The notes: generated by a model not told the origin, from the letters alone. DNA of 54,784 nucleotides from a virus (IMGVR_UViG_3300022932_000095:1-54784); one strand, 5' to 3'; shown: positions 1 through 54,784, counted from the stretch's first letter. Program-made: numbers and translations.

Positions 1-3000
1 ATAAAGATACCAGCTATCTGCAATCCGTTATTGCAGAACAGGGAATAACCACTATACATTTTGTGCCTTCTATGCTCGAAGTGTTTTTATTGAGCTGCGA
101 CCCACAATTGTGCAACGGGTTAAAGCGGGTACTATGCAGCGGGGAAGCCTTATTGTCTGACCAGGTGGCTTTATTTAAAAAAAGGCTTCCGGGTATTGAA
201 CTTCATAATTTATATGGCCCCACAGAAGCAGCAATTGATGTAACGTGCTGGACGGTACCTGATCAAACAGACCATATAAATAATGTACCTATTGGTAAAC
301 CCGTATATAATACACAACTATATATTCTGGACAAAGATGGCAATATCACTCCTGTTGGCGTAGCTGGCGAATTGCATATCGGCGGGGTGCAGGTTGCAAG
401 AGGTTATCTTAACAGGGATGTGCTGAATGCTGAAAAATTCATACAGCAATCATTTGCAGATACGGGATACAGCAGGATGTATAAAACAGGAGATCTGTGC
501 AGGTGGCTGCCTGATGGCAATATAGAATATGCAGGAAGACTGGACGACCAGGTAAAGATAAGAGGTTACCGGATAGAACTGGATGAAATCAGGAACGTGA
601 TACAACAGCACGGGCAGGTTAAGCAATGTGCAGTAATCGCAAGGAAACGTAGCGGCAACGAAAAAGAAATTCTCGCATATTATGTATCCAGACCTGGAAA
701 ATCATATCAGCAAAAAATTATATCCAGACATAAAGAAATTGGGACACCACAGGAAAGTACACTTGTAGAGCTGCCAAATGGCCTGGTCATGTATACTTAT
801 AATAAATCAGAGCTGCTGTTTTTGTATGATGAGATCTTTAAAGCAAATACTTATCTTAAAAACGGGATAACAATTGCAGATGGAGATTGTGTATTTGATG
901 TCGGGGCAAATTTGGGAATGTTCTCTGTTTTTTCTTCAATGGCAGCTAAAAATACCAGGATATATGCTTTTGAGCCATTGCCTCCAACATTCAATTTACT
1001 TCAGTTAAATACAGAGCTGTATGAAGGAACATTTACGGTGTTGCCTTTTGGTATTTCGAACAAAGAGGAAACTGTTTCTTTCAGGCATTATCAGAACGCA
1101 ACAATACTTTCAAGCCGGTATATGGATGAGGTGGATGTTGCCAATACGGTAAAGGAATTTATATATAATACTGAAGATATTGAAGAGGGAGATCTAAGTA
1201 AAGAAGGTATTGATCAACTGCTCGAAGAAAGACTGGTTGCCGAAAAATATGATTGTACCTTAAAAACTCTTTCTCAGGTTATTGCCGAACATAATATTCA
1301 GCAGATTGATTTGCTAAAGATTGATGTAGAAAAAGCAGAACTGGATGTACTGGGAGGTATTGAAGAAAGTGACTGGGCTAAAATAAAACAGCTGGTGCTG
1401 GAAGTGCATGACGATTCAGACGGTAGGCTTGATTATATCAGAAATTTATTATACAGCCACCATTATGATGTAGTAATTGAACAAAGTGCCAATATGGGCA
1501 GTGCACATATTTATGATGTATTTGCCATTTCAAAAAGCCGGGTAGCTCACTCTTCGGTAAACGCTGATTCGTTTACTATTGAACTGCCTGAATTTACGGT
1601 AAGAGGAAACCTGACTGAAAGTATCCGGCAGTATCTCGAAACACAATTGCCAGAGTATATGATCCCTGCATTTTTAATAGAATTGGAGGAACTTCCTTTA
1701 ACTTCTAATGGGAAATTAAACAGGAAAGTGCTTCCCGAGCCGGAACTATTTGTACTGGAAGATTATGTAGCTGCTTCAAATCCAACAGAAATAAAACTTT
1801 TGGAGATTTGGGCTTCCATTCTAAAAATTGATCCTAAGCAGATAAGTATACATGCCGATTTCATGATGCTGGGTGGACATTCTCTCAGTGCTACAAGGGT
1901 CGTTACTGCTATGCGGGAACAAATGCAATTGACATTGAATGTAAAGGACTTCTTTTTACATCCTACGATTGCTTCTATGGCGGTATATCTGAAAAAATTT
2001 GATACCGGACCTGTATTACCGCCTGTTACCGCTCATCAGATGAGCAGAAATATTCCATTGTCCTTTGCACAGGAACGGTTATGGTTTATCGACAGGTTGC
2101 AGGGAAGTGTGGCTTATCATATGCCTTTTGTGTTCAGGCTTAAAGGCGATGTTAATGTAGCTGTGCTGGAGGCTGGTTTTAAAGCTATTGTTGAGCGCCA
2201 TCAGGTATTGCGAACCGTACTTCAGGAAATTGAAGGAGAAATATACCAGGAGATAAAATCATCAGCTAACTGGAAAATGATTTACAGTGATGGTTTGCAG
2301 CAGGATGATAAGCAAGTTAAAAGCTATGTGCATGAGATAATCAATAAACCTTTTGATTTATCCGCTGATTATTTACTGCGGGCAAACATGGTTTCATTTC
2401 CTGGACAGGATTATCTTGTGATTATAGTCATGCATCATATTGTGTCAGATGGGTGGTCAATGTCTGTAATGGTCAAAGAGATGCTGGAACTTTATCATGG
2501 ATTTATAAATCAAAAAACATCCGTATTACCACCGCTGCCAATTCAATATTCAGATTATGCAATCTGGCAGCACATGCATCTTAAGGGAGACGCGATCAAC
2601 GGGCAACTTGAGTATTGGAAAAATCAACTCAGGGATGTAATACCACTATATCTGCCGTCGGATTTTTCAAGGCCTTCAGTTCAAAGCACCAAAGGTGCTA
2701 CAATTTATTTCAATCTGTCACAATCGATTACAGAAAAGTTAAACGCTTTATCACTTAAAGAAGGGGTGACCATGTTTATGACCACGCTTTCAGCATTTAA
2801 AGTACTTCTATATAAATATACTTATCAGGAAGATCTGTGTGTGGGAGTGGCACTGGCCAATCGTACACAAAGTGAAACAGAATCACTCATTGGTTTTTTT
2901 GTAAATGCCCTGGTCATAAGGAGTAAAATGAGCAAAAAAATGCCATTTAATGAGTTATTGCAACAGGTAAAAGCAGTTACATTGGAGGGATATGCGAATC

Positions 3001-3398
3001 AGGATATTCCTTTTGAAAAAGTGATTGAAGCAGTAGCTGGTAAAAGAGAGGTGGCAGGCAATCCATTAATACAAGTCATGTTTGTTTTACAAAACACACC
3101 TGAAATACCGGAGATTGAATTGGGGAATGTAAAGTTCACACCTGAAACCGTCGAAAATGTAACTTCTAAATTTGATCTGACCTGGGACATCGAGGAAACA
3201 AAAGATGGTATGCGTATCCGTGTAGAGTATTGTACTGATCTTTTCAGACAAGAAACAATACAGCGCATGATTTCTCACTATGAAAATATTCTTGCATCCA
3301 TTGTGGAAGATCCATCGGCGCCCATCAGGCTATTAAATATGATGAGCACTGAAGAAGAACAACAATTGATTTATGGCTTTAATGATACAGTAAAATAA
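1..3398 (+). CDS. NRPS, 5' end outside window: A domain (C-terminal part) with embedded FkbM-family methyltransferase, PCP, condensation domain
   Basis: Frame is open from base 3. A motifs NLYGPTE, GELHIGG..VARGY, YKTGD, GRLDDQVKIRGYRIE, LPLTSNGK. MTase motifs VFDVGANLGMF, YAFEP, IDLLKIDVEKAE. PCP GGHSL. C domain LSFAQERLWF and HHIVSDGWS. Confidence 0.95.
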   Translation, partial: KDTSYLQSVIAEQGITTIHFVPSMLEVFLLSCDPQLCNGLKRVLCSGEALLSDQVALFKKRLPGIELHNLYGPTEAAIDVTCWTVPDQTDHINNVPIGKPVYNTQLYILDKDGNITPVGVAGELHIGGVQVARGYLNRDVLNAEKFIQQSFADTGYSRMYKTGDLCRWLPDGNIEYAGRLDDQVKIRGYRIELDEIRNVIQQHGQVKQCAVIARKRSGNEKEILAYYVSRPGKSYQQKIISRHKEIGTPQESTLVELPNGLVMYTYNKSELLFLYDEIFKANTYLKNGITIADGDCVFDVGANLGMFSVFSSMAAKNTRIYAFEPLPPTFNLLQLNTELYEGTFTVLPFGISNKEETVSFRHYQNATILSSRYMDEVDVANTVKEFIYNTEDIEEGDLSKEGIDQLLEERLVAEKYDCTLKTLSQVIAEHNIQQIDLLKIDVEKAELDVLGGIEESDWAKIKQLVLEVHDDSDGRLDYIRNLLYSHHYDVVIEQSANMGSAHIYDVFAISKSRVAHSSVNADSFTIELPEFTVRGNLTESIRQYLETQLPEYMIPAFLIELEELPLTSNGKLNRKVLPEPELFVLEDYVAASNPTEIKLLEIWASILKIDPKQISIHADFMMLGGHSLSATRVVTAMREQMQLTLNVKDFFLHPTIASMAVYLKKFDTGPVLPPVTAHQMSRNIPLSFAQERLWFIDRLQGSVAYHMPFVFRLKGDVNVAVLEAGFKAIVERHQVLRTVLQEIEGEIYQEIKSSANWKMIYSDGLQQDDKQVKSYVHEIINKPFDLSADYLLRANMVSFPGQDYLVIIVMHHIVSDGWSMSVMVKEMLELYHGFINQKTSVLPPLPIQYSDYAIWQHMHLKGDAINGQLEYWKNQLRDVIPLYLPSDFSRPSVQSTKGATIYFNLSQSITEKLNALSLKEGVTMFMTTLSAFKVLLYKYTYQEDLCVGVALANRTQSETESLIGFFVNALVIRSKMSKKMPFNELLQQVKAVTLEGYANQDIPFEKVIEAVAGKREVAGNPLIQVMFVLQNTPEIPEIELGNVKFTPETVENVTSKFDLTWDIEETKDGMRIRVEYCTDLFRQETIQRMISHYENILASIVEDPSAPIRLLNMMSTEEEQQLIYGFNDTVK

Positions 3399-3407
3399 AA
3401 TCGGTCT

Positions 3408-4325
3408 ATGTCAGATAAAAACATGTCTATACCAGTAATTGATGATAATCAAATCTTCATTCAGTTGTTTGAGAAACAGGTGGCTCTTACACCGGGGAAT
3501 ATTGCCCTTGTGTCAGGAGGCGAATGTATTACATACCTTGAGTTAAATAATGCAGCTAATCGTCTTGGCCATTTTTTAAAGGCCAGAGCGGTTCAGGAAG
3601 AAAGCCTCGTACCTGTGTGCCTGCAGCGCTCTCCCCGGCTGCTGATCACTATACTGGCCATTTTAAAAACAGGTGCAGCTTATGTACCCGTTGATCCGGA
3701 ATATCCGGCAGATTACATCCGTTTTTTACTGGAAGATACCGGTTCGGAATTATTAATAACTGACCATTCGTATAGAGAACAGTTACAGCCATTTGTTAAA
3801 ACATGCATTGACTTAGATACATGTAGTGAAGCAATTGCTGCGGAGTCTGGTGAAAATGTAATGAATATGCTTACATCCGGCAATCTGGCCTATGTTATTT
3901 ATACTTCGGGTTCTACAGGTAAACCAAAAGGGGTAATGATAGAACATGGGAACCTGATGAATTACCTGGCTAACTGTATAAAGTATTATGTAGATAAAGA
4001 TGCAGCAGGCCCTGGAAGTTATTTAAACCTGCCGGGTACGTTTGATGCATCCGTCACTTCTATGTTTGTGCCTTTGTTAACGGGTACTTCAGTAGTACTG
4101 GCTCCGGCAGAAATTGCAGAAATGTTCAGAAACGGTTCATTCAGTCAGGATAAGGCATACCAGTTTTTAAAAATGACCCCCTCACATCTTCAATTGTTAA
4201 ATGAAGCAACCGGCAGCAGCAGACAGGGCTTGACTAAAAGACTTATACTTGGTGGGGAAGCCCTTCAGTATAGCCAGCTTAAATTTTTAGGTAACTATAT
4301 ACGAGTTGGTACAAATATAATATGA
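3408..4325 (+). pseudogene. NRPS adenylation-domain gene truncated at 4289 by the IS1595 element
   Basis: TYLELN, LKTGAAYVPVDP, LAYVIYTSGSTGKPKG, FDASV, ILGGEAL. Similarity stops before the YGPTE motif, and the last 11 codons (GNYIRVGTNII) are read from the IS end. Confidence 0.9.
4290..4312 (+). repeat. IS terminal inverted repeat (transposase-distal end)
   Basis: 17/23 inverted match to 7717-7739; identical copy at 54675-54697. Confidence 0.85.
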
Positions 4326-4350
4326 AAACCGGGTTAGATGCCCGGTTTTC
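4324..4350. terminator. Hairpin inside the IS end, probable intrinsic terminator
   Basis: GAAAACCGGG-ttagatg-CCCGGTTTTC perfect 10-bp stem; second copy at 54709-54735 just downstream of the major capsid gene. Confidence 0.7.
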
Positions 4351-4665
4351 AATGTTTAAAATACTTATATTTATGACATTTACATTATTAGGGTATAGGA
4401 TTACTTTCAGAAAAGAGGATAAGAACTTAAGAAAAAGGCAATTAATGCTAAACGAAACATCCAGGATGATTTCGGAGTCGTTCAGAAAATTCAGAGAAGG
4501 TAAAAATAGTCTATCTCTATAATATTATGACATTTAGAATATTCAACATATTAATCATCATTAGAAGATACCCTAGCAGTAAGCAACTAGCGGAGAACCA
4601 AAAAAGGCTTTTTGAATTAAAAAAAATGATATTCAGTCAGGGCTCGTCTCAGACATGATTTTTCA

Positions 4666-4693
4666 AAAAAGCCGACACTTGGCCGGCTGTTAT
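4666..4693 (-). terminator. Intrinsic terminator of the cargo operon
   Basis: AAAAAAGCCGAC-actt-GGCCGGCT just past the stop of 4700-5257; U-tract on the minus strand. Confidence 0.6.
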
Positions 4694-4699
4694 TGTTGT

Positions 4700-5257
4700 C
4701 TAAAATCTATAACCCAAGCCAAATGTGGCTTTATTATAGTTGTCGTATCCTATGTTAATGCCTACGTGTTTTGTCGCACGCACGTCAATAAAACATCCGC
4801 CAAATAATTTCTCTGACTCATGATGGGATGTACTATACAATCCCATTATATTGTTGTATGCGTTTTTGTAATTTATCTTGGTGCTAGAGCCAAGTCTACC
4901 TCCAATAGCCACACGTCCAAGCCTGTACCCTAAAGAGGCGTAAACGCCACCATTATTAGACACGCCTGTTTCATACACATCCTCAGGGAATGGATCATAA
5001 ATAGTTCCGTTATAACTTTCTCCATAAGCTCCTTTGTTTTTTAACGGCAACATTAATCCTATCCCAAAAAGAAAACCATTGTTGAAGTTCTTGTCGCTGT
5101 TATTCAGCACCTCCAAGCCTATTTCCCCACCGAAATTAGACGCGGTTCCGTAAATGCCTGTTAATGAGAATTTAAATTGTTTTCTAGATTGAGCTTGCAA
5201 TTGAGTAACTGAGAAAATAGTGGTTGCTAGAAATAATATGTAGAATTTTCTGTTCAT
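4700..5257 (-). CDS. Secreted outer-membrane beta-barrel-like protein (IS cargo)
   Basis: Signal peptide MNRKFYILFLATTIFSVTQLQAQ (start moved to 5257), alternating beta-strand pattern, C-terminal GLGYRF. Confidence 0.7.
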   Translation of the reverse strand: MNRKFYILFLATTIFSVTQLQAQSRKQFKFSLTGIYGTASNFGGEIGLEVLNNSDKNFNNGFLFGIGLMLPLKNKGAYGESYNGTIYDPFPEDVYETGVSNNGGVYASLGYRLGRVAIGGRLGSSTKINYKNAYNNIMGLYSTSHHESEKLFGGCFIDVRATKHVGINIGYDNYNKATFGLGYRF

Positions 5258-5301
5258 TGTTTTTGTCGTATTTAGGGTATATATAATTATTGTCAAATCA
5301 T

Positions 5302-5856
5302 CTAAAATGATTCTTGTTTGTATTTCATTGATTTTTTAAGCGAAGATATCATTAACTCACTCTGCTCTTTTATAGAGGCCAATATAACCCTGCTTATTCT
5401 CTTTGTATACATCTTCCTGTTTCCTGTTTTTTCTCCTAGGATATTACAAATTAATTCAGATGGCATAAAGTCGCCAATTACGTCCGAATTAAGAGCCATA
5501 TCGTATATTTTATACCTATATCTATTGTCTTTACATTCTATTTGAATAGTAATCATGTCACGACATGTATTTGTTCCGGTCATACTGTTATAGTAAACAG
5601 GTATAGATCCTTTGCCTATTATCTTTCCTTCCTCTTTATCTTCGTTCTGGATTACGTTTTTAGAGTTTTTAAACGAATCAATAAACCACTGTTTGCCGTT
5701 TTTATAAAGATCATCTTTACTCATTTCTGGCACATGAACCACTCCCTCATAAACTATATCGTTATCTTTGAATGGTAAGTTTATCCCAGACGTATCTTTT
5801 TGGGCATAAGAATTTGCAGCCATAAATATGCTGCATGTAATAACTAGAATTTTCAT
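5302..5856 (-). CDS. Secreted DUF4468-like protein (IS cargo)
   Basis: Signal peptide; MSKDDLY..KQWF...VIQNEDKEEGKIIGKG...IECKDNRYRYKI is typical of this Bacteroidetes family. Confidence 0.7.
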   Translation of the reverse strand: MKILVITCSIFMAANSYAQKDTSGINLPFKDNDIVYEGVVHVPEMSKDDLYKNGKQWFIDSFKNSKNVIQNEDKEEGKIIGKGSIPVYYNSMTGTNTCRDMITIQIECKDNRYRYKIYDMALNSDVIGDFMPSELICNILGEKTGNRKMYTKRISRVILASIKEQSELMISSLKKSMKYKQESF

Positions 5857-5885
5857 TTTTTTGTCGTATTTGGGTTTTAAATTAA

Positions 5886-6021
5886 ATGGCGTGGACTGAT
5901 ATATCTATATGCCACCCAGGGTTACGACGCCCCACCAAGACACAAAGAAACAGCCACGCCATGACAGCGTACTATTATGCTTTGTATTGTCTTGGTGCCT
6001 TTCTGTCGTAATTTGGGCAGC
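5886..6021 (-). ncRNA. Structured leader / antisense-type RNA upstream of the cargo genes
   Basis: Pairings ATGGCGTGG/CCACGCCAT, CCCAGGGTTACGAC/GTCGTAATTTGGG and CACCAAGACACAAAG/CTTTGTATTGTCTTGGTG. Confidence 0.6.
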
Positions 6022-6049
6022 AATACTAAACGTAGTACTATATCTTAAC

Positions 6050-6160
6050 CTACTTATTAGGTTTTTCTTCTTTCACAGATGCTTTAATCACCTCGTTAAA
6101 AGATCCTTTTATTTTTAGCTTGTAATCATTCTTTTTTGGTTTTGGTTTATCTTTTTTCAT
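6050..6160 (-). CDS. Small basic protein, 36 aa (MKKDKPKPKKNDYKLKIKGSFNEVIKASVKEEKPNK)
   Basis: Hand translation; co-oriented downstream of the transposase. Confidence 0.45.
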   Translation of the reverse strand: MKKDKPKPKKNDYKLKIKGSFNEVIKASVKEEKPNK

Positions 6161-6224
6161 TCCTTAATTTTTCAAAGTTATTAAATATTCAGTATATTTA
6201 TCATTATGAAAAAATTAAAGATAT

Positions 6225-6473
6225 TTATTTACCGCTTAAAAGGTCTCCTAGGTCTAAATCCTTTAGTGATACGTATAGATCAGATAAAATTACCGATCGT
6301 GCTTTATCGGAAATCTCAGAAAACATCTTAGTGTTTTCTTCATAGCTTTGACCATTGTTGATGTTCTCAATAAGGAACGTATTTTGAGCTGTAATCGCTA
6401 TGTGCGTTTGTACAGTTAGGATAAGGATAGCTTTGATCGTATCCCTAAGTCCATTGATTTCTAGTTCTTCCAT
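6225..6473 (-). CDS. Hypothetical protein (IS cargo)
   Basis: ATG ORF directly downstream of the transposase. Confidence 0.55.
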   Translation of the reverse strand: MEELEINGLRDTIKAILILTVQTHIAITAQNTFLIENINNGQSYEENTKMFSEISDKARSVILSDLYVSLKDLDLGDLLSGK

Positions 6474-6500
6474 AATATTTTAGTTTTTGTTTAACTAAAC

Positions 6501-7493
6501 TTATGAAATTAATTGCTTATACGTAAGTCTACTGTTCGAATTTGATAACGCATCACAAAATCTTTCTGAATCAGACAAACCACGTGTATTGTAACGATAG
6601 GTGAACTCATGGCAATACCTGCTGAGGTGTTTTGAACTAGTAAAATGATATACGCCAATAATACCACGTTTCAGTAGACTCCAGAACCCCTCTATTGTGT
6701 TGGTATTGTCCTCTCCGACTGTTATGTAGTTTCCATTGGTGTGCTTGATGGATGTGTGGGTGAATTTTTTTGATAATCCCCTATATGAAGGGTAAGCATC
6801 GGTTACTATTTTTGTTTTAGACTGGACAGAAGAGTTTATTATAGATTCAATTGTGTATGATGATGTATCTTTTGCAACAGAACAATATACCTTGCCGTGT
6901 TTAATTACGACTTTTTCTTTGACTTTACGGCCTTTTATTACTTTGTGATCTCTTTCTATGTATTCAATCACCTGCTTTTGAGCTACGCCTACAACAGGGG
7001 TTTTGTCTGATGGGCTTCTACCCTGAGAGCCTTCTATTTTCTTATTATCATGCCTGTTTTTATTCTTTCCACCAATATAGGTTTCATCTACTTCAACTAC
7101 ACTATCCAGCATCTCAGGAGCATTGTTAACTAACATGTGTCTTATTCTGTGCAAGAGAAACCAGGCTGTTTTCTGGGTTATATTTAGGTCACGACTCAAC
7201 TGTAAACTTGATATACCCTTTTTATGAGAGGTAGCTAAATAAATAGCAGCAAACCAATACCTTAGAGGTATTTTTGTATTTTCAAATACAGTGCCAGTAG
7301 TCACCGTGAATTTTTTACGGCATCCTTTATCCTTGCATTTAAAACCCCTATTGGTTACGTAAGAGCCCACAGTACCACAATGAGGGCAGCAAGGAGAGGA
7401 ACCCCATCTTTGGTACGCCAGGTAATCCACACATGTTGGCTTTTCTTTGAAGTGGTCAAGTAAATGTATTAGGCTTTTAAAATTCGTTGTCAT
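6501..7493 (-). CDS. IS1595-family DDE transposase
   Basis: Zn ribbon CPHCG..CKDKGC, HTH region KGISSLQLSRDL..TQKTAW, VEVDETYIGG, IVTDAYPSY, NTIEGFWSLLKR..HLSRYCHEFTYRYN. ORF is intact. Confidence 0.95.
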   Translation of the reverse strand: MTTNFKSLIHLLDHFKEKPTCVDYLAYQRWGSSPCCPHCGTVGSYVTNRGFKCKDKGCRKKFTVTTGTVFENTKIPLRYWFAAIYLATSHKKGISSLQLSRDLNITQKTAWFLLHRIRHMLVNNAPEMLDSVVEVDETYIGGKNKNRHDNKKIEGSQGRSPSDKTPVVGVAQKQVIEYIERDHKVIKGRKVKEKVVIKHGKVYCSVAKDTSSYTIESIINSSVQSKTKIVTDAYPSYRGLSKKFTHTSIKHTNGNYITVGEDNTNTIEGFWSLLKRGIIGVYHFTSSKHLSRYCHEFTYRYNTRGLSDSERFCDALSNSNSRLTYKQLIS

Positions 7494-7494
7494 A

Positions 7495-7662
7495 TTACCT
7501 CTGTCTTGATGCTTGTAATTCTATATTTTTACTTATCTTCTCTATGTGATCAGACAATATAACATCTGTACCATTGGTGTGGTTGTCTAAATGCTTCATT
7601 AGTATAATCAACCCGGTTAGTAGTCTGTACAGCTCTTTGTCGCTAAGTTTTATTACTTTCAT
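7495..7662 (-). CDS. Hypothetical 55-aa protein upstream of the transposase
   Basis: Hand translation MKVIKLSDKELYRLL...; its stop lies 1 bp before the transposase ATG. Confidence 0.5.
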   Translation of the reverse strand: MKVIKLSDKELYRLLTGLIILMKHLDNHTNGTDVILSDHIEKISKNIELQASRQR

Positions 7663-7716
7663 ATCCAAATGTATTCATCATATTAATACTAAAAGTACGG
7701 TAAACCGTAAACACAA

Positions 7717-7739
7717 GTCCCATCACATATATAAATACC
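7717..7739 (-). repeat. IS terminal inverted repeat (transposase-proximal end)
   Basis: Inverted match to 4290-4312. Confidence 0.85.
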
Positions 7740-7794
7740 TAAAATTAAAAAATATACCTTTTGCACTTCGTAACATTATAGTTACCTTTAACAT

Positions 7795-7941
7795 ATGGAA
7801 GTGAAATATTTAAGACCACACAATGGAAATAATATAGGGGACACTGAAAATGTACCTGATGATATTGGTAAATATTTAATTGTTCCTGGAGTAGCTAAGG
7901 AAATTATCGACAAGAAACCAAAAGGGGGCCATAAAAAATAA
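7795..7941 (+). CDS. Small head-associated protein, 48 aa
   Basis: Hand translation MEVKYLRPHNGNNIGDTENVPDDIGKYLI...; TAATG overlap with the connector gene; usual post-capsid position. Confidence 0.65.
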   Translation: MEVKYLRPHNGNNIGDTENVPDDIGKYLIVPGVAKEIIDKKPKGGHKK

Positions 7942-8387
7942 TGGATGCTTTATCTGTCATATCTCTGGCTGATGCTAAAGAGTATTTAGTAGTTGATTTC
8001 CCTGATAAAGACAAGGAGATAACCAGGCACATAAAGTCTGCTGTAGCCATTGTTGAGAAATATACTGATTACAGACTTTATCAAAGAGAGATATCTTATT
8101 CCATTGGTAGATGTGGATATGATGAAATATATGACTACCCGATTTTATTCCCAAGTGATACGATTACCGAACAAAGAATTTTAAGTTCCATAGTCAGAGG
8201 TGTACCGGGATCAATAGTCACCGCAACAGTAGGATACTCGGATACAACGTTAATACCAGAAAACCTAATAGATGCCTGTTATAAAATAATAACATATCTA
8301 TTTGAGAATAAAGACGTATATGAGGCTGATTTACCATCTGATGTGCAATTGTTAATAAACCAATTTAGAAGAAACGCAACTATATAG
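7941..8387 (+). CDS. Head-tail connector (HK97 gp6 / SPP1 gp15-like)
   Basis: ISLADAKEYLVVD..I..AVAIVEKYT..IPENLIDAC..IITYLFENK; synteny. Confidence 0.85.
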   Translation: MDALSVISLADAKEYLVVDFPDKDKEITRHIKSAVAIVEKYTDYRLYQREISYSIGRCGYDEIYDYPILFPSDTITEQRILSSIVRGVPGSIVTATVGYSDTTLIPENLIDACYKIITYLFENKDVYEADLPSDVQLLINQFRRNATI

Positions 8388-8389
8388 CA

Positions 8390-9085
8390 ATGGCAAAACC
8401 TACAAAATCATTTGATAATAAATATCATTACGATAGTGGAAGGCTGAGGCATAAAGTACAGTGTTTAATTGACGTGGTGACTGATGATGGGTATGGTGGA
8501 TCTTTTGTTTCCAGCAGCCTAGTTATTCAAACTTGGGCAGGCAAAGAGGAGGTTAGTCAGTATACGCAATCAGGATTGAATGCAGGGCAAACACAATATA
8601 ATTACTATCAGTATTTCATCATCAGAAAGCGTAACGGGTTCACGCCAAGGAAGGATATTAATTTGGTTTTTGAAGGTAAATTGTACATTATACAGAGCGT
8701 AAAAGAGATGGACGATCCATGTAACTTCTTAAGGTTACTTTGTGTCGCCCAAGAGGATCAAATAATACTGAGTGGCATTATTTATGCTGGCGGGTCAACT
8801 TTTGTACCAATAGATGAGGCTGGAGTTAAGTCCCTGTCTTATAATTTCACCAATCAAAGTACTGATTTTACATTCAATACAGGTCTCAATAGAATATTTT
8901 CAATAGCGATGAAAAATGACAGGTCAATCATTAGTGTTTACGATCAAACATCTGACGAAGACGTCACCGGCCTTTACATCAAAGGCTCTCCAATTGTAAT
9001 TGATGGGCTTGAATACGATATATATACAATGCAGAATGCAGTAGAATTTACAACGGCACATAACCACAGAGTAAAATTATCATAA
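8390..9085 (+). CDS. Head closure protein (SPP1 gp16-like) with C-terminal extension
   Basis: GRLRHKV..DDGYGG..WA..FIIRKR..YIIQSV in the first ~125 aa, then ~105 extra residues. Confidence 0.75.
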   Translation: MAKPTKSFDNKYHYDSGRLRHKVQCLIDVVTDDGYGGSFVSSSLVIQTWAGKEEVSQYTQSGLNAGQTQYNYYQYFIIRKRNGFTPRKDINLVFEGKLYIIQSVKEMDDPCNFLRLLCVAQEDQIILSGIIYAGGSTFVPIDEAGVKSLSYNFTNQSTDFTFNTGLNRIFSIAMKNDRSIISVYDQTSDEDVTGLYIKGSPIVIDGLEYDIYTMQNAVEFTTAHNHRVKLS

Positions 9086-9522
9086 TGGCAAAAGAGGTAT
9101 CAGAGCGCATAAAATTAAACAACCCCGGGAATATTGATTTCTGGTATGGGCCCTATGCAAGTTTGGCGACTGCAAACATAGTAGTACCTAAATCAGTAAG
9201 ACAAGGTAAAACCGTATGTATTATGGCTACTGAGTACTGGTGGAGATACGGAGTAGAGGATTCTGATTTAACGCTAAAAAATTCAGGCGCAACAGATATA
9301 TCAGCATTGGTGTTTAACGAAATTCCTTCTGGCTTAATTAACGCCACTAATACCGAGTATACGACTGCGTCTTCATTCATACCAGAAAGTGTAGTCGTAA
9401 AATCTAATGGGATGACATTAAAACCTATAGACGAATACGTTACAATAGGAGACAATAAAATACAATTAACATTTTCACCGCAAATAGGTGAATTAATATT
9501 AGTAGACTATATAAAGGTATAA
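9085..9522 (+). CDS. Putative virion appendage protein
   Basis: C-terminal beta domain EIPSGLINATNTEYT..NG..DEYV..LVDY, shared with the next gene. Confidence 0.55.
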   Translation: MAKEVSERIKLNNPGNIDFWYGPYASLATANIVVPKSVRQGKTVCIMATEYWWRYGVEDSDLTLKNSGATDISALVFNEIPSGLINATNTEYTTASSFIPESVVVKSNGMTLKPIDEYVTIGDNKIQLTFSPQIGELILVDYIKV

Positions 9523-9525
9523 AAA

Positions 9526-10353
9526 ATGGCATCATCACAAATAAGGACGCGTCAAATTGCTGACGGAGCGATAACAAAAGAGAAAATACCAGCTGGAGCA
9601 GGAGTAGAGACATCTAAACTAGCTGACGGATCGTTATTTATTAAAAGTGATGGTTCTGTGTCTATGACAGGCACATTTAACGCCGGTAACTTTAACTTTA
9701 GCAATCTATTACAGGCTACACAAGCGGGTCAGGCAGTTGAGTATACACAATTACAAACCGCTTTATCGAATCTTAATAGCATGTTTTCGAGCAAGCAACC
9801 AGTCAGAGCTGCCTCTACTGCTAATGTGACTATAGCAACCCCGGGAACAACGATAGATGGGGTAACGCTGACGTCAGGTGACCGAATATTGCTTAAAGAT
9901 CAAACGACACCATCTCAGAACGGTATTTATGTGTTTAACGGCTCTACTTCTGCGCTAACAAGATCGACAGATTTTGATCAATGGACAGAAATACCTGGAG
10001 CTACAATTCCTGTCACGGAGGGAACAGTCAATGCGGATATTATATACCTATCAACTGCAAATGGAGGTGGTACTATTGGGACTACAGCGATTACGTTTCA
10101 ATCAGTAGGAGTCTCAGCTGGATTGCAAAATTCAAATTTTGTAGATAAAGAAATACCATCCGGTGCAATTAATGGTAGCAACACCACTTATACGTTAGCA
10201 AATACACCGGTATTGGGATCTGAGCACCTTTATTTGAATGGTGTTTTACAGGAAAGTGGATCAGGTAACGACTATACAATTTCAGGCGCAACAATCACGA
10301 TGCTAACAGCAATGTTATCAGGTGAAAAAATTAGAGTTAGCTACAGAAAATAA
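9526..10353 (+). CDS. Putative fibre / collar-type virion protein
   Basis: VRAASTANV..IDGVTL..GDRILLKDQT..QNGIYV domain seen in phage fibre proteins; C-terminal EIPSGAINGSNTTYT. Confidence 0.65.
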   Translation: MASSQIRTRQIADGAITKEKIPAGAGVETSKLADGSLFIKSDGSVSMTGTFNAGNFNFSNLLQATQAGQAVEYTQLQTALSNLNSMFSSKQPVRAASTANVTIATPGTTIDGVTLTSGDRILLKDQTTPSQNGIYVFNGSTSALTRSTDFDQWTEIPGATIPVTEGTVNADIIYLSTANGGGTIGTTAITFQSVGVSAGLQNSNFVDKEIPSGAINGSNTTYTLANTPVLGSEHLYLNGVLQESGSGNDYTISGATITMLTAMLSGEKIRVSYRK

Positions 10354-10357
10354 GGCT

Positions 10358-11014
10358 ATGGCAGCGACAAAAGTAGGCGACAGACAACTAACAGATTTCT
10401 ATACAGCGCCTGGTGAATTTACAGGAGACGGGACGACCGTAAATACAGCTTTCTCTATTGGAATAGTACCAGTGTCAAAAGGGGGGACTGGTGCAACAGC
10501 CAATACGGGGACAGGGAGTAATGTGCTGTCGACAAGTCCAGCCCTGGTAACTCCAAATATCGGGGTTGCAACCGCATCCTCACTGAATATTACCGGACTT
10601 ACAGCCTCTCAGGCTGTATTAACTGATGGGAGTAAAAATCTCGTATCGGTAGGGGCAACAGGAAGCGGTAATGTGGTCAGGGCAACGTCACCAACTTTAG
10701 TGACTCCTGCATTAGGAGCTGCAACAGCTACAACGCCTACAGCTAAAGACAGTTCCACTAAAGTAGCAACTACAGCTTTCGTAGGAAAGCAATTTACTAT
10801 CACAGCAAATGGAACGGGGTCAGCTACCACTATTTCTATAGCCCATGGGGTAAGTGGCGTAACTACTGCTTCATCTGTCATTGCTATAGCGAATAACGCA
10901 GCATCAGCAGGAATAAGCTACGTTACAGTTGACGCTACAAATGTGAATATATTTTATGCTACTGCACCAGTCAGTGGCACAGCTAATCTTTTATACACTA
11001 TATCTATTAAATAA
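10358..11014 (+). CDS. Putative Thr/Ala/Gly-rich fibre protein
   Basis: VSKGGTG, TGTGSNVLSTSPALVTP / TGSGNVVRATSPTLVTP repeats, DSSTKVATTAFV; start moved to ATG 10358. Confidence 0.65.
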   Translation: MAATKVGDRQLTDFYTAPGEFTGDGTTVNTAFSIGIVPVSKGGTGATANTGTGSNVLSTSPALVTPNIGVATASSLNITGLTASQAVLTDGSKNLVSVGATGSGNVVRATSPTLVTPALGAATATTPTAKDSSTKVATTAFVGKQFTITANGTGSATTISIAHGVSGVTTASSVIAIANNAASAGISYVTVDATNVNIFYATAPVSGTANLLYTISIK

Positions 11015-11475
11015 TGGGCACTAGCACAGCTTCGCAAACATTCGATACACTTTCAGATTTAAGGTCATCAACAGGAATCCCTAATGTCCAAGCCTTGCTT
11101 CTTGGCTTAAACGGTATAGCAGACGATAATGGCGGTATGTACAGATGGGACGCGCTAAACACATCAATAGACGACGGATTTAAAGTCGTTCAGGTGGCAG
11201 GGGTAGCAACAGGCAGATGGATGCGGGTTGGCAATAGCAATACTGTTAGGGGAACCGTCACATTTAGTGCTTTATCTTTGACTAGTTCTTATATGATAGC
11301 CCACGGGATTGGATTTATTCCGGCGCAAGTTTATATTCAGGCAAAATCTCCAAATGCAGCGGTTAATTCATGGGTTAACAATATTAACGCAACGACTTTT
11401 ACAGTTAACTTTGCTAGTGTTCCGGTTTTAGGCACAAATAACATCACGATAGACTGGCAAGCATTCAAGGTATGA
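11014..11475 (+). CDS. Putative virion appendage protein
   Basis: N-terminus like tailspike N-terminal domains (GGMYRWD..DDG..GRWMRV); C-terminus similar to that of 10358-11014. Confidence 0.55.
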   Translation: MGTSTASQTFDTLSDLRSSTGIPNVQALLLGLNGIADDNGGMYRWDALNTSIDDGFKVVQVAGVATGRWMRVGNSNTVRGTVTFSALSLTSSYMIAHGIGFIPAQVYIQAKSPNAAVNSWVNNINATTFTVNFASVPVLGTNNITIDWQAFKV

Positions 11476-12023
11476 GAAAGCCAAGAAATATAGTTTATAG
11501 TTCTACACCTAAAACAGTCAGGGTTAACCTTGATAATACTAATCCGAATATAGCTACCTGGAACAACTGGAAGAGCGGGGATAGCACTAAGGTTTTATAC
11601 GATACGACAGGAGCCGTAACTACGATTAAATTCGTAGAGGTTGATTCTATAGTAATTACTTTTGACACTGGATATATAACTCATGCTGTTAACGACCCTG
11701 ATTTTCCAGACGGAGTTCTTAATACTACGGGATATACCGCCCTTTCTGATACTAAGGGTTTTGAGATAAGAGGATTAAACCCGTCTAAAACATACACTTT
11801 TTCTTTGGCAACATATCCAAATACATTTGATATAACTTATGGAAGGACAAACCACGTACTTAATGGCGTAACAAAAGTCGCTCTGAATACTACTGATGCA
11901 ATATACAAGAATGTATTTAGTGGAGTAAATCCTTCTGCTGGGGGCGTTGTGACGCTTACTGTAGGCGGTATAGACTCTAGCAATTATGGTTTTTTATCTG
12001 CAATGATTATACAAGAAAATTAA
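11472..12023 (+). CDS. Putative carbohydrate-binding-like virion protein
   Basis: Beta-rich; WNNW, FPDGV, IRGLNPSKTYTF; ATGA-coupled within the structural operon. Confidence 0.5.
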   Translation: MRKPRNIVYSSTPKTVRVNLDNTNPNIATWNNWKSGDSTKVLYDTTGAVTTIKFVEVDSIVITFDTGYITHAVNDPDFPDGVLNTTGYTALSDTKGFEIRGLNPSKTYTFSLATYPNTFDITYGRTNHVLNGVTKVALNTTDAIYKNVFSGVNPSAGGVVTLTVGGIDSSNYGFLSAMIIQEN

Positions 12024-12024
12024 T

Positions 12025-12447
12025 ATGCCTGTAAAAATAAAAGGACTTGGGAATTTAAGATCTCAGCTTAAAGGCTTAGAAAAAGAAGCTAAAGCAGCGG
12101 TGAATTCCGGCATACAAAAAACAGCTAGACTTATACTGGCAGACGCACTATCAAGGGTTCCTGTTGATAAAGGTAAATTAAGGGCTTCAATGGGAATAGA
12201 ATCTATACCTGATGAAATGATTGCTAAGATATACGCAGCAGCACTATATTCCCCTTATCAGGAATTCGGAGCTGGGGCTTTTACAGAAGTGCCTAGCGGA
12301 TACGAAGCATACGCAATGGAATTTTTTGTTGATGGTACAGGAACCACAAAACCACAGCCTTTTTTATTTCCTGCCCTATTCGCTAATCAAGAAAAATTAC
12401 TACCTTTGATAGAAGCTGAATTAGTGAAATTATTAAAAAATGGTTAA
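12025..12447 (+). CDS. HK97 gp10-like neck / tail-completion protein
   Basis: IKGL..VPVDKGKLRAS..YSPYQEFG..PQPFLFPA. Confidence 0.88.
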   Translation: MPVKIKGLGNLRSQLKGLEKEAKAAVNSGIQKTARLILADALSRVPVDKGKLRASMGIESIPDEMIAKIYAAALYSPYQEFGAGAFTEVPSGYEAYAMEFFVDGTGTTKPQPFLFPALFANQEKLLPLIEAELVKLLKNG

Positions 12448-12856
12448 TCCGGACAAGCACATTAGACAGGCATATATTGATATATGCAATGATTTTATCC
12501 CAACATGGGAGGCTGGCGTACCTAAAGATATAATTTCACCTCCAATCACGTATGCGTTAATATCAAATCAAACCAGAAACCCAACAGAAAGAAGTAAGTG
12601 CGGGTACGAATGGTCATGTAGCATCACTGTAGACATTAACCACGTTAGAAGATTAGGATATTTCGGATCGGCAATAGTTGATGATATTGAGGAGAAAATA
12701 ATTAATATTATAGAATCTGATCAGCTTGTGGTTCCCGGGTTTATAGTGAAAGAGTCAAGATTCATACAGTCGCAGCCATTAACAGCATCTGACTCAACCC
12801 AGACGATCACTAGAAAGGTTATAGTTTATGAACATTGGCTAAATAACATAGACTAA
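12440..12856 (+). CDS. Tail terminator-like protein
   Basis: Position after gp10-like gene, size, ITRKVIVYEH C-terminus. Confidence 0.65.
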   Translation: MVNPDKHIRQAYIDICNDFIPTWEAGVPKDIISPPITYALISNQTRNPTERSKCGYEWSCSITVDINHVRRLGYFGSAIVDDIEEKIINIIESDQLVVPGFIVKESRFIQSQPLTASDSTQTITRKVIVYEHWLNNID

Positions 12857-13299
12857 TGAGGAACACTGTAAATATAGATATAATCAACATTTACTATAAC
12901 GGTGTAACGTCTACTATTAAATCAGAATGCACTTTAGAGTACAAAAATAAAGCCATTAAAGGCTCGTGTATAATGTCAGGGGTTAATAAAGATTATATAC
13001 CAGGTAATATAAAATGGGGTGTATATGTTAAGAATTGGTCGCCAAACACTGTAAACGATAAGTATATAATAGATTCTTATGAAAATGGTGAGACCATGCT
13101 AGTTGAGCTTAAATCTTATGTAGATAACAGTATGGAAGTTGTATTTTCTGGGTACGTTCTTAAGCATCCTACAGGTAAATCAAATAGTGGTATTTATCTT
13201 AACGGCATTGGGGTTTTAAACAACGGAATTTGTCATATTGAAAATGTAATTAACAGCATGATTATAGAATCTGGTATGCCTTTACTTAAAGTACAATGA
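12856..13299 (+). CDS. Divergent tail-tube-like protein
   Basis: CTLEY..KDYIPGNIKWGV..FSGYV..LNGIG aligns by eye with 19722-20231. Confidence 0.5.
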   Translation: MRNTVNIDIINIYYNGVTSTIKSECTLEYKNKAIKGSCIMSGVNKDYIPGNIKWGVYVKNWSPNTVNDKYIIDSYENGETMLVELKSYVDNSMEVVFSGYVLKHPTGKSNSGIYLNGIGVLNNGICHIENVINSMIIESGMPLLKVQ

Positions 13300-13658
13300 A
13301 CGGATCAGTATTCATAATAAACGAAAATGCGCTATATTGCAGTAATGACGCTGATATAACTACAGAAAGAGTATTGATTAAAAATGAGGAAGGTAAATCA
13401 ATATCATCTAAGCATACTGAAATAATAAGAGTCAATAATTTTATGATTATTAAAGGTGAATTAAGCAGAACCCAAAGTGTTTATTGTCAATTCATGTCCG
13501 AGGAAACAGATGAAGTCAAAACCTTTTCTGCTGATGTTTCTGCTTACACCGAAGATATGATAATATTAAATTTAAAAGCGTTAAATTTACATAATAAAGA
13601 GATAGCAGAAACAATTAAAAAAAAAATAAAGGAGGAAATAAGTAATGGCAGAAATTAA
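13296..13658 (+). CDS. Hypothetical structural-region protein
   Basis: Coupled ORF in the tail operon. Confidence 0.55.
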   Translation: MNGSVFIINENALYCSNDADITTERVLIKNEEGKSISSKHTEIIRVNNFMIIKGELSRTQSVYCQFMSEETDEVKTFSADVSAYTEDMIILNLKALNLHNKEIAETIKKKIKEEISNGRN

Positions 13659-14136
13659 TTCGGTTCCGGGTAGCGTAATAGGTATACGTTTAAAGGGTGT
13701 GGATGCATTAACACCGTCGGTATGGCTAAATTGCCAGGTCGACGCAACATTGGAAATATCAGTAGACACAGACGAAGATGATCCATGTAAACCATCGCCA
13801 ACAGACATAGGAACCTTAGGGGATATTCCGTGGGCTGAATTTACACCTAGCAAAAGAAACTGGAATATCAGTTTTTCTCAAAAATTAATGAGAAACAGCC
13901 TAGTTGCTTCAAATATTGATATATCTGATTTGATAATCACGGGCAAAGTATATGTTGAAGTAGAGTTTATGACCACGCCTGGACAAACAAAGAGCGATTA
14001 CGATTTTGTGTATTCAGGAACAGGTATATTAACCGGATTCACGCTTAATGCACCAGGTTCAGGGGCTTCAACATCTGATTCAACAATCCAGGGGACAGGC
14101 CCAATAACAAAAACAGTAGTACCCGTAACTTCATAG
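13645..14136 (+). CDS. Major tail tube protein
   Basis: CQVDATLEI..DPCK..RNWNISF..YSGTGILTGFTLNAP..TIQGTGPI; upstream of chaperones and tape measure. Confidence 0.8.
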   Translation: MAEINSVPGSVIGIRLKGVDALTPSVWLNCQVDATLEISVDTDEDDPCKPSPTDIGTLGDIPWAEFTPSKRNWNISFSQKLMRNSLVASNIDISDLIITGKVYVEVEFMTTPGQTKSDYDFVYSGTGILTGFTLNAPGSGASTSDSTIQGTGPITKTVVPVTS

Positions 14137-14138
14137 TT

Positions 14139-14315
14139 ATGATTGAAATAAAGTCAATAAATCCATTCTCAGGGGGTTATATAGTGAATTATACTGTATC
14201 AACCCCATGCGGGTGTTCTTTATCCCGGCATTCTTTGTATATGAAGCAGGCGAATGAACCAACAAAGGAAGATGCATTAAAGATAATACAGCATGAACTT
14301 AGAAATAAAAGGTAA
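14139..14315 (+). CDS. Hypothetical 58-aa protein
   Basis: Hand translation MIEIKSINPFSGGY..PCGCS..; fills the gap between tube and chaperone genes. Confidence 0.5.
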   Translation: MIEIKSINPFSGGYIVNYTVSTPCGCSLSRHSLYMKQANEPTKEDALKIIQHELRNKR

Positions 14316-14688
14316 TAAATACCCTCTTGTATGGGGAATGGGTGCTATAGAAGAATATTGTGACATGTTAGATTGTGATATTACTGATATAGATGCGCAT
14401 TTAACGTCTGATAAGGTAATAACCAAAATAAAGGCAATGAATAGTCTTACCTTTTGCGCTCTTAAAAACGGTTGTGAAAATAATTACCCTAAGATTGATT
14501 TTGATATAACTATGCATGACTTACGGGTATGGCTGGATGTACAACCTCAGGAGATAGCTAACAGCATAATTGAGGACTGGAAAAAGTCTTACTATTTCGG
14601 TAAAACTATAGCGGAATACTTCTTCGGAGAAATACCAGAAGATAAAGACAAAAGGGTTTCTAAAAAAAAACCTCTCTTGGAAAAGTAA
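14293..14688 (+). CDS. Tail assembly chaperone (gpG-like)
   Basis: Position; ends in an A9 slippery run (SKKK). Confidence 0.8.
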   Translation: MNLEIKGNKYPLVWGMGAIEEYCDMLDCDITDIDAHLTSDKVITKIKAMNSLTFCALKNGCENNYPKIDFDITMHDLRVWLDVQPQEIANSIIEDWKKSYYFGKTIAEYFFGEIPEDKDKRVSKKKPLLEK

Positions 14689-14993
14689 TATCGCTGTGTT
14701 ATGAAATGGGATTGAAACCATCAGAAGTAAACATGCTTACCATGAAGGAATTCAATCTGATGTTCACTGGATATCTAGCAAGGCAAGACAGGGAATGGAA
14801 CCGAACTAGGCACTTAATGAGTTATATCGCTAGTTTCGGTGGTATGGGTGCTAAAGATTTTGTAGACCCCAGAAGTATATGGGAATTACCTATAGATAGG
14901 GAGTATGAAAAGAAATATATAAAGACATTAAAACAATGTTTGGAATTAATTAACGAATTTGAAAAATCTATAAATGGCAAGATTAGAAATTGA
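14664..14993 (+). CDS. Tail assembly chaperone frameshift extension (gpT-like)
   Basis: -1 frame is open from 14664: KKTSLGKVISLCYEMGLKPSEVNMLTMKEF. Confidence 0.75.
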   Translation, partial: KKTSLGKVISLCYEMGLKPSEVNMLTMKEFNLMFTGYLARQDREWNRTRHLMSYIASFGGMGAKDFVDPRSIWELPIDREYEKKYIKTLKQCLELINEFEKSINGKIRN

Positions 14994-17703
14994 GCTGGCA
15001 GCGGTTGGTTTTGACAAGGTAGGCGGGCAAATTAACAATATATCAAGAGGTCTTGACCCGTTAAATTCGTCTATAAAATCAGTTTCTCTGTCACTTGAAA
15101 AAGCGAACGCCAACTCCCTAGAATTAGAGAAAGAACTAAAAAATCTAGCCATTCAGTTTTCATCGGGGGCCATAACGGCAGAAAAGTACGCTAATGAGCA
15201 AAAAGACATAAGCCTGGCTTTGTCTAGCACGAGGTCAGCAGCTCAGGGCTATCAGGCACAGTTAACCAGTCTTAATTCAACTCTTTCAAGAGGTGTGACT
15301 CAGACTGACATAGCTGGAAATTCTGTAAAAAAATTAGCTGGTTATCATTCTGATTTTTCAAAAGGCATACGTAGTTCTAATGGGGTTGCGATAGAGTTTA
15401 ATAGGATAATACAAGATGCTCCGTTTGGAATTCAAGGTATAGGGAATAATATTCAGCAACTAACTGCTAACTATCAGCAATACGCCACTCAATTAAAGGC
15501 AATAGCAGCCGAACAAGGACAAACCGTTTCTACCACGCAAATATTAAAAGGGGCTTTTGGATCTATACTCAGCCCTCTGAACCTTTTAACTTTAGGGGTT
15601 TCAGCTGTAACCGCTGGTTGGACAGCATATACTATGTGGTCTCAAAAAAGTACTAAAGCTACAAAAGATTCAGAATCTGCTACTTTATCATATATAGACA
15701 CACTTAAAGGTGCTGCCAGAGCTCAACTAGAAGGGACTCAAAACGCACAAAAAGACCTAACAACATTAAATTTATTATACAGCGCATACCAAAATATAAA
15801 CATTCCGTTAAAAGAAAGGCGTTCTGCATATCGACAATTGCAACAAGAATACCCTGATTATTTCAAAAACATAGATTTTGAAAGAACTGCCAGCGAAAAA
15901 ACTAAAAAAGCCTACGACGATTTAACGGGTAGCATATTAGCTACTGCAAGGGCGAGGGCAGCAGCGAACTTAATTACTAAAAACTCAGAAAGGCAGTTAG
16001 AGAATGAAAACAAGAATATAGCAATACAAAAAAAGCTAGATGAAGCGAGTTTAAAGCTAAAGAAGACACTAGGTAACGTAGGTGAACTTTCCGCATTCGG
16101 CAATGCAGGTGTAGGAGCTGCCCAAGGACAGGGTGTCGCAGCCCTTAAAGCAAGGAGCGAACTGGTTACCGCGCCACTGTTAAAGAAGCAGAATGATTTA
16201 AGGACAGACAGTAATCTATTAACTCAGCAAAATTTACAGTTACAAAAATCAGTTAACTCAGAGATATCTAAAGGCGCTACTTTAATAGACTTAAGTAATT
16301 CGAAGTCAGAAAAAACAAAAAAACAACCAGTAAACAGGGTAGAGTCTATTGTATCTAAATCAGATAGAAGCGCTGCATTAGCCGGCTTAACTGATGCGGA
16401 TAAAGAAACAGAAACTATCCGTCAAAAGTATATATCCCTATACAATGATCTTTCTGTAAATGCAAAAAAATCAGCATCTGCAAGAGCTACTTATGAGTCT
16501 GATTTAGCCAATATACAGAAAAATGAGGCTATAGAGATTTCGGCTGTAATTTCAGCAGAAAATAAAAGAGTGGCTAATGAACTAGTTAGAATACAAAATG
16601 AATCAGGCGTTGTTATCTCTCAAAATAGAGAAAAAGAACTGGCTCAGGTTCAGAAGAATTATGACGAAGAAATATTAAAAGCCAGAGATTCATCTGACAT
16701 AATAGCCAAAATAAATGAAGTAAGATTTGCTAAGATAAACGAGATAAATGATAAATATGATTCCATAAGAGTAGAGAACGAATCAAAGCTTTATAGCAAA
16801 ATACAAGATATATCAGATAAGAATTTTACAGTAAACTTAAATTCATCCAAAAGAATAAGCGACAAAAACAAGGAGATTTTAAACGAAAGACTTAAGGATG
16901 TATCTGAATATTTTGACAAGCTAAGGAAGCTTAATACAAATGGGGATCTTGGACAAATAGTCTTAGGTGTGGCTGAGAGCGGAATAAAAGACAACATAAA
17001 AAGCAAAGAAAAGGCTTCTAATAATCCAGATAAAGAAGCCTCTATAAAGGTGATATCTGATCTAGCTAGTGGCTTTGGAACTAGGTTTTTCCAAACTTTG
17101 TCTTCTATAAACCAGCAAGCTGATGCGTCGTTCAGCAGTATAATCACAGAGCTAGGGTCATCTTTAGGCGGTATGCTGAATGACGTGTTTTCGACCCAAC
17201 TAAGCACTATACTTAAAAAACTCGTTGAAGGAACAGGAGTCAGCGCAACCCAGGCCGTAGCAGCACTTGCAGGAGTTGCAGGCGGGCTGGTATCAGGAAT
17301 AACACCTAAAACAAGTTATGCTGGTCAAGCAGCTGGCGGGGCTTTGACTGGAGCGGGAAGCGGTGCATTAATAGGTACCGGTTTCGGCCCTGCTGGCACA
17401 GTCATCGGTGCTATAGCCGGTGGCCTGATTGGAGCTATAGGAGGTATATTTGGAGCAAGCAAAGCAAGAAAACAAGAGGAGCTCCAAAGGAAGCAATTAG
17501 AGGAACAGCAAAAGCAAACTAAATTATTAGAAAGGCAAAATGCTTTGGCTTACACATCATCTATCATTGGTAGAATGACTACTGCTGGGGTGGTAACCGG
17601 TGTTGAGATTAATGAATTTGGGGCTGTAAGCACTAAAATAGCAGGCAACGACCTTGTTATACTGTTCGATAGAGTTGACACCGCCAGGAAAAGAGGAAGA
17701 TAG
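14974..17703 (+). CDS. Tape measure protein
   Basis: 909 aa, helical; IIQDAPFGIQGIGNNIQQL; Gly/Ala-rich hydrophobic C-terminal segment. Confidence 0.9.
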   Translation: MARLEIELAAVGFDKVGGQINNISRGLDPLNSSIKSVSLSLEKANANSLELEKELKNLAIQFSSGAITAEKYANEQKDISLALSSTRSAAQGYQAQLTSLNSTLSRGVTQTDIAGNSVKKLAGYHSDFSKGIRSSNGVAIEFNRIIQDAPFGIQGIGNNIQQLTANYQQYATQLKAIAAEQGQTVSTTQILKGAFGSILSPLNLLTLGVSAVTAGWTAYTMWSQKSTKATKDSESATLSYIDTLKGAARAQLEGTQNAQKDLTTLNLLYSAYQNINIPLKERRSAYRQLQQEYPDYFKNIDFERTASEKTKKAYDDLTGSILATARARAAANLITKNSERQLENENKNIAIQKKLDEASLKLKKTLGNVGELSAFGNAGVGAAQGQGVAALKARSELVTAPLLKKQNDLRTDSNLLTQQNLQLQKSVNSEISKGATLIDLSNSKSEKTKKQPVNRVESIVSKSDRSAALAGLTDADKETETIRQKYISLYNDLSVNAKKSASARATYESDLANIQKNEAIEISAVISAENKRVANELVRIQNESGVVISQNREKELAQVQKNYDEEILKARDSSDIIAKINEVRFAKINEINDKYDSIRVENESKLYSKIQDISDKNFTVNLNSSKRISDKNKEILNERLKDVSEYFDKLRKLNTNGDLGQIVLGVAESGIKDNIKSKEKASNNPDKEASIKVISDLASGFGTRFFQTLSSINQQADASFSSIITELGSSLGGMLNDVFSTQLSTILKKLVEGTGVSATQAVAALAGVAGGLVSGITPKTSYAGQAAGGALTGAGSGALIGTGFGPAGTVIGAIAGGLIGAIGGIFGASKARKQEELQRKQLEEQQKQTKLLERQNALAYTSSIIGRMTTAGVVTGVEINEFGAVSTKIAGNDLVILFDRVDTARKRGR

Positions 17704-17719
17704 AAATACATCAATTTTT

Positions 17720-17757
17720 AAAACCTTGTTTAAGCTCACAAATAAACAGGGTTTTTA
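17720..17757 (+). terminator. Intrinsic terminator after tape measure, followed by TAnnTTTG box (17760-17767)
   Basis: AAAACCTTGTTTA..TAAACAGGGTTTTT. Confidence 0.6.
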
Positions 17758-17775
17758 TTTATATTTGCTTTTAAC

Positions 17776-19716
17776 ATGGGTGTAAAATACAGGGTTGCTT
17801 ATAGGGATTACTTTAATCAGGAGTGTAGGGTAGATATATATCCTAAGATTGAGTACACTGGAGACGTAATAATGTTAAGGGGCATAGAAGGACAAGCGTG
17901 TACGCTTGAAAGGGACTGTTCTGATGATCCAAATGAACCAATTATAAACACTAAAGCACTAATAAACGTATATCAAACAGAAGGGCTTCCTATTGACATA
18001 CAGGAGTTGCAACAGGCACAGGACAGAGATTTCATAGTTGAATCCTACATCAATAATAGCCTTGAATTTAAAGGCTTCCTGATACCAGATGGTATAAGAA
18101 GAATTTTTCAGGCTGCACCATTTGAACTAAACATGGTTGCTACTGATGGATTGATGTTATTAGATAACCTCAGGTACACCCATAACAATCTAACAGGCGG
18201 AAGATGTATTTTAAATTACTTTAGACAGATACTTTTTTCTGACAACAACCTAGGGTTGCCATTGCCTATCCAGTGGGTTAATGCGCTTAAAAATGCTAAC
18301 TTCCCTTTAGAGGACGATGTGTTTACCGGATCTTTAAGGTGGGCATCAAGAGGGGAGGGTTTTACAGATTATAACGGTAATGTTAAAACATGTCTTTACA
18401 TTCTTGAAAACATGCTTAGATCTATGCAATGCAGAATTGTACAGGACAAAGGGTTATGGAAAATAAAAAGAATAAACGACATAGTAACCGGTAGCTATGT
18501 TTACAGAGAAACTCCAGGCGTGCTAACTGGATTAGATGTGACGACTAGCGGGGTAGTAAGCGCGATTAAAACGATAGCAGGGAAGAATTACCCATCTGAT
18601 TACAGCTTCATTAATGAAGATGCCGAAATAACAGTAGCACCTCCACTAAACAGGGTAACCACTACATACGATCAGGATCAAAGAGATAACATACTACCTA
18701 ACGGTAATATGGATATTGTTTCATTTAGTCAACCTATATACTGGAATCTAACTGGCGGAACGAGTGGCTCTGTGGCAAGTTTTCAGTCCGTAGGTAGTTT
18801 AAGCAAGGCAGCGGGTCAGGCGGTTGAGGTAACGAATCCTGTGGGCGGTGGAGCGTGCAGATTTGAATTGGCAGATTTGTTTTTGCCTATTGACTCAGAT
18901 GTGCTATACACCTATATAAATGTAGGATTTAAATTTTCTATAATAAATGGAGCCACAATAGATCCGGATGGGTATATAGTTTGGGACTCTACGCCTTTTA
19001 CATTTAAATTAGTGTATTTTGCAGGAACTACAGCGTATTATCTCAATGAAAATGGATTCTGGGTCACTACTGAAACAAACATACAAATAACAGTGCCGAA
19101 ATTAAAGTTAAATGATGTGGCTCAAATAGATTTTAATGGTAAACAAGATATAATATTACCATTACCACAAATAATACCAATAGAGAAGGGAACAAACCCA
19201 TGTCTGTATCTTTCATTTAATATACCGGAGGGCCGTAAAGTCGTATTTGATGACATATATATAAATACAGATAACAATTCTGATGTATATGAAGCTTCAT
19301 ATGGAGGTGCAACGACGAATACAGCTAAAGAGGATTACTCGCTAAGAATCAGCTCGTCTCATAATGGTTTTTATGTATCCAATTTTATGACTAACTTTAG
19401 TCAGTCTGGGCAAGAGAAGTTTTTTATAGACGGTGATTTCACGGATACACTCACGGCTATAAATAGTCATTCTGTGATTAGAAATAGATATAAGTCATCT
19501 TTTATATTCAATGGATCTATTTATGGTCAATCGTATGAGTACGGTGAAATATATAATATACAAACGTTGGATAATAAAAATTTCTTACCCTTAAGAACGT
19601 CATGGAACACAGAAACAAATACTATAAACATGAGGTGCATTGAAGTGAGAAATGACAGTGTCAATATATATATGAAGCATTACGGTAAAAACGATCAGAC
19701 AGTTTTAAGTAACTAA
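17776..19716 (+). CDS. Tail tip / hub protein
   Basis: After tape measure; FKGFLIPD..ATDGL..ILENML..CRIVQ..WKI; internal LPNGNMD CBM-like insert. Confidence 0.7.
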   Translation: MGVKYRVAYRDYFNQECRVDIYPKIEYTGDVIMLRGIEGQACTLERDCSDDPNEPIINTKALINVYQTEGLPIDIQELQQAQDRDFIVESYINNSLEFKGFLIPDGIRRIFQAAPFELNMVATDGLMLLDNLRYTHNNLTGGRCILNYFRQILFSDNNLGLPLPIQWVNALKNANFPLEDDVFTGSLRWASRGEGFTDYNGNVKTCLYILENMLRSMQCRIVQDKGLWKIKRINDIVTGSYVYRETPGVLTGLDVTTSGVVSAIKTIAGKNYPSDYSFINEDAEITVAPPLNRVTTTYDQDQRDNILPNGNMDIVSFSQPIYWNLTGGTSGSVASFQSVGSLSKAAGQAVEVTNPVGGGACRFELADLFLPIDSDVLYTYINVGFKFSIINGATIDPDGYIVWDSTPFTFKLVYFAGTTAYYLNENGFWVTTETNIQITVPKLKLNDVAQIDFNGKQDIILPLPQIIPIEKGTNPCLYLSFNIPEGRKVVFDDIYINTDNNSDVYEASYGGATTNTAKEDYSLRISSSHNGFYVSNFMTNFSQSGQEKFFIDGDFTDTLTAINSHSVIRNRYKSSFIFNGSIYGQSYEYGEIYNIQTLDNKNFLPLRTSWNTETNTINMRCIEVRNDSVNIYMKHYGKNDQTVLSN

Positions 19717-19721
19717 CAACT

Positions 19722-20231
19722 ATGGCAAAAAACATATTACCTGGAAATTTACTTGGGCTGGAGATAGACGGTAAGTTTATAGGTTGCGAGCTGTCTTGTG
19801 ATTTTAATTTTGAGACAGATCTTAGGCCGGCCTCCCCTGTCACTTCTGGTAGGTGGAAAGAAAGCATACCGGGAGTGAGATCTTGGTCTATATCTTTGAA
19901 CGCTAAAATGCTTATAAGACAATTAGATGGGATTAGTATAAACGCTGTTCTTAATGCATTCTTAACGGGTTCATTAATGAATGTAAGATATATGGTTACT
20001 GATCCGTCTTACCCCAATTTTGTCATATCAGGTAAAGCCTACGTGTTGAACGGGTCAATATCTGGATCAGCAGGCACTAAAGCAACATGGAGCACTACCC
20101 TTACAGGAAACGGGCCTTTCACAGTAGATGTAAATACAAATATAATTTATCTCTTAGCTACTGATGATGCTGGTCATACAATTATACAAGATGGAAATAA
20201 TAAATTAATACAAGATAAACATGGCAATTGA
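19722..20231 (+). CDS. Tail-tube-fold protein (distal tail / fibre adaptor)
   Basis: IGCELSCDFNF..WKESIPGVRSWSISLN..ISGKAYV..TLTGNGPF. Confidence 0.7.
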   Translation: MAKNILPGNLLGLEIDGKFIGCELSCDFNFETDLRPASPVTSGRWKESIPGVRSWSISLNAKMLIRQLDGISINAVLNAFLTGSLMNVRYMVTDPSYPNFVISGKAYVLNGSISGSAGTKATWSTTLTGNGPFTVDVNTNIIYLLATDDAGHTIIQDGNNKLIQDKHGN

Positions 20232-22974
20232 TCCAACAATTACAGAAACCGTAATAATTCCAGAATTAGATACGGCAGCACTCGTACTAACTAATTACTT
20301 TGCTCATTCAACTACAAGTGGTAGCTTAAAAAAGGCAACCATAAACAGTTTGGCTATATTTTTAGCTCCATACGTATCTTCAATAGGTGCGAGTGGATTT
20401 ATACCGGTAACCAGCAGTACGCTACCAAACCCAACAACGGTAACTTCGGCTTATAGTATAGTTGGGGCTGGTACTTATACACAAACAACCGGTGATAGCT
20501 TAATTTTATCATCCCCGTTAAATGTAATATCCTGGAATGGGTCTACATGGAGTCTTGCAGAACAGATAACTATAGATTTAAATTTATATGCTAAAAAAAG
20601 CGATGTATTTAATGTTGTTCGATCAGCATCAGTCAATTTATTTAATAAAAATGCTGCAAAAAAAGGTTTTTATGTAGATCCTGACACGGGAGGGTTAATT
20701 CCTAATGCTGCATACTACTATTCAGAATACATACCTGTCACTGGTGGGCAGTCGTATGTAAAATTAGAGTTTCACGCCTGGTATGATGCCAATAATGTGT
20801 TTATATCCGGTGGGGTTACTCCTGGAGGAGCTTCTTTCGTTGCTCCTAGTAACGCGTCATATTTAAGGATGTCTGTGCATGAATCGTTAATAGACGGATG
20901 GCAGGTAGAAGCTGGAACGGCTAATACGCCTTACCAGGATTTCATATTGATAAACGGTTCTCAAATCAAAAAGAACACCCTTGCTTATGAAAAATTAATA
21001 TTCCAGCAATCAAAGAATTTATTTGACAAAGATACTGCCCTATTGGGGTATGTGATGAATCAATTTGGAACTCTTGGCGTTCCATCTCCTGATCCTTTAT
21101 ATTCTGTGTCTGACTTCATATTGGTAGATCAGCAAAAAACATATGTAATAAATCACCCGTCTTTTGTCACATTTTACTCTGACAGGAGTACGCCTTTAAT
21201 GGCAATAACAGTTAACGGGACAGCTCCATTGACGTTCTCTACTCCGCCTTTATGTAATTACGTTAGACTCAGTCCGCTTCCATATGATTCAGCAGATCAG
21301 GGCCCGTTCTCATTGTATGCATTCCAAATGGAATTAGGGTCTACCTCTACATCATATGAACCTTACTATAAATTTTCAGCCTCACAAGGTAAGGGTGCGG
21401 TCTTGTTGTCGTCGTATGGATTTGTTAAATCTACTAACCTGTTCAATAAAAAAACAGCTGTATCGGGTTACTACATATCGCCAACCACAGGCGGTCTTGT
21501 GGCTAATTCTGATTATTTTTTTAGCGACTACATACCTGTTAAGCCAAGCACTTCATATTCAAGTGTTAGTCTTCATGCTTTTTATGATGCAAACATGTTG
21601 TTTATATCTGGAGGTGCCCCGCCTACACCATCAACCGTGACTTCCCCATCCAATGCTGCCTATATAAGAATGAGCCCATATAAGACTCAGCTGGACAAAT
21701 GGCAGTTCCAAGAAGGGGCGACTAATACTGGATACGAACCGTTTGGGCTACTTATTGAAGCTGACAGGGTAAAATACGACGCAAATACAGGTACTTTAAC
21801 TACCCAATTGGTTGTGAAATCCGGGGGCACTGTAGGTGTAGATTGTGACTTTACAGACATAAAAACTGCACTTGACTCTATAGTAAATAACTCAAAAAAC
21901 AACCCTTACAGGATTTCAGTTAGAAACGGGGTCTATGATTTTAGTGGTCAGAGCTATAAGTATCTTGGTATTAAAAATTATGTTGAAATAGTTGGTCAAA
22001 CCAGAAGCGGAGTAAAAGTTATAAACAGAAAATCTTCTTATGACTTTTTTAATGCCGTTTTTGATGCAGAAGGGTATTCTAATAAAATAGAGTATGCGCT
22101 AATACAAAATATGACGCTCATATCTTATAATGGCAAAGGAGCGGTGCATATAGATACCGACTACAATCATCTTATAGACGGAGGCAGCATACATGTTGTT
22201 GATTGTGATCTAATTAACGAGAATACTTCTGGCATGGAAAATTATCAGGTTGCACTAGCTTGCGGTTTAGACTCAGGGCAGAGGGTTGTATGTAAAAATT
22301 TAAACTCAAATGGAATTTTATGGGCGCACAACAAAAACCATAGAGACGACAAAAGAGGTTTTGTATTTGAGCTATACAATTGCAGGATGCCATGGAATCA
22401 GATGTATGATGAATATAACTATAGCTATGATAAATTCATTATGCAAGGTTGTAGCCTAGAATACATCGATTTTGGACTAGATAACAGTCTTTCAACAAAA
22501 AGGTCATACACTGAATTTGCTATATCTGCCTTAATGACAGCTAATAATATAGGATACATTAAAGGCACAGATACAGCGTTGCCTGGGAATAGGTATGCGT
22601 TTTGGGATTCTGCTTTCGGAGGTAAATTCGGAATCAATGAAAGCAGTATACATATGTATTGTAAAAATACCTACGGGTCAACCATCAACAGAGATACTTT
22701 AGTTACAGGTGTTATAAATCAGACCAACGTTCAGCCGTGGTCTGATGGAGATTTCTTGTTCGGTCAAGCCCTCGACAATATTCCTTCTGGGGAATGGGGT
22801 ACAGTTCAGTATTCAGGAATTATTTTCGTTAACTCGAGCGGAGTTATATCTTTTAATGATAAGGTTACACTAAATTCATCAGGAAGAGCTGTAGTTGCAA
22901 CTGGGACAGACTTTATAGGGTATTCCATGAGCAGTGTCGTGTCAGATTCTACAATAAAAGTTAAGATTAAATAG
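20221..22974 (+). CDS. Receptor-binding protein / tailspike with tandem repeats and beta-helix-like domain
   Basis: Three NLF(N/D)K..Y.R.S..Q.E.G..T.Y repeats; DFTDIKTALDSI..YRISVRNGVY beta-helix cap motif. Confidence 0.75.
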   Translation: MAIDPTITETVIIPELDTAALVLTNYFAHSTTSGSLKKATINSLAIFLAPYVSSIGASGFIPVTSSTLPNPTTVTSAYSIVGAGTYTQTTGDSLILSSPLNVISWNGSTWSLAEQITIDLNLYAKKSDVFNVVRSASVNLFNKNAAKKGFYVDPDTGGLIPNAAYYYSEYIPVTGGQSYVKLEFHAWYDANNVFISGGVTPGGASFVAPSNASYLRMSVHESLIDGWQVEAGTANTPYQDFILINGSQIKKNTLAYEKLIFQQSKNLFDKDTALLGYVMNQFGTLGVPSPDPLYSVSDFILVDQQKTYVINHPSFVTFYSDRSTPLMAITVNGTAPLTFSTPPLCNYVRLSPLPYDSADQGPFSLYAFQMELGSTSTSYEPYYKFSASQGKGAVLLSSYGFVKSTNLFNKKTAVSGYYISPTTGGLVANSDYFFSDYIPVKPSTSYSSVSLHAFYDANMLFISGGAPPTPSTVTSPSNAAYIRMSPYKTQLDKWQFQEGATNTGYEPFGLLIEADRVKYDANTGTLTTQLVVKSGGTVGVDCDFTDIKTALDSIVNNSKNNPYRISVRNGVYDFSGQSYKYLGIKNYVEIVGQTRSGVKVINRKSSYDFFNAVFDAEGYSNKIEYALIQNMTLISYNGKGAVHIDTDYNHLIDGGSIHVVDCDLINENTSGMENYQVALACGLDSGQRVVCKNLNSNGILWAHNKNHRDDKRGFVFELYNCRMPWNQMYDEYNYSYDKFIMQGCSLEYIDFGLDNSLSTKRSYTEFAISALMTANNIGYIKGTDTALPGNRYAFWDSAFGGKFGINESSIHMYCKNTYGSTINRDTLVTGVINQTNVQPWSDGDFLFGQALDNIPSGEWGTVQYSGIIFVNSSGVISFNDKVTLNSSGRAVVATGTDFIGYSMSSVVSDSTIKVKIK

Positions 22975-22977
22975 AGT

Positions 22978-23018
22978 AATACCCCCGCATTCAATATAAT
23001 ATTTTGCGGGGGTATTTT
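22978..23018. terminator. Intrinsic terminator after the tail operon
   Basis: AATACCCCCGCA..TGCGGGGGTATTTT. Confidence 0.8.
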
Positions 23019-23436
23019 ACTTAGGACTATATCTATAACTAGCCCCTGACATTTTGTTCCGAGTTTCTGTGCGACTTTCATCCCATTCTTGAGCTATTGT
23101 AATAGCCCTGTCAAATGCATATGCCAACATAATGAATAAAAACCATATTATCAAAAGTCTTCTATTTTTCATTTTTTAATTGGATTATATTGTAAATTAT
23201 ACATATGGGGTACGGCTGGCAATGGACTCCAAAAAACACAACTAGATTTTCACCAAAATATTCACAAGAATCAGCTGTTACACTAACCCTTTTATTTGTA
23301 TTTTTATGAATCATTACGAACTCTATAATTACCATGAGCCTAATTTATACAAATTATGGTGGTAACATGTTATTGTAACTAAAACATTACAATTAATTTA
23401 ATTACATTTGCTATACACCAATTTAATTAAAAATTT

Positions 23437-23493
23437 ATGCCAGATCCAGTTGTAACACCTCCTACTAAACCACCAGGTTCAGGAGTAAAATAA
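23437..23493 (+). CDS. 18-aa Pro-rich peptide MPDPVVTPPTKPPGSGVK
   Basis: First ATG after the TACATTTG box (23403-23410); A-rich leader. Confidence 0.45.
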   Translation: MPDPVVTPPTKPPGSGVK

Positions 23494-23501
23494 AAAAAAA
23501 C

Positions 23502-23858
23502 ATGAAGATAGCCGTTTTATTCACTTATGTTATGCTCTTCCTTGTACATCAAATGTTTGGTGATAACGGATATTTGTGGTCTGGATTCTATACAGTATTA
23601 CACTTATTGATGATATCAGCATTATGCAGGTTTGAGGCAGATAGCGTAAATAATGGGGAAGAAAAACGGCTATTTTTTAATTACATATCATACTTGTCAT
23701 TAGGGAACGCTGTATATGCATCTATTTGTTCTGTAAAAAATCATTTAGACGGTAAAGCTGGGGCTCAATGGGTCATATTCCATACTGATCTATCAGCTTG
23801 GGTTATAGGGTTAGGTTTTGGTATGTTTTTAGTGCATTTAGCTTTAAAAACGAAATGA
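23502..23858 (+). CDS. Multi-pass membrane protein (lysis cluster)
   Basis: About four hydrophobic segments. Confidence 0.65.
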   Translation: MKIAVLFTYVMLFLVHQMFGDNGYLWSGFYTVLHLLMISALCRFEADSVNNGEEKRLFFNYISYLSLGNAVYASICSVKNHLDGKAGAQWVIFHTDLSAWVIGLGFGMFLVHLALKTK

Positions 23859-24262
23859 GCTTAACTATGAAGATGCTTCTGGCTTATATAGACTTTTTCC
23901 TTGTGTATATCCTTATTACACCTTTAAATATGGGGTGGACTGCTTGGCTGTGGTACTCTCTTTGTGTCATACTTGCGTTTTCCTTGAGACTAGGGATAGA
24001 GTTTAATAAAAATAGATTGACATGGAAAAATGGCCTCGTTCAATCTATATATACAATAACCTGGTGTTTTTTTTCGGTACTGGTGTGGTATACATTTTTA
24101 CTTTATAAGAGTGGGTTTGAAATATATTTATTTGTAAATTCTTTATTTGCAGTATTTATTGTTGGTGAAGCCGAAAAGGTTTTTGAGAAAGGATTTAAAA
24201 GGTGGTTGTCAGAGAAAGTGGGCACGGTGCTTGCGACTCATAAACAGGAGGATAAACCATGA
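23855..24262 (+). CDS. Holin-like membrane protein
   Basis: 3-4 hydrophobic segments and charged C-terminus; ATGA-coupled start at 23855. Confidence 0.6.
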   Translation: MSLTMKMLLAYIDFFLVYILITPLNMGWTAWLWYSLCVILAFSLRLGIEFNKNRLTWKNGLVQSIYTITWCFFSVLVWYTFLLYKSGFEIYLFVNSLFAVFIVGEAEKVFEKGFKRWLSEKVGTVLATHKQEDKP

Positions 24263-24624
24263 ACATACCACAAATAGCAGGATTTATATTGATATGCCTA
24301 ATGATAGGTATTGTTTTCTTAGGTACAAAGTTCGTATCTAAGGCTAGATATAAAGGTCACGGGATATATTACCTAACAATAAATGCATTTTTTAGAGGGC
24401 AAGACGACTACAAAGGATGGTTAAGAGAAAACAGGGTGTATCATTGGGTAATCATTCTTATCGTATCTCTTATACCCACAATATTATTGTTAATAGAGCC
24501 GTTCAGGCAAAATAAAATGCTAATAAGACCAGAAGCATCTGTTTTTATAAATGTTTTGCTATGGGTATCAGTATTTAAAACTTATAGATGGTTGTTTGAT
24601 AAAATAAATAAAACACATGACTAG
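24259..24624 (+). CDS. Membrane protein (lysis cluster)
   Basis: Three hydrophobic segments; directly before the endolysin. Confidence 0.6.
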   Translation: MNIPQIAGFILICLMIGIVFLGTKFVSKARYKGHGIYYLTINAFFRGQDDYKGWLRENRVYHWVIILIVSLIPTILLLIEPFRQNKMLIRPEASVFINVLLWVSVFKTYRWLFDKINKTHD

Positions 24625-25156
24625 TATACCAGAAAAATATAAATGGCTTTTAAAAGAAGGTTCTCCGGCTCACATGGTAGAGGCTTTAAAGCACTACGGG
24701 ACATTAGAGATTGCCGGCAAAGGGAGCAACCCAAATATTATGAAGTGGGCTAAGGAGGTAGGTGTATTTGGATGGTACAATGATGATGATGTACCGTGGT
24801 GTGGGTTGTTTGTGGGGGTTTGTATGAAAAGAGCAACATGGCCGATAAAAACAGACCTGTTATCGGCTTTAAGTTGGGCAAACTTTGGAGATAAAGTTTC
24901 GAATGGGCAAGAAAGTTATTCAGATATACTAGTATTTGTAAGGCCGGGGGGAGGGCATGTTGGGTTTTACGTAGGAGAGAATGACCATGCTTTTCTTGTT
25001 TTAGGTGGAAATCAGTCTAATGCTGTATGCCTTGCATGGATTTCAAAGGACAGACTATTTGCTTGCAGAAGACCACACTGGAGATCTAGCCAACCGAATA
25101 ATGTCAGAAAGATATATTTATCGGAATCAGGAGAATTATCTAAAAACGAATCATAA
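24617..25156 (+). CDS. Endolysin, TIGR02594-type CHAP/NlpC-P60-like peptidase
   Basis: DDDVPWCGLFV (Cys), GGGHVGFY (His), VLGGNQSNAV. Confidence 0.85.
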   Translation: MTSIPEKYKWLLKEGSPAHMVEALKHYGTLEIAGKGSNPNIMKWAKEVGVFGWYNDDDVPWCGLFVGVCMKRATWPIKTDLLSALSWANFGDKVSNGQESYSDILVFVRPGGGHVGFYVGENDHAFLVLGGNQSNAVCLAWISKDRLFACRRPHWRSSQPNNVRKIYLSESGELSKNES

Positions 25157-25174
25157 ACACTTAAATTAAAACAT

Positions 25175-25648
25175 ATGTCAACAGAAAAAACAGGAATCGG
25201 GAAACTATTATCAAAAATAGGATCTTTTTTTACAGGACTATTTGATGCAGCAGCAAGCACGTTTAACGACCTTGCGCCTGAAATTAAAGAATCCTTTGTT
25301 AAAGGCTCTAGCATCTTGAACCTTATCAATAAGTATGTGAACGAAACTCCAGATTTCATCATACAGGTTATACAAGATAAGTTTCCGGATGTTACACGCG
25401 AAAAGCTGTCAGCAGGACTGTACGAAGTCGCCACGGGGCTTAATATAGCTCAGGATTTAACTAAGGAAGATTTAGAGTCAACACTTAAAGCGATACAGCA
25501 ACATTTATCCAAATTAAAGGGGTCTTTCTGGGCTGGAGCCAGTGAGTTTGGAGCTAAGTTGTTAGCGTTTGCATTTGCTCCAGAAGGAACCAAGTGGGCA
25601 ACATTAAGCTCGCTAATGGAGTATGTATACCAGAAATATATTAAATAG
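25175..25648 (+). CDS. Hypothetical protein, last gene of the lysis cluster
   Basis: Amphipathic N-terminus; followed by a terminator. Confidence 0.65.
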   Translation: MSTEKTGIGKLLSKIGSFFTGLFDAAASTFNDLAPEIKESFVKGSSILNLINKYVNETPDFIIQVIQDKFPDVTREKLSAGLYEVATGLNIAQDLTKEDLESTLKAIQQHLSKLKGSFWAGASEFGAKLLAFAFAPEGTKWATLSSLMEYVYQKYIK

Positions 25649-25657
25649 ATTTACAGT

Positions 25658-25691
25658 ACACCCGACAAACATATGCTGTCGGGTGTTGTTT
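25658..25691. terminator. Terminator between convergent lysis and early-left operons
   Basis: ACACCCGACA..TGTCGGGTGT. Confidence 0.75.
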
Positions 25692-25823
25692 AGGTTAACT
25701 TTCATCTCTGAGGTTCTACAGATAGTTAGCTGCCTTTCTCACAGCGGGGCCGATTAAGTAAGCCAAGCAGAAGCACAGAGTACCTACAGCGATGAATATT
25801 AAAGTATCTTGTGTTATGTGGTT

Positions 25824-26432
25824 TCATGGTTGCTTAGTTGAGGTGGTTGATTTGAAATGAGAATTATAAATTGAATAAACAGGCACGGTTTCAGTTTTCC
25901 CTTCTTTTGATAGATTAACTTTTAAATGATCTATATTCTTTCCATACGTAGGTTTAATTATTCGACCGCTCATCTCCATATCAAACCCATTACCTCTTTT
26001 TGAATAGACAGTTCTATCTACTGATCTGACTCTGAAATATGAACTTATTTGATAAACACCTTTATACCCTTTAATATCTTTCCAAATTTCAACATTGATA
26101 TTTTCAGCAGGAGCAACCGGGATAAATTGGTTGGCGTACATTTCAGCGGCTTTGTTTATATAAGCGTCAAGAACTGCTGGAGAAATTTCAAAATCCCTTA
26201 ATAATTCAATCCATGAAACATACTTAGTGCCTATTAAGGTCTTATCCTTACACTCCTGCAAAGTCAGTTTACCTTTCTTCCCCTGCTCGATTAACCACTC
26301 GGTGTGTTTTGAAAACAACTCCAAAATGCTTTGAAATACAGGCTCTCCATGATCATTCTTAAACAGCCCAATGGCTGAAATATTAACTCCTACGGCTTTA
26401 CAAAAAGCCTTCTCTTGTTCGTGTTGTTCCAT
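25824..26432 (-). CDS. Hypothetical protein with C-terminal NUMOD4 motif, no HNH
   Basis: EIWKDIKGYKGVYQISSYFRVRS..LKVNLSKEG. Confidence 0.7.
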   Translation of the reverse strand: MEQHEQEKAFCKAVGVNISAIGLFKNDHGEPVFQSILELFSKHTEWLIEQGKKGKLTLQECKDKTLIGTKYVSWIELLRDFEISPAVLDAYINKAAEMYANQFIPVAPAENINVEIWKDIKGYKGVYQISSYFRVRSVDRTVYSKRGNGFDMEMSGRIIKPTYGKNIDHLKVNLSKEGKTETVPVYSIYNSHFKSTTSTKQP

Positions 26433-26434
26433 GA

Positions 26435-26641
26435 TTAAAATTGAGCGTCTCCCAGCGCGTTAAATTCAGACTCAGTCATGTAAACGGGGGTAATGGTAAA
26501 AAACACATCCTCCACTTTATCAGGTTCCCAATCGCCTAAATAGCCATCCATAATGTTTCATGCCTCTGTTAAGGTTTCGCAAACACAACTCATATCTCCG
26601 TTGTCCTCTAATTTGTAGTATAATTCTTTTTCTTCTTCCAT
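26435..26641 (-). pseudogene. Small acidic ORF with internal TGA at codon 28
   Basis: MEEEKELYY..TLTEA*NIMDGYLG..ALGDAQF; frame continues after the TGA at 26558-26560. Confidence 0.5.
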
Positions 26642-26683
26642 ATCGTATTCGGCTATAGCTTGCCGTTAAGCTTTGTTAAGGGG

Positions 26684-29600
26684 TTAACAATGATTTAGCA
26701 AACTCTTCTATTTGAGGAGCTAAATGAGGTAAAGCTAACAGGACTATCATTTTTTCTTTGCCATACTCTTCGACCATGATTACACTTAATGGCTGATCAT
26801 TTTTTAGTATTTCAACTAATTCATCAGTATTTACATTCATCTTTCTTCTATCCCGGCTATCCCTGCCGGTGAGGGGTTAGTTCTTCTTTAGTTTATAAAT
26901 AATTCCTTTATGACTGTAGTACACATCGTACATCCTGCCTTTAATGCTAGTTGTAGCAATGTATTTTGGCTTAGGGTAGATCAGCATGAAGACTATTAAT
27001 AGTTTGATCATGGCGTTGTTAATAAATTGGTAGTAAATCTTTAACAATTGGCTTCCAATGGGAAGGACACATTGCATACCAATCACTTACGAATTTATCC
27101 CCATCAAACCGAAGACAATCATCTATTTCAAGTGATGAAAAATATACTTTAACAAATCCTGATTCTTTCGGCAAGTCGTCTTCACTTTCAATCTTAGTCC
27201 AACCGTTGTTTGTTTCAATGCCAGTAAGTGAAAGGGGTCTCCATCTTTCCCAATCTATACGGGACGGATGTTTTTCACATAGATCAGGTAAAACATTTAG
27301 ATTCAACGGTTCTACATATCTTATGTAACCATCTTCATCTATCTGATCTATTCTTATGCTATACCCAATGCTTCCAATTAACTTAATCCACTCCTCTTTT
27401 ATTTTATCTTGCTTTGTCATGGCGTTGTTATTTTTGTGCTTGGGATATTAAACAGCCTCATTAAATCAGATATGTCATCCATTGATTTGCATTTTTCAAC
27501 CGATATACTGTCGTTTAAACATCTTACCTCTGTATTTTCGCTAAGAGTATTATATACAATATGATGGGTGCATGATCCAGTATTTGTTATCCCGTATAAG
27601 GCCCACCCATACCGTTTAAAGCCCATTGTTTTCAGATCTTCCCCAGTTATAGTAGTCATAATTATTTTGCGTTTAGTAGTGTTCTAATTTTACTTAACAA
27701 TTCATTACTTGATCCAGTTGAAGCAAAAATCTTATGTAGGTATTCAATCTGTAGTTTAGCTTCTCCCAACGCCTCAATAAGCGGGGATGTGTGCTCGTTT
27801 TTATACTCTTCCATGGCTTGTTTAACATCTGATTCATGGACATATGAAGGATATCCTGGTCTCATTCTTGGAAGACTGTTAACTACTTCTTTTGCTGTCT
27901 TTTTCATTGTCTTGATTTTGAATCTCCTATGTCTTCTGTTATATGATCAATAATATTTAATGAATTCCATTCATCCGGAATATCCCTCGTTAAACTGTTA
28001 CCTCCGCAAGCCCGCCAGTCTTCGCCTTGCCACCATAAGAATTTCCAGTGTGTTTTTTTTTCAAGCACATAGCACCACTTACAGAAAAACTCATTATACC
28101 ATTTTACAATTCTATATTCTGTCTTTTTCATAACTTTTTTCTAACTTTTTTCCAATGATCTGACCCTTCAGGAGTACATTCCCATATAAACGCTATCGAC
28201 AATGCTTCACGTTGATCTGACTTTATATGATTCTGAAACACGGTCTGCTTGTTTTAAGTCTTTCATAATTGATCAGAGATTACAAAACATTTTTCAGTAG
28301 CCCAGTGTTTGCGTGGAATATCCTCTGAACCAAACACCACATCATCAATAGAAGCAGTTTCAGCTAAATTATAAGCATAATCATCATTAACCTGGTTAAT
28401 TATTACGTCCATATCTTCCGGAGCGTTTTCGAGTGCTTTTTTTAATTCTTTTACAGTCATATTATTTGTTTTTTAATCGTGAACTCCTTACGCTTAACTC
28501 CCATTCGAAACAATTTCTTTCAAACTTTATATAAAGCTCACATCCGTTGTTAATTTCCTGTTGTAATTGTTTTTTGGAATAAAAACATAACATTACTGTC
28601 GCCCCCGACATTCCTGTTTCATCTTTATATTTCAATAAAATATTCTGCCTAGCTGCTCCACCTTCATACTGATCATTTGTATATCTAGTGGCGTATATTT
28701 GGCTTACTTCAAGACCAGATTCTGTTCTATCTAAAATTTCGTTGATCTTTTCGGTCATATATTTTTCAGTTACCCTCGCCATCCTACTTGTTATTTATCC
28801 CTCTTAGGGGGTGGTTAATCTTCTAATATAAACTGCATGGTGTATTGCCTTCTACCTATCTTAGTTTGTCTGCAAGTTTTGATATAACCTTGTAGGCATG
28901 ATTACAGGCCTTCAAGTATGCTGCCTCATCCTCAATAGACATTCCGGATTGCTCGTAATCTTCTTCAGTCCAGCCTGCTTCTGGATGGCTACGAATAAAT
29001 TCAGCAGCATTTTCAAAAGCAAAAATTCTAAGTTCCCTAGTTTTGTCAGTCATGATCTTGTTTTTACCCCTTTGCAGGGAGTGAGTTAATCGTTATATGA
29101 TTGATCTTCGTCTACAGCCTGCTTTGCCGTATAACCATCTTGATAATAGGATTCAATCCATTCATCCAACATTTCGTTAGATACTTCATGTTCTATTAAT
29201 TTAGCGTAGGCTTGCACTTCACCCCACCATTTTGTTTCTTCTGAAATTTGCTCTATTGTCTTCATTCTATTTATTTTAATCCTGCATTGGCAGGGAGTTA
29301 GTTAAGGGATTAGTTCAATTTCAGTCAAATTCCAATACCTGTGAACTGATAGAGTATTATTGATAATTACCGCTGTTGATTCAAATTCTATTGCCTTAAT
29401 TGAATCGTATACAGAATCTGTGTCGTCTCCGATTTCATCTTGGTGCATAGACGAGATATTATCGGCAAGCAGATCTTTAAGGTATTCTGAATCTACCAGT
29501 GTCGATTGTGATTCCTTATCTGCCAGTATTATCTTTTTGTCATTATTAAAATCATCAGGAGACAGGTCTTCAATATCCATAAGTGATTGCCATTCTCTTT

Positions 29601-29916
29601 CATCGTACCCGCATTTTATATATCCTTGTTCTAATGCTTCTTTAATTGTTAGTTTCATCTTCTTTTATTTTAGCCCTGTATGGGCGATTAGTTAATCACA
29701 GTATGATCTATGGCAATGAGGGCATCCAGTTATAAGTTGCTTGCCAGCTTTTTCAATTGTTATACCATATTCATGATCATCTTTAGTCTTTTTATCGTAT
29801 ATGTTCATTCTGCACGCCCAGCAATTACCATCATGTGGGGCGAAATGAGGATTTCCAGTTGTTTCCGAATATTCCTTTTGTGCTTTAATAGCTTTTTGTT
29901 TGTCGTACTGTTCCAT
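26684..29916 (-). other. Early-left array of small hypothetical phage genes (e.g. 27019-27420, 27417-27659, 27662-27907, 27904-28131, 28263-28460, 28462-28782, 28856-29053, 29302-29658, 29692-29916)
   Basis: Tightly packed co-oriented ATG ORFs; 29692-29916 has CWAC..CPHC Zn-finger cysteines. Confidence 0.75.
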
Positions 29917-29948
29917 TTCCTTATTTGTTATCAGCTATTCGGGGTTAG

Positions 29949-30125
29949 TTATCTTTCTTTGATTATTGAATAAACTGTGGGTATAGTTATTTTATAAGAC
30001 TTAGCGATGTCAGCTACAATTGCCCACCTTTTGCCGTATAAAGCAACTTCTTCTTTATATCTTTCTTTAATTTTAGCGTTTCTGTCAAGTCTCCGCCTTT
30101 GTGATTCTGTTATTTTCTTTTCCAT
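29949..30125 (-). CDS. Small HTH DNA-binding protein (Cro-like)
   Basis: IVADIAKSYKITIPTVYSII; first gene of the divergent operon; TATATTTG box on the minus strand at 30130-30137. Confidence 0.6.
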   Translation of the reverse strand: MEKKITESQRRRLDRNAKIKERYKEEVALYGKRWAIVADIAKSYKITIPTVYSIIKER

Positions 30126-30256
30126 ACGACAAATATAAAACAAATATCAATACGTTGTATATAAAATGTGATAAAAAAAAATATAAAATAAATTTGTATT
30201 ATAAATATATTATGTACATCTTTGAAGTGTCGGAGCAAACAAGCCGATTTAAGATT
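30126..30256. promoter_or_regulatory. Divergent early promoter region
   Basis: Very AT-rich gap between divergent operons with Bacteroidetes-type -7 boxes. Confidence 0.65.
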
Positions 30257-30377
30257 ATGAAAAATCAAAGAATCCACATAGTAATCAACATGAACGCATC
30301 ACAGGCTAAATTGACTGGGTCTGTGTCAGCATCAGTAAGACGTTTAAATGCTTCAATTATTAAATCAGGTAAATAAG

Positions 30378-30671
30378 ATGAAAACAAATGTAGGCAACAA
30401 AAAGAGTCATATTATGAATTCTTTAAGTGAAAAAGAAAAAACTGGTATTTCTGAAATCGTAAGGCTAGGGGTGTTGATTCCTGGAGCAAAAATAAGTTTG
30501 AATTTAGAAGTAAAAAATATAACTGTTTATGATCTTAAGGTAAAAAATGGAAAGTATAGCGATGATTACCTATTCCATTTTGACGCCTGGTTTAGCGGGA
30601 ATACAGATAAACTTTACCAATGCATTGACTCACTTACAAAATATATTTCAGATAATGGGCTGCTTAAATAG
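30378..30671 (+). CDS. Hypothetical protein
   Basis: ATG at 30378 in the early-right operon. Confidence 0.55.
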   Translation: MKTNVGNKKSHIMNSLSEKEKTGISEIVRLGVLIPGAKISLNLEVKNITVYDLKVKNGKYSDDYLFHFDAWFSGNTDKLYQCIDSLTKYISDNGLLK

Positions 30672-30752
30672 ATATAAATGGTTTCTTAGGATAACTATTT
30701 TTGCCGGGACAGTAGCGGTTATTTTAACAATTATATACTTTACAATAACAAA

Positions 30753-31568
30753 ATGAAAAAACACAAATTACTCGAAAAAGCAATGCAGGACTATCCCGCT
30801 GGAACTAAGTTTAAGCACATTAATGGAGATGATGTAATCACGTCAAATGGTATATTCAAAATTTATCACGGACTCAAAGTTGCACTTTATAATGAATCCG
30901 GAGATTATGTTTTTAACAGCGAAAAATGGGCAACAATCATCCCTGAAAAACCAGAATCAATCCTTACCGGGAAATGCGCAATACAAATTAACAATGATCG
31001 TGAGTTTAAGTTACTGATGGAGCATTATGAGAGTAAGGGGTGGAAGTGTATTAATCGCCTTGAACATAACGAAGTTGACTATATGAAGGAATCATGGGCA
31101 TATCACGACTTTTTTGGTCATGCGTCTGATGAGTGGAGATCGAGCAACGGGTACAAAATAATCCCCTTCTCCGATTTCGCATCTGAGGTGGGTATTAAAG
31201 TCCCTGTATTCATTATGACCTCTGAGGATGGAGTTGACCTATATGAGGGAGATAAATATTATGTAGCCTCTAAATATAAAAAATGTGGGCTAGTATTACC
31301 AGATACAATTGAAACCGATCACCCTGTTTTAATGTTCCCATCCACAAACAAGGCTTTCTCCACCAAAGAAGCAGCAGAAAATTGGATAGCTGAACATAAT
31401 AAACCTAAGGAGATAACAGTTCAGTTGTTCAATAAATATCATTCGGCTAAAATAAGTAAAGGCTGGGTTTCTATTAGAGTTGGAAAGGGTTTGCACGTTA
31501 CTACTACTGTATTTAAACCATCTGATATAGAAGAAATGTATACAGCCATTAAATCCCTACAGCCATGA
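30753..31568 (+). CDS. Hypothetical phage protein
   Basis: 271-aa coupled ORF. Confidence 0.7.
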   Translation: MKKHKLLEKAMQDYPAGTKFKHINGDDVITSNGIFKIYHGLKVALYNESGDYVFNSEKWATIIPEKPESILTGKCAIQINNDREFKLLMEHYESKGWKCINRLEHNEVDYMKESWAYHDFFGHASDEWRSSNGYKIIPFSDFASEVGIKVPVFIMTSEDGVDLYEGDKYYVASKYKKCGLVLPDTIETDHPVLMFPSTNKAFSTKEAAENWIAEHNKPKEITVQLFNKYHSAKISKGWVSIRVGKGLHVTTTVFKPSDIEEMYTAIKSLQP

Positions 31569-31846
31569 GCATGCCGATTATATACTACTGGATAGGTTTT
31601 ATGGTATTTTGGGTTATGATTGCCAGTTTACTAATGCTATTGGCCTCTTTGTCATGGTATACCTTGATTGGATTGATAGAAAAAGAATGGGTTTGCTTCT
31701 ACATCAAAGGCGAGTCAAAAAGCACAATCATTCTCAGGCTGAGTTATAGGATGCTAATTGTGCCAATAGAACAAAAGCGTTGGATTTTAATGTATAGGCT
31801 AAGAAATATAAAATATGCAAACAGAAATAGAGGAAGACAAAGTTAA
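31565..31846 (+). CDS. Hypothetical membrane protein
   Basis: Hydrophobic N-terminus. Confidence 0.55.
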   Translation: MSMPIIYYWIGFMVFWVMIASLLMLLASLSWYTLIGLIEKEWVCFYIKGESKSTIILRLSYRMLIVPIEQKRWILMYRLRNIKYANRNRGRQS

Positions 31847-31990
31847 AATAAGGAATGTTTTTGATAGCCTTAAAGACATTTCAAATGTTGCATTCAAAAC
31901 AGATAAAGGTAAAGAGATCCAGCAAGGACTATTGGATGCATGGATCATAATAAAACCTTATTTGATTACAATGGCTAAAGAATTGAAATA

Positions 31991-32527
31991 ATGGCAAAAG
32001 AAACGAATATAGATTGTAGAAAATACAGGAAGTCTACTCACTTGGCAGCTGCCGATCTAGACGCTATGTATGTAGAGGGGAAGCCTTTAATTTTTACAAT
32101 AAAAGAAGTATGGTATGACACTAAGGTAGATGTATCTGGAGAGAAAACAGACGGATATTTCTGCTCATTCAAGGAGCCAATAAAAGACATGGTTATCAAT
32201 TCAACAAACAGAAAAGTAATAGCTGGTTTTGCAAGGAAAAAAGGGTTTAATGAAATTGACTGCTGGAATATAGGTAATTGGAATGGTATAAGAATAGAGT
32301 TTTTTGTTTTGAGGGACATTAAAGCTTTCGGAAAGGTGCAAGACGGAATAAGGATAAAGCCAATGCAGCCGGAAGAAAAAAAGAAGCCTATATTTTCAGA
32401 GGCTAACTTTGAAAAGGCAAATATAGCAAATGCGAATATTGAAACCATTGAAAAAGCATATCAACTAACAGAAGAAGTAAAACAACAATACTTAAAATAT
32501 GTATCAGACAACAGCCTCACTTCATAG
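31991..32527 (+). CDS. Putative ssDNA-binding / annealing partner of the exonuclease
   Basis: INSTNRKVI..W.G..I.F..AFGKVQDGIRIKP; overlaps the YqaJ-type gene. Function inferred from position. Confidence 0.5.
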   Translation: MAKETNIDCRKYRKSTHLAAADLDAMYVEGKPLIFTIKEVWYDTKVDVSGEKTDGYFCSFKEPIKDMVINSTNRKVIAGFARKKGFNEIDCWNIGNWNGIRIEFFVLRDIKAFGKVQDGIRIKPMQPEEKKKPIFSEANFEKANIANANIETIEKAYQLTEEVKQQYLKYVSDNSLTS

Positions 32528-33152
32528 TAATCACCCGCAAAGATCACCAGAATGGCACACTGAAAGGATAGGCAAATTCACGAGCAGCAAAGCATCGGTA
32601 CTTTTGGGAGAAAAGGGGCTTGGCGAAATGGGAAAAACATACGCGTTGCAATTAGCGGTAGATATTGTGGAAGGAATTGATTACGACGCAAGAGAATCTT
32701 CTATGACGTGGGACATGAAAAATGGTATTGAAACTGAACCTTTTGCGTTCGATAAGTTTAAACACCTTAAATCCTTGGATTTCATAGACGTGGTTAATTG
32801 CGGGTTTTTTACCCTTAATAAAGATGTAGGAGGTAGTCCTGATGGTCTGGTGGGCAATGATGCTGTACTGGAAATTAAATGCCCTAAATCAGACACATTC
32901 TTTAAATTGGTTAAAACACTAGAGATAGATAAGGCTCACTATAACCAGGTTCAACATCAAATGTGGGTTTCTGGCAAAGAGAGGGCTTATTATTTCAATT
33001 ACGTCTTACACATAGGGGTGGAAAAGTGGCACGAAATAATTATACAAAGGGACGAAAAGGTGATCGATCTGTTAAAGAAAAGGACTATTGAAGCGATTGA
33101 AATAAGAAACGATTATATAGAAGTTTTAAAAAAGAATAGGCAGTATAAATAA
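32499..33152 (+). CDS. YqaJ / lambda-exonuclease-family protein
   Basis: QRSPEWHTERIGKFTSS, G..EP, GGSPDGLV, LEIKCP, QVQHQMWV. Confidence 0.92.
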   Translation: MYQTTASLHSNHPQRSPEWHTERIGKFTSSKASVLLGEKGLGEMGKTYALQLAVDIVEGIDYDARESSMTWDMKNGIETEPFAFDKFKHLKSLDFIDVVNCGFFTLNKDVGGSPDGLVGNDAVLEIKCPKSDTFFKLVKTLEIDKAHYNQVQHQMWVSGKERAYYFNYVLHIGVEKWHEIIIQRDEKVIDLLKKRTIEAIEIRNDYIEVLKKNRQYK

Positions 33153-33218
33153 AACCCCGTAATCCATACCGGAATAGAATAGTATGGAGTAAATTAATAT
33201 AATTCTATTGACTTAATT

Positions 33219-33243
33219 AGCCCCTAAATATTGGGGCTTTTTT
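33219..33243 (+). terminator. Intrinsic terminator
   Basis: AGCCCC-taaatatt-GGGGCT-TTTTT. Confidence 0.75.
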
Positions 33244-33258
33244 ATTTATTTTAAAATA

Positions 33259-33292
33259 AATACGCGTATTATAAATAATAGTTGTATATTTG
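33259..33292 (+). promoter_or_regulatory. Promoter with palindromic operator AATACGCGTATT
   Basis: 12-bp palindrome just upstream of TATATTTG (33285-33292); same palindrome at 45009-45020. Confidence 0.6.
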
Positions 33293-33427
33293 AATATCAA
33301 ACTAAAACAAAGGATATGAACTTAGGATCACACGGTAACAAATCGCAATTCGGTAAGGCTACACCTTATCTCATAACAGCTTTTATAGCTCTTATAGTTA
33401 TTATGTTTTATTGCTCAAAATTATAAC

Positions 33428-35333
33428 ATGGAAGGTACAAAAAAAAGAAACGACTGGAAAAAACAGATGACAGATCTTGAATTAGGATCTGACTTCACTG
33501 ATAGCTCTGAACACTACGGATCACTTAGGGCAATGCGCTCTAAACTTAAATCAGATGGATACATGTTCACATTTAAAATAGGTAAAGGGTTGATTACAGT
33601 TAAACGTGTAAAGTAATGAGCGAAAAAATAGCCGAATGGAAAAATACATTTATTATTGAAAATGTACACTCAATGACAGACAAATCCATATCAAGAGCCA
33701 TAGCGGTTAGTCAGGGGTATGTTCAACGAGTCAGGTTGTCTGCTGGAATAAAAAGGAATATTAATATTAATGATCCAGATAGAAAGGAGACTATTGTAAA
33801 AATGCTTGAAGATTACTGGTGTAATTATACATCATTTGAAATATTATCAATGAGATATAGCATGAACACCGGAACCATATCTAAGTATATACAACTACTT
33901 TTTAAGCTTCCTGTGAATAAAGAAACTAAAACAATCACTTTAAAATCAAAAATATGGGAAAACAGTTAATGGCAGAAAAGATGCTGGAATTAACCGCATC
34001 AGCGGGATACAGAAAGGCAATCAAAGAGATGAATGCTCTGCAAAGGAATTTTAGCTCTCAACGCTTCATTTACCTACACGCCCCAAGTCAGCAAACTCAA
34101 GACTTATTGCGTGACCAGGGGTTTAAGGTAGAAAGGACGTCAGTAAAGGATTATATCCAGTTTAAAATAAGTTGGTAATGACTCGCAAAGTAAAACAAAA
34201 AGAATTCGACATACCAGAATCAGTATGCTTATTCAACAAAAACGAAATAGAATACATCAACCAGGCTAGTAAATCCATACCTTATAGGGTTGATGTTCAG
34301 AAAGCCGAAATACTGGTTCCGCCTGATCATATAGAACAGGCAGGGGACAACTTACACGTAAGACATCTGGTCACTAAATTTGCTTTTGCAGTACAGACAA
34401 CAATAGGAGCTGAATACATGCCATATAAGGAGTTTAATCCTGTTATGAGTATAAAACCTCACAAGAAAGAAATTAATGCAACAGGAGTCTTAGAAATAGG
34501 TATAGGCTTTGAATTTAAAGACACCAGGGATTATAATAAAACAAAAAGGATATTTTCTGATAAAGGCAAAGATTGGGTGATACAGCACCTCAACGATATG
34601 AGGCCCAACTACCCTGTTAGCAAGATAAGCTTTGATATTATGATGAAAGATAAATTATACCTGCCATGCCAAGGGTAACATTGTCAGTTGAGGAGGCTCT
34701 ACGAAGGGTGAAAGAAAGGTCAAAAAAGTCAAACGCAACATCGAAGGCTAAACGTGACGCTGAAAGAGCTTTAGGGATACCAGCAAAGAAACGGCCTTTA
34801 TCGGATACTGAAAAAGAAAACAATCGGATAAGAGTTAGGCAGTGGCGTGAGAAACAGAAACTCCTTAAACCACCCAGAATAAAAATGACTCGCGAGGAAT
34901 GGTTAATGGCTAAACGATTAGCTGCAAGGAGACAATACCAAAACAGGATACTTAAACAAGGCAAAACATATAAACCTAATAAAATGGAAAAAGTATTAAA
35001 GTCGCGTCCAGCAAACAGAATCAGCGAAAAAGTAATTAAACCGGTGAAAGACGACATGTTAAAACAACCTGTGTGTTTGATAAAAGCTGATGATTCAGGA
35101 AAAGTTAAAATTCAATTGGACGCCAAAACATGGGTTATGGCTTTGCCAGGTGCAGATGTAAACGCTTTAAGGAGGAAGTATTTAGGATTATGAAAGAAGC
35201 CGGAGTCACATTATTGATATATTTATTTGGGGTTACAATTATGGTAAATAGTTTTGGTATAATTCAACTTACTTTTGCCACCATATTATGGGCTTTTTTA
35301 TCGCCTTTTATAGCTAAAAAACTTTTAAGATAA
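33428..35333 (+). other. Cluster of small hypothetical genes (33428-33616, 33616-33969, 33968-34178, 34178-34678, 34666-35193); several basic or HTH-like
   Basis: Coupled ORFs; 33616-33969 has two HTH-like segments. Confidence 0.65.
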
Positions 35334-35337
35334 AAAT

Positions 35338-35730
35338 ATGAAACCACAAGAATTAAGAATTGGGAATTTAGTCTACTTAGTATTAGAAAATAGCCCGAAT
35401 ATAAAAGAACAGCATATCGTAGAGCCGACAACTTTAATGATGCTAACAGGGGAAGTCAACAGCAAAGGTACTTATTTAGATCCAATACCCTTAACAGAAG
35501 AATGGTTGTTAAAATTTGGGTTTGAATATAATATCAAACGATATTATCATCCAACAACAATGCTATTTGAACTATTTAATGTGTCTGCTTTGCATGGCGG
35601 GTTCAAGATCATAGCCGGGAGAAAAGAAAAGAATATTATACTTCAAATATCACACCCAATTAAACACGTCCACCAATTACAAAACATTTACTTTGCACTT
35701 ACCGGAGAAGAATTAATAATTAAGGAATGA
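35338..35730 (+). CDS. Conserved hypothetical phage protein (paralogue of 48174-48572)
   Basis: ELRIGN..PIPLTEEWLLKFGF..VHQLQNIYFALTGEEL. Confidence 0.75.
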   Translation: MKPQELRIGNLVYLVLENSPNIKEQHIVEPTTLMMLTGEVNSKGTYLDPIPLTEEWLLKFGFEYNIKRYYHPTTMLFELFNVSALHGGFKIIAGRKEKNIILQISHPIKHVHQLQNIYFALTGEELIIKE

Positions 35731-36030
35731 TATTCAAAAAAGAAAATAGTCCTCATGTAACTATACTAGTGGATTTAGAGATCGGACAAAAATTTATGAT
35801 TGACGAATGGGGGCCGGCACTGAATGGAAAAATATGTACTATAGAAGACATAAGGTTGTGCTCAGGGAGTTATTTTAAAAAAATATGAATAAATAATGGT
35901 ATATTTATAAACCATCCGGTTTGCGCCATAGAGTTGGTAATAAAAAAGAAATTTAAATGCCTTGTTGGCTGAGTAGGAAAGCGCAAATTCTGAAAGGTCG
36001 ACAAGGCATTGTTGTTTTAATTCGGTTTAT

Positions 36031-36348
36031 ATGGAATTATTGCTACCTCATCAGTGCCATGTCTGCGGAGTGGAAGATGAAGCAAAATTAGTGTACGCAG
36101 GGCCACACGTTAAACAAGTCTGCAATGCTTGCGATACCTATGTTAAGTTTATCAGCAAATCTTTTATACCAGATATCAGGGAGGTAAAGCTTCGAATATG
36201 GTCAATTACACAGGACACATCTTATATTGAGGCAGCTAAAGAATCATGTTCATTCGTTGAAAATCTAAACGGTTTAGATGGAAAAATGATGTACTGGAGA
36301 TTATATATTAAAATAAGAGAAATGGAGGATAAGGATGATAAATCTTAG
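36031..36348 (+). CDS. Zn-finger protein
   Basis: CHVC..GPH..CNAC. Confidence 0.65.
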   Translation: MELLLPHQCHVCGVEDEAKLVYAGPHVKQVCNACDTYVKFISKSFIPDIREVKLRIWSITQDTSYIEAAKESCSFVENLNGLDGKMMYWRLYIKIREMEDKDDKS

Positions 36349-37771
36349 ACCTTATCAATCAGAGTCTATACTTCAACTGAGGTCTGGTTTTGCCAGTGGA
36401 CATAAAAGGCAAGTACTTTGTCTTCCAACCGGAGCAGGTAAAACGGTTGTATTTTCTGATATGGTTCGCATGGCATCAGAAAAAGGGACTGTGACTATAG
36501 TCCTGACAGATAGAACTGAACTATTTAAGCAGACTATAAAATCACTTGGAAAAGTAGGTGTATCTGTTGAAGAAATTAGCCCTGAAAAAAAGAATATATA
36601 CGATGAGGCCACAATTTACCTTGCAATGGTGGAAACCCTTAAAAGAAGAAAAAACATAAAAATAAACCCAGGTCTTATTATTATAGACGAAGCGCATAAA
36701 GGCAACTTTACTTCCATTTTAGAAAAATATCCTGATGCAAGGGTAATTGGTGCTACAGCTACACCAGAAGGAAAGCATTTTTTTAGGTATTATAGTAGCA
36801 TAGTACAGAATATAGATATCCCCGACTTGGTAGATCAAGGATTTTTATGTGATTGCAAGCCATTCCAGATGCAGGATGATTTTTCTGATTTAGAAATTAA
36901 AGCAGGAGAATACACTGATAATTCATTAATGGGACATTTTGACAAACCGCAGCTTTATGACGGAGTAATTTCTGAATGGTTAAGGTTGTCTCCGGGCACA
37001 AAAACAATATGTTTTAATGTAAACATAAAGCACACAATAAAAACACATGAAGCCTTTTTGCAAGCTGGAATAAGTAGTGAGTATGTCACAAGTAAAACCC
37101 CTAAAAATGACAGAAATAGGATTTTAAAAGCGTTCGCTGATGGTCATTTCAAAGTGTTGAACAATTGCGGGATACTCACTACTGGATATGATGAACCAAG
37201 TATTGAAACCGTGATAATGAACAGGGCTACTAAATCATTGCCTTTATTTCTACAGTGTGCAGGACGAGGGAGCAGGCTGTATGGAGGTAAAAAAACATTT
37301 ACTTTACTTGATTTCGGAATGAACCATAACAGGCATGGTATGTGGAATGAACCCCGCGAATGGGAATTGAAGCCACCAAAAAAGAAGGTAGAAGGAGTCG
37401 CTCCTGTAAAGTCTTGCCCTAATAAAGATTGCGGATGCATGGTCGCAGCTTCTGCTGTAAAATGTAAGTTTTGCGGTTATATATTCCCTCTTAAAGAATA
37501 TGAACTACAAAGTGGGGTAATGGTTGAGGTGACAAAGAAAATTCCTAATCATCTTAAAGGTAAGCGTATTTCAGAGTTGTCTATAAATGATCTTATCGAG
37601 CTAGAAAATAGCAAAATTTATAAGGCATCATTTATCTGGAGAGTTATAAGATCTTTTGGGGAAGATGCTGTATTAATTTACCAGGGCTTAAAAGGGCATT
37701 CTAAGGGGTGGGCTCACAGACAAATACAGGACTTGGAAAATTCTAATTACACCGATTACAGGATAAAATAA
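36335..37771 (+). CDS. SF2 DEAH-box helicase with C-terminal Zn finger
   Basis: LRPYQ, PTGAGKT, IIDEAH, ATATP, LTTGYD, QCAGRGSR, CPNKDC..CKFC. Confidence 0.93.
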   Translation: MINLRPYQSESILQLRSGFASGHKRQVLCLPTGAGKTVVFSDMVRMASEKGTVTIVLTDRTELFKQTIKSLGKVGVSVEEISPEKKNIYDEATIYLAMVETLKRRKNIKINPGLIIIDEAHKGNFTSILEKYPDARVIGATATPEGKHFFRYYSSIVQNIDIPDLVDQGFLCDCKPFQMQDDFSDLEIKAGEYTDNSLMGHFDKPQLYDGVISEWLRLSPGTKTICFNVNIKHTIKTHEAFLQAGISSEYVTSKTPKNDRNRILKAFADGHFKVLNNCGILTTGYDEPSIETVIMNRATKSLPLFLQCAGRGSRLYGGKKTFTLLDFGMNHNRHGMWNEPREWELKPPKKKVEGVAPVKSCPNKDCGCMVAASAVKCKFCGYIFPLKEYELQSGVMVEVTKKIPNHLKGKRISELSINDLIELENSKIYKASFIWRVIRSFGEDAVLIYQGLKGHSKGWAHRQIQDLENSNYTDYRIK

Positions 37772-37772
37772 C

Positions 37773-39962
37773 ATGAACATATCTATATTCAATTCCCTTC
37801 CAAAAAAGGGAGAGCCACACGTATCGTCTGATAAGATTACTATAACAGAGTTTCTAAACTGCGTCAAATATGGTAAATGGAAAAACAAAGTAGAACAGAT
37901 AAGGGTAGAGCAGGAAAAAACAAAAAGAGATCAATTAAAAAGGGGCCTGCCAAGCGTTACAATATCGGGGACTTTTATCGAAAGAGACCAGGATAAATTA
38001 ATACAGCACAGCGGATTTATATGTATGGATATTGATTACTTCACGGATAAAAGTGAATTATTAAATGATCCTTATACGTATTCCATTTTTAAAAGCGCAT
38101 CAGGGGCCGGGCTTGCTATTCTTGTTAAAGTCAACCCTGAAAAGCATTCAGAATCATTCAAATGGATGCAGAATTACTATTATCAATCTTTTGGTATTAA
38201 GGTGGACAGCGCGCCACAAAATATAGCTAGTTTACGTTTTGCTTCTTATGACCCTAATTTAGTTGTAAACGAAAAATCTAAAATAAGCAGGACTCTTGTT
38301 GATAAACCTAGAAAAATTCATTCTTTACCAATTGTTTTGCCCGGAGATATAGTAGGGGAAATGATCGTTGAATGTGTAAATCTGGGTCATAATATTGCTA
38401 GTGATTATGATAGTTACATGAAATTGGGATTTGCTATTGCTGATGGATTCGGAGAAAATGGACGTGACTGGTTTTTATCATTGTGTTCGGTTTCTGAAAA
38501 GTTTGACAGTAGGCACGCTAACAAGCAATACGATATTTCATTAAAGGGCAATAAAGCAGGTATAACCGTAGGCACTCTTTACTGGATGTTAAAGCAGGTT
38601 GGTATACACGCCCCTCAACAAAGTAACCAGGCTATCCATGTGGCTGCAATGGGTAAGAAATCAGGTAGAAGTCCTGAGGCTGTTAAAAGGCAACTTGTGG
38701 ATATGCAGGGGATAGATGAAAAGAAGGCAGAGGAATTAGTGAATGAGGTTTTTAAAAGGAATGACATTTCTATAAAATCAGCAGCAAGCGACCCTGAACA
38801 ACTCATACAGGCTCTCACTGAATGGATACAACAAAACCACCCTATGAGAGTCAATCAGATAACGAAGATGATTGAAGAAAATGGAAGCGATGTAAATAAA
38901 GCGAGGATAAACTCCATATACTTACGAGCTAGAATGTTTTTCAACACAAAGGATATTACAAAAGATCTTTGTGAGTCATATATTTTTTCTGATTTCATTA
39001 CCAGCTTTAACCCAATAACTGAATATATAGAGAAAAATTTACACCGCAAAAGCAGTGGTAATATATCTATGCTATCTGAATCTATAAGATCAGAAACGCC
39101 AATGAAAGAAGTTTTCATTCGTAAGTGGGTGATTAGTCTGATTGCAGCTTATGATGGTCACCCAGTTAGATCTGTACTGGCATTGGTTGGGGGTCAAAAT
39201 AGCGGTAAAACAGAATGGTTCAGGCGATTATTGCCGAATACTTTAAAAAAATATTACGCTGAATCTAAGCTAGATGCAGGAAAAGACGATGATATATTGA
39301 TGTGTCAAAAGCTGATAGTTATGGATGATGAGATGGGAGGTAAAAGCAAGCAGGACGAAAAGAGATTTAAGGAATTAACATCTAAGGCTGTATTTTCTTT
39401 ACGAGCTCCCTATGGAGCTTACAACGAGGACTTTAAACGACTTGCGGTATTATGTGGCACGTCTAACGATCCAGAGGTAATAAATGACCCTACAGGCAAT
39501 ACCAGGATATTACCTGTAGAGGTATTATCTATTAATCACGAGCTTTTTAATTCAATTGACAAAAATGAGTTATTTATGGAGGCTTACAGGGCATACGAAT
39601 CAGGCGAAGAATGGAAACTTACCAATGAAGAGTTGCTAGACCTTGAATCCGTAGGTCACAATTTTGAAAGCACTTCATCAGAAAGAGAATTGATACTTAA
39701 ATTTTTCAGTCCTGCTACGCCTGGCAAGTTTTCAGAATGGCTAACCACCACCGAAATTAAAGATGTTCTTGAAACAAATACTAAACAAAAAATCATGGGG
39801 ACAAAAAAATTAGGAGCAGAGTTGAGGTCTATTTTTGGTAAAAGTGTAAGTAAAAAAATTGGAGGAATACCTCTTTATAGATATGAGGTAGTACGTTACA
39901 GGTCTTATGAAATTGACCCTAAAACCGCTAAAAACTCTGATAATGAGGATGTTAAGTTTTAG
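37773..39962 (+). CDS. Primase-helicase (BT4734/VirE_N-like, PriCT-2, VapE/VirE ATPase)
   Basis: LPSVTISGTF..HSGFICMDID..KSASG; YMKLGFAI..ITVGTLY; GGQNSGKT, MDDE, LRAPYG, DPTGNTR. Confidence 0.88.
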   Translation: MNISIFNSLPKKGEPHVSSDKITITEFLNCVKYGKWKNKVEQIRVEQEKTKRDQLKRGLPSVTISGTFIERDQDKLIQHSGFICMDIDYFTDKSELLNDPYTYSIFKSASGAGLAILVKVNPEKHSESFKWMQNYYYQSFGIKVDSAPQNIASLRFASYDPNLVVNEKSKISRTLVDKPRKIHSLPIVLPGDIVGEMIVECVNLGHNIASDYDSYMKLGFAIADGFGENGRDWFLSLCSVSEKFDSRHANKQYDISLKGNKAGITVGTLYWMLKQVGIHAPQQSNQAIHVAAMGKKSGRSPEAVKRQLVDMQGIDEKKAEELVNEVFKRNDISIKSAASDPEQLIQALTEWIQQNHPMRVNQITKMIEENGSDVNKARINSIYLRARMFFNTKDITKDLCESYIFSDFITSFNPITEYIEKNLHRKSSGNISMLSESIRSETPMKEVFIRKWVISLIAAYDGHPVRSVLALVGGQNSGKTEWFRRLLPNTLKKYYAESKLDAGKDDDILMCQKLIVMDDEMGGKSKQDEKRFKELTSKAVFSLRAPYGAYNEDFKRLAVLCGTSNDPEVINDPTGNTRILPVEVLSINHELFNSIDKNELFMEAYRAYESGEEWKLTNEELLDLESVGHNFESTSSERELILKFFSPATPGKFSEWLTTTEIKDVLETNTKQKIMGTKKLGAELRSIFGKSVSKKIGGIPLYRYEVVRYRSYEIDPKTAKNSDNEDVKF

Positions 39963-39966
39963 ACAC

Positions 39967-40188
39967 GAGGTAGTAAGTAGTGAGGTAGTATCGATTTTAC
40001 TTGGCGATTCCTTCGTAAAGAATTAAGTTTAATAATTTTCATACAGTACTTACCTATATACTAAACTCTTAATACTTATTCTTACTACCTTACTACTTTT
40101 ATTAAAAAACAATACTAGGACTACTATAAACAACGATTTATGGTAGTATAATTAACCTACTACCTACATACTACCCTTACTACTACTA
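39967..40188. repeat. TACTAC/GTAGTA short-repeat region, candidate replication origin
   Basis: Non-coding; many (C/T)TACTAC(C/T) units in both orientations around an AT-rich core. Confidence 0.65.
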
Positions 40189-40191
40189 AAA

Positions 40192-40536
40192 ATGGAAAAA
40201 AGAGAAAAATCAGAAATTAAAGCTCAAAGTGATGCATTTGTAAACCTTTGGAATAACAGACCAGATTTGAGGGGAAGAATATTTGCAATAAACAACAACA
40301 GCGAAAATGCTATAAAGGGTGCTTTTAATAAAGCTATGGGTGTTTTGCCTGGAGTAAGTGATATGGCGTTTGTAAAAGCGTCAGGATTAATATTGTGGAT
40401 TGAATGGAAGACGTCTACAGGCACACAAAGTGCACATCAAATAGAATGGCAGAAATTGGTGGAGTTACTAGGGCATGAATATGTAGTTGTAAGAAGTGAG
40501 GCAGAGTTTTTAACGCAAATTAAAAATAATGAATAA
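40192..40536 (+). CDS. VRR-NUC family nuclease
   Basis: SE..Q, GVLPGVSDM, IEWKT..G.QS..Q..W, YVVVRS. Confidence 0.88.
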   Translation: MEKREKSEIKAQSDAFVNLWNNRPDLRGRIFAINNNSENAIKGAFNKAMGVLPGVSDMAFVKASGLILWIEWKTSTGTQSAHQIEWQKLVELLGHEYVVVRSEAEFLTQIKNNE

Positions 40537-40750
40537 CATCATAAAAAATAACGGTGAGTATATGGTGACACAATTCACAGGAGATAACGGAACATGGAAT
40601 ATGGTATGCAGCGAATGCATTAGGGACTCTGCGCTAGAATGTAAAGATACATTCAAAAACACTAAAACAGGAGAGAGAATTACAGCCACAAGATTAACAG
40701 TTTTAAAGCAAGCTGAATCTGGACAAATTTACTTTAGCGAATATATTTGA
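40529..40750 (+). CDS. Hypothetical protein
   Basis: Coupled ORF. Confidence 0.55.
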   Translation: MNNIIKNNGEYMVTQFTGDNGTWNMVCSECIRDSALECKDTFKNTKTGERITATRLTVLKQAESGQIYFSEYI

Positions 40751-40951
40751 GTTATGAACCCAAGACACGAAAAACATAAACCTCATTTGGTTAAGCAGTA
40801 TAAGGCACAAATAAACAGAATCGAAAAGTGTGTATATTGGGCTCTAATTTTATTTATAGGATGCACAAATGATCATATGAGCGTCTTAGGAACATTTTTT
40901 TCTAACAGATTCAAAAAATAGTTTGTATATTTGTGGTTGACAATAATTAAC

Positions 40952-41458
40952 ATGACTGAATTACAAAGAAGGTTTGCGGACAGGTATTTTGAGACACTAA
41001 ATGGCTCACAATCAGCTATATATGCAGGGTACTCTGAGGCTACATCTAGGCAAAAAGCATGTGAATTATTAAACGATCCGGAAATAGAGGCATACATATC
41101 TGCTCTAAAGGCAGAATATGCTGAAAAATCAGGGATAAGTAAGATGCGTGTATTAGATGAGTACCGTAAAATTGCATTCTCTGATGTTAGGAATGTTTTA
41201 ACCGTTGATGGTGGACTCAAAAGCATAGATGATATAGACGACGATACGTCCGGTGCAATTGCCTCTATAGAATCATTTGACGAAGTAGACAGATCAGGGG
41301 AGAGGTTGGGTACAAATAGAAAGATAAAATTGCATGATAAATTAAGAGCATTAGAAGCCCTGTCTAAGCACTTGGGATTATTTGAGAAGGATAACGATCA
41401 AAAGAAAAATCAAGCAACAGTAACAATATTTGAGCTGCCTGATAATGGCAGAAAGTAA
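40952..41458 (+). CDS. terS: Terminase small subunit
   Basis: MTELQRRFADRY..NGSQSAIYAGYS..LL..PEI; KIKLHDKLRALEALSKHLG; TATATTTG box at 40926. Confidence 0.92.
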   Translation: MTELQRRFADRYFETLNGSQSAIYAGYSEATSRQKACELLNDPEIEAYISALKAEYAEKSGISKMRVLDEYRKIAFSDVRNVLTVDGGLKSIDDIDDDTSGAIASIESFDEVDRSGERLGTNRKIKLHDKLRALEALSKHLGLFEKDNDQKKNQATVTIFELPDNGRK

Positions 41459-41502
41459 CTGACCGGATGAAGACCGGCAAGTGGGTAAGAGGCCACAAAA
41501 AT

Positions 41503-41529
41503 TAGCTATCTTTGCGGATAGCTTTTTTT
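41503..41529 (+). terminator. Terminator-like hairpin between terS and terL
   Basis: AGCTATC-tttgcg-GATAGCT-TTTTTT ending at the terL ATG. Confidence 0.6.
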
Positions 41530-43041
41530 ATGCAGGAACAAATAAAAAGGATTAGACCCCAAGACGGGTATCAATTAGAGTTTGCATCTTCTTCTGCTGA
41601 TATATGTATTGGGGGTGGGGCAGCCGGAGTAGGGAAAACGTTTTCATTGCTATTGGAGCCTATAAGACATAAAGATGTCGACGGGTTTGGATCTGTGATA
41701 TTCAGAAGAACAAACCCGCAAATAAGAAACGAGGGTGGTCTATGGGACACATCAATGGGACTTTATAATTTATTAGGCGCAACCCCAAGACAAAGCAATT
41801 TAGAGTGGATTTTTGAAAAATCAAAACTTAAATTCTCACACCTAGAGTACGAAAAAAATATATACGACTGGCAGGGGTCTCAGATACCATTCATAGGATT
41901 TGATGAGCTTACCCATTTCACAAAAAAAATGTTTTTTTATTTATTAACCCGTAACAGATCTGTATGCGGTGTAAATCCATACGTTAGAGCGACATGCAAT
42001 CCTGATCCGGATAGTTGGGTAGCAGAGTTCATATCTTGGTGGATTGACCAGGAAACAGGGTATGCAATCCCAGAAAGAAGGGGTAAATTAAGGTATCTTA
42101 TTGTTGATGGTGATAATTATTTATGGGGGGATAGCAAAGCAGAGGTTATAGAAAAAGGATGGCATATTATAGGGGAGGTCGTTGAAAGATCTGGGATCGA
42201 CCCAAACGAATTTGTAAAATCTGTGACATTTATAGGTGGCAGTATTTACGACAATAAAGAGTTGTTAAAAGAAAATCCGGCGTATTTAGGGAACCTGCTA
42301 GCGCAAGACAAAGATGTTCAGGCAGCTCTATTACATTCTAATTGGAAAGTTGTGTTGTCTGATAATGATATATACGATTACCCTTCGTTTTTAGGCATGT
42401 TTAACAACTTATACGAAATAGAAAAAGAAGAACGATATATAACAGCGGATATAGCATTGGAGGGCTCTAATAAGTTTATAATAGGCGGATGGGAAGGAAA
42501 AGAGTTGATAGCAATAAAAGTAATAGATAAATCCAACGGAAAGCAGGTTGTTGACGCAATAACCGGTATGGCAAAAGACATAAAATGTCAGAATAAAAAT
42601 ATATGTTATGACAATGACGGTGTGGGCGGGTTTGTCGAAGGATTCATACCTGGGGCTATACCTTTTCACAATGGAGGTTCCGCTATGCCAGATCCAGAAT
42701 CTGTTAATGATAAAAAAACACCAGAAAGATATGAGCACATAAAGGCTCAATGCTATTATAGATCAGGGAAAGCAGTACAAAGAGGAGAATATAAAGTTTC
42801 AGAAACAGTATATAATTCAATGTATGATGATAAAATGACAATAAGGCAACGTTTCATGCATGAAAGAAAGGCTATAAAAAAAGACAAACTAGATCAGGAC
42901 GGAAAATTATGCTTGATAAAAAAGGGGGCTATGAAAGCTAAGCTAAATGGGGACTCTCCTGATTTAATGGATATGTTTATGATGCGGGAAAGATTTGAAT
43001 TAGAGAAAAAAGCTAAAGAACTATCATTCGGATGGGATTAA
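41530..43041 (+). CDS. terL: Terminase large subunit
   Basis: GGGAAGVGKT, IGFDELTHF, RATCNP, ITADIA, YDNDGVG, SPDLMD. Confidence 0.93.
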   Translation: MQEQIKRIRPQDGYQLEFASSSADICIGGGAAGVGKTFSLLLEPIRHKDVDGFGSVIFRRTNPQIRNEGGLWDTSMGLYNLLGATPRQSNLEWIFEKSKLKFSHLEYEKNIYDWQGSQIPFIGFDELTHFTKKMFFYLLTRNRSVCGVNPYVRATCNPDPDSWVAEFISWWIDQETGYAIPERRGKLRYLIVDGDNYLWGDSKAEVIEKGWHIIGEVVERSGIDPNEFVKSVTFIGGSIYDNKELLKENPAYLGNLLAQDKDVQAALLHSNWKVVLSDNDIYDYPSFLGMFNNLYEIEKEERYITADIALEGSNKFIIGGWEGKELIAIKVIDKSNGKQVVDAITGMAKDIKCQNKNICYDNDGVGGFVEGFIPGAIPFHNGGSAMPDPESVNDKKTPERYEHIKAQCYYRSGKAVQRGEYKVSETVYNSMYDDKMTIRQRFMHERKAIKKDKLDQDGKLCLIKKGAMKAKLNGDSPDLMDMFMMRERFELEKKAKELSFGWD

Positions 43042-43135
43042 TTGTCATAGTAAGGTAATATATAGCCGTATTATTTGCGCCCACAGTTATTATATGTATG
43101 TTTGAATGCCGAATCAAACAAGTCGGTGTAAGTTT

Positions 43136-44805
43136 ATGGAACTAAATAAATTAGGGAAAAAGAGTAAAGGCGTAAAGTATTTTAGCCTGAACGCTCAAAA
43201 CGAATTAGGGTATACCGTTAAATGTTCGAACGCCAGGGTGAGATACACCTTCAACAATATAAATGAAATAGAATGGACGCATCAAGGCGTAAAGGTATAC
43301 ATGAGCTCTAAGCATCATACAATGGAATTCGAGAGTTATGATTTGTCGATGTGGCACAACGTCACTATTGCACCAGCGGAAAAAGTGGCCGTGTATTTAT
43401 TGGATACACATAGAAAGTAAAACTAAAACCCCGTAACGTTTGCTATGGTGTTTTGTCATAATAATGTCATATGGTTAAATATTATTTGTGGGTGCAATAA
43501 ATATTATTACCTTTACATCATCGGCAACGAACAATTAAAAATAACGATTATGAAAACTCAAACAGGAATCATCACTTATAAAAACTACACTGAGAAAGTT
43601 ACAATAGATAATAATTTTGATACTCAAGCATTGTACGATATAATGAAAAACGACCCTGATTTCGTAAGCTTTAAAATTGAGGAGGCATAGAGATGACACG
43701 TAAAGAAATTCAAAAACAAATCAATAAAGCTCAGGACATAAAAAAGTTTTCTGAAAGCCTTATCGAAGAAAAGGCTTTGCCACCGGAAGAAAGGCGCAAA
43801 ATATCGGTATTGGACAAAGAGATAATGAAAGCATGTGAGCAGTATAATTCTATATATGATAAACTCACTAAAGATGCAGCGCGTAACGATTGGACTATAT
43901 TCGATTTCGAAGTAAACGATTATTTCGATTTCGAAACATTTGATTCTGATGTCGCTTACTTAAAAGACTAAATTATGAAAAAGGTATTTAAAGATATACT
44001 TATATGCTTACACCCGTTATTATTAATAGCGTATATAATCATAGTCTTGCATGTATTAAAGCTATACAATTTTTAAATTACACAGCCCCATAATGGTTCG
44101 CCGAATAATCGCCTCGCATAGAAATATGCGAGGATTTGGCGGTGCAAACAAGCCCCTTCGGGGGCATTAAAATATAAGTTATGAAAAATCAAACATCAAT
44201 AGTTCATTTTGAAAATAGTAGAAACGGATTAATTTCGGTAGGTTATGCTCTTGACGGTAACCAGTTTTCAGGGTATTACATTGCAAGATATTTAGGTGGT
44301 AAATTGATCGGTTTCCAGGGCACGACTTCATCTAAAGGCAAGAAACCATTTATGAGGATGCCTAAGCAATTTATAGTTAACAATTAATAATATCATTATG
44401 AAACTCAAAATTACATCACAACCAACCTACGATCTTTTAGTTTCGAGAGGACACGGAGTTCCCAGAACAGATAATAATGACATACAAGACGGTTGGATAG
44501 TTGGTAAAAGATATTTAGTTAAACCAACTAATGAGCGAGAGCCATTAAAAGTACGTTGTACGCAAGATTGCCCTTATCATCTACAGGTAGTACACGAAGA
44601 TTAAAAATAACCTCTAACATGGTTCCGCTGAATACAACCGCCTCGCATATTACTATGCGGGGATTTGGCGGTAAAAAATCTATAGATCATGGAAAAATAT
44701 CATTCAGAAATACAAAACACTTTAGACAACACGATCCTAAGCGTGACAATTACATTCTTAATAGCCGGTATATCCTTGGCAATTTCAATAGCGTTTATTT
44801 TATAA
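43136..44805 (+). other. Moron cluster of small genes between terL and portal (43136-43420, 43550-43690, 43693-43971, 44181-44387, 44398-44604, 44689-44805)
   Basis: Short ATG ORFs with their own promoter-like leaders. Confidence 0.65.
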
Positions 44806-44807
44806 CA

Positions 44808-44966
44808 ATGGAAGAAAAGACTAAAAGACCAGTAGGCGCACCAAAAAAGGCCCCGACGTTTAAACCCTCATTACGTTGCCGTGTGGATACCTGGAGAACA
44901 TTGCAGTCGAAATACCCGAAGCAACTTAATGCTATGTTTAATGCCTGGCTTGAAAGCTTAAAGTAA
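44808..44966 (+). CDS. Small ribbon-helix-helix-like regulator
   Basis: RPVGAPKK followed by strand-helix-helix pattern; start moved to 44808. Confidence 0.5.
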   Translation: MEEKTKRPVGAPKKAPTFKPSLRCRVDTWRTLQSKYPKQLNAMFNAWLESLK

Positions 44967-45066
44967 CATATCTTTTACAATTAAAAATATTTTAAAATAC
45001 CTCTTGATAATACGCGTATTATTATTACCTTTACACCATCAGACACAAACAAACTGATTATGTATT

Positions 45067-45357
45067 ATGAAAACAAGACTTTTTAAAATCGCGCATTCAA
45101 TTAAAGGCCATTATGCTACGTTCTCAGAAGCTTTAACCGCAGCATGGAAAGTAATTAAGCTTATGTTGAAATTAAAGTCTGGAACAGCCTCATTCGCCTT
45201 TAAAAAGGTAGATGGATCAATTAGAAAAGCAATAGGTACGCTGAAAGACGTTCCGGCTTCAAAAGGAGTTAAAGCAACTAACTATGGGCAGTTTATATAC
45301 TTCGATATAGAGGCTAATGATTTCAGATCTGCTAAAGTTGAAAATTTAATATTTTAA
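45067..45357 (+). CDS. DUF2693 / SH3-fold (WYL-like) protein
   Basis: FAFKKVDGSIRKAIGTL..YFDIEANDFRS. Confidence 0.7.
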   Translation: MKTRLFKIAHSIKGHYATFSEALTAAWKVIKLMLKLKSGTASFAFKKVDGSIRKAIGTLKDVPASKGVKATNYGQFIYFDIEANDFRSAKVENLIF

Positions 45358-45379
45358 CACTAAATTGTGGTATTTGAAA

Positions 45380-45457
45380 CCAACGGTGAATCTGTTTTGT
45401 TGCGTGTATCATAACAGAACGGGCATATGATTGGGTTCGAATCCCTAAACGTTGGCA
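45380..45457 (+). ncRNA. tRNA-like structure (acceptor stem plus T-loop, non-canonical body)
   Basis: CCAACG/CGTTGG stem; GGGTTCGAATCCC; internal TCTGTT/AACAGA hairpin. Confidence 0.4.
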
Positions 45458-45589
45458 AAAGCCCTTGTGAAGTACTGGTGTCGTTAATGCTTTCAAAGGG
45501 CAATTATAAACGAGTCGGCATACGGAGAAGTAAGGTGCCCTGTATTAACAGGGCAGTATTATAGTAAAACATGAGAGCGTTTAATTGAG

Positions 45590-45621
45590 ATAGGTGTTGC
45601 TGGATGGCGCACCTATTTTTT
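45590..45621 (+). terminator. Intrinsic terminator before the portal promoter (TACATTTG 45648-45655)
   Basis: ATAGGTG..CACCTAT-TTTTT. Confidence 0.65.
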
Positions 45622-45658
45622 GTTTTGTCTTTGTGTAACAAATCAGTTACATTTGTTT

Positions 45659-47008
45659 ATGAACTTAATAGAATCAATATTCTCATCAGCAATTAGCAAG
45701 CGGGTTAATGAAGTAATTGCAGAAAAACAATCTACCACATTTGCCAATGCTATGACTTCTATTAATATTGGTCTCAATGAATCTTTACCTACTATAAATC
45801 CTGACGCAGCGGACTACTATCAAACATTTAAGACTATTGGGGCTGTTTATGAAGTTACCGATGCGATAACAAAGAAGGTTATATCATGTCCAGTAGTAGC
45901 ATACAAAGTAAAAAACAAAAAGAAGTTACAACAATCAAAAACACTCGAAAAGATAGACCCAGTCCAGTCTTATTTACTGAAATTACAAGCTGTTGAGGAA
46001 GTTGATGTGCCTGGATTGCAAGATATGCTTACTATGGGCAGAGCAAACCCATATCAGACTGGTTCTCAATTTATATGGACAACTGTACTGTCTCTATTGC
46101 TTGGAGGTAATACATACGTCCACCCGTTAAAGGCTGGCAAAAAAGTTAAAGAACTATACTGCTTCCCTAATATGTCTATCGATGCTGATCCTGATGATTT
46201 AATGGATCCAATTAGGGGGTACACGTTATTAACCTCTGATAGAACTAAGTTTGATAAAGACGAAATACAGCACTTTAAAACAGGAACTCCGGCCCCTGTT
46301 GATAGGAGGATGGAATATCTGTATGGAGTATCACCATTAAGGGCTTATTTAGAATCACTAAGATCTATTAAAGAAGGGAAAGAGCAATCCAGTAAACAAG
46401 CTAAGAACGGAGGAGTGTTTGGTGTACTATCTCCACGTGACAAGGAAGACAATCTATCTACTGACTCAAAAAAGCAGTTAAAAGAAAAAATGATTGAAGC
46501 CAGGAGAAGCAATGATGAATTAGCTAGGGTATTCCCGTCGTCTATATCGTTATCTTGGCAGAATATAGGACTTCCAGCATCAGATCTTCAATTGCTGGAG
46601 TTAGTAGGTGCAAGTGAAAAAGACGTATATAGAGCTTATCATTGGCCTTTAAATTTCCATGATCAGTCAGGTAACACCTTTAGCAATCAAGGTATGGCAA
46701 CAAAACAAGCTATATATGATGCTGTGGCTCCTATATGTGACATGTTAGGCGAGTCATTCACCCATATATTAGGCGAAGGATACGGATTTGACTATATAGA
46801 ATGGGACTACACTCAGTTACCAGAGATGGCTGTCGATATGAAGGCTGTAGCAGAATACCTTGGTGCACTACCTAAAGGTGTACTAACATACAACGAAATG
46901 AGGTCTGCAATAAGGTATGGAGAAAAAACAGAAGCCTACATGAATGAGCATTATGTAGACTCCGGTTTAATAACTCTGAAAAGTGCTTATGAAGGATTGA
47001 CTAGTTAA
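45659..47008 (+). CDS. Portal protein (HK97-type)
   Basis: LLLGGNTYV, EIQHFK, LYGVSPLRA, KNGG..GVL, DLQLLE, LTYNEMR. Confidence 0.92.
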   Translation: MNLIESIFSSAISKRVNEVIAEKQSTTFANAMTSINIGLNESLPTINPDAADYYQTFKTIGAVYEVTDAITKKVISCPVVAYKVKNKKKLQQSKTLEKIDPVQSYLLKLQAVEEVDVPGLQDMLTMGRANPYQTGSQFIWTTVLSLLLGGNTYVHPLKAGKKVKELYCFPNMSIDADPDDLMDPIRGYTLLTSDRTKFDKDEIQHFKTGTPAPVDRRMEYLYGVSPLRAYLESLRSIKEGKEQSSKQAKNGGVFGVLSPRDKEDNLSTDSKKQLKEKMIEARRSNDELARVFPSSISLSWQNIGLPASDLQLLELVGASEKDVYRAYHWPLNFHDQSGNTFSNQGMATKQAIYDAVAPICDMLGESFTHILGEGYGFDYIEWDYTQLPEMAVDMKAVAEYLGALPKGVLTYNEMRSAIRYGEKTEAYMNEHYVDSGLITLKSAYEGLTS

Positions 47009-47012
47009 TCGG

Positions 47013-47681
47013 CTACGTCCTGAATTCTATAAACTCCTTACTATTCGCCTGTGACATAAAATAATCATATCCAGACTTTAGATTCTCTTGCATTTCTTCT
47101 TCTGTAAAACTTCGTTGTATTGCATTGTGTTCATCCATTGAGTATATTAATTTATCAGAATCAACAACATCTATAAATGGATGTGGAATAAGTCCTGCAT
47201 TATATATCCTTTGGCTCATTGATGTGTGTTCATATTTGTTATGAAATTTAACATCGAAACCGCCTATCGTATCTATGCAATGTCTTGTGTACATCATTGC
47301 AAATCCGTTACTAATTCTATGATACGATATATTATTTTCAATTCTTATAGACGGATAGAAAGTTCTACATAGGTGCTGTTGTTTAGATTCCAAGTAAGGC
47401 AAGTGCCAATTTTCGCATAAAGGAAATGAATCATCATCAAAAAGCCAAAATATATCACAACCAGATTCGTGCATCAATTTTAAACATGAGTTTTTTGATG
47501 AAGCAATACCTTTACTATACTCATTCCTTAAATCAGGGTCACAATATAGAATGTCACTTCCGTCGTCAACTACGAATATCTTGCTATTAATAGGCTGATG
47601 CATAAAATGATACTCAATACACTTATTAAATGCACTTTCTCTATTCTTAGTTGTTATGGCTATGCCTATATATGGATCCAT
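47013..47681 (-). CDS. Glycosyltransferase, GT-A / GT2-like
   Basis: IAITTKNR, FVVDDGSD, GIASSKN, WLFDDD, IGGFD, YEH. Confidence 0.88.
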   Translation of the reverse strand: MDPYIGIAITTKNRESAFNKCIEYHFMHQPINSKIFVVDDGSDILYCDPDLRNEYSKGIASSKNSCLKLMHESGCDIFWLFDDDSFPLCENWHLPYLESKQQHLCRTFYPSIRIENNISYHRISNGFAMMYTRHCIDTIGGFDVKFHNKYEHTSMSQRIYNAGLIPHPFIDVVDSDKLIYSMDEHNAIQRSFTEEEMQENLKSGYDYFMSQANSKEFIEFRT

Positions 47682-48181
47682 GATTTCCCTTTCTTTATAT
47701 AATATACGCTGGTTTTGGTGACAAAATATATAGAGGCTATATAAGATACAGAGTGACCTTCTGAAATCATTTTTCTAATATTAATCACATCAGAAGCACA
47801 CAGCTTACTTCTTGGATTGTCGGATCCCTTATTTGATTTTATACCACTCCTGAAAGAGTGATTTACGTTTTCCTCTCTAGTACACCATGAGAGGTTATTT
47901 AATTTATTGTTATTTACATCACTATCTATATGGTTTACCTCTGGCTTACCTAGTTCATTTAATAAAAAAGACATAGCTACTAACCTATGTACTAAGAATT
48001 GTTTATTACTACCGTTGCTATATAATCTAACAGAATGGTAGCCTCTTGGCATTATCAAATGCTTTAATAACCTTGATCTGACTACGCCTAATCTGGGCAG
48101 GCTTTTTATGTTTCCGTAATCACTAACCTGATAAAGACCTTCATATCCAATTACATCTTTCCATATTTCGTTACTATCCAT
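47666..48181 (-). CDS. NUMOD4-HNH homing endonuclease-like protein
   Basis: EIWKDVIGYEGLYQVSDYG, VHRLVAMSF, VNHIDSDVNNNKLNNLSWCT..EN..H. Confidence 0.92.
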   Translation of the reverse strand: MDSNEIWKDVIGYEGLYQVSDYGNIKSLPRLGVVRSRLLKHLIMPRGYHSVRLYSNGSNKQFLVHRLVAMSFLLNELGKPEVNHIDSDVNNNKLNNLSWCTREENVNHSFRSGIKSNKGSDNPRSKLCASDVINIRKMISEGHSVSYIASIYFVTKTSVYYIKKGKSWIHI

Positions 48182-48572
48182 TTTTCACCTCCAGTTCTTG
48201 GCCTGTAAGACAGAAGTATAAGTTTTGCAATTGATGGACGTATTGAATATCTAAATTCAACTGGTGCTCACTATATTGATCGACAATATAAACCCATGGT
48301 TTAACACCTGTAACAACATGAAAATTTTCAGTAGGATGATCGAAATACCCTGTTTTTTCTCCAGAAGAATTTAAGAAAGCGAAAAAACCAAAATGCAACA
48401 ACCATTCATCTGTTATAGGCACTGGGGAAAGTTCATCTAAAGTGAATTCGTCACTATGACTAACCATAGTGACATAACCATGAGCGCCGTCTATTAAATC
48501 AACAATACCAATTGAGTTAAACCACCAATTAAATTTTATTATATTCCCGATTCTTAATTCTTGTATATTCAT
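48174..48572 (-). CDS. Conserved hypothetical phage protein (paralogue of 35338-35730)
   Basis: ELRIGN..PVPITDEWLLHFGF..VHQLQNLYFCLTGQEL. Confidence 0.75.
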   Translation of the reverse strand: MNIQELRIGNIIKFNWWFNSIGIVDLIDGAHGYVTMVSHSDEFTLDELSPVPITDEWLLHFGFFAFLNSSGEKTGYFDHPTENFHVVTGVKPWVYIVDQYSEHQLNLDIQYVHQLQNLYFCLTGQELEVKNG

Positions 48573-48602
48573 ATGTTGCCAATTATTTTATAGGGATATT
48601 TA

Positions 48603-48788
48603 TCATATTTGACCCTGTATTTTAATGCCGTTTTTATGAGCTATAGAGAAGAGGCGATTCTGAATATCATGAATATCTCTTGCTGTCTCCTGTTCATCGG
48701 CTGGATGTTTGTCGGTTATAGAGACAATAGTGTTCCAAAGATCGACAGTCAAATCCATTGCCTTATTTAATTCTTGTTCATTTTTCAT
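48603..48788 (-). CDS. Hypothetical protein
   Basis: ATG ORF downstream of a minus-strand TAAATTTG box (48809-48816). Confidence 0.55.
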   Translation of the reverse strand: MKNEQELNKAMDLTVDLWNTIVSITDKHPADEQETARDIHDIQNRLFSIAHKNGIKIQGQI

Positions 48789-49188
48789 ATTTCTAATATT
48801 AATTTATACAAATTTAGTTTATTGATTTTTTAATAAAAACTCAGCTATATGATGTGATATGTATCCTACGCACGTTCCAACTATGAACGCCATTAATAAG
48901 CTACCATTTTGCTTTATTGCCGGATGAATTAAAAACATTGTCACAAATAATATTGACAACGACAATGATAAGTGCTCTATTCTGTTTTTCATAATGTTAA
49001 TATTTATTAATGTATTTTGCTATTCGAAATGACATATGAAACAATACCGCTCCAACTAAAAACTTAGTCAATAGTCCGCCTATATGGTTAACATCCATAT
49101 AATATAAAATAATCATCAAAATGACATGGATAAGGATTACGTAAAAGATATGGTATTGTTTCATAATTCAAACTTAATCAATTAACAT

Positions 49189-49476
49189 TTACTGTTTTGT
49201 AACATTGTCGTTGCCTGGTTCATAATATTCAATGTATGCTTCTACATTTCGATCCTTGACTTTTATTTTGACAGGGCCCATGTGGAGAATCACCTTTCCG
49301 TCAAGGGACAAATACCGAACTGCATTGTCGTTGTCTTGACTCATACTTACCCTGCTAAGTAAACCAAAATAATCATCTGATTTACAGTCGAAACCGTTCT
49401 TTAATAGACATGTTTCTATTACTTGTTGCATTCCGTCTTTGATGTTTACGTCTACATCTATTGTTAATTTTGCCAT
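49189..49476 (-). CDS. Hypothetical protein
   Basis: Directly follows the GT gene. Confidence 0.6.
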   Translation of the reverse strand: MAKLTIDVDVNIKDGMQQVIETCLLKNGFDCKSDDYFGLLSRVSMSQDNDNAVRYLSLDGKVILHMGPVKIKVKDRNVEAYIEYYEPGNDNVTKQ

Positions 49477-49477
49477 A

Positions 49478-50788
49478 TTATATTTGTTTTAATCTCCATT
49501 GTTTAAAGGCTGGGTTGTCGTGAAACAAATTCCTTCCATATTTATTATTGAATCTGTCACAGTGCGCCCAAGTCAAATTATCTCTTTCTTCTTGGTTGGC
49601 TCTATTTAAAGTCTCAGACCCAAGATGTGTAACGAATGAATTGACAACAAGCATTGGATCAACACCTAGCTCAGAACACTTCTCAATAGTGCTGTTGTCG
49701 GCGAACCAGAACGGGAAACATTCATCAAATCCGCCTATTTCATCAAACAAGCATCGCTTTATCATAAAGGCCCACCCGCTGAAATTTCTTCCACATTTGA
49801 CTCCTATTTCATTTTCAGTTATACATTTTTGCCTGTAATCATTGGGGCATTTAGGAGATACAAGTGGATATCCAGCAATAAGTAACTGATGAAGCCACCC
49901 GCTGTGAAACACTAAATCATTGTTACATATCATTATCCACTCAGCAGACCCTTTACGTGCTCCTATGTTTGAAAATTGGTTGTAGTTGAAGGGGCAATCT
50001 ATGTAATGCGTTGTAGCGTTTCTATAATTTTCTATCTCTGTGTTCTGCTCGATAACGATAATATTTACCGGCAAAGAATTAGCTCCAGCCAAGCATGAGT
50101 TTATAGCATTCTGAGTCATCCTGTACATTCTTGCATCTTTTGCGAACGATAAAAACACAATATCTACTACAGGAGTCTGATTTCTTACTCTGATGTTCGG
50201 AGACAAATGAGCTTGTGTCTCTGTTGTATCCGAATTAAAGTCATAAAAATATAAAACCTTATCAATTACGAATTCAGTCTTTAGATTCGGTAAAAGCAGC
50301 TTACTATATGCAGAATCTTCACCATATGCTATACCGGGGAAACTTGACTTTAATGATACTTCTCTCTTAATGCAAGGTATGTGATTGGGTATTCTATAAT
50401 AAGCTTCATCGGTATTGTAATCACGGTTAAACTCTTTACTGTAGTAGCAAGGCTTTGGATCTCCACCATTAAGCGATACCATGGCCGTGAAAGATACGCA
50501 GTCTGCATCCGAATGAGTGGCATCAAGTAGCGATTTAATATAATCATCACTTATCCTATCATCATCATCAACAAAGGCAATATATTTCCCCTGTGCAATG
50601 TCAACCATTTTATTTCTTTTTTCGCCCAGGGTAATTTTCTTGTTGTCTGTTAAGATAATAATCTCAACTTGATTCTGATCGAACTCTGACAGAGAATTGT
50701 ATTGACTAAATATTTGTTCTTGTATTTTAGGCAAGAACGTGTTGTATCTGGTATGTGTTGAAGGTATTAATATAGATAGTTTTATCAT
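49478..50788 (-). CDS. Two-domain glycosyltransferase (tandem GT2-like)
   Basis: Domain 1: LSILIPS..LGEKRN..YIAFVDDDD..GED. Domain 2: VDIVFLS..FNYNQFSNIG..ICNND..IGGFDE..WFAD. Confidence 0.9.
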   Translation of the reverse strand: MIKLSILIPSTHTRYNTFLPKIQEQIFSQYNSLSEFDQNQVEIIILTDNKKITLGEKRNKMVDIAQGKYIAFVDDDDRISDDYIKSLLDATHSDADCVSFTAMVSLNGGDPKPCYYSKEFNRDYNTDEAYYRIPNHIPCIKREVSLKSSFPGIAYGEDSAYSKLLLPNLKTEFVIDKVLYFYDFNSDTTETQAHLSPNIRVRNQTPVVDIVFLSFAKDARMYRMTQNAINSCLAGANSLPVNIIVIEQNTEIENYRNATTHYIDCPFNYNQFSNIGARKGSAEWIMICNNDLVFHSGWLHQLLIAGYPLVSPKCPNDYRQKCITENEIGVKCGRNFSGWAFMIKRCLFDEIGGFDECFPFWFADNSTIEKCSELGVDPMLVVNSFVTHLGSETLNRANQEERDNLTWAHCDRFNNKYGRNLFHDNPAFKQWRLKQI

Positions 50789-50793
50789 TTCAA

Positions 50794-52136
50794 TTAAGAT
50801 GTCTTACTTGCGTGAATATCGTTGTGGTTTCCTCCTGTGTCAGTCGTGAAAATGTTAAATACACCTCTTAACACAACATCCTCCTCTGACTTTAAGCATA
50901 ATCCTATAATTTTTCTACCTAGTAATTCCGCTAAAGGAGAACCAAAAACATATTTAGTATTATCCCTGTTATTTTCTTTTTCCTGTTCAACCAGCCCTAT
51001 TAACCGGACAATTTCGTAGTGATGATAGTTTATGTGAGATAATATTTGGTTCCCAACAGCACGATGTAAAAGCTTCCTATGTTTTGATATTTCCTGATTT
51101 AGTTCTTGAATGGTTTTCATTTCTTCTTTTTTATGTTACTAACATCAACAACATGAGTACCTGGATGATGGTTATAGACTATTTTCTTGTTTTTATTATT
51201 AGGGTCTAACTTCTTGCCTTTAGATTCGTGCCCTATATGATTGCAGTTACAATCTGGACAATGATATGCAACAAGACGACGGCCTCCTAATTTGTTCATG
51301 CTTACTGCTGCCCTTCCTGCTTCCTCTTTGGTGTCGTATTTAGTTTTACCTGAACATTGGTTTTCGGATCTTATCATTTCGGTTTATATATTTTGAATAT
51401 CCACGAGGATGAATCGTATTCGTAATTATTTTCTATGCAGAATAGTATAAGAGCGTCACGAATATCATCAGAAGATGCTATGGTTTTAAAAATATAATCA
51501 TTAGAAATACTAAAGCATTCGCTAATTTTCAGGATATAGCCATCAGTCATAGTCCTTTTCAGCCGAATTTTTATTTTGTCTTCATCTTCTATTTTTAATT
51601 ACATCTAGTAAAATAAATACTTTCTGGAATATTGATACCCAACGCACAATCATTCTTAACTCCAGTTTCATTTATTGAAGTCAATTTATCCACTTCGATC
51701 CAATTCCTGGCTGTTAAAGGTAAGTTTGACGCATACATATCATGGTATGAAGCCATGCAATTAGATATTACAGAACCAAATTCTCTATGCATCCTTTCTC
51801 TGAAATAATACACCTGTTTATTCCTTTCTTCTGCCATCATAATTTCATGTTTCTTTTTTGAAGTTACATCTTTCACATTACTTTTCTGTAATTTGTAAGA
51901 CCCATAAACCACTACTAAGACTAAAAAAACTTGTATCATATAAATTAATTTAAATCTATTAAACCCAACATTGTAGCTTTACACTCATTCTTATTCGGCA
52001 GCCTACCATATCTTAAGTAGAATTTATTAAGACCGCTATAACTTATATTATTTGATGATACGAATAATGATATTGATTCCTCGCTCATTGAAGTTATTCT
52101 TTTTATTTCTGATATTAAATATTCGAATTCTATCAT
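50794..52136 (-). other. Small hypothetical genes (50794-51120, 51117-51377 with C..K..YHCPDC..H Zn motif, 51595-51939, 51945-52136)
   Basis: Coupled minus-strand ORFs. Confidence 0.65.
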
Positions 52137-52137
52137 G

Positions 52138-52335
52138 TTATTGGATTTTTTTCCATATTTCCACTCTGTTTATTTCGTAGCCGAATTTTTTCATAAAACG
52201 TTCTATAGTCTGCCATTTAGCTGCTCCAGACTCAATGTTGCGTATCGTATGGGTATACGTGCTCTGTGGCATACCGGCCTCTATGTAAGGCTTAGTCCTA
52301 CCTTTTATTTCGCTTAATGCCTCTTTTAAAACCAT
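52138..52335 (-). CDS. XRE/Cro-like HTH protein heading the inverted island
   Basis: AGMPQSTY..IRNIESG..WQTIERFMKKFGY. Confidence 0.6.
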   Translation of the reverse strand: MVLKEALSEIKGRTKPYIEAGMPQSTYTHTIRNIESGAAKWQTIERFMKKFGYEINRVEIWKKIQ

Positions 52336-52418
52336 GAAACAAATGTGCATTTAAATATTTAAATATGCAAATAATTTATTTGTATCATTTTTGTTACGTT
52401 ATGCGTACTTTTACCACA

Positions 52419-52550
52419 ATGAAGCAATCAAAGGAAAAAACAGAGGCAGAAAAAACAATTGAAAAGTTGAAAGAAAAGTCTTTACCTAAAGAGGCTCAGG
52501 AGGCTATCCGTAAAAAACAAGTCTACATAAACAGAGAGGTAAACAAATGA
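52419..52550 (+). CDS. Small basic protein
   Basis: ATGA-coupled to the protease gene. Confidence 0.5.
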   Translation: MKQSKEKTEAEKTIEKLKEKSLPKEAQEAIRKKQVYINREVNK

Positions 52551-53374
52551 TATTCTGTAAAGAACTAGGTAAATCTTTCGACACCAAAGAATTGATGTTT
52601 AAGGAGATTAAAAAAAATCTACCTGAAATTATTCGTTTAAAAAAAGAACAGGTTTACGAATCCAGGAATAAAGGTGTTGGAGTCTCTTTACATATACTAG
52701 ATAACTCTAAGTTAGCTACATCTACAGGAAAGGTAAGTTTTGAAACTGATGACGATCATTATTATATAGCAGTAAACACCTGTTTAGTTTTAGACTCTCA
52801 TGGTGACCTGCATGACGAAAATTGCTGGAATGATAGCGTAGTAACTGAGCAAGGTAAAAATTACCTGGTTTTAGACCACGTTCTATCTGTATTAAATACA
52901 GTTGTTAAAAAGGCTTACATAGAGCAGTTTGTGGCGACTATACCCTTTGCCTCAGTTGGTAAAAATTACACAGGTGACACACAAGCGTTGATATATAAGT
53001 TCAGAAAGGACTCTGTTATAAATCAAATAGCTAAAGACTGGTTAGAATCAAATGACGACATAGAGGCTTCTGTTAGAATGATGTATGATGACATTGAATT
53101 TGCACTGGATAGTAACGATCCAGATTATAGGGACTTAAAAACCTTGTATGATTCGTATTTCCCAAAGATAGCTAACAGCTCTGATTTTGAGTATATACCA
53201 TACTTTTTCATTGTAAAAAAAGCAACAAACGTTCGTGAAAGCTCACTGGTTCTTGCAGGCAGTAACCCGGCAACAGGGCCGATAATCATAACTATACCGG
53301 AAGAACAGAAAAATATTGACCCGCTACAGAGCAGTCAAAAACAAAAATCAAATTTTTACACACTTATTCATTAA
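52547..53374 (+). CDS. Prohead protease-like protein
   Basis: LDSHGDLH, LVLDH, ASVRM, ESSLVLAGSNPAT; directly upstream of the capsid gene. Confidence 0.8.
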   Translation: MIFCKELGKSFDTKELMFKEIKKNLPEIIRLKKEQVYESRNKGVGVSLHILDNSKLATSTGKVSFETDDDHYYIAVNTCLVLDSHGDLHDENCWNDSVVTEQGKNYLVLDHVLSVLNTVVKKAYIEQFVATIPFASVGKNYTGDTQALIYKFRKDSVINQIAKDWLESNDDIEASVRMMYDDIEFALDSNDPDYRDLKTLYDSYFPKIANSSDFEYIPYFFIVKKATNVRESSLVLAGSNPATGPIIITIPEEQKNIDPLQSSQKQKSNFYTLIH

Positions 53375-53377
53375 AAA

Positions 53378-54670
53378 ATGGACTTGAAAAACTTCAAAGT
53401 GCTTTCTAAAGACCAATACGACGCTCTGTCAGAAAGGGAACAAGTAAAGTACGAAATTCAACTTGAATCCTTTAAGGAGCAAGAACAATTAAGAATCGCC
53501 AAAGAAGCTGCCACATCAGCAGTAGAAGCGGTTAGAGCAGATCTAATTAAAGAAAATAAAGACTTATTAGAGCAGCTTACAAAAGATAACGCAGATAAAC
53601 TGAAAGAACTTTCTGAAAAGCACAAGCTTGACATGGAAGAATTGGAAGTTGCTTTAAAGCGAAATAAGATTGCAGACATCGGTAATCGTATGAAAGGTTT
53701 TTCTGAGCATATCGTTGAAAAACTTTCTACAGAGGATGGTGAAAACATGCTCAAGAGCTTTTTCAAAGGACAGCGTGAGGCTTTAAACCTTGATGTAGAT
53801 GCAGATGCTCTAAAAGCTCCAATTAGCGTACCGGCTGGTTCTGTTGCTCCAGAGTTCTTGCCTATTGTTGGGCCTGGTCACGATGATATTCATGCAAGAA
53901 ATGCTATTCCCGTATTCCCTACTATAGCGGATGTTGTTAAATTTGTTCAATTCACTACTACGAATCCTACAGCTGGATTTGCTACAGTTGGAGTGGGGCA
54001 AGCTAAACCCGAATTAGCATATGTGTCTGCTTTAAGAGAGGCACCTGTTCGTAAAATTGCAGGTTGGCTGGATATTCCTGACGAGGTTATGGACGATGTT
54101 GCCGGATTCAGAGCGTGGATCGCGTACGAGCTTCCAAAAGCCTATCTAGATGCAGAAGATTACATGTTCTTTAAAGGTTCAGGTACTGGAATTAATATTC
54201 TAGGGTTATGGACTCAGGCGGGTACTCAAACTTTACCTTTCGGATCGGTAACAGACTTATCTAATGAGTGGGATAAATTAATGGCTGCCATTACTGAGAT
54301 TAGAACCAAAAAGCGTGCTACATCAGCAGCTTTTGTATCGCCCTTATTCTATATGGAATTATGGATTAACAAGGGTACTGGTTCAGGAGAATATACTTAC
54401 CCTATCGTTATGGGTGACAATGGTGTGCTTTACGTAGGCGGAGTTCCGATCTACTGGAGTAATGTTTTTGTTAACTATGAGGGCTTGGTTGGTGATTTCG
54501 CTAGAGGCGCATCAATCCACCAACGTAAAGCAATGAACATTGCTTATTCTGCTGAGAACAAAGATAACTTTATTACAAATATTGTTACTATCCGTTTAGA
54601 GGGTCGTGTTGCGTTAGCAATCAGAGTTCCTGAGGCTTTCTTAAGATTAAGAGACACGCTTACCTCTTAA
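53378..54670 (+). CDS. Major capsid protein (HK97 fold, N-terminal scaffold domain)
   Basis: Coiled-coil N-terminus, VRKIAGW..EVMDD, LVGDF, F..N.VTIRLEGRVALAIRVPEAF. Confidence 0.93.
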   Translation: MDLKNFKVLSKDQYDALSEREQVKYEIQLESFKEQEQLRIAKEAATSAVEAVRADLIKENKDLLEQLTKDNADKLKELSEKHKLDMEELEVALKRNKIADIGNRMKGFSEHIVEKLSTEDGENMLKSFFKGQREALNLDVDADALKAPISVPAGSVAPEFLPIVGPGHDDIHARNAIPVFPTIADVVKFVQFTTTNPTAGFATVGVGQAKPELAYVSALREAPVRKIAGWLDIPDEVMDDVAGFRAWIAYELPKAYLDAEDYMFFKGSGTGINILGLWTQAGTQTLPFGSVTDLSNEWDKLMAAITEIRTKKRATSAAFVSPLFYMELWINKGTGSGEYTYPIVMGDNGVLYVGGVPIYWSNVFVNYEGLVGDFARGASIHQRKAMNIAYSAENKDNFITNIVTIRLEGRVALAIRVPEAFLRLRDTLTS

Positions 54671-54784
54671 TTTAGGTAACTATATACGAGTTGGTACAAA
54701 TATAATATGAAAACCGGGTTAGATGCCCGGTTTTCAATGTTTAAAATACTTATATTTATGACATTTACATTATTAGGGTATAGG
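54671..54784 (+). repeat. 114-bp direct repeat, copy 2 (start of a second IS1595 end at 54675, cut by the window end)
   Basis: Identical by eye to 4286-4399. Confidence 0.97.

What the first reader, a model, noticed from the sequence alone, without database searches (positions are those of the whole stretch)
4286..54784. Integrase-less phage apparently inserted in a host NRPS gene as an IS1595-flanked cointegrate
Seen: the NRPS A domain is broken exactly at an IS1595 terminal repeat (4290). A full IS (4290-7739) is followed by an entire phage permuted at the capsid/neck boundary, and the same IS end restarts in direct orientation at 54675. The unit length is 50,385 bp. I recognised no tyrosine or serine integrase, Mu-type transposase, att core, CI-type repressor or ParA in the phage. 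Established: replicative transposition of an IS resident on a circle gives target-IS-donor-IS-target, and recombination between the two copies regenerates the circle. Inference: this phage may use its IS1595 DDE transposase in place of an integrase, and could excise by recombination between IS copies, possibly using its YqaJ-type system. Caveat: an assembler could produce the same string by walking through an IS present both in the chromosome and on a free phage circle.
Basis: partly seen in the sequence, partly recalled or inferred. Interest (0 to 1): 0.92.

Follow-up and report, generated by a model that had tools for sequence, protein, structure and literature searches.

The report
Shared insertion sequence joins host and phage
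A 3.45-kb jumping gene sits, letter for letter the same, both in a soil bacterium's peptide-synthetase gene and in a 47-kb phage, and the assembled contig runs from one to the other through it, so the apparent "phage inserted in the host" may be only an assembly path.

Summary
An IS1595-family element (4290-7739, 3,450 bp) carries a transposase and three passenger genes. It cuts an NRPS adenylation domain exactly at 4289/4290. A complete, integrase-less siphovirus genome follows, permuted at the capsid/connector junction. The contig then re-enters the IS for its last 110-114 bases.

The window is a whole metagenome contig, so no second full IS copy and no right-hand host flank are seen. An independent k=31 assembly of the probable source run breaks exactly at both IS ends. 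Depths are NRPS 6.6-8.4, IS 24.2 and phage 16.8. IS = host + phage is predicted equally by two separate copies and by a cointegrate. Reads shorter than 3.45 kb cannot tell them apart.

- All 6 relatives (5 viral-contig loci plus one chromosomal prophage) lack the IS.
- Two complete relatives are free circular assemblies without an integrase.
- One relative is a classical prophage with a tyrosine integrase at the tmRNA gene.
- No lysogeny gene was recognised in the window's phage.

Best reading (about 0.62): a cargo IS shared by a free phage and its Mucilaginibacter-like host, threaded together by the assembler. A real cointegrate stays possible (about 0.27). An IS transposase serving as the phage's integrase is unsupported. 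This scan noted the same host-IS-phage pattern once before on other DNA.

The parts
3..3398 (+). Host NRPS gene, 5'-truncated by the contig end: end of an A domain, FkbM-type methyltransferase, carrier domain, condensation domain
   Evidence: Pfam: PF00668 3e-103, PF00501, PF05050, PF00550. X1 contig depth 8.4.
3408..4289 (+). Next NRPS gene: adenylation domain cut after Pfam AMP-binding position 307 of 384. The open frame runs on into the IS to 4325.
   Evidence: PF00501 9e-52, profile positions 1-307/384. Contigs of X6 and X7 (about 96% identical) continue beyond 4289 for 225 nt, then reach a stretch like 393-493 (the end of the upstream A domain). That is the intact allele.
4282..4289 (.). 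AATTTTTA: the 8 bp of NRPS next to the IS, the expected target duplication if the host copy is a simple insertion
   Evidence: Sequence. A related IS in a bacterial genome has a perfect 8-bp duplication. The right-hand host flank is not in the contig.
4290..7739 (-). IS1595-family cargo IS, 3,450 bp
   Evidence: X1 contig of 3,454 nt covers exactly 4286-7739 at depth 24.2. It overlaps its neighbours by 30 nt, so there are branches at both ends. IRs. No DNA similarity to any of 6 relatives.
4290..4312 (+). Left terminal inverted repeat (GGTAACTATATA...)
   Evidence: The same 12-nt terminus bounds a 3,242-bp relative in genome G287, which has 37-nt perfect IRs and an 8-bp duplication.
4323..4351 (.). 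Strong two-way hairpin terminator inside the IS left end. In the phage context it lies just after the capsid gene.
   Evidence: 11-pair stem followed by a T-rich tail.
4700..5296 (-). Passenger gene: 198-aa secreted protein, outer-membrane-barrel-like by eye (signal peptide, C-terminal ...YRF)
   Evidence: Translation. No Pfam or PHROG match. The function is inferred from the sequence only.
5302..5856 (-). Passenger gene: secreted DUF4468 protein
   Evidence: PF14730 8e-16; phrog_4002 1e-26.
6225..6473 (-). Passenger ORF, 82 aa, unknown function
   Evidence: ORF list. No family match.
6501..7493 (-). IS1595-family DDE transposase with N-terminal zinc ribbon, 330 aa, intact
   Evidence: PF12762 7e-36 and PF12760 3e-6. 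Nearest relatives are 55-71% identical, and 11 of the 12 rows among the best 120 that name an organism say Mucilaginibacter. The exact protein is on this contig only.
7717..7739 (-). Right terminal inverted repeat (GGTATTTATATA... read inward)
   Evidence: The X1 IS contig ends at 7739.
7740..54674 (+). Complete siphovirus genome of 46,935 bp, written from connector gene to capsid gene (circularly permuted)
   Evidence: Gene order matches relatives. Complete relatives are 47.3 and 51.5 kb. X1 phage contig depth 16.8.
7941..8387 (+). Head-tail connector gene, the first phage gene after the IS
   Evidence: PF05135 1e-4. 44-60% identical in all 6 relatives, next to or near their capsid gene.
32499..33152 (+). 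Recombination exonuclease (RecE/Cas4/YqaJ type)
   Evidence: phrog_149 5e-30, phrog_434 6e-17.
36335..39962 (+). Replication genes: helicase (36335-37771) and primase-helicase (37773-39962)
   Evidence: phrog_16 7e-85, phrog_15962 3e-107.
40931..47008 (+). Packaging genes: small terminase (40931-41458), large terminase (41512-43041), portal (45620-47008)
   Evidence: phrog_51, phrog_979, phrog_12.
53378..54670 (+). Major capsid protein gene. Its stop codon lies 4 bp before the IS end.
   Evidence: PF05065 5e-25. In X1 the loose end before 4286 reads the last 30 nt of this gene.
54671..54784 (+). TTTA plus the first 110 nt of the IS left end, seen a second time. The contig ends here.
   Evidence: 100% repeat of 4286-4399.

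Best explanation
A 3,450-bp IS1595-family cargo IS (transposase plus three passenger genes, two of them secreted proteins) is present in two places in the sampled community. One copy is in the chromosome of a Bacteroidota host (Mucilaginibacter-like, judged from the transposase relatives), where it interrupts an NRPS adenylation domain. The other is in the genome of a 47-kb siphovirus, 4 bp after the capsid stop codon. That slot is variable and non-essential; relatives keep other cargo there.

The two copies are identical, so the assembly graph has one IS node with two entrances (NRPS, capsid end) and two exits (connector, and presumably the rest of the NRPS). The assembler walked NRPS -> IS -> once round the phage circle -> back into the IS and stopped.

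On this reading the phage is a free replicon (2.0-2.5 times the host's depth), and the host-phage join is a path through a repeat, not a molecule.

Shown: the IS, its exact ends, the two left contexts, the depths, the intact NRPS allele elsewhere, the whole phage, and the lack of any integrase.
Inferred: that the second exit is the NRPS remainder, that host and phage copies lie on separate molecules, and that the IS moved between phage and host recently (identical copies).
For: 1. The window is a complete metagenome contig. The 'second IS' is only its last 114 nt. Complete relatives end in 123- and 127-nt overlaps of the same kind, the signature of circular assembly.
2. In the k=31 contigs of X1 the IS is its own 3,454-nt contig (4286-7739) overlapping both neighbours by 30 nt. 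A loose end before 4286 reads the capsid gene's end. Depths are 8.4/6.6 (NRPS), 24.2 (IS) and 16.8 (phage). So there are exactly two left contexts, and the phage is more abundant than the host locus.
3. The IS is foreign to the phage lineage. 0 of 6 relatives have an IS1595 transposase at that site (tblastn; PF12762 for 4 of them). No DNA similarity to the IS was found. 3 of 6 have the capsid and connector genes 18-90 bp apart. The other 3 carry 2.4-4.7 kb of unrelated minus-strand cargo there.
4. No sign of lysogeny. No tyrosine or serine integrase and no rve transposase. No repressor, excisionase or partition family was found among the 49 different window ORFs put to PHROGs or the 10 early ORFs put to Pfam at E<=0.1. 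Complete relatives G404 and G405 are free circular assemblies with no integrase.
5. The element is an ordinary member of its IS group. A 3,242-bp relative in a bacterial genome has the same GGTAACTATATA termini, its own passenger ORFs and a perfect 8-bp duplication.
Against: 1. The phage-side flanks (TTAATTTA / TAAAATTA) match at only 6 of 8 positions. A relative of this IS and ISApl4 (PMC12561309, passages read) make clean 8-bp duplications. A simple recent host-to-phage hop is therefore not enough. A further event is needed, such as an IS-mediated adjacent deletion, or else the phage copy is the older one.
2. If the phage copy is older, the identical host copy came from the phage, and the recipient cell survived. 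That is easier to explain if the phage can reside in the cell.
3. Only two left contexts were listed, so the host seems to hold this IS at the NRPS site only. That is what a phage-delivered IS would give.
4. The depth relation fits a cointegrate equally well.
5. The published contig does join NRPS to phage, and I could not see what evidence its assembler used.
Confidence: 0.62

Rival explanations
1. Real cointegrate. In at least part of the host population the whole phage circle is inserted in the NRPS gene between two direct IS copies (NRPS-IS-phage-IS-NRPS). It could form by replicative transposition of the phage-borne IS, or by a single homologous crossover between the phage's IS and a chromosomal copy. 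Recombination between the two copies releases the circle, leaving one IS in the NRPS. Free circles account for the extra phage depth.
For: - The contig as assembled has this order.
- With h = host depth and f = free-phage depth, the model predicts IS = 2h + f and phage = h + f. That gives IS = host + phage, as observed.
- The phage copy lacks a clean 8-bp duplication (6 of 8). IS1595-family copies inside pseudo-compound transposons also lack their own duplications (PMC12561309, passages read).
- The host seems to have no other copy of the IS (one alternative left flank listed).
- The phage encodes a RecE/YqaJ-type exonuclease.
It is unchecked and equally ambiguous.
Against: - No datum spans the 3.45-kb IS. 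The second copy and the right flank are not in the contig.
- Every graph and depth feature is equally expected from separate copies.
- No repressor or other maintenance function was recognised.
- Relatives are either free circles or use a tyrosine integrase.
- Two 3.45-kb direct repeats would make such an insert unstable (established knowledge of homologous recombination; inference).
Confidence: 0.27
2. Evolved strategy. This phage lineage has replaced an integrase by the IS1595 transposase and lysogenises by transposition, a Mu-like lifestyle built on a different DDE family.
For: - Integrase-less phage with an intact DDE transposase.
- The IS sits in a harmless slot, and its end supplies the only strong terminator after the capsid gene.
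- The depth sum leaves no room for a large IS-free phage fraction in this sample.
Against: - 0 of 6 relatives carry the IS.
- The transposase's relatives sit in ordinary IS copies in bacterial chromosomes, with their own ends and duplications.
- The IS ends enclose only 3.45 kb, not the phage, so the phage is cargo only in a cointegrate.
- Only 5 of 50,697 deposited phage records match this transposase, the best at 38% identity.
- No Mu-type A/B genes (PF00665 not found).
Confidence: 0.05
3. Pure artefact.
For: Metagenome contigs can be chimeric. The source assembly could not be inspected (searches found nothing).
Against: An independent k=31 assembly of X1 shows the capsid end running into the IS left end, and the IS right end overlapping the 23-kb phage contig. 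The IS depth equals host plus phage, not host alone.
Confidence: 0.03

Closest known systems
IS1595-family insertion sequences with passenger genes ('transporter IS'; Siguier, Gagnevin & Chandler 2009, seen only as a reference-list entry in PMC12561309, content recalled)
   Same: DDE transposase with PF12762 plus an N-terminal zinc ribbon, GG-initiated terminal inverted repeats, and passenger genes between the ends. A close relative makes an AT-rich 8-bp duplication.
   Different: This copy sits in a phage genome, with an identical copy in a host gene. Its passengers (secreted DUF4468 and barrel-like proteins) are not shared with the relative examined.
ISApl4 / Tn7560 pseudo-compound transposon of the IS1595 family (PMC12561309; abstract and passages read)
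   Same: Two direct IS1595-family copies flanking cargo. Copies in such structures lack their own 8-bp repeats. Recombination between the copies releases a circle carrying one IS.
   Different: There the cargo is four resistance genes (5.8 kb) in a closed genome. Here the 'cargo' would be a whole 47-kb phage, and the second copy is not shown to exist.
Repeat-induced path ambiguity in short-read assembly graphs (general knowledge)
   Same: A repeat longer than the read or insert length with two entrances and two exits. The contig ends where it re-enters a node already used. Relatives show 123- and 127-nt terminal overlaps from circular assembly.
   Different: The 114-nt overlap is not at both contig ends, because 4.3 kb of host DNA precedes the circle.
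Mu-like transposable phages
   Same: A phage with a DDE transposase and no site-specific integrase.
   Different: No rve-family (MuA-type) transposase. The transposase's ends bound a 3.45-kb IS, not the phage genome. Relatives lack the IS.
Related prophage in genome G571, integrated at the tmRNA gene
   Same: Same structural module (large terminase 66%, portal 65%, capsid 53% identity; connector right after capsid).
   Different: It has a tyrosine integrase (PF00589, 34.8 bits), 22-nt att repeats 53.9 kb apart and a tmRNA-gene target, and no IS1595 transposase anywhere in the genome. Its non-structural genes are unrelated to the window's.

Membership tests
IS1595 family insertion sequence | DDE transposase of the ISXO2/IS1595 type with N-terminal zinc ribbon | tested here: met
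   PF12762 7e-36 (124 bits, cut-off 27) and PF12760 3e-6 (27.4 bits, cut-off 25.4). Found again by six-frame search.
IS1595 family insertion sequence | Terminal inverted repeats at the exact ends of the mobile unit | tested here: met
   17 of 23 positions matching, starting GGTA. The ends coincide with contig breaks at 4286/4290 and 7739 in X1, and with the point where the intact NRPS allele departs (4289). The same 12-nt terminus is in a relative.
IS1595 family insertion sequence | 8-bp target-site duplication | tested here: inconclusive
   Host copy: only the left flank (AATTTTTA) is in the contig. Phage copy: TTAATTTA versus TAAAATTA, 6 of 8. A relative in G287 has a perfect AGTATTTT duplication.
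IS-flanked cointegrate / pseudo-compound transposon | Two complete direct copies of the IS flanking the inserted replicon on one molecule | tested here: inconclusive
   Only 110 nt of a second copy, at the contig's end. Graph and depths fit both models.
IS-flanked cointegrate / pseudo-compound transposon | The same 8-bp target duplication outside the two IS copies, with resumption of the target gene | not testable with these tools
   The right host flank is absent from the contig. Scans of metagenome contigs found nothing.
Temperate phage with site-specific integration | Tyrosine or serine recombinase gene | tested here: not met
   PF00589, PF00239 and PF07508: 0 matches at E<=1 in six frames, with positive controls ringing.
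Temperate phage with site-specific integration | att core repeats at the phage/host junctions | tested here: not met
   The only long direct repeat is the IS end itself. The relative G571 does have 22-nt att repeats.
Mu-like transposable phage | rve-family (MuA-type) transposase, with transposon ends at the ends of the phage genome | tested here: not met
   PF00665: 0 matches. The IRs bound 3.45 kb only.

The most novel reading that the evidence does not exclude
An integrase-less siphovirus of a Sphingobacteriia-like host resides in the chromosome as a Campbell-type insert bounded by two direct copies of its own IS1595-family cargo IS. It enters by replicative transposition or IS-IS homologous recombination, and leaves by recombination between the copies. 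The IS thus gives an otherwise non-integrating phage a route to facultative lysogeny and seeds the host genome with the IS.
Probability: 0.25. Interest if true: 0.75.

Novelty: new member of a known kind. Interest (0 to 1): 0.4.

Why it matters
As it stands, the finding is a clean case of one cargo-carrying IS shared, base for base, by a phage and its presumed host.

- It links an uncultivated phage to a host lineage.
- It shows recent IS traffic between phage and chromosome. Phages are reported to tolerate IS elements poorly and to be unlikely shuttles for them (Leclercq, Gilbert & Cordaux 2012, PMC3429520, abstract read).
- It is a warning for provirus calls in viral catalogues. A host flank on a viral contig can arise from a walk through a shared IS.

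If the join proved physical, it would be a natural example of IS-mediated lysogeny by a phage that has no integrase. That would be a new variant of known cointegrate biology and a new route for phage-borne IS spread.

Tried and rejected
- **Right host flank and source assembly.** An exact scan of metagenome contigs with the IS right end found 0. A degenerate scan for the NRPS codons just before the break found 0. Both answers warn that records of, or very near, the window's own genome may be left out. An exact scan of viral contigs with the capsid-gene end, to find an IS-free twin of the phage, found 0.
- **Naming the host through the NRPS.** Protein searches gave at best 56% identity (292-aa A-domain piece, proteins of 512-2000 aa only) and 49% (residues 150-700 of the first ORF, proteins of 1981-5000 aa only). 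The genome-contig scan gave at best 42% (Chitinophaga niastensis). Runs X6 and X7 hold an allele about 96% identical, but their names are coded.
- **Small shares.** Runs X2-X5 and X8 held small shares (0.05-0.12). X2, when laid, showed only 35-60-nt conserved NRPS pieces. Nothing is drawn from them.
- **Depth as a discriminator.** Rejected after working out that both models predict IS = host + phage.
- **Mutated duplication.** Two changes in the phage-side 8-mers while 3,450 bp of IS stay identical between the copies is unlikely, unless recombination homogenises the copies. Not resolved.
- **Left IS end as phage DNA.** I considered that it might really be the capsid gene's own terminator. Rejected: no relative has similar DNA after its capsid gene.
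- **Literature.** Three searches produced no paper describing phage integration through an IS1595-family element. This covers only the library searched and those terms. PMC9145550 mentions IS1595 only in host genomes.
- **Assembler behaviour.** Why the original assembler chose NRPS -> IS -> phage is not known. My recollection that metagenome assemblers drop low-coverage alternatives at a branch was not checked.
- **Supplements.** Supplementary files of papers were not consulted.

Full report
**What the window is.** The window is one whole IMG/VR virus record of 54,784 bp, classed 'linear', with a CheckV completeness of 91%. Whatever lies at its right end is therefore the end of an assembled contig, not a cut through a longer sequence.

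**The repeat.** The only long direct repeat is 4286-4399 = 54671-54784: 114 nt, 100% identical, spacing 50,385, running to the last base. The sequences diverge immediately to the left, AAATTTTTA|GG in the NRPS against CTTAATTTA|GG after the capsid gene. The 'second IS copy' is thus 110 nt of IS plus a shared TTTA. No full second copy and no right host flank are in the data.

**The host part.**
- 3-3398 encodes the end of an adenylation domain, an FkbM-type methyltransferase, a carrier domain and a condensation domain.
- 3408-4325 starts a new NRPS protein. Its AMP-binding domain stops at profile position 307 of 384.
- Contigs of two other public runs (X6, an isolate with a coded name; X7, a plant metagenome) carry this region at about 96% identity: 23 differences in 625 nt and 14 in 393 nt.
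- Those contigs run on past 4289 for 225 nt, then reach a stretch resembling 393-493, the end of the upstream module's A domain.
- That spacing is what an uninterrupted A domain requires. An intact allele therefore exists, and the break is at 4289/4290.

**The insertion sequence.**
- 6501-7493(-) encodes an intact 330-aa transposase with the IS1595 DDE domain (PF12762, 7e-36) and zinc ribbon.
- The ends are imperfect inverted repeats, GGTAACTATATACGAGTTGGTAC and GGTATTTATATATGTGATGGGAC, matching at 17 of 23 positions.
- A 57%-identical transposase in bacterial genome G287 lies in a 3,242-bp element. That element has perfect 37-nt repeats beginning with the same GGTAACTATATA, its own two passenger ORFs and a perfect 8-bp duplication AGTATTTT. 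The termini and the cargo habit are therefore features of this IS group.
- The window's element (4290-7739, 3,450 bp) carries three minus-strand passengers. These are a 198-aa secreted protein that looks like a small outer-membrane barrel (by eye), a secreted DUF4468 protein and an 82-aa ORF.
- The transposase's nearest relatives are 55-71% identical. Of the 12 rows among the best 120 that name an organism, 11 name Mucilaginibacter. The exact protein is known from this contig only.

**The phage.**
- 7740-54674 (46,935 bp) holds connector, neck, tail-tube, tape-measure and distal tail genes and a lysozyme-like hub.
- It holds a leftward block of small early genes, a RecE/YqaJ-type exonuclease, a helicase and a primase-helicase.
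- It holds a resolvase-like nuclease, small and large terminase, and portal.
- It holds a minus-strand glycosyltransferase island, two HNH endonucleases, and the capsid gene.
- Five viral-contig loci share the structural genes, with capsid identity of 57-87%.
- In L004 and L006 (=G404) the connector gene follows the capsid gene after 90 and 18 bp. The window's order, capsid ... [IS] ... connector, is therefore a circular permutation with the IS at that junction.
- G404 (47,327 bp) and G405 (51,536 bp) are rated 100% complete and end in 123- and 127-nt direct overlaps, that is, circular assemblies.

**The slot is a cargo hot spot, and the IS is foreign to it.**
- L003, L005 and L007 (=G405) have 4.6, 2.4 and 3.0 kb of minus-strand genes between capsid and connector. 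These include an adenylosuccinate-synthetase-like gene, a GIY-YIG/NUMOD3 endonuclease and small DUF5889/DUF7255-like genes.
- None of the six relatives (five viral loci plus the G571 prophage) has an IS1595 transposase there. This rests on tblastn, and on PF12762 searches of G403-G405 and G571.
- No part of 4286-7739 has DNA similarity to any of them. By contrast, 7794-7844 to the right of the IS matches L003 just upstream of its connector gene.

**No integrase.** Six-frame searches with PF00589, PF00239, PF07508 and PF00665 at E<=1 found nothing, while the control genomes rang. No repressor, excisionase or partition family appeared among the 49 different window ORFs put to PHROGs (50 entries in five calls, one of them already scanned only against Pfam). 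None appeared among 10 early ORFs put to Pfam at E<=0.1. Many small ORFs remain unassigned, so absence of lysogeny functions is 'not recognised', not 'shown'.

**The decisive graph evidence and its limit.** Run X1 (leaf-litter metagenome) holds all sampled words of 1-9000 and may be the source sample. Its independent k=31 contigs are:

| Region | Span | Length | Depth |
|---|---|---|---|
| NRPS | 223-3037 | 2,815 nt | 8.4 |
| NRPS | 3014-4315 | 1,302 nt | 6.6 |
| IS | 4286-7739 (exactly) | 3,454 nt | 24.2 |
| Phage | from 7710 | 23,334 nt | 16.8 |

- Neighbouring contigs overlap by 30 nt (k-1), so the graph branches at both IS ends.
- The one alternative entrance listed reads the last 30 nt of the capsid gene.
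- The NRPS contig passes 4289 without a break, so no intact NRPS allele is present in X1 at detectable depth.
- The alternative exit at 7739 was not among the rows shown.
- The depths obey IS = NRPS + phage: 6.6-8.4 + 16.8 = 23.4-25.2, against 24.2.

I first took this depth sum as a test and then rejected it. With separate copies, IS = h + p. With a cointegrate in all host cells plus free circles f, IS = 2h + f and phage = h + f, which is again h + phage. The depths do show three things. Every phage genome carries the IS. The host locus carries it in all cells. And phage genomes outnumber the host locus 2.0-2.5-fold, so free or replicating phage DNA exists either way.

**Target duplications.** The phage-side 8-mers are TTAATTTA (54667-54674) and TAAAATTA (7740-7747), matching at 6 of 8, which in AT-only sequence is unremarkable. 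A relative of this IS makes a perfect 8-bp duplication. ISApl4 of the same family makes AT-rich 8-bp repeats, except for copies involved in a pseudo-compound transposon or an inversion (PMC12561309, passages read). The phage copy is therefore not the product of one simple insertion. Either an adjacent deletion followed, which is plausible in a cargo slot of a size-limited genome, or the copy has a recombinational history. Because the 3.45-kb copies are identical, the exchange between phage and host is recent. If the phage copy is the older one, the host copy came from the phage. This is the strongest point in favour of some form of residence of the phage in surviving cells, and it is why I leave the cointegrate at about one in four.

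**A relative that integrates conventionally.**
- I sampled 401 genomes of the family of G287 with the portal protein. Six matched, one at 65% identity, in a 5.3-Mb contig of G571.
- That region shares large terminase (66%), portal, scaffold or protease, capsid (53%), connector (81 bp after capsid, no insert) and tail genes with the window.
- It is bounded by a 22-nt direct repeat at 2,662,869 and 2,716,747.
- The right copy overlaps the 3' end of the tmRNA gene.
- A tyrosine recombinase gene lies just inside (PF00589, 34.8 bits, cut-off 27.1).
- G571 has no IS1595-type transposase and no large serine recombinase.
- The lineage's structural module therefore also occurs in a classical temperate phage. 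The window's non-structural genes are unrelated to that prophage's: only a 23%-identical exonuclease matches.

**How common this is.** Only 5 of 50,697 deposited phage records match the transposase at E<=1e-5, the best at 38% identity. Leclercq, Gilbert and Cordaux report that phages tolerate IS elements less well than plasmids do, and are unlikely shuttles for them (PMC3429520, abstract read). Against that, notes from this scan list IS1595-type cargo elements in several other uncultivated phages. One earlier follow-up (e1-6087538) found the same situation on other DNA: a cargo IS of this family joining host DNA to an integrase-less 69-kb phage, with the join equally unresolvable. These are unchecked AI notes and not independent evidence. 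They suggest that sharing of such IS copies between phages and hosts, and host-flank artefacts or real joins arising from it, recur in these data.

**Verdict.** The physical cointegrate cannot be told from a graph walk with the data available, and the prior, the relatives and the absence of lysogeny genes favour the walk. The idea that the transposase stands in for an integrase is unsupported. What remains is a well-defined new cargo IS of the IS1595 family shared between a phage and its host, of moderate interest. A cheap decisive test exists: reads or PCR spanning 3.5 kb.

Noticed in passing
L008 / G406 (69,028-bp viral contig); L031 and L032 are its two ends: The contig ends in perfect 2,123-bp inverted terminal repeats that each contain an IS1595-type transposase gene. 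It also holds a third, 51%-identical transposase inside a roughly 4.2-kb element with 32-nt inverted repeats.
   Followed up: partly
L003:9967-11043 (-): A relative carries an adenylosuccinate-synthetase-like gene (PF00709, 7.5e-37) in the capsid/connector cargo slot. Phage homologues of this enzyme are recalled to act in 2-aminoadenine DNA synthesis, but this was not examined.
   Followed up: no
G571:C1:2662869-2716768: A 53.9-kb prophage related to the window's phage. It is integrated at the 3' end of the tmRNA gene, with 22-nt att repeats and a 391-aa tyrosine integrase.
   Followed up: yes
window 35338-35730 (+) and 48174-48572 (-): Two paralogous phrog_10066 genes of unknown function lie on opposite strands. 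Their 5' ends form a 38-nt, 84% inverted repeat 13 kb apart. They could mediate inversion of the segment between them.
   Followed up: no
window 47013-51939 (-): A minus-strand island with two glycosyltransferase genes (222 aa and 436 aa, the latter matching two-part GT families), an HNH endonuclease and small ORFs. It lies between the portal and scaffold/capsid genes. A related 228-aa GT is in G404, and GT matches are in G571.
   Followed up: no
window 44107-44148 and 44636-44677: Two copies (83% identical) of a 42-nt hairpin-forming element in the terminase-portal intergenic genes.
   Followed up: no
window 29949-30143 (-): A 64-aa ORF whose C-terminal half looks like a helix-turn-helix (by eye), at the head of the leftward early block. 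It is the only candidate regulator seen near the divergent early region and was not tested.
   Followed up: no
window 4323-4351: The only strong hairpin terminator downstream of the capsid gene lies inside the IS left end, 37 nt from its tip. In this phage, capsid transcription would end on IS sequence.
   Followed up: partly
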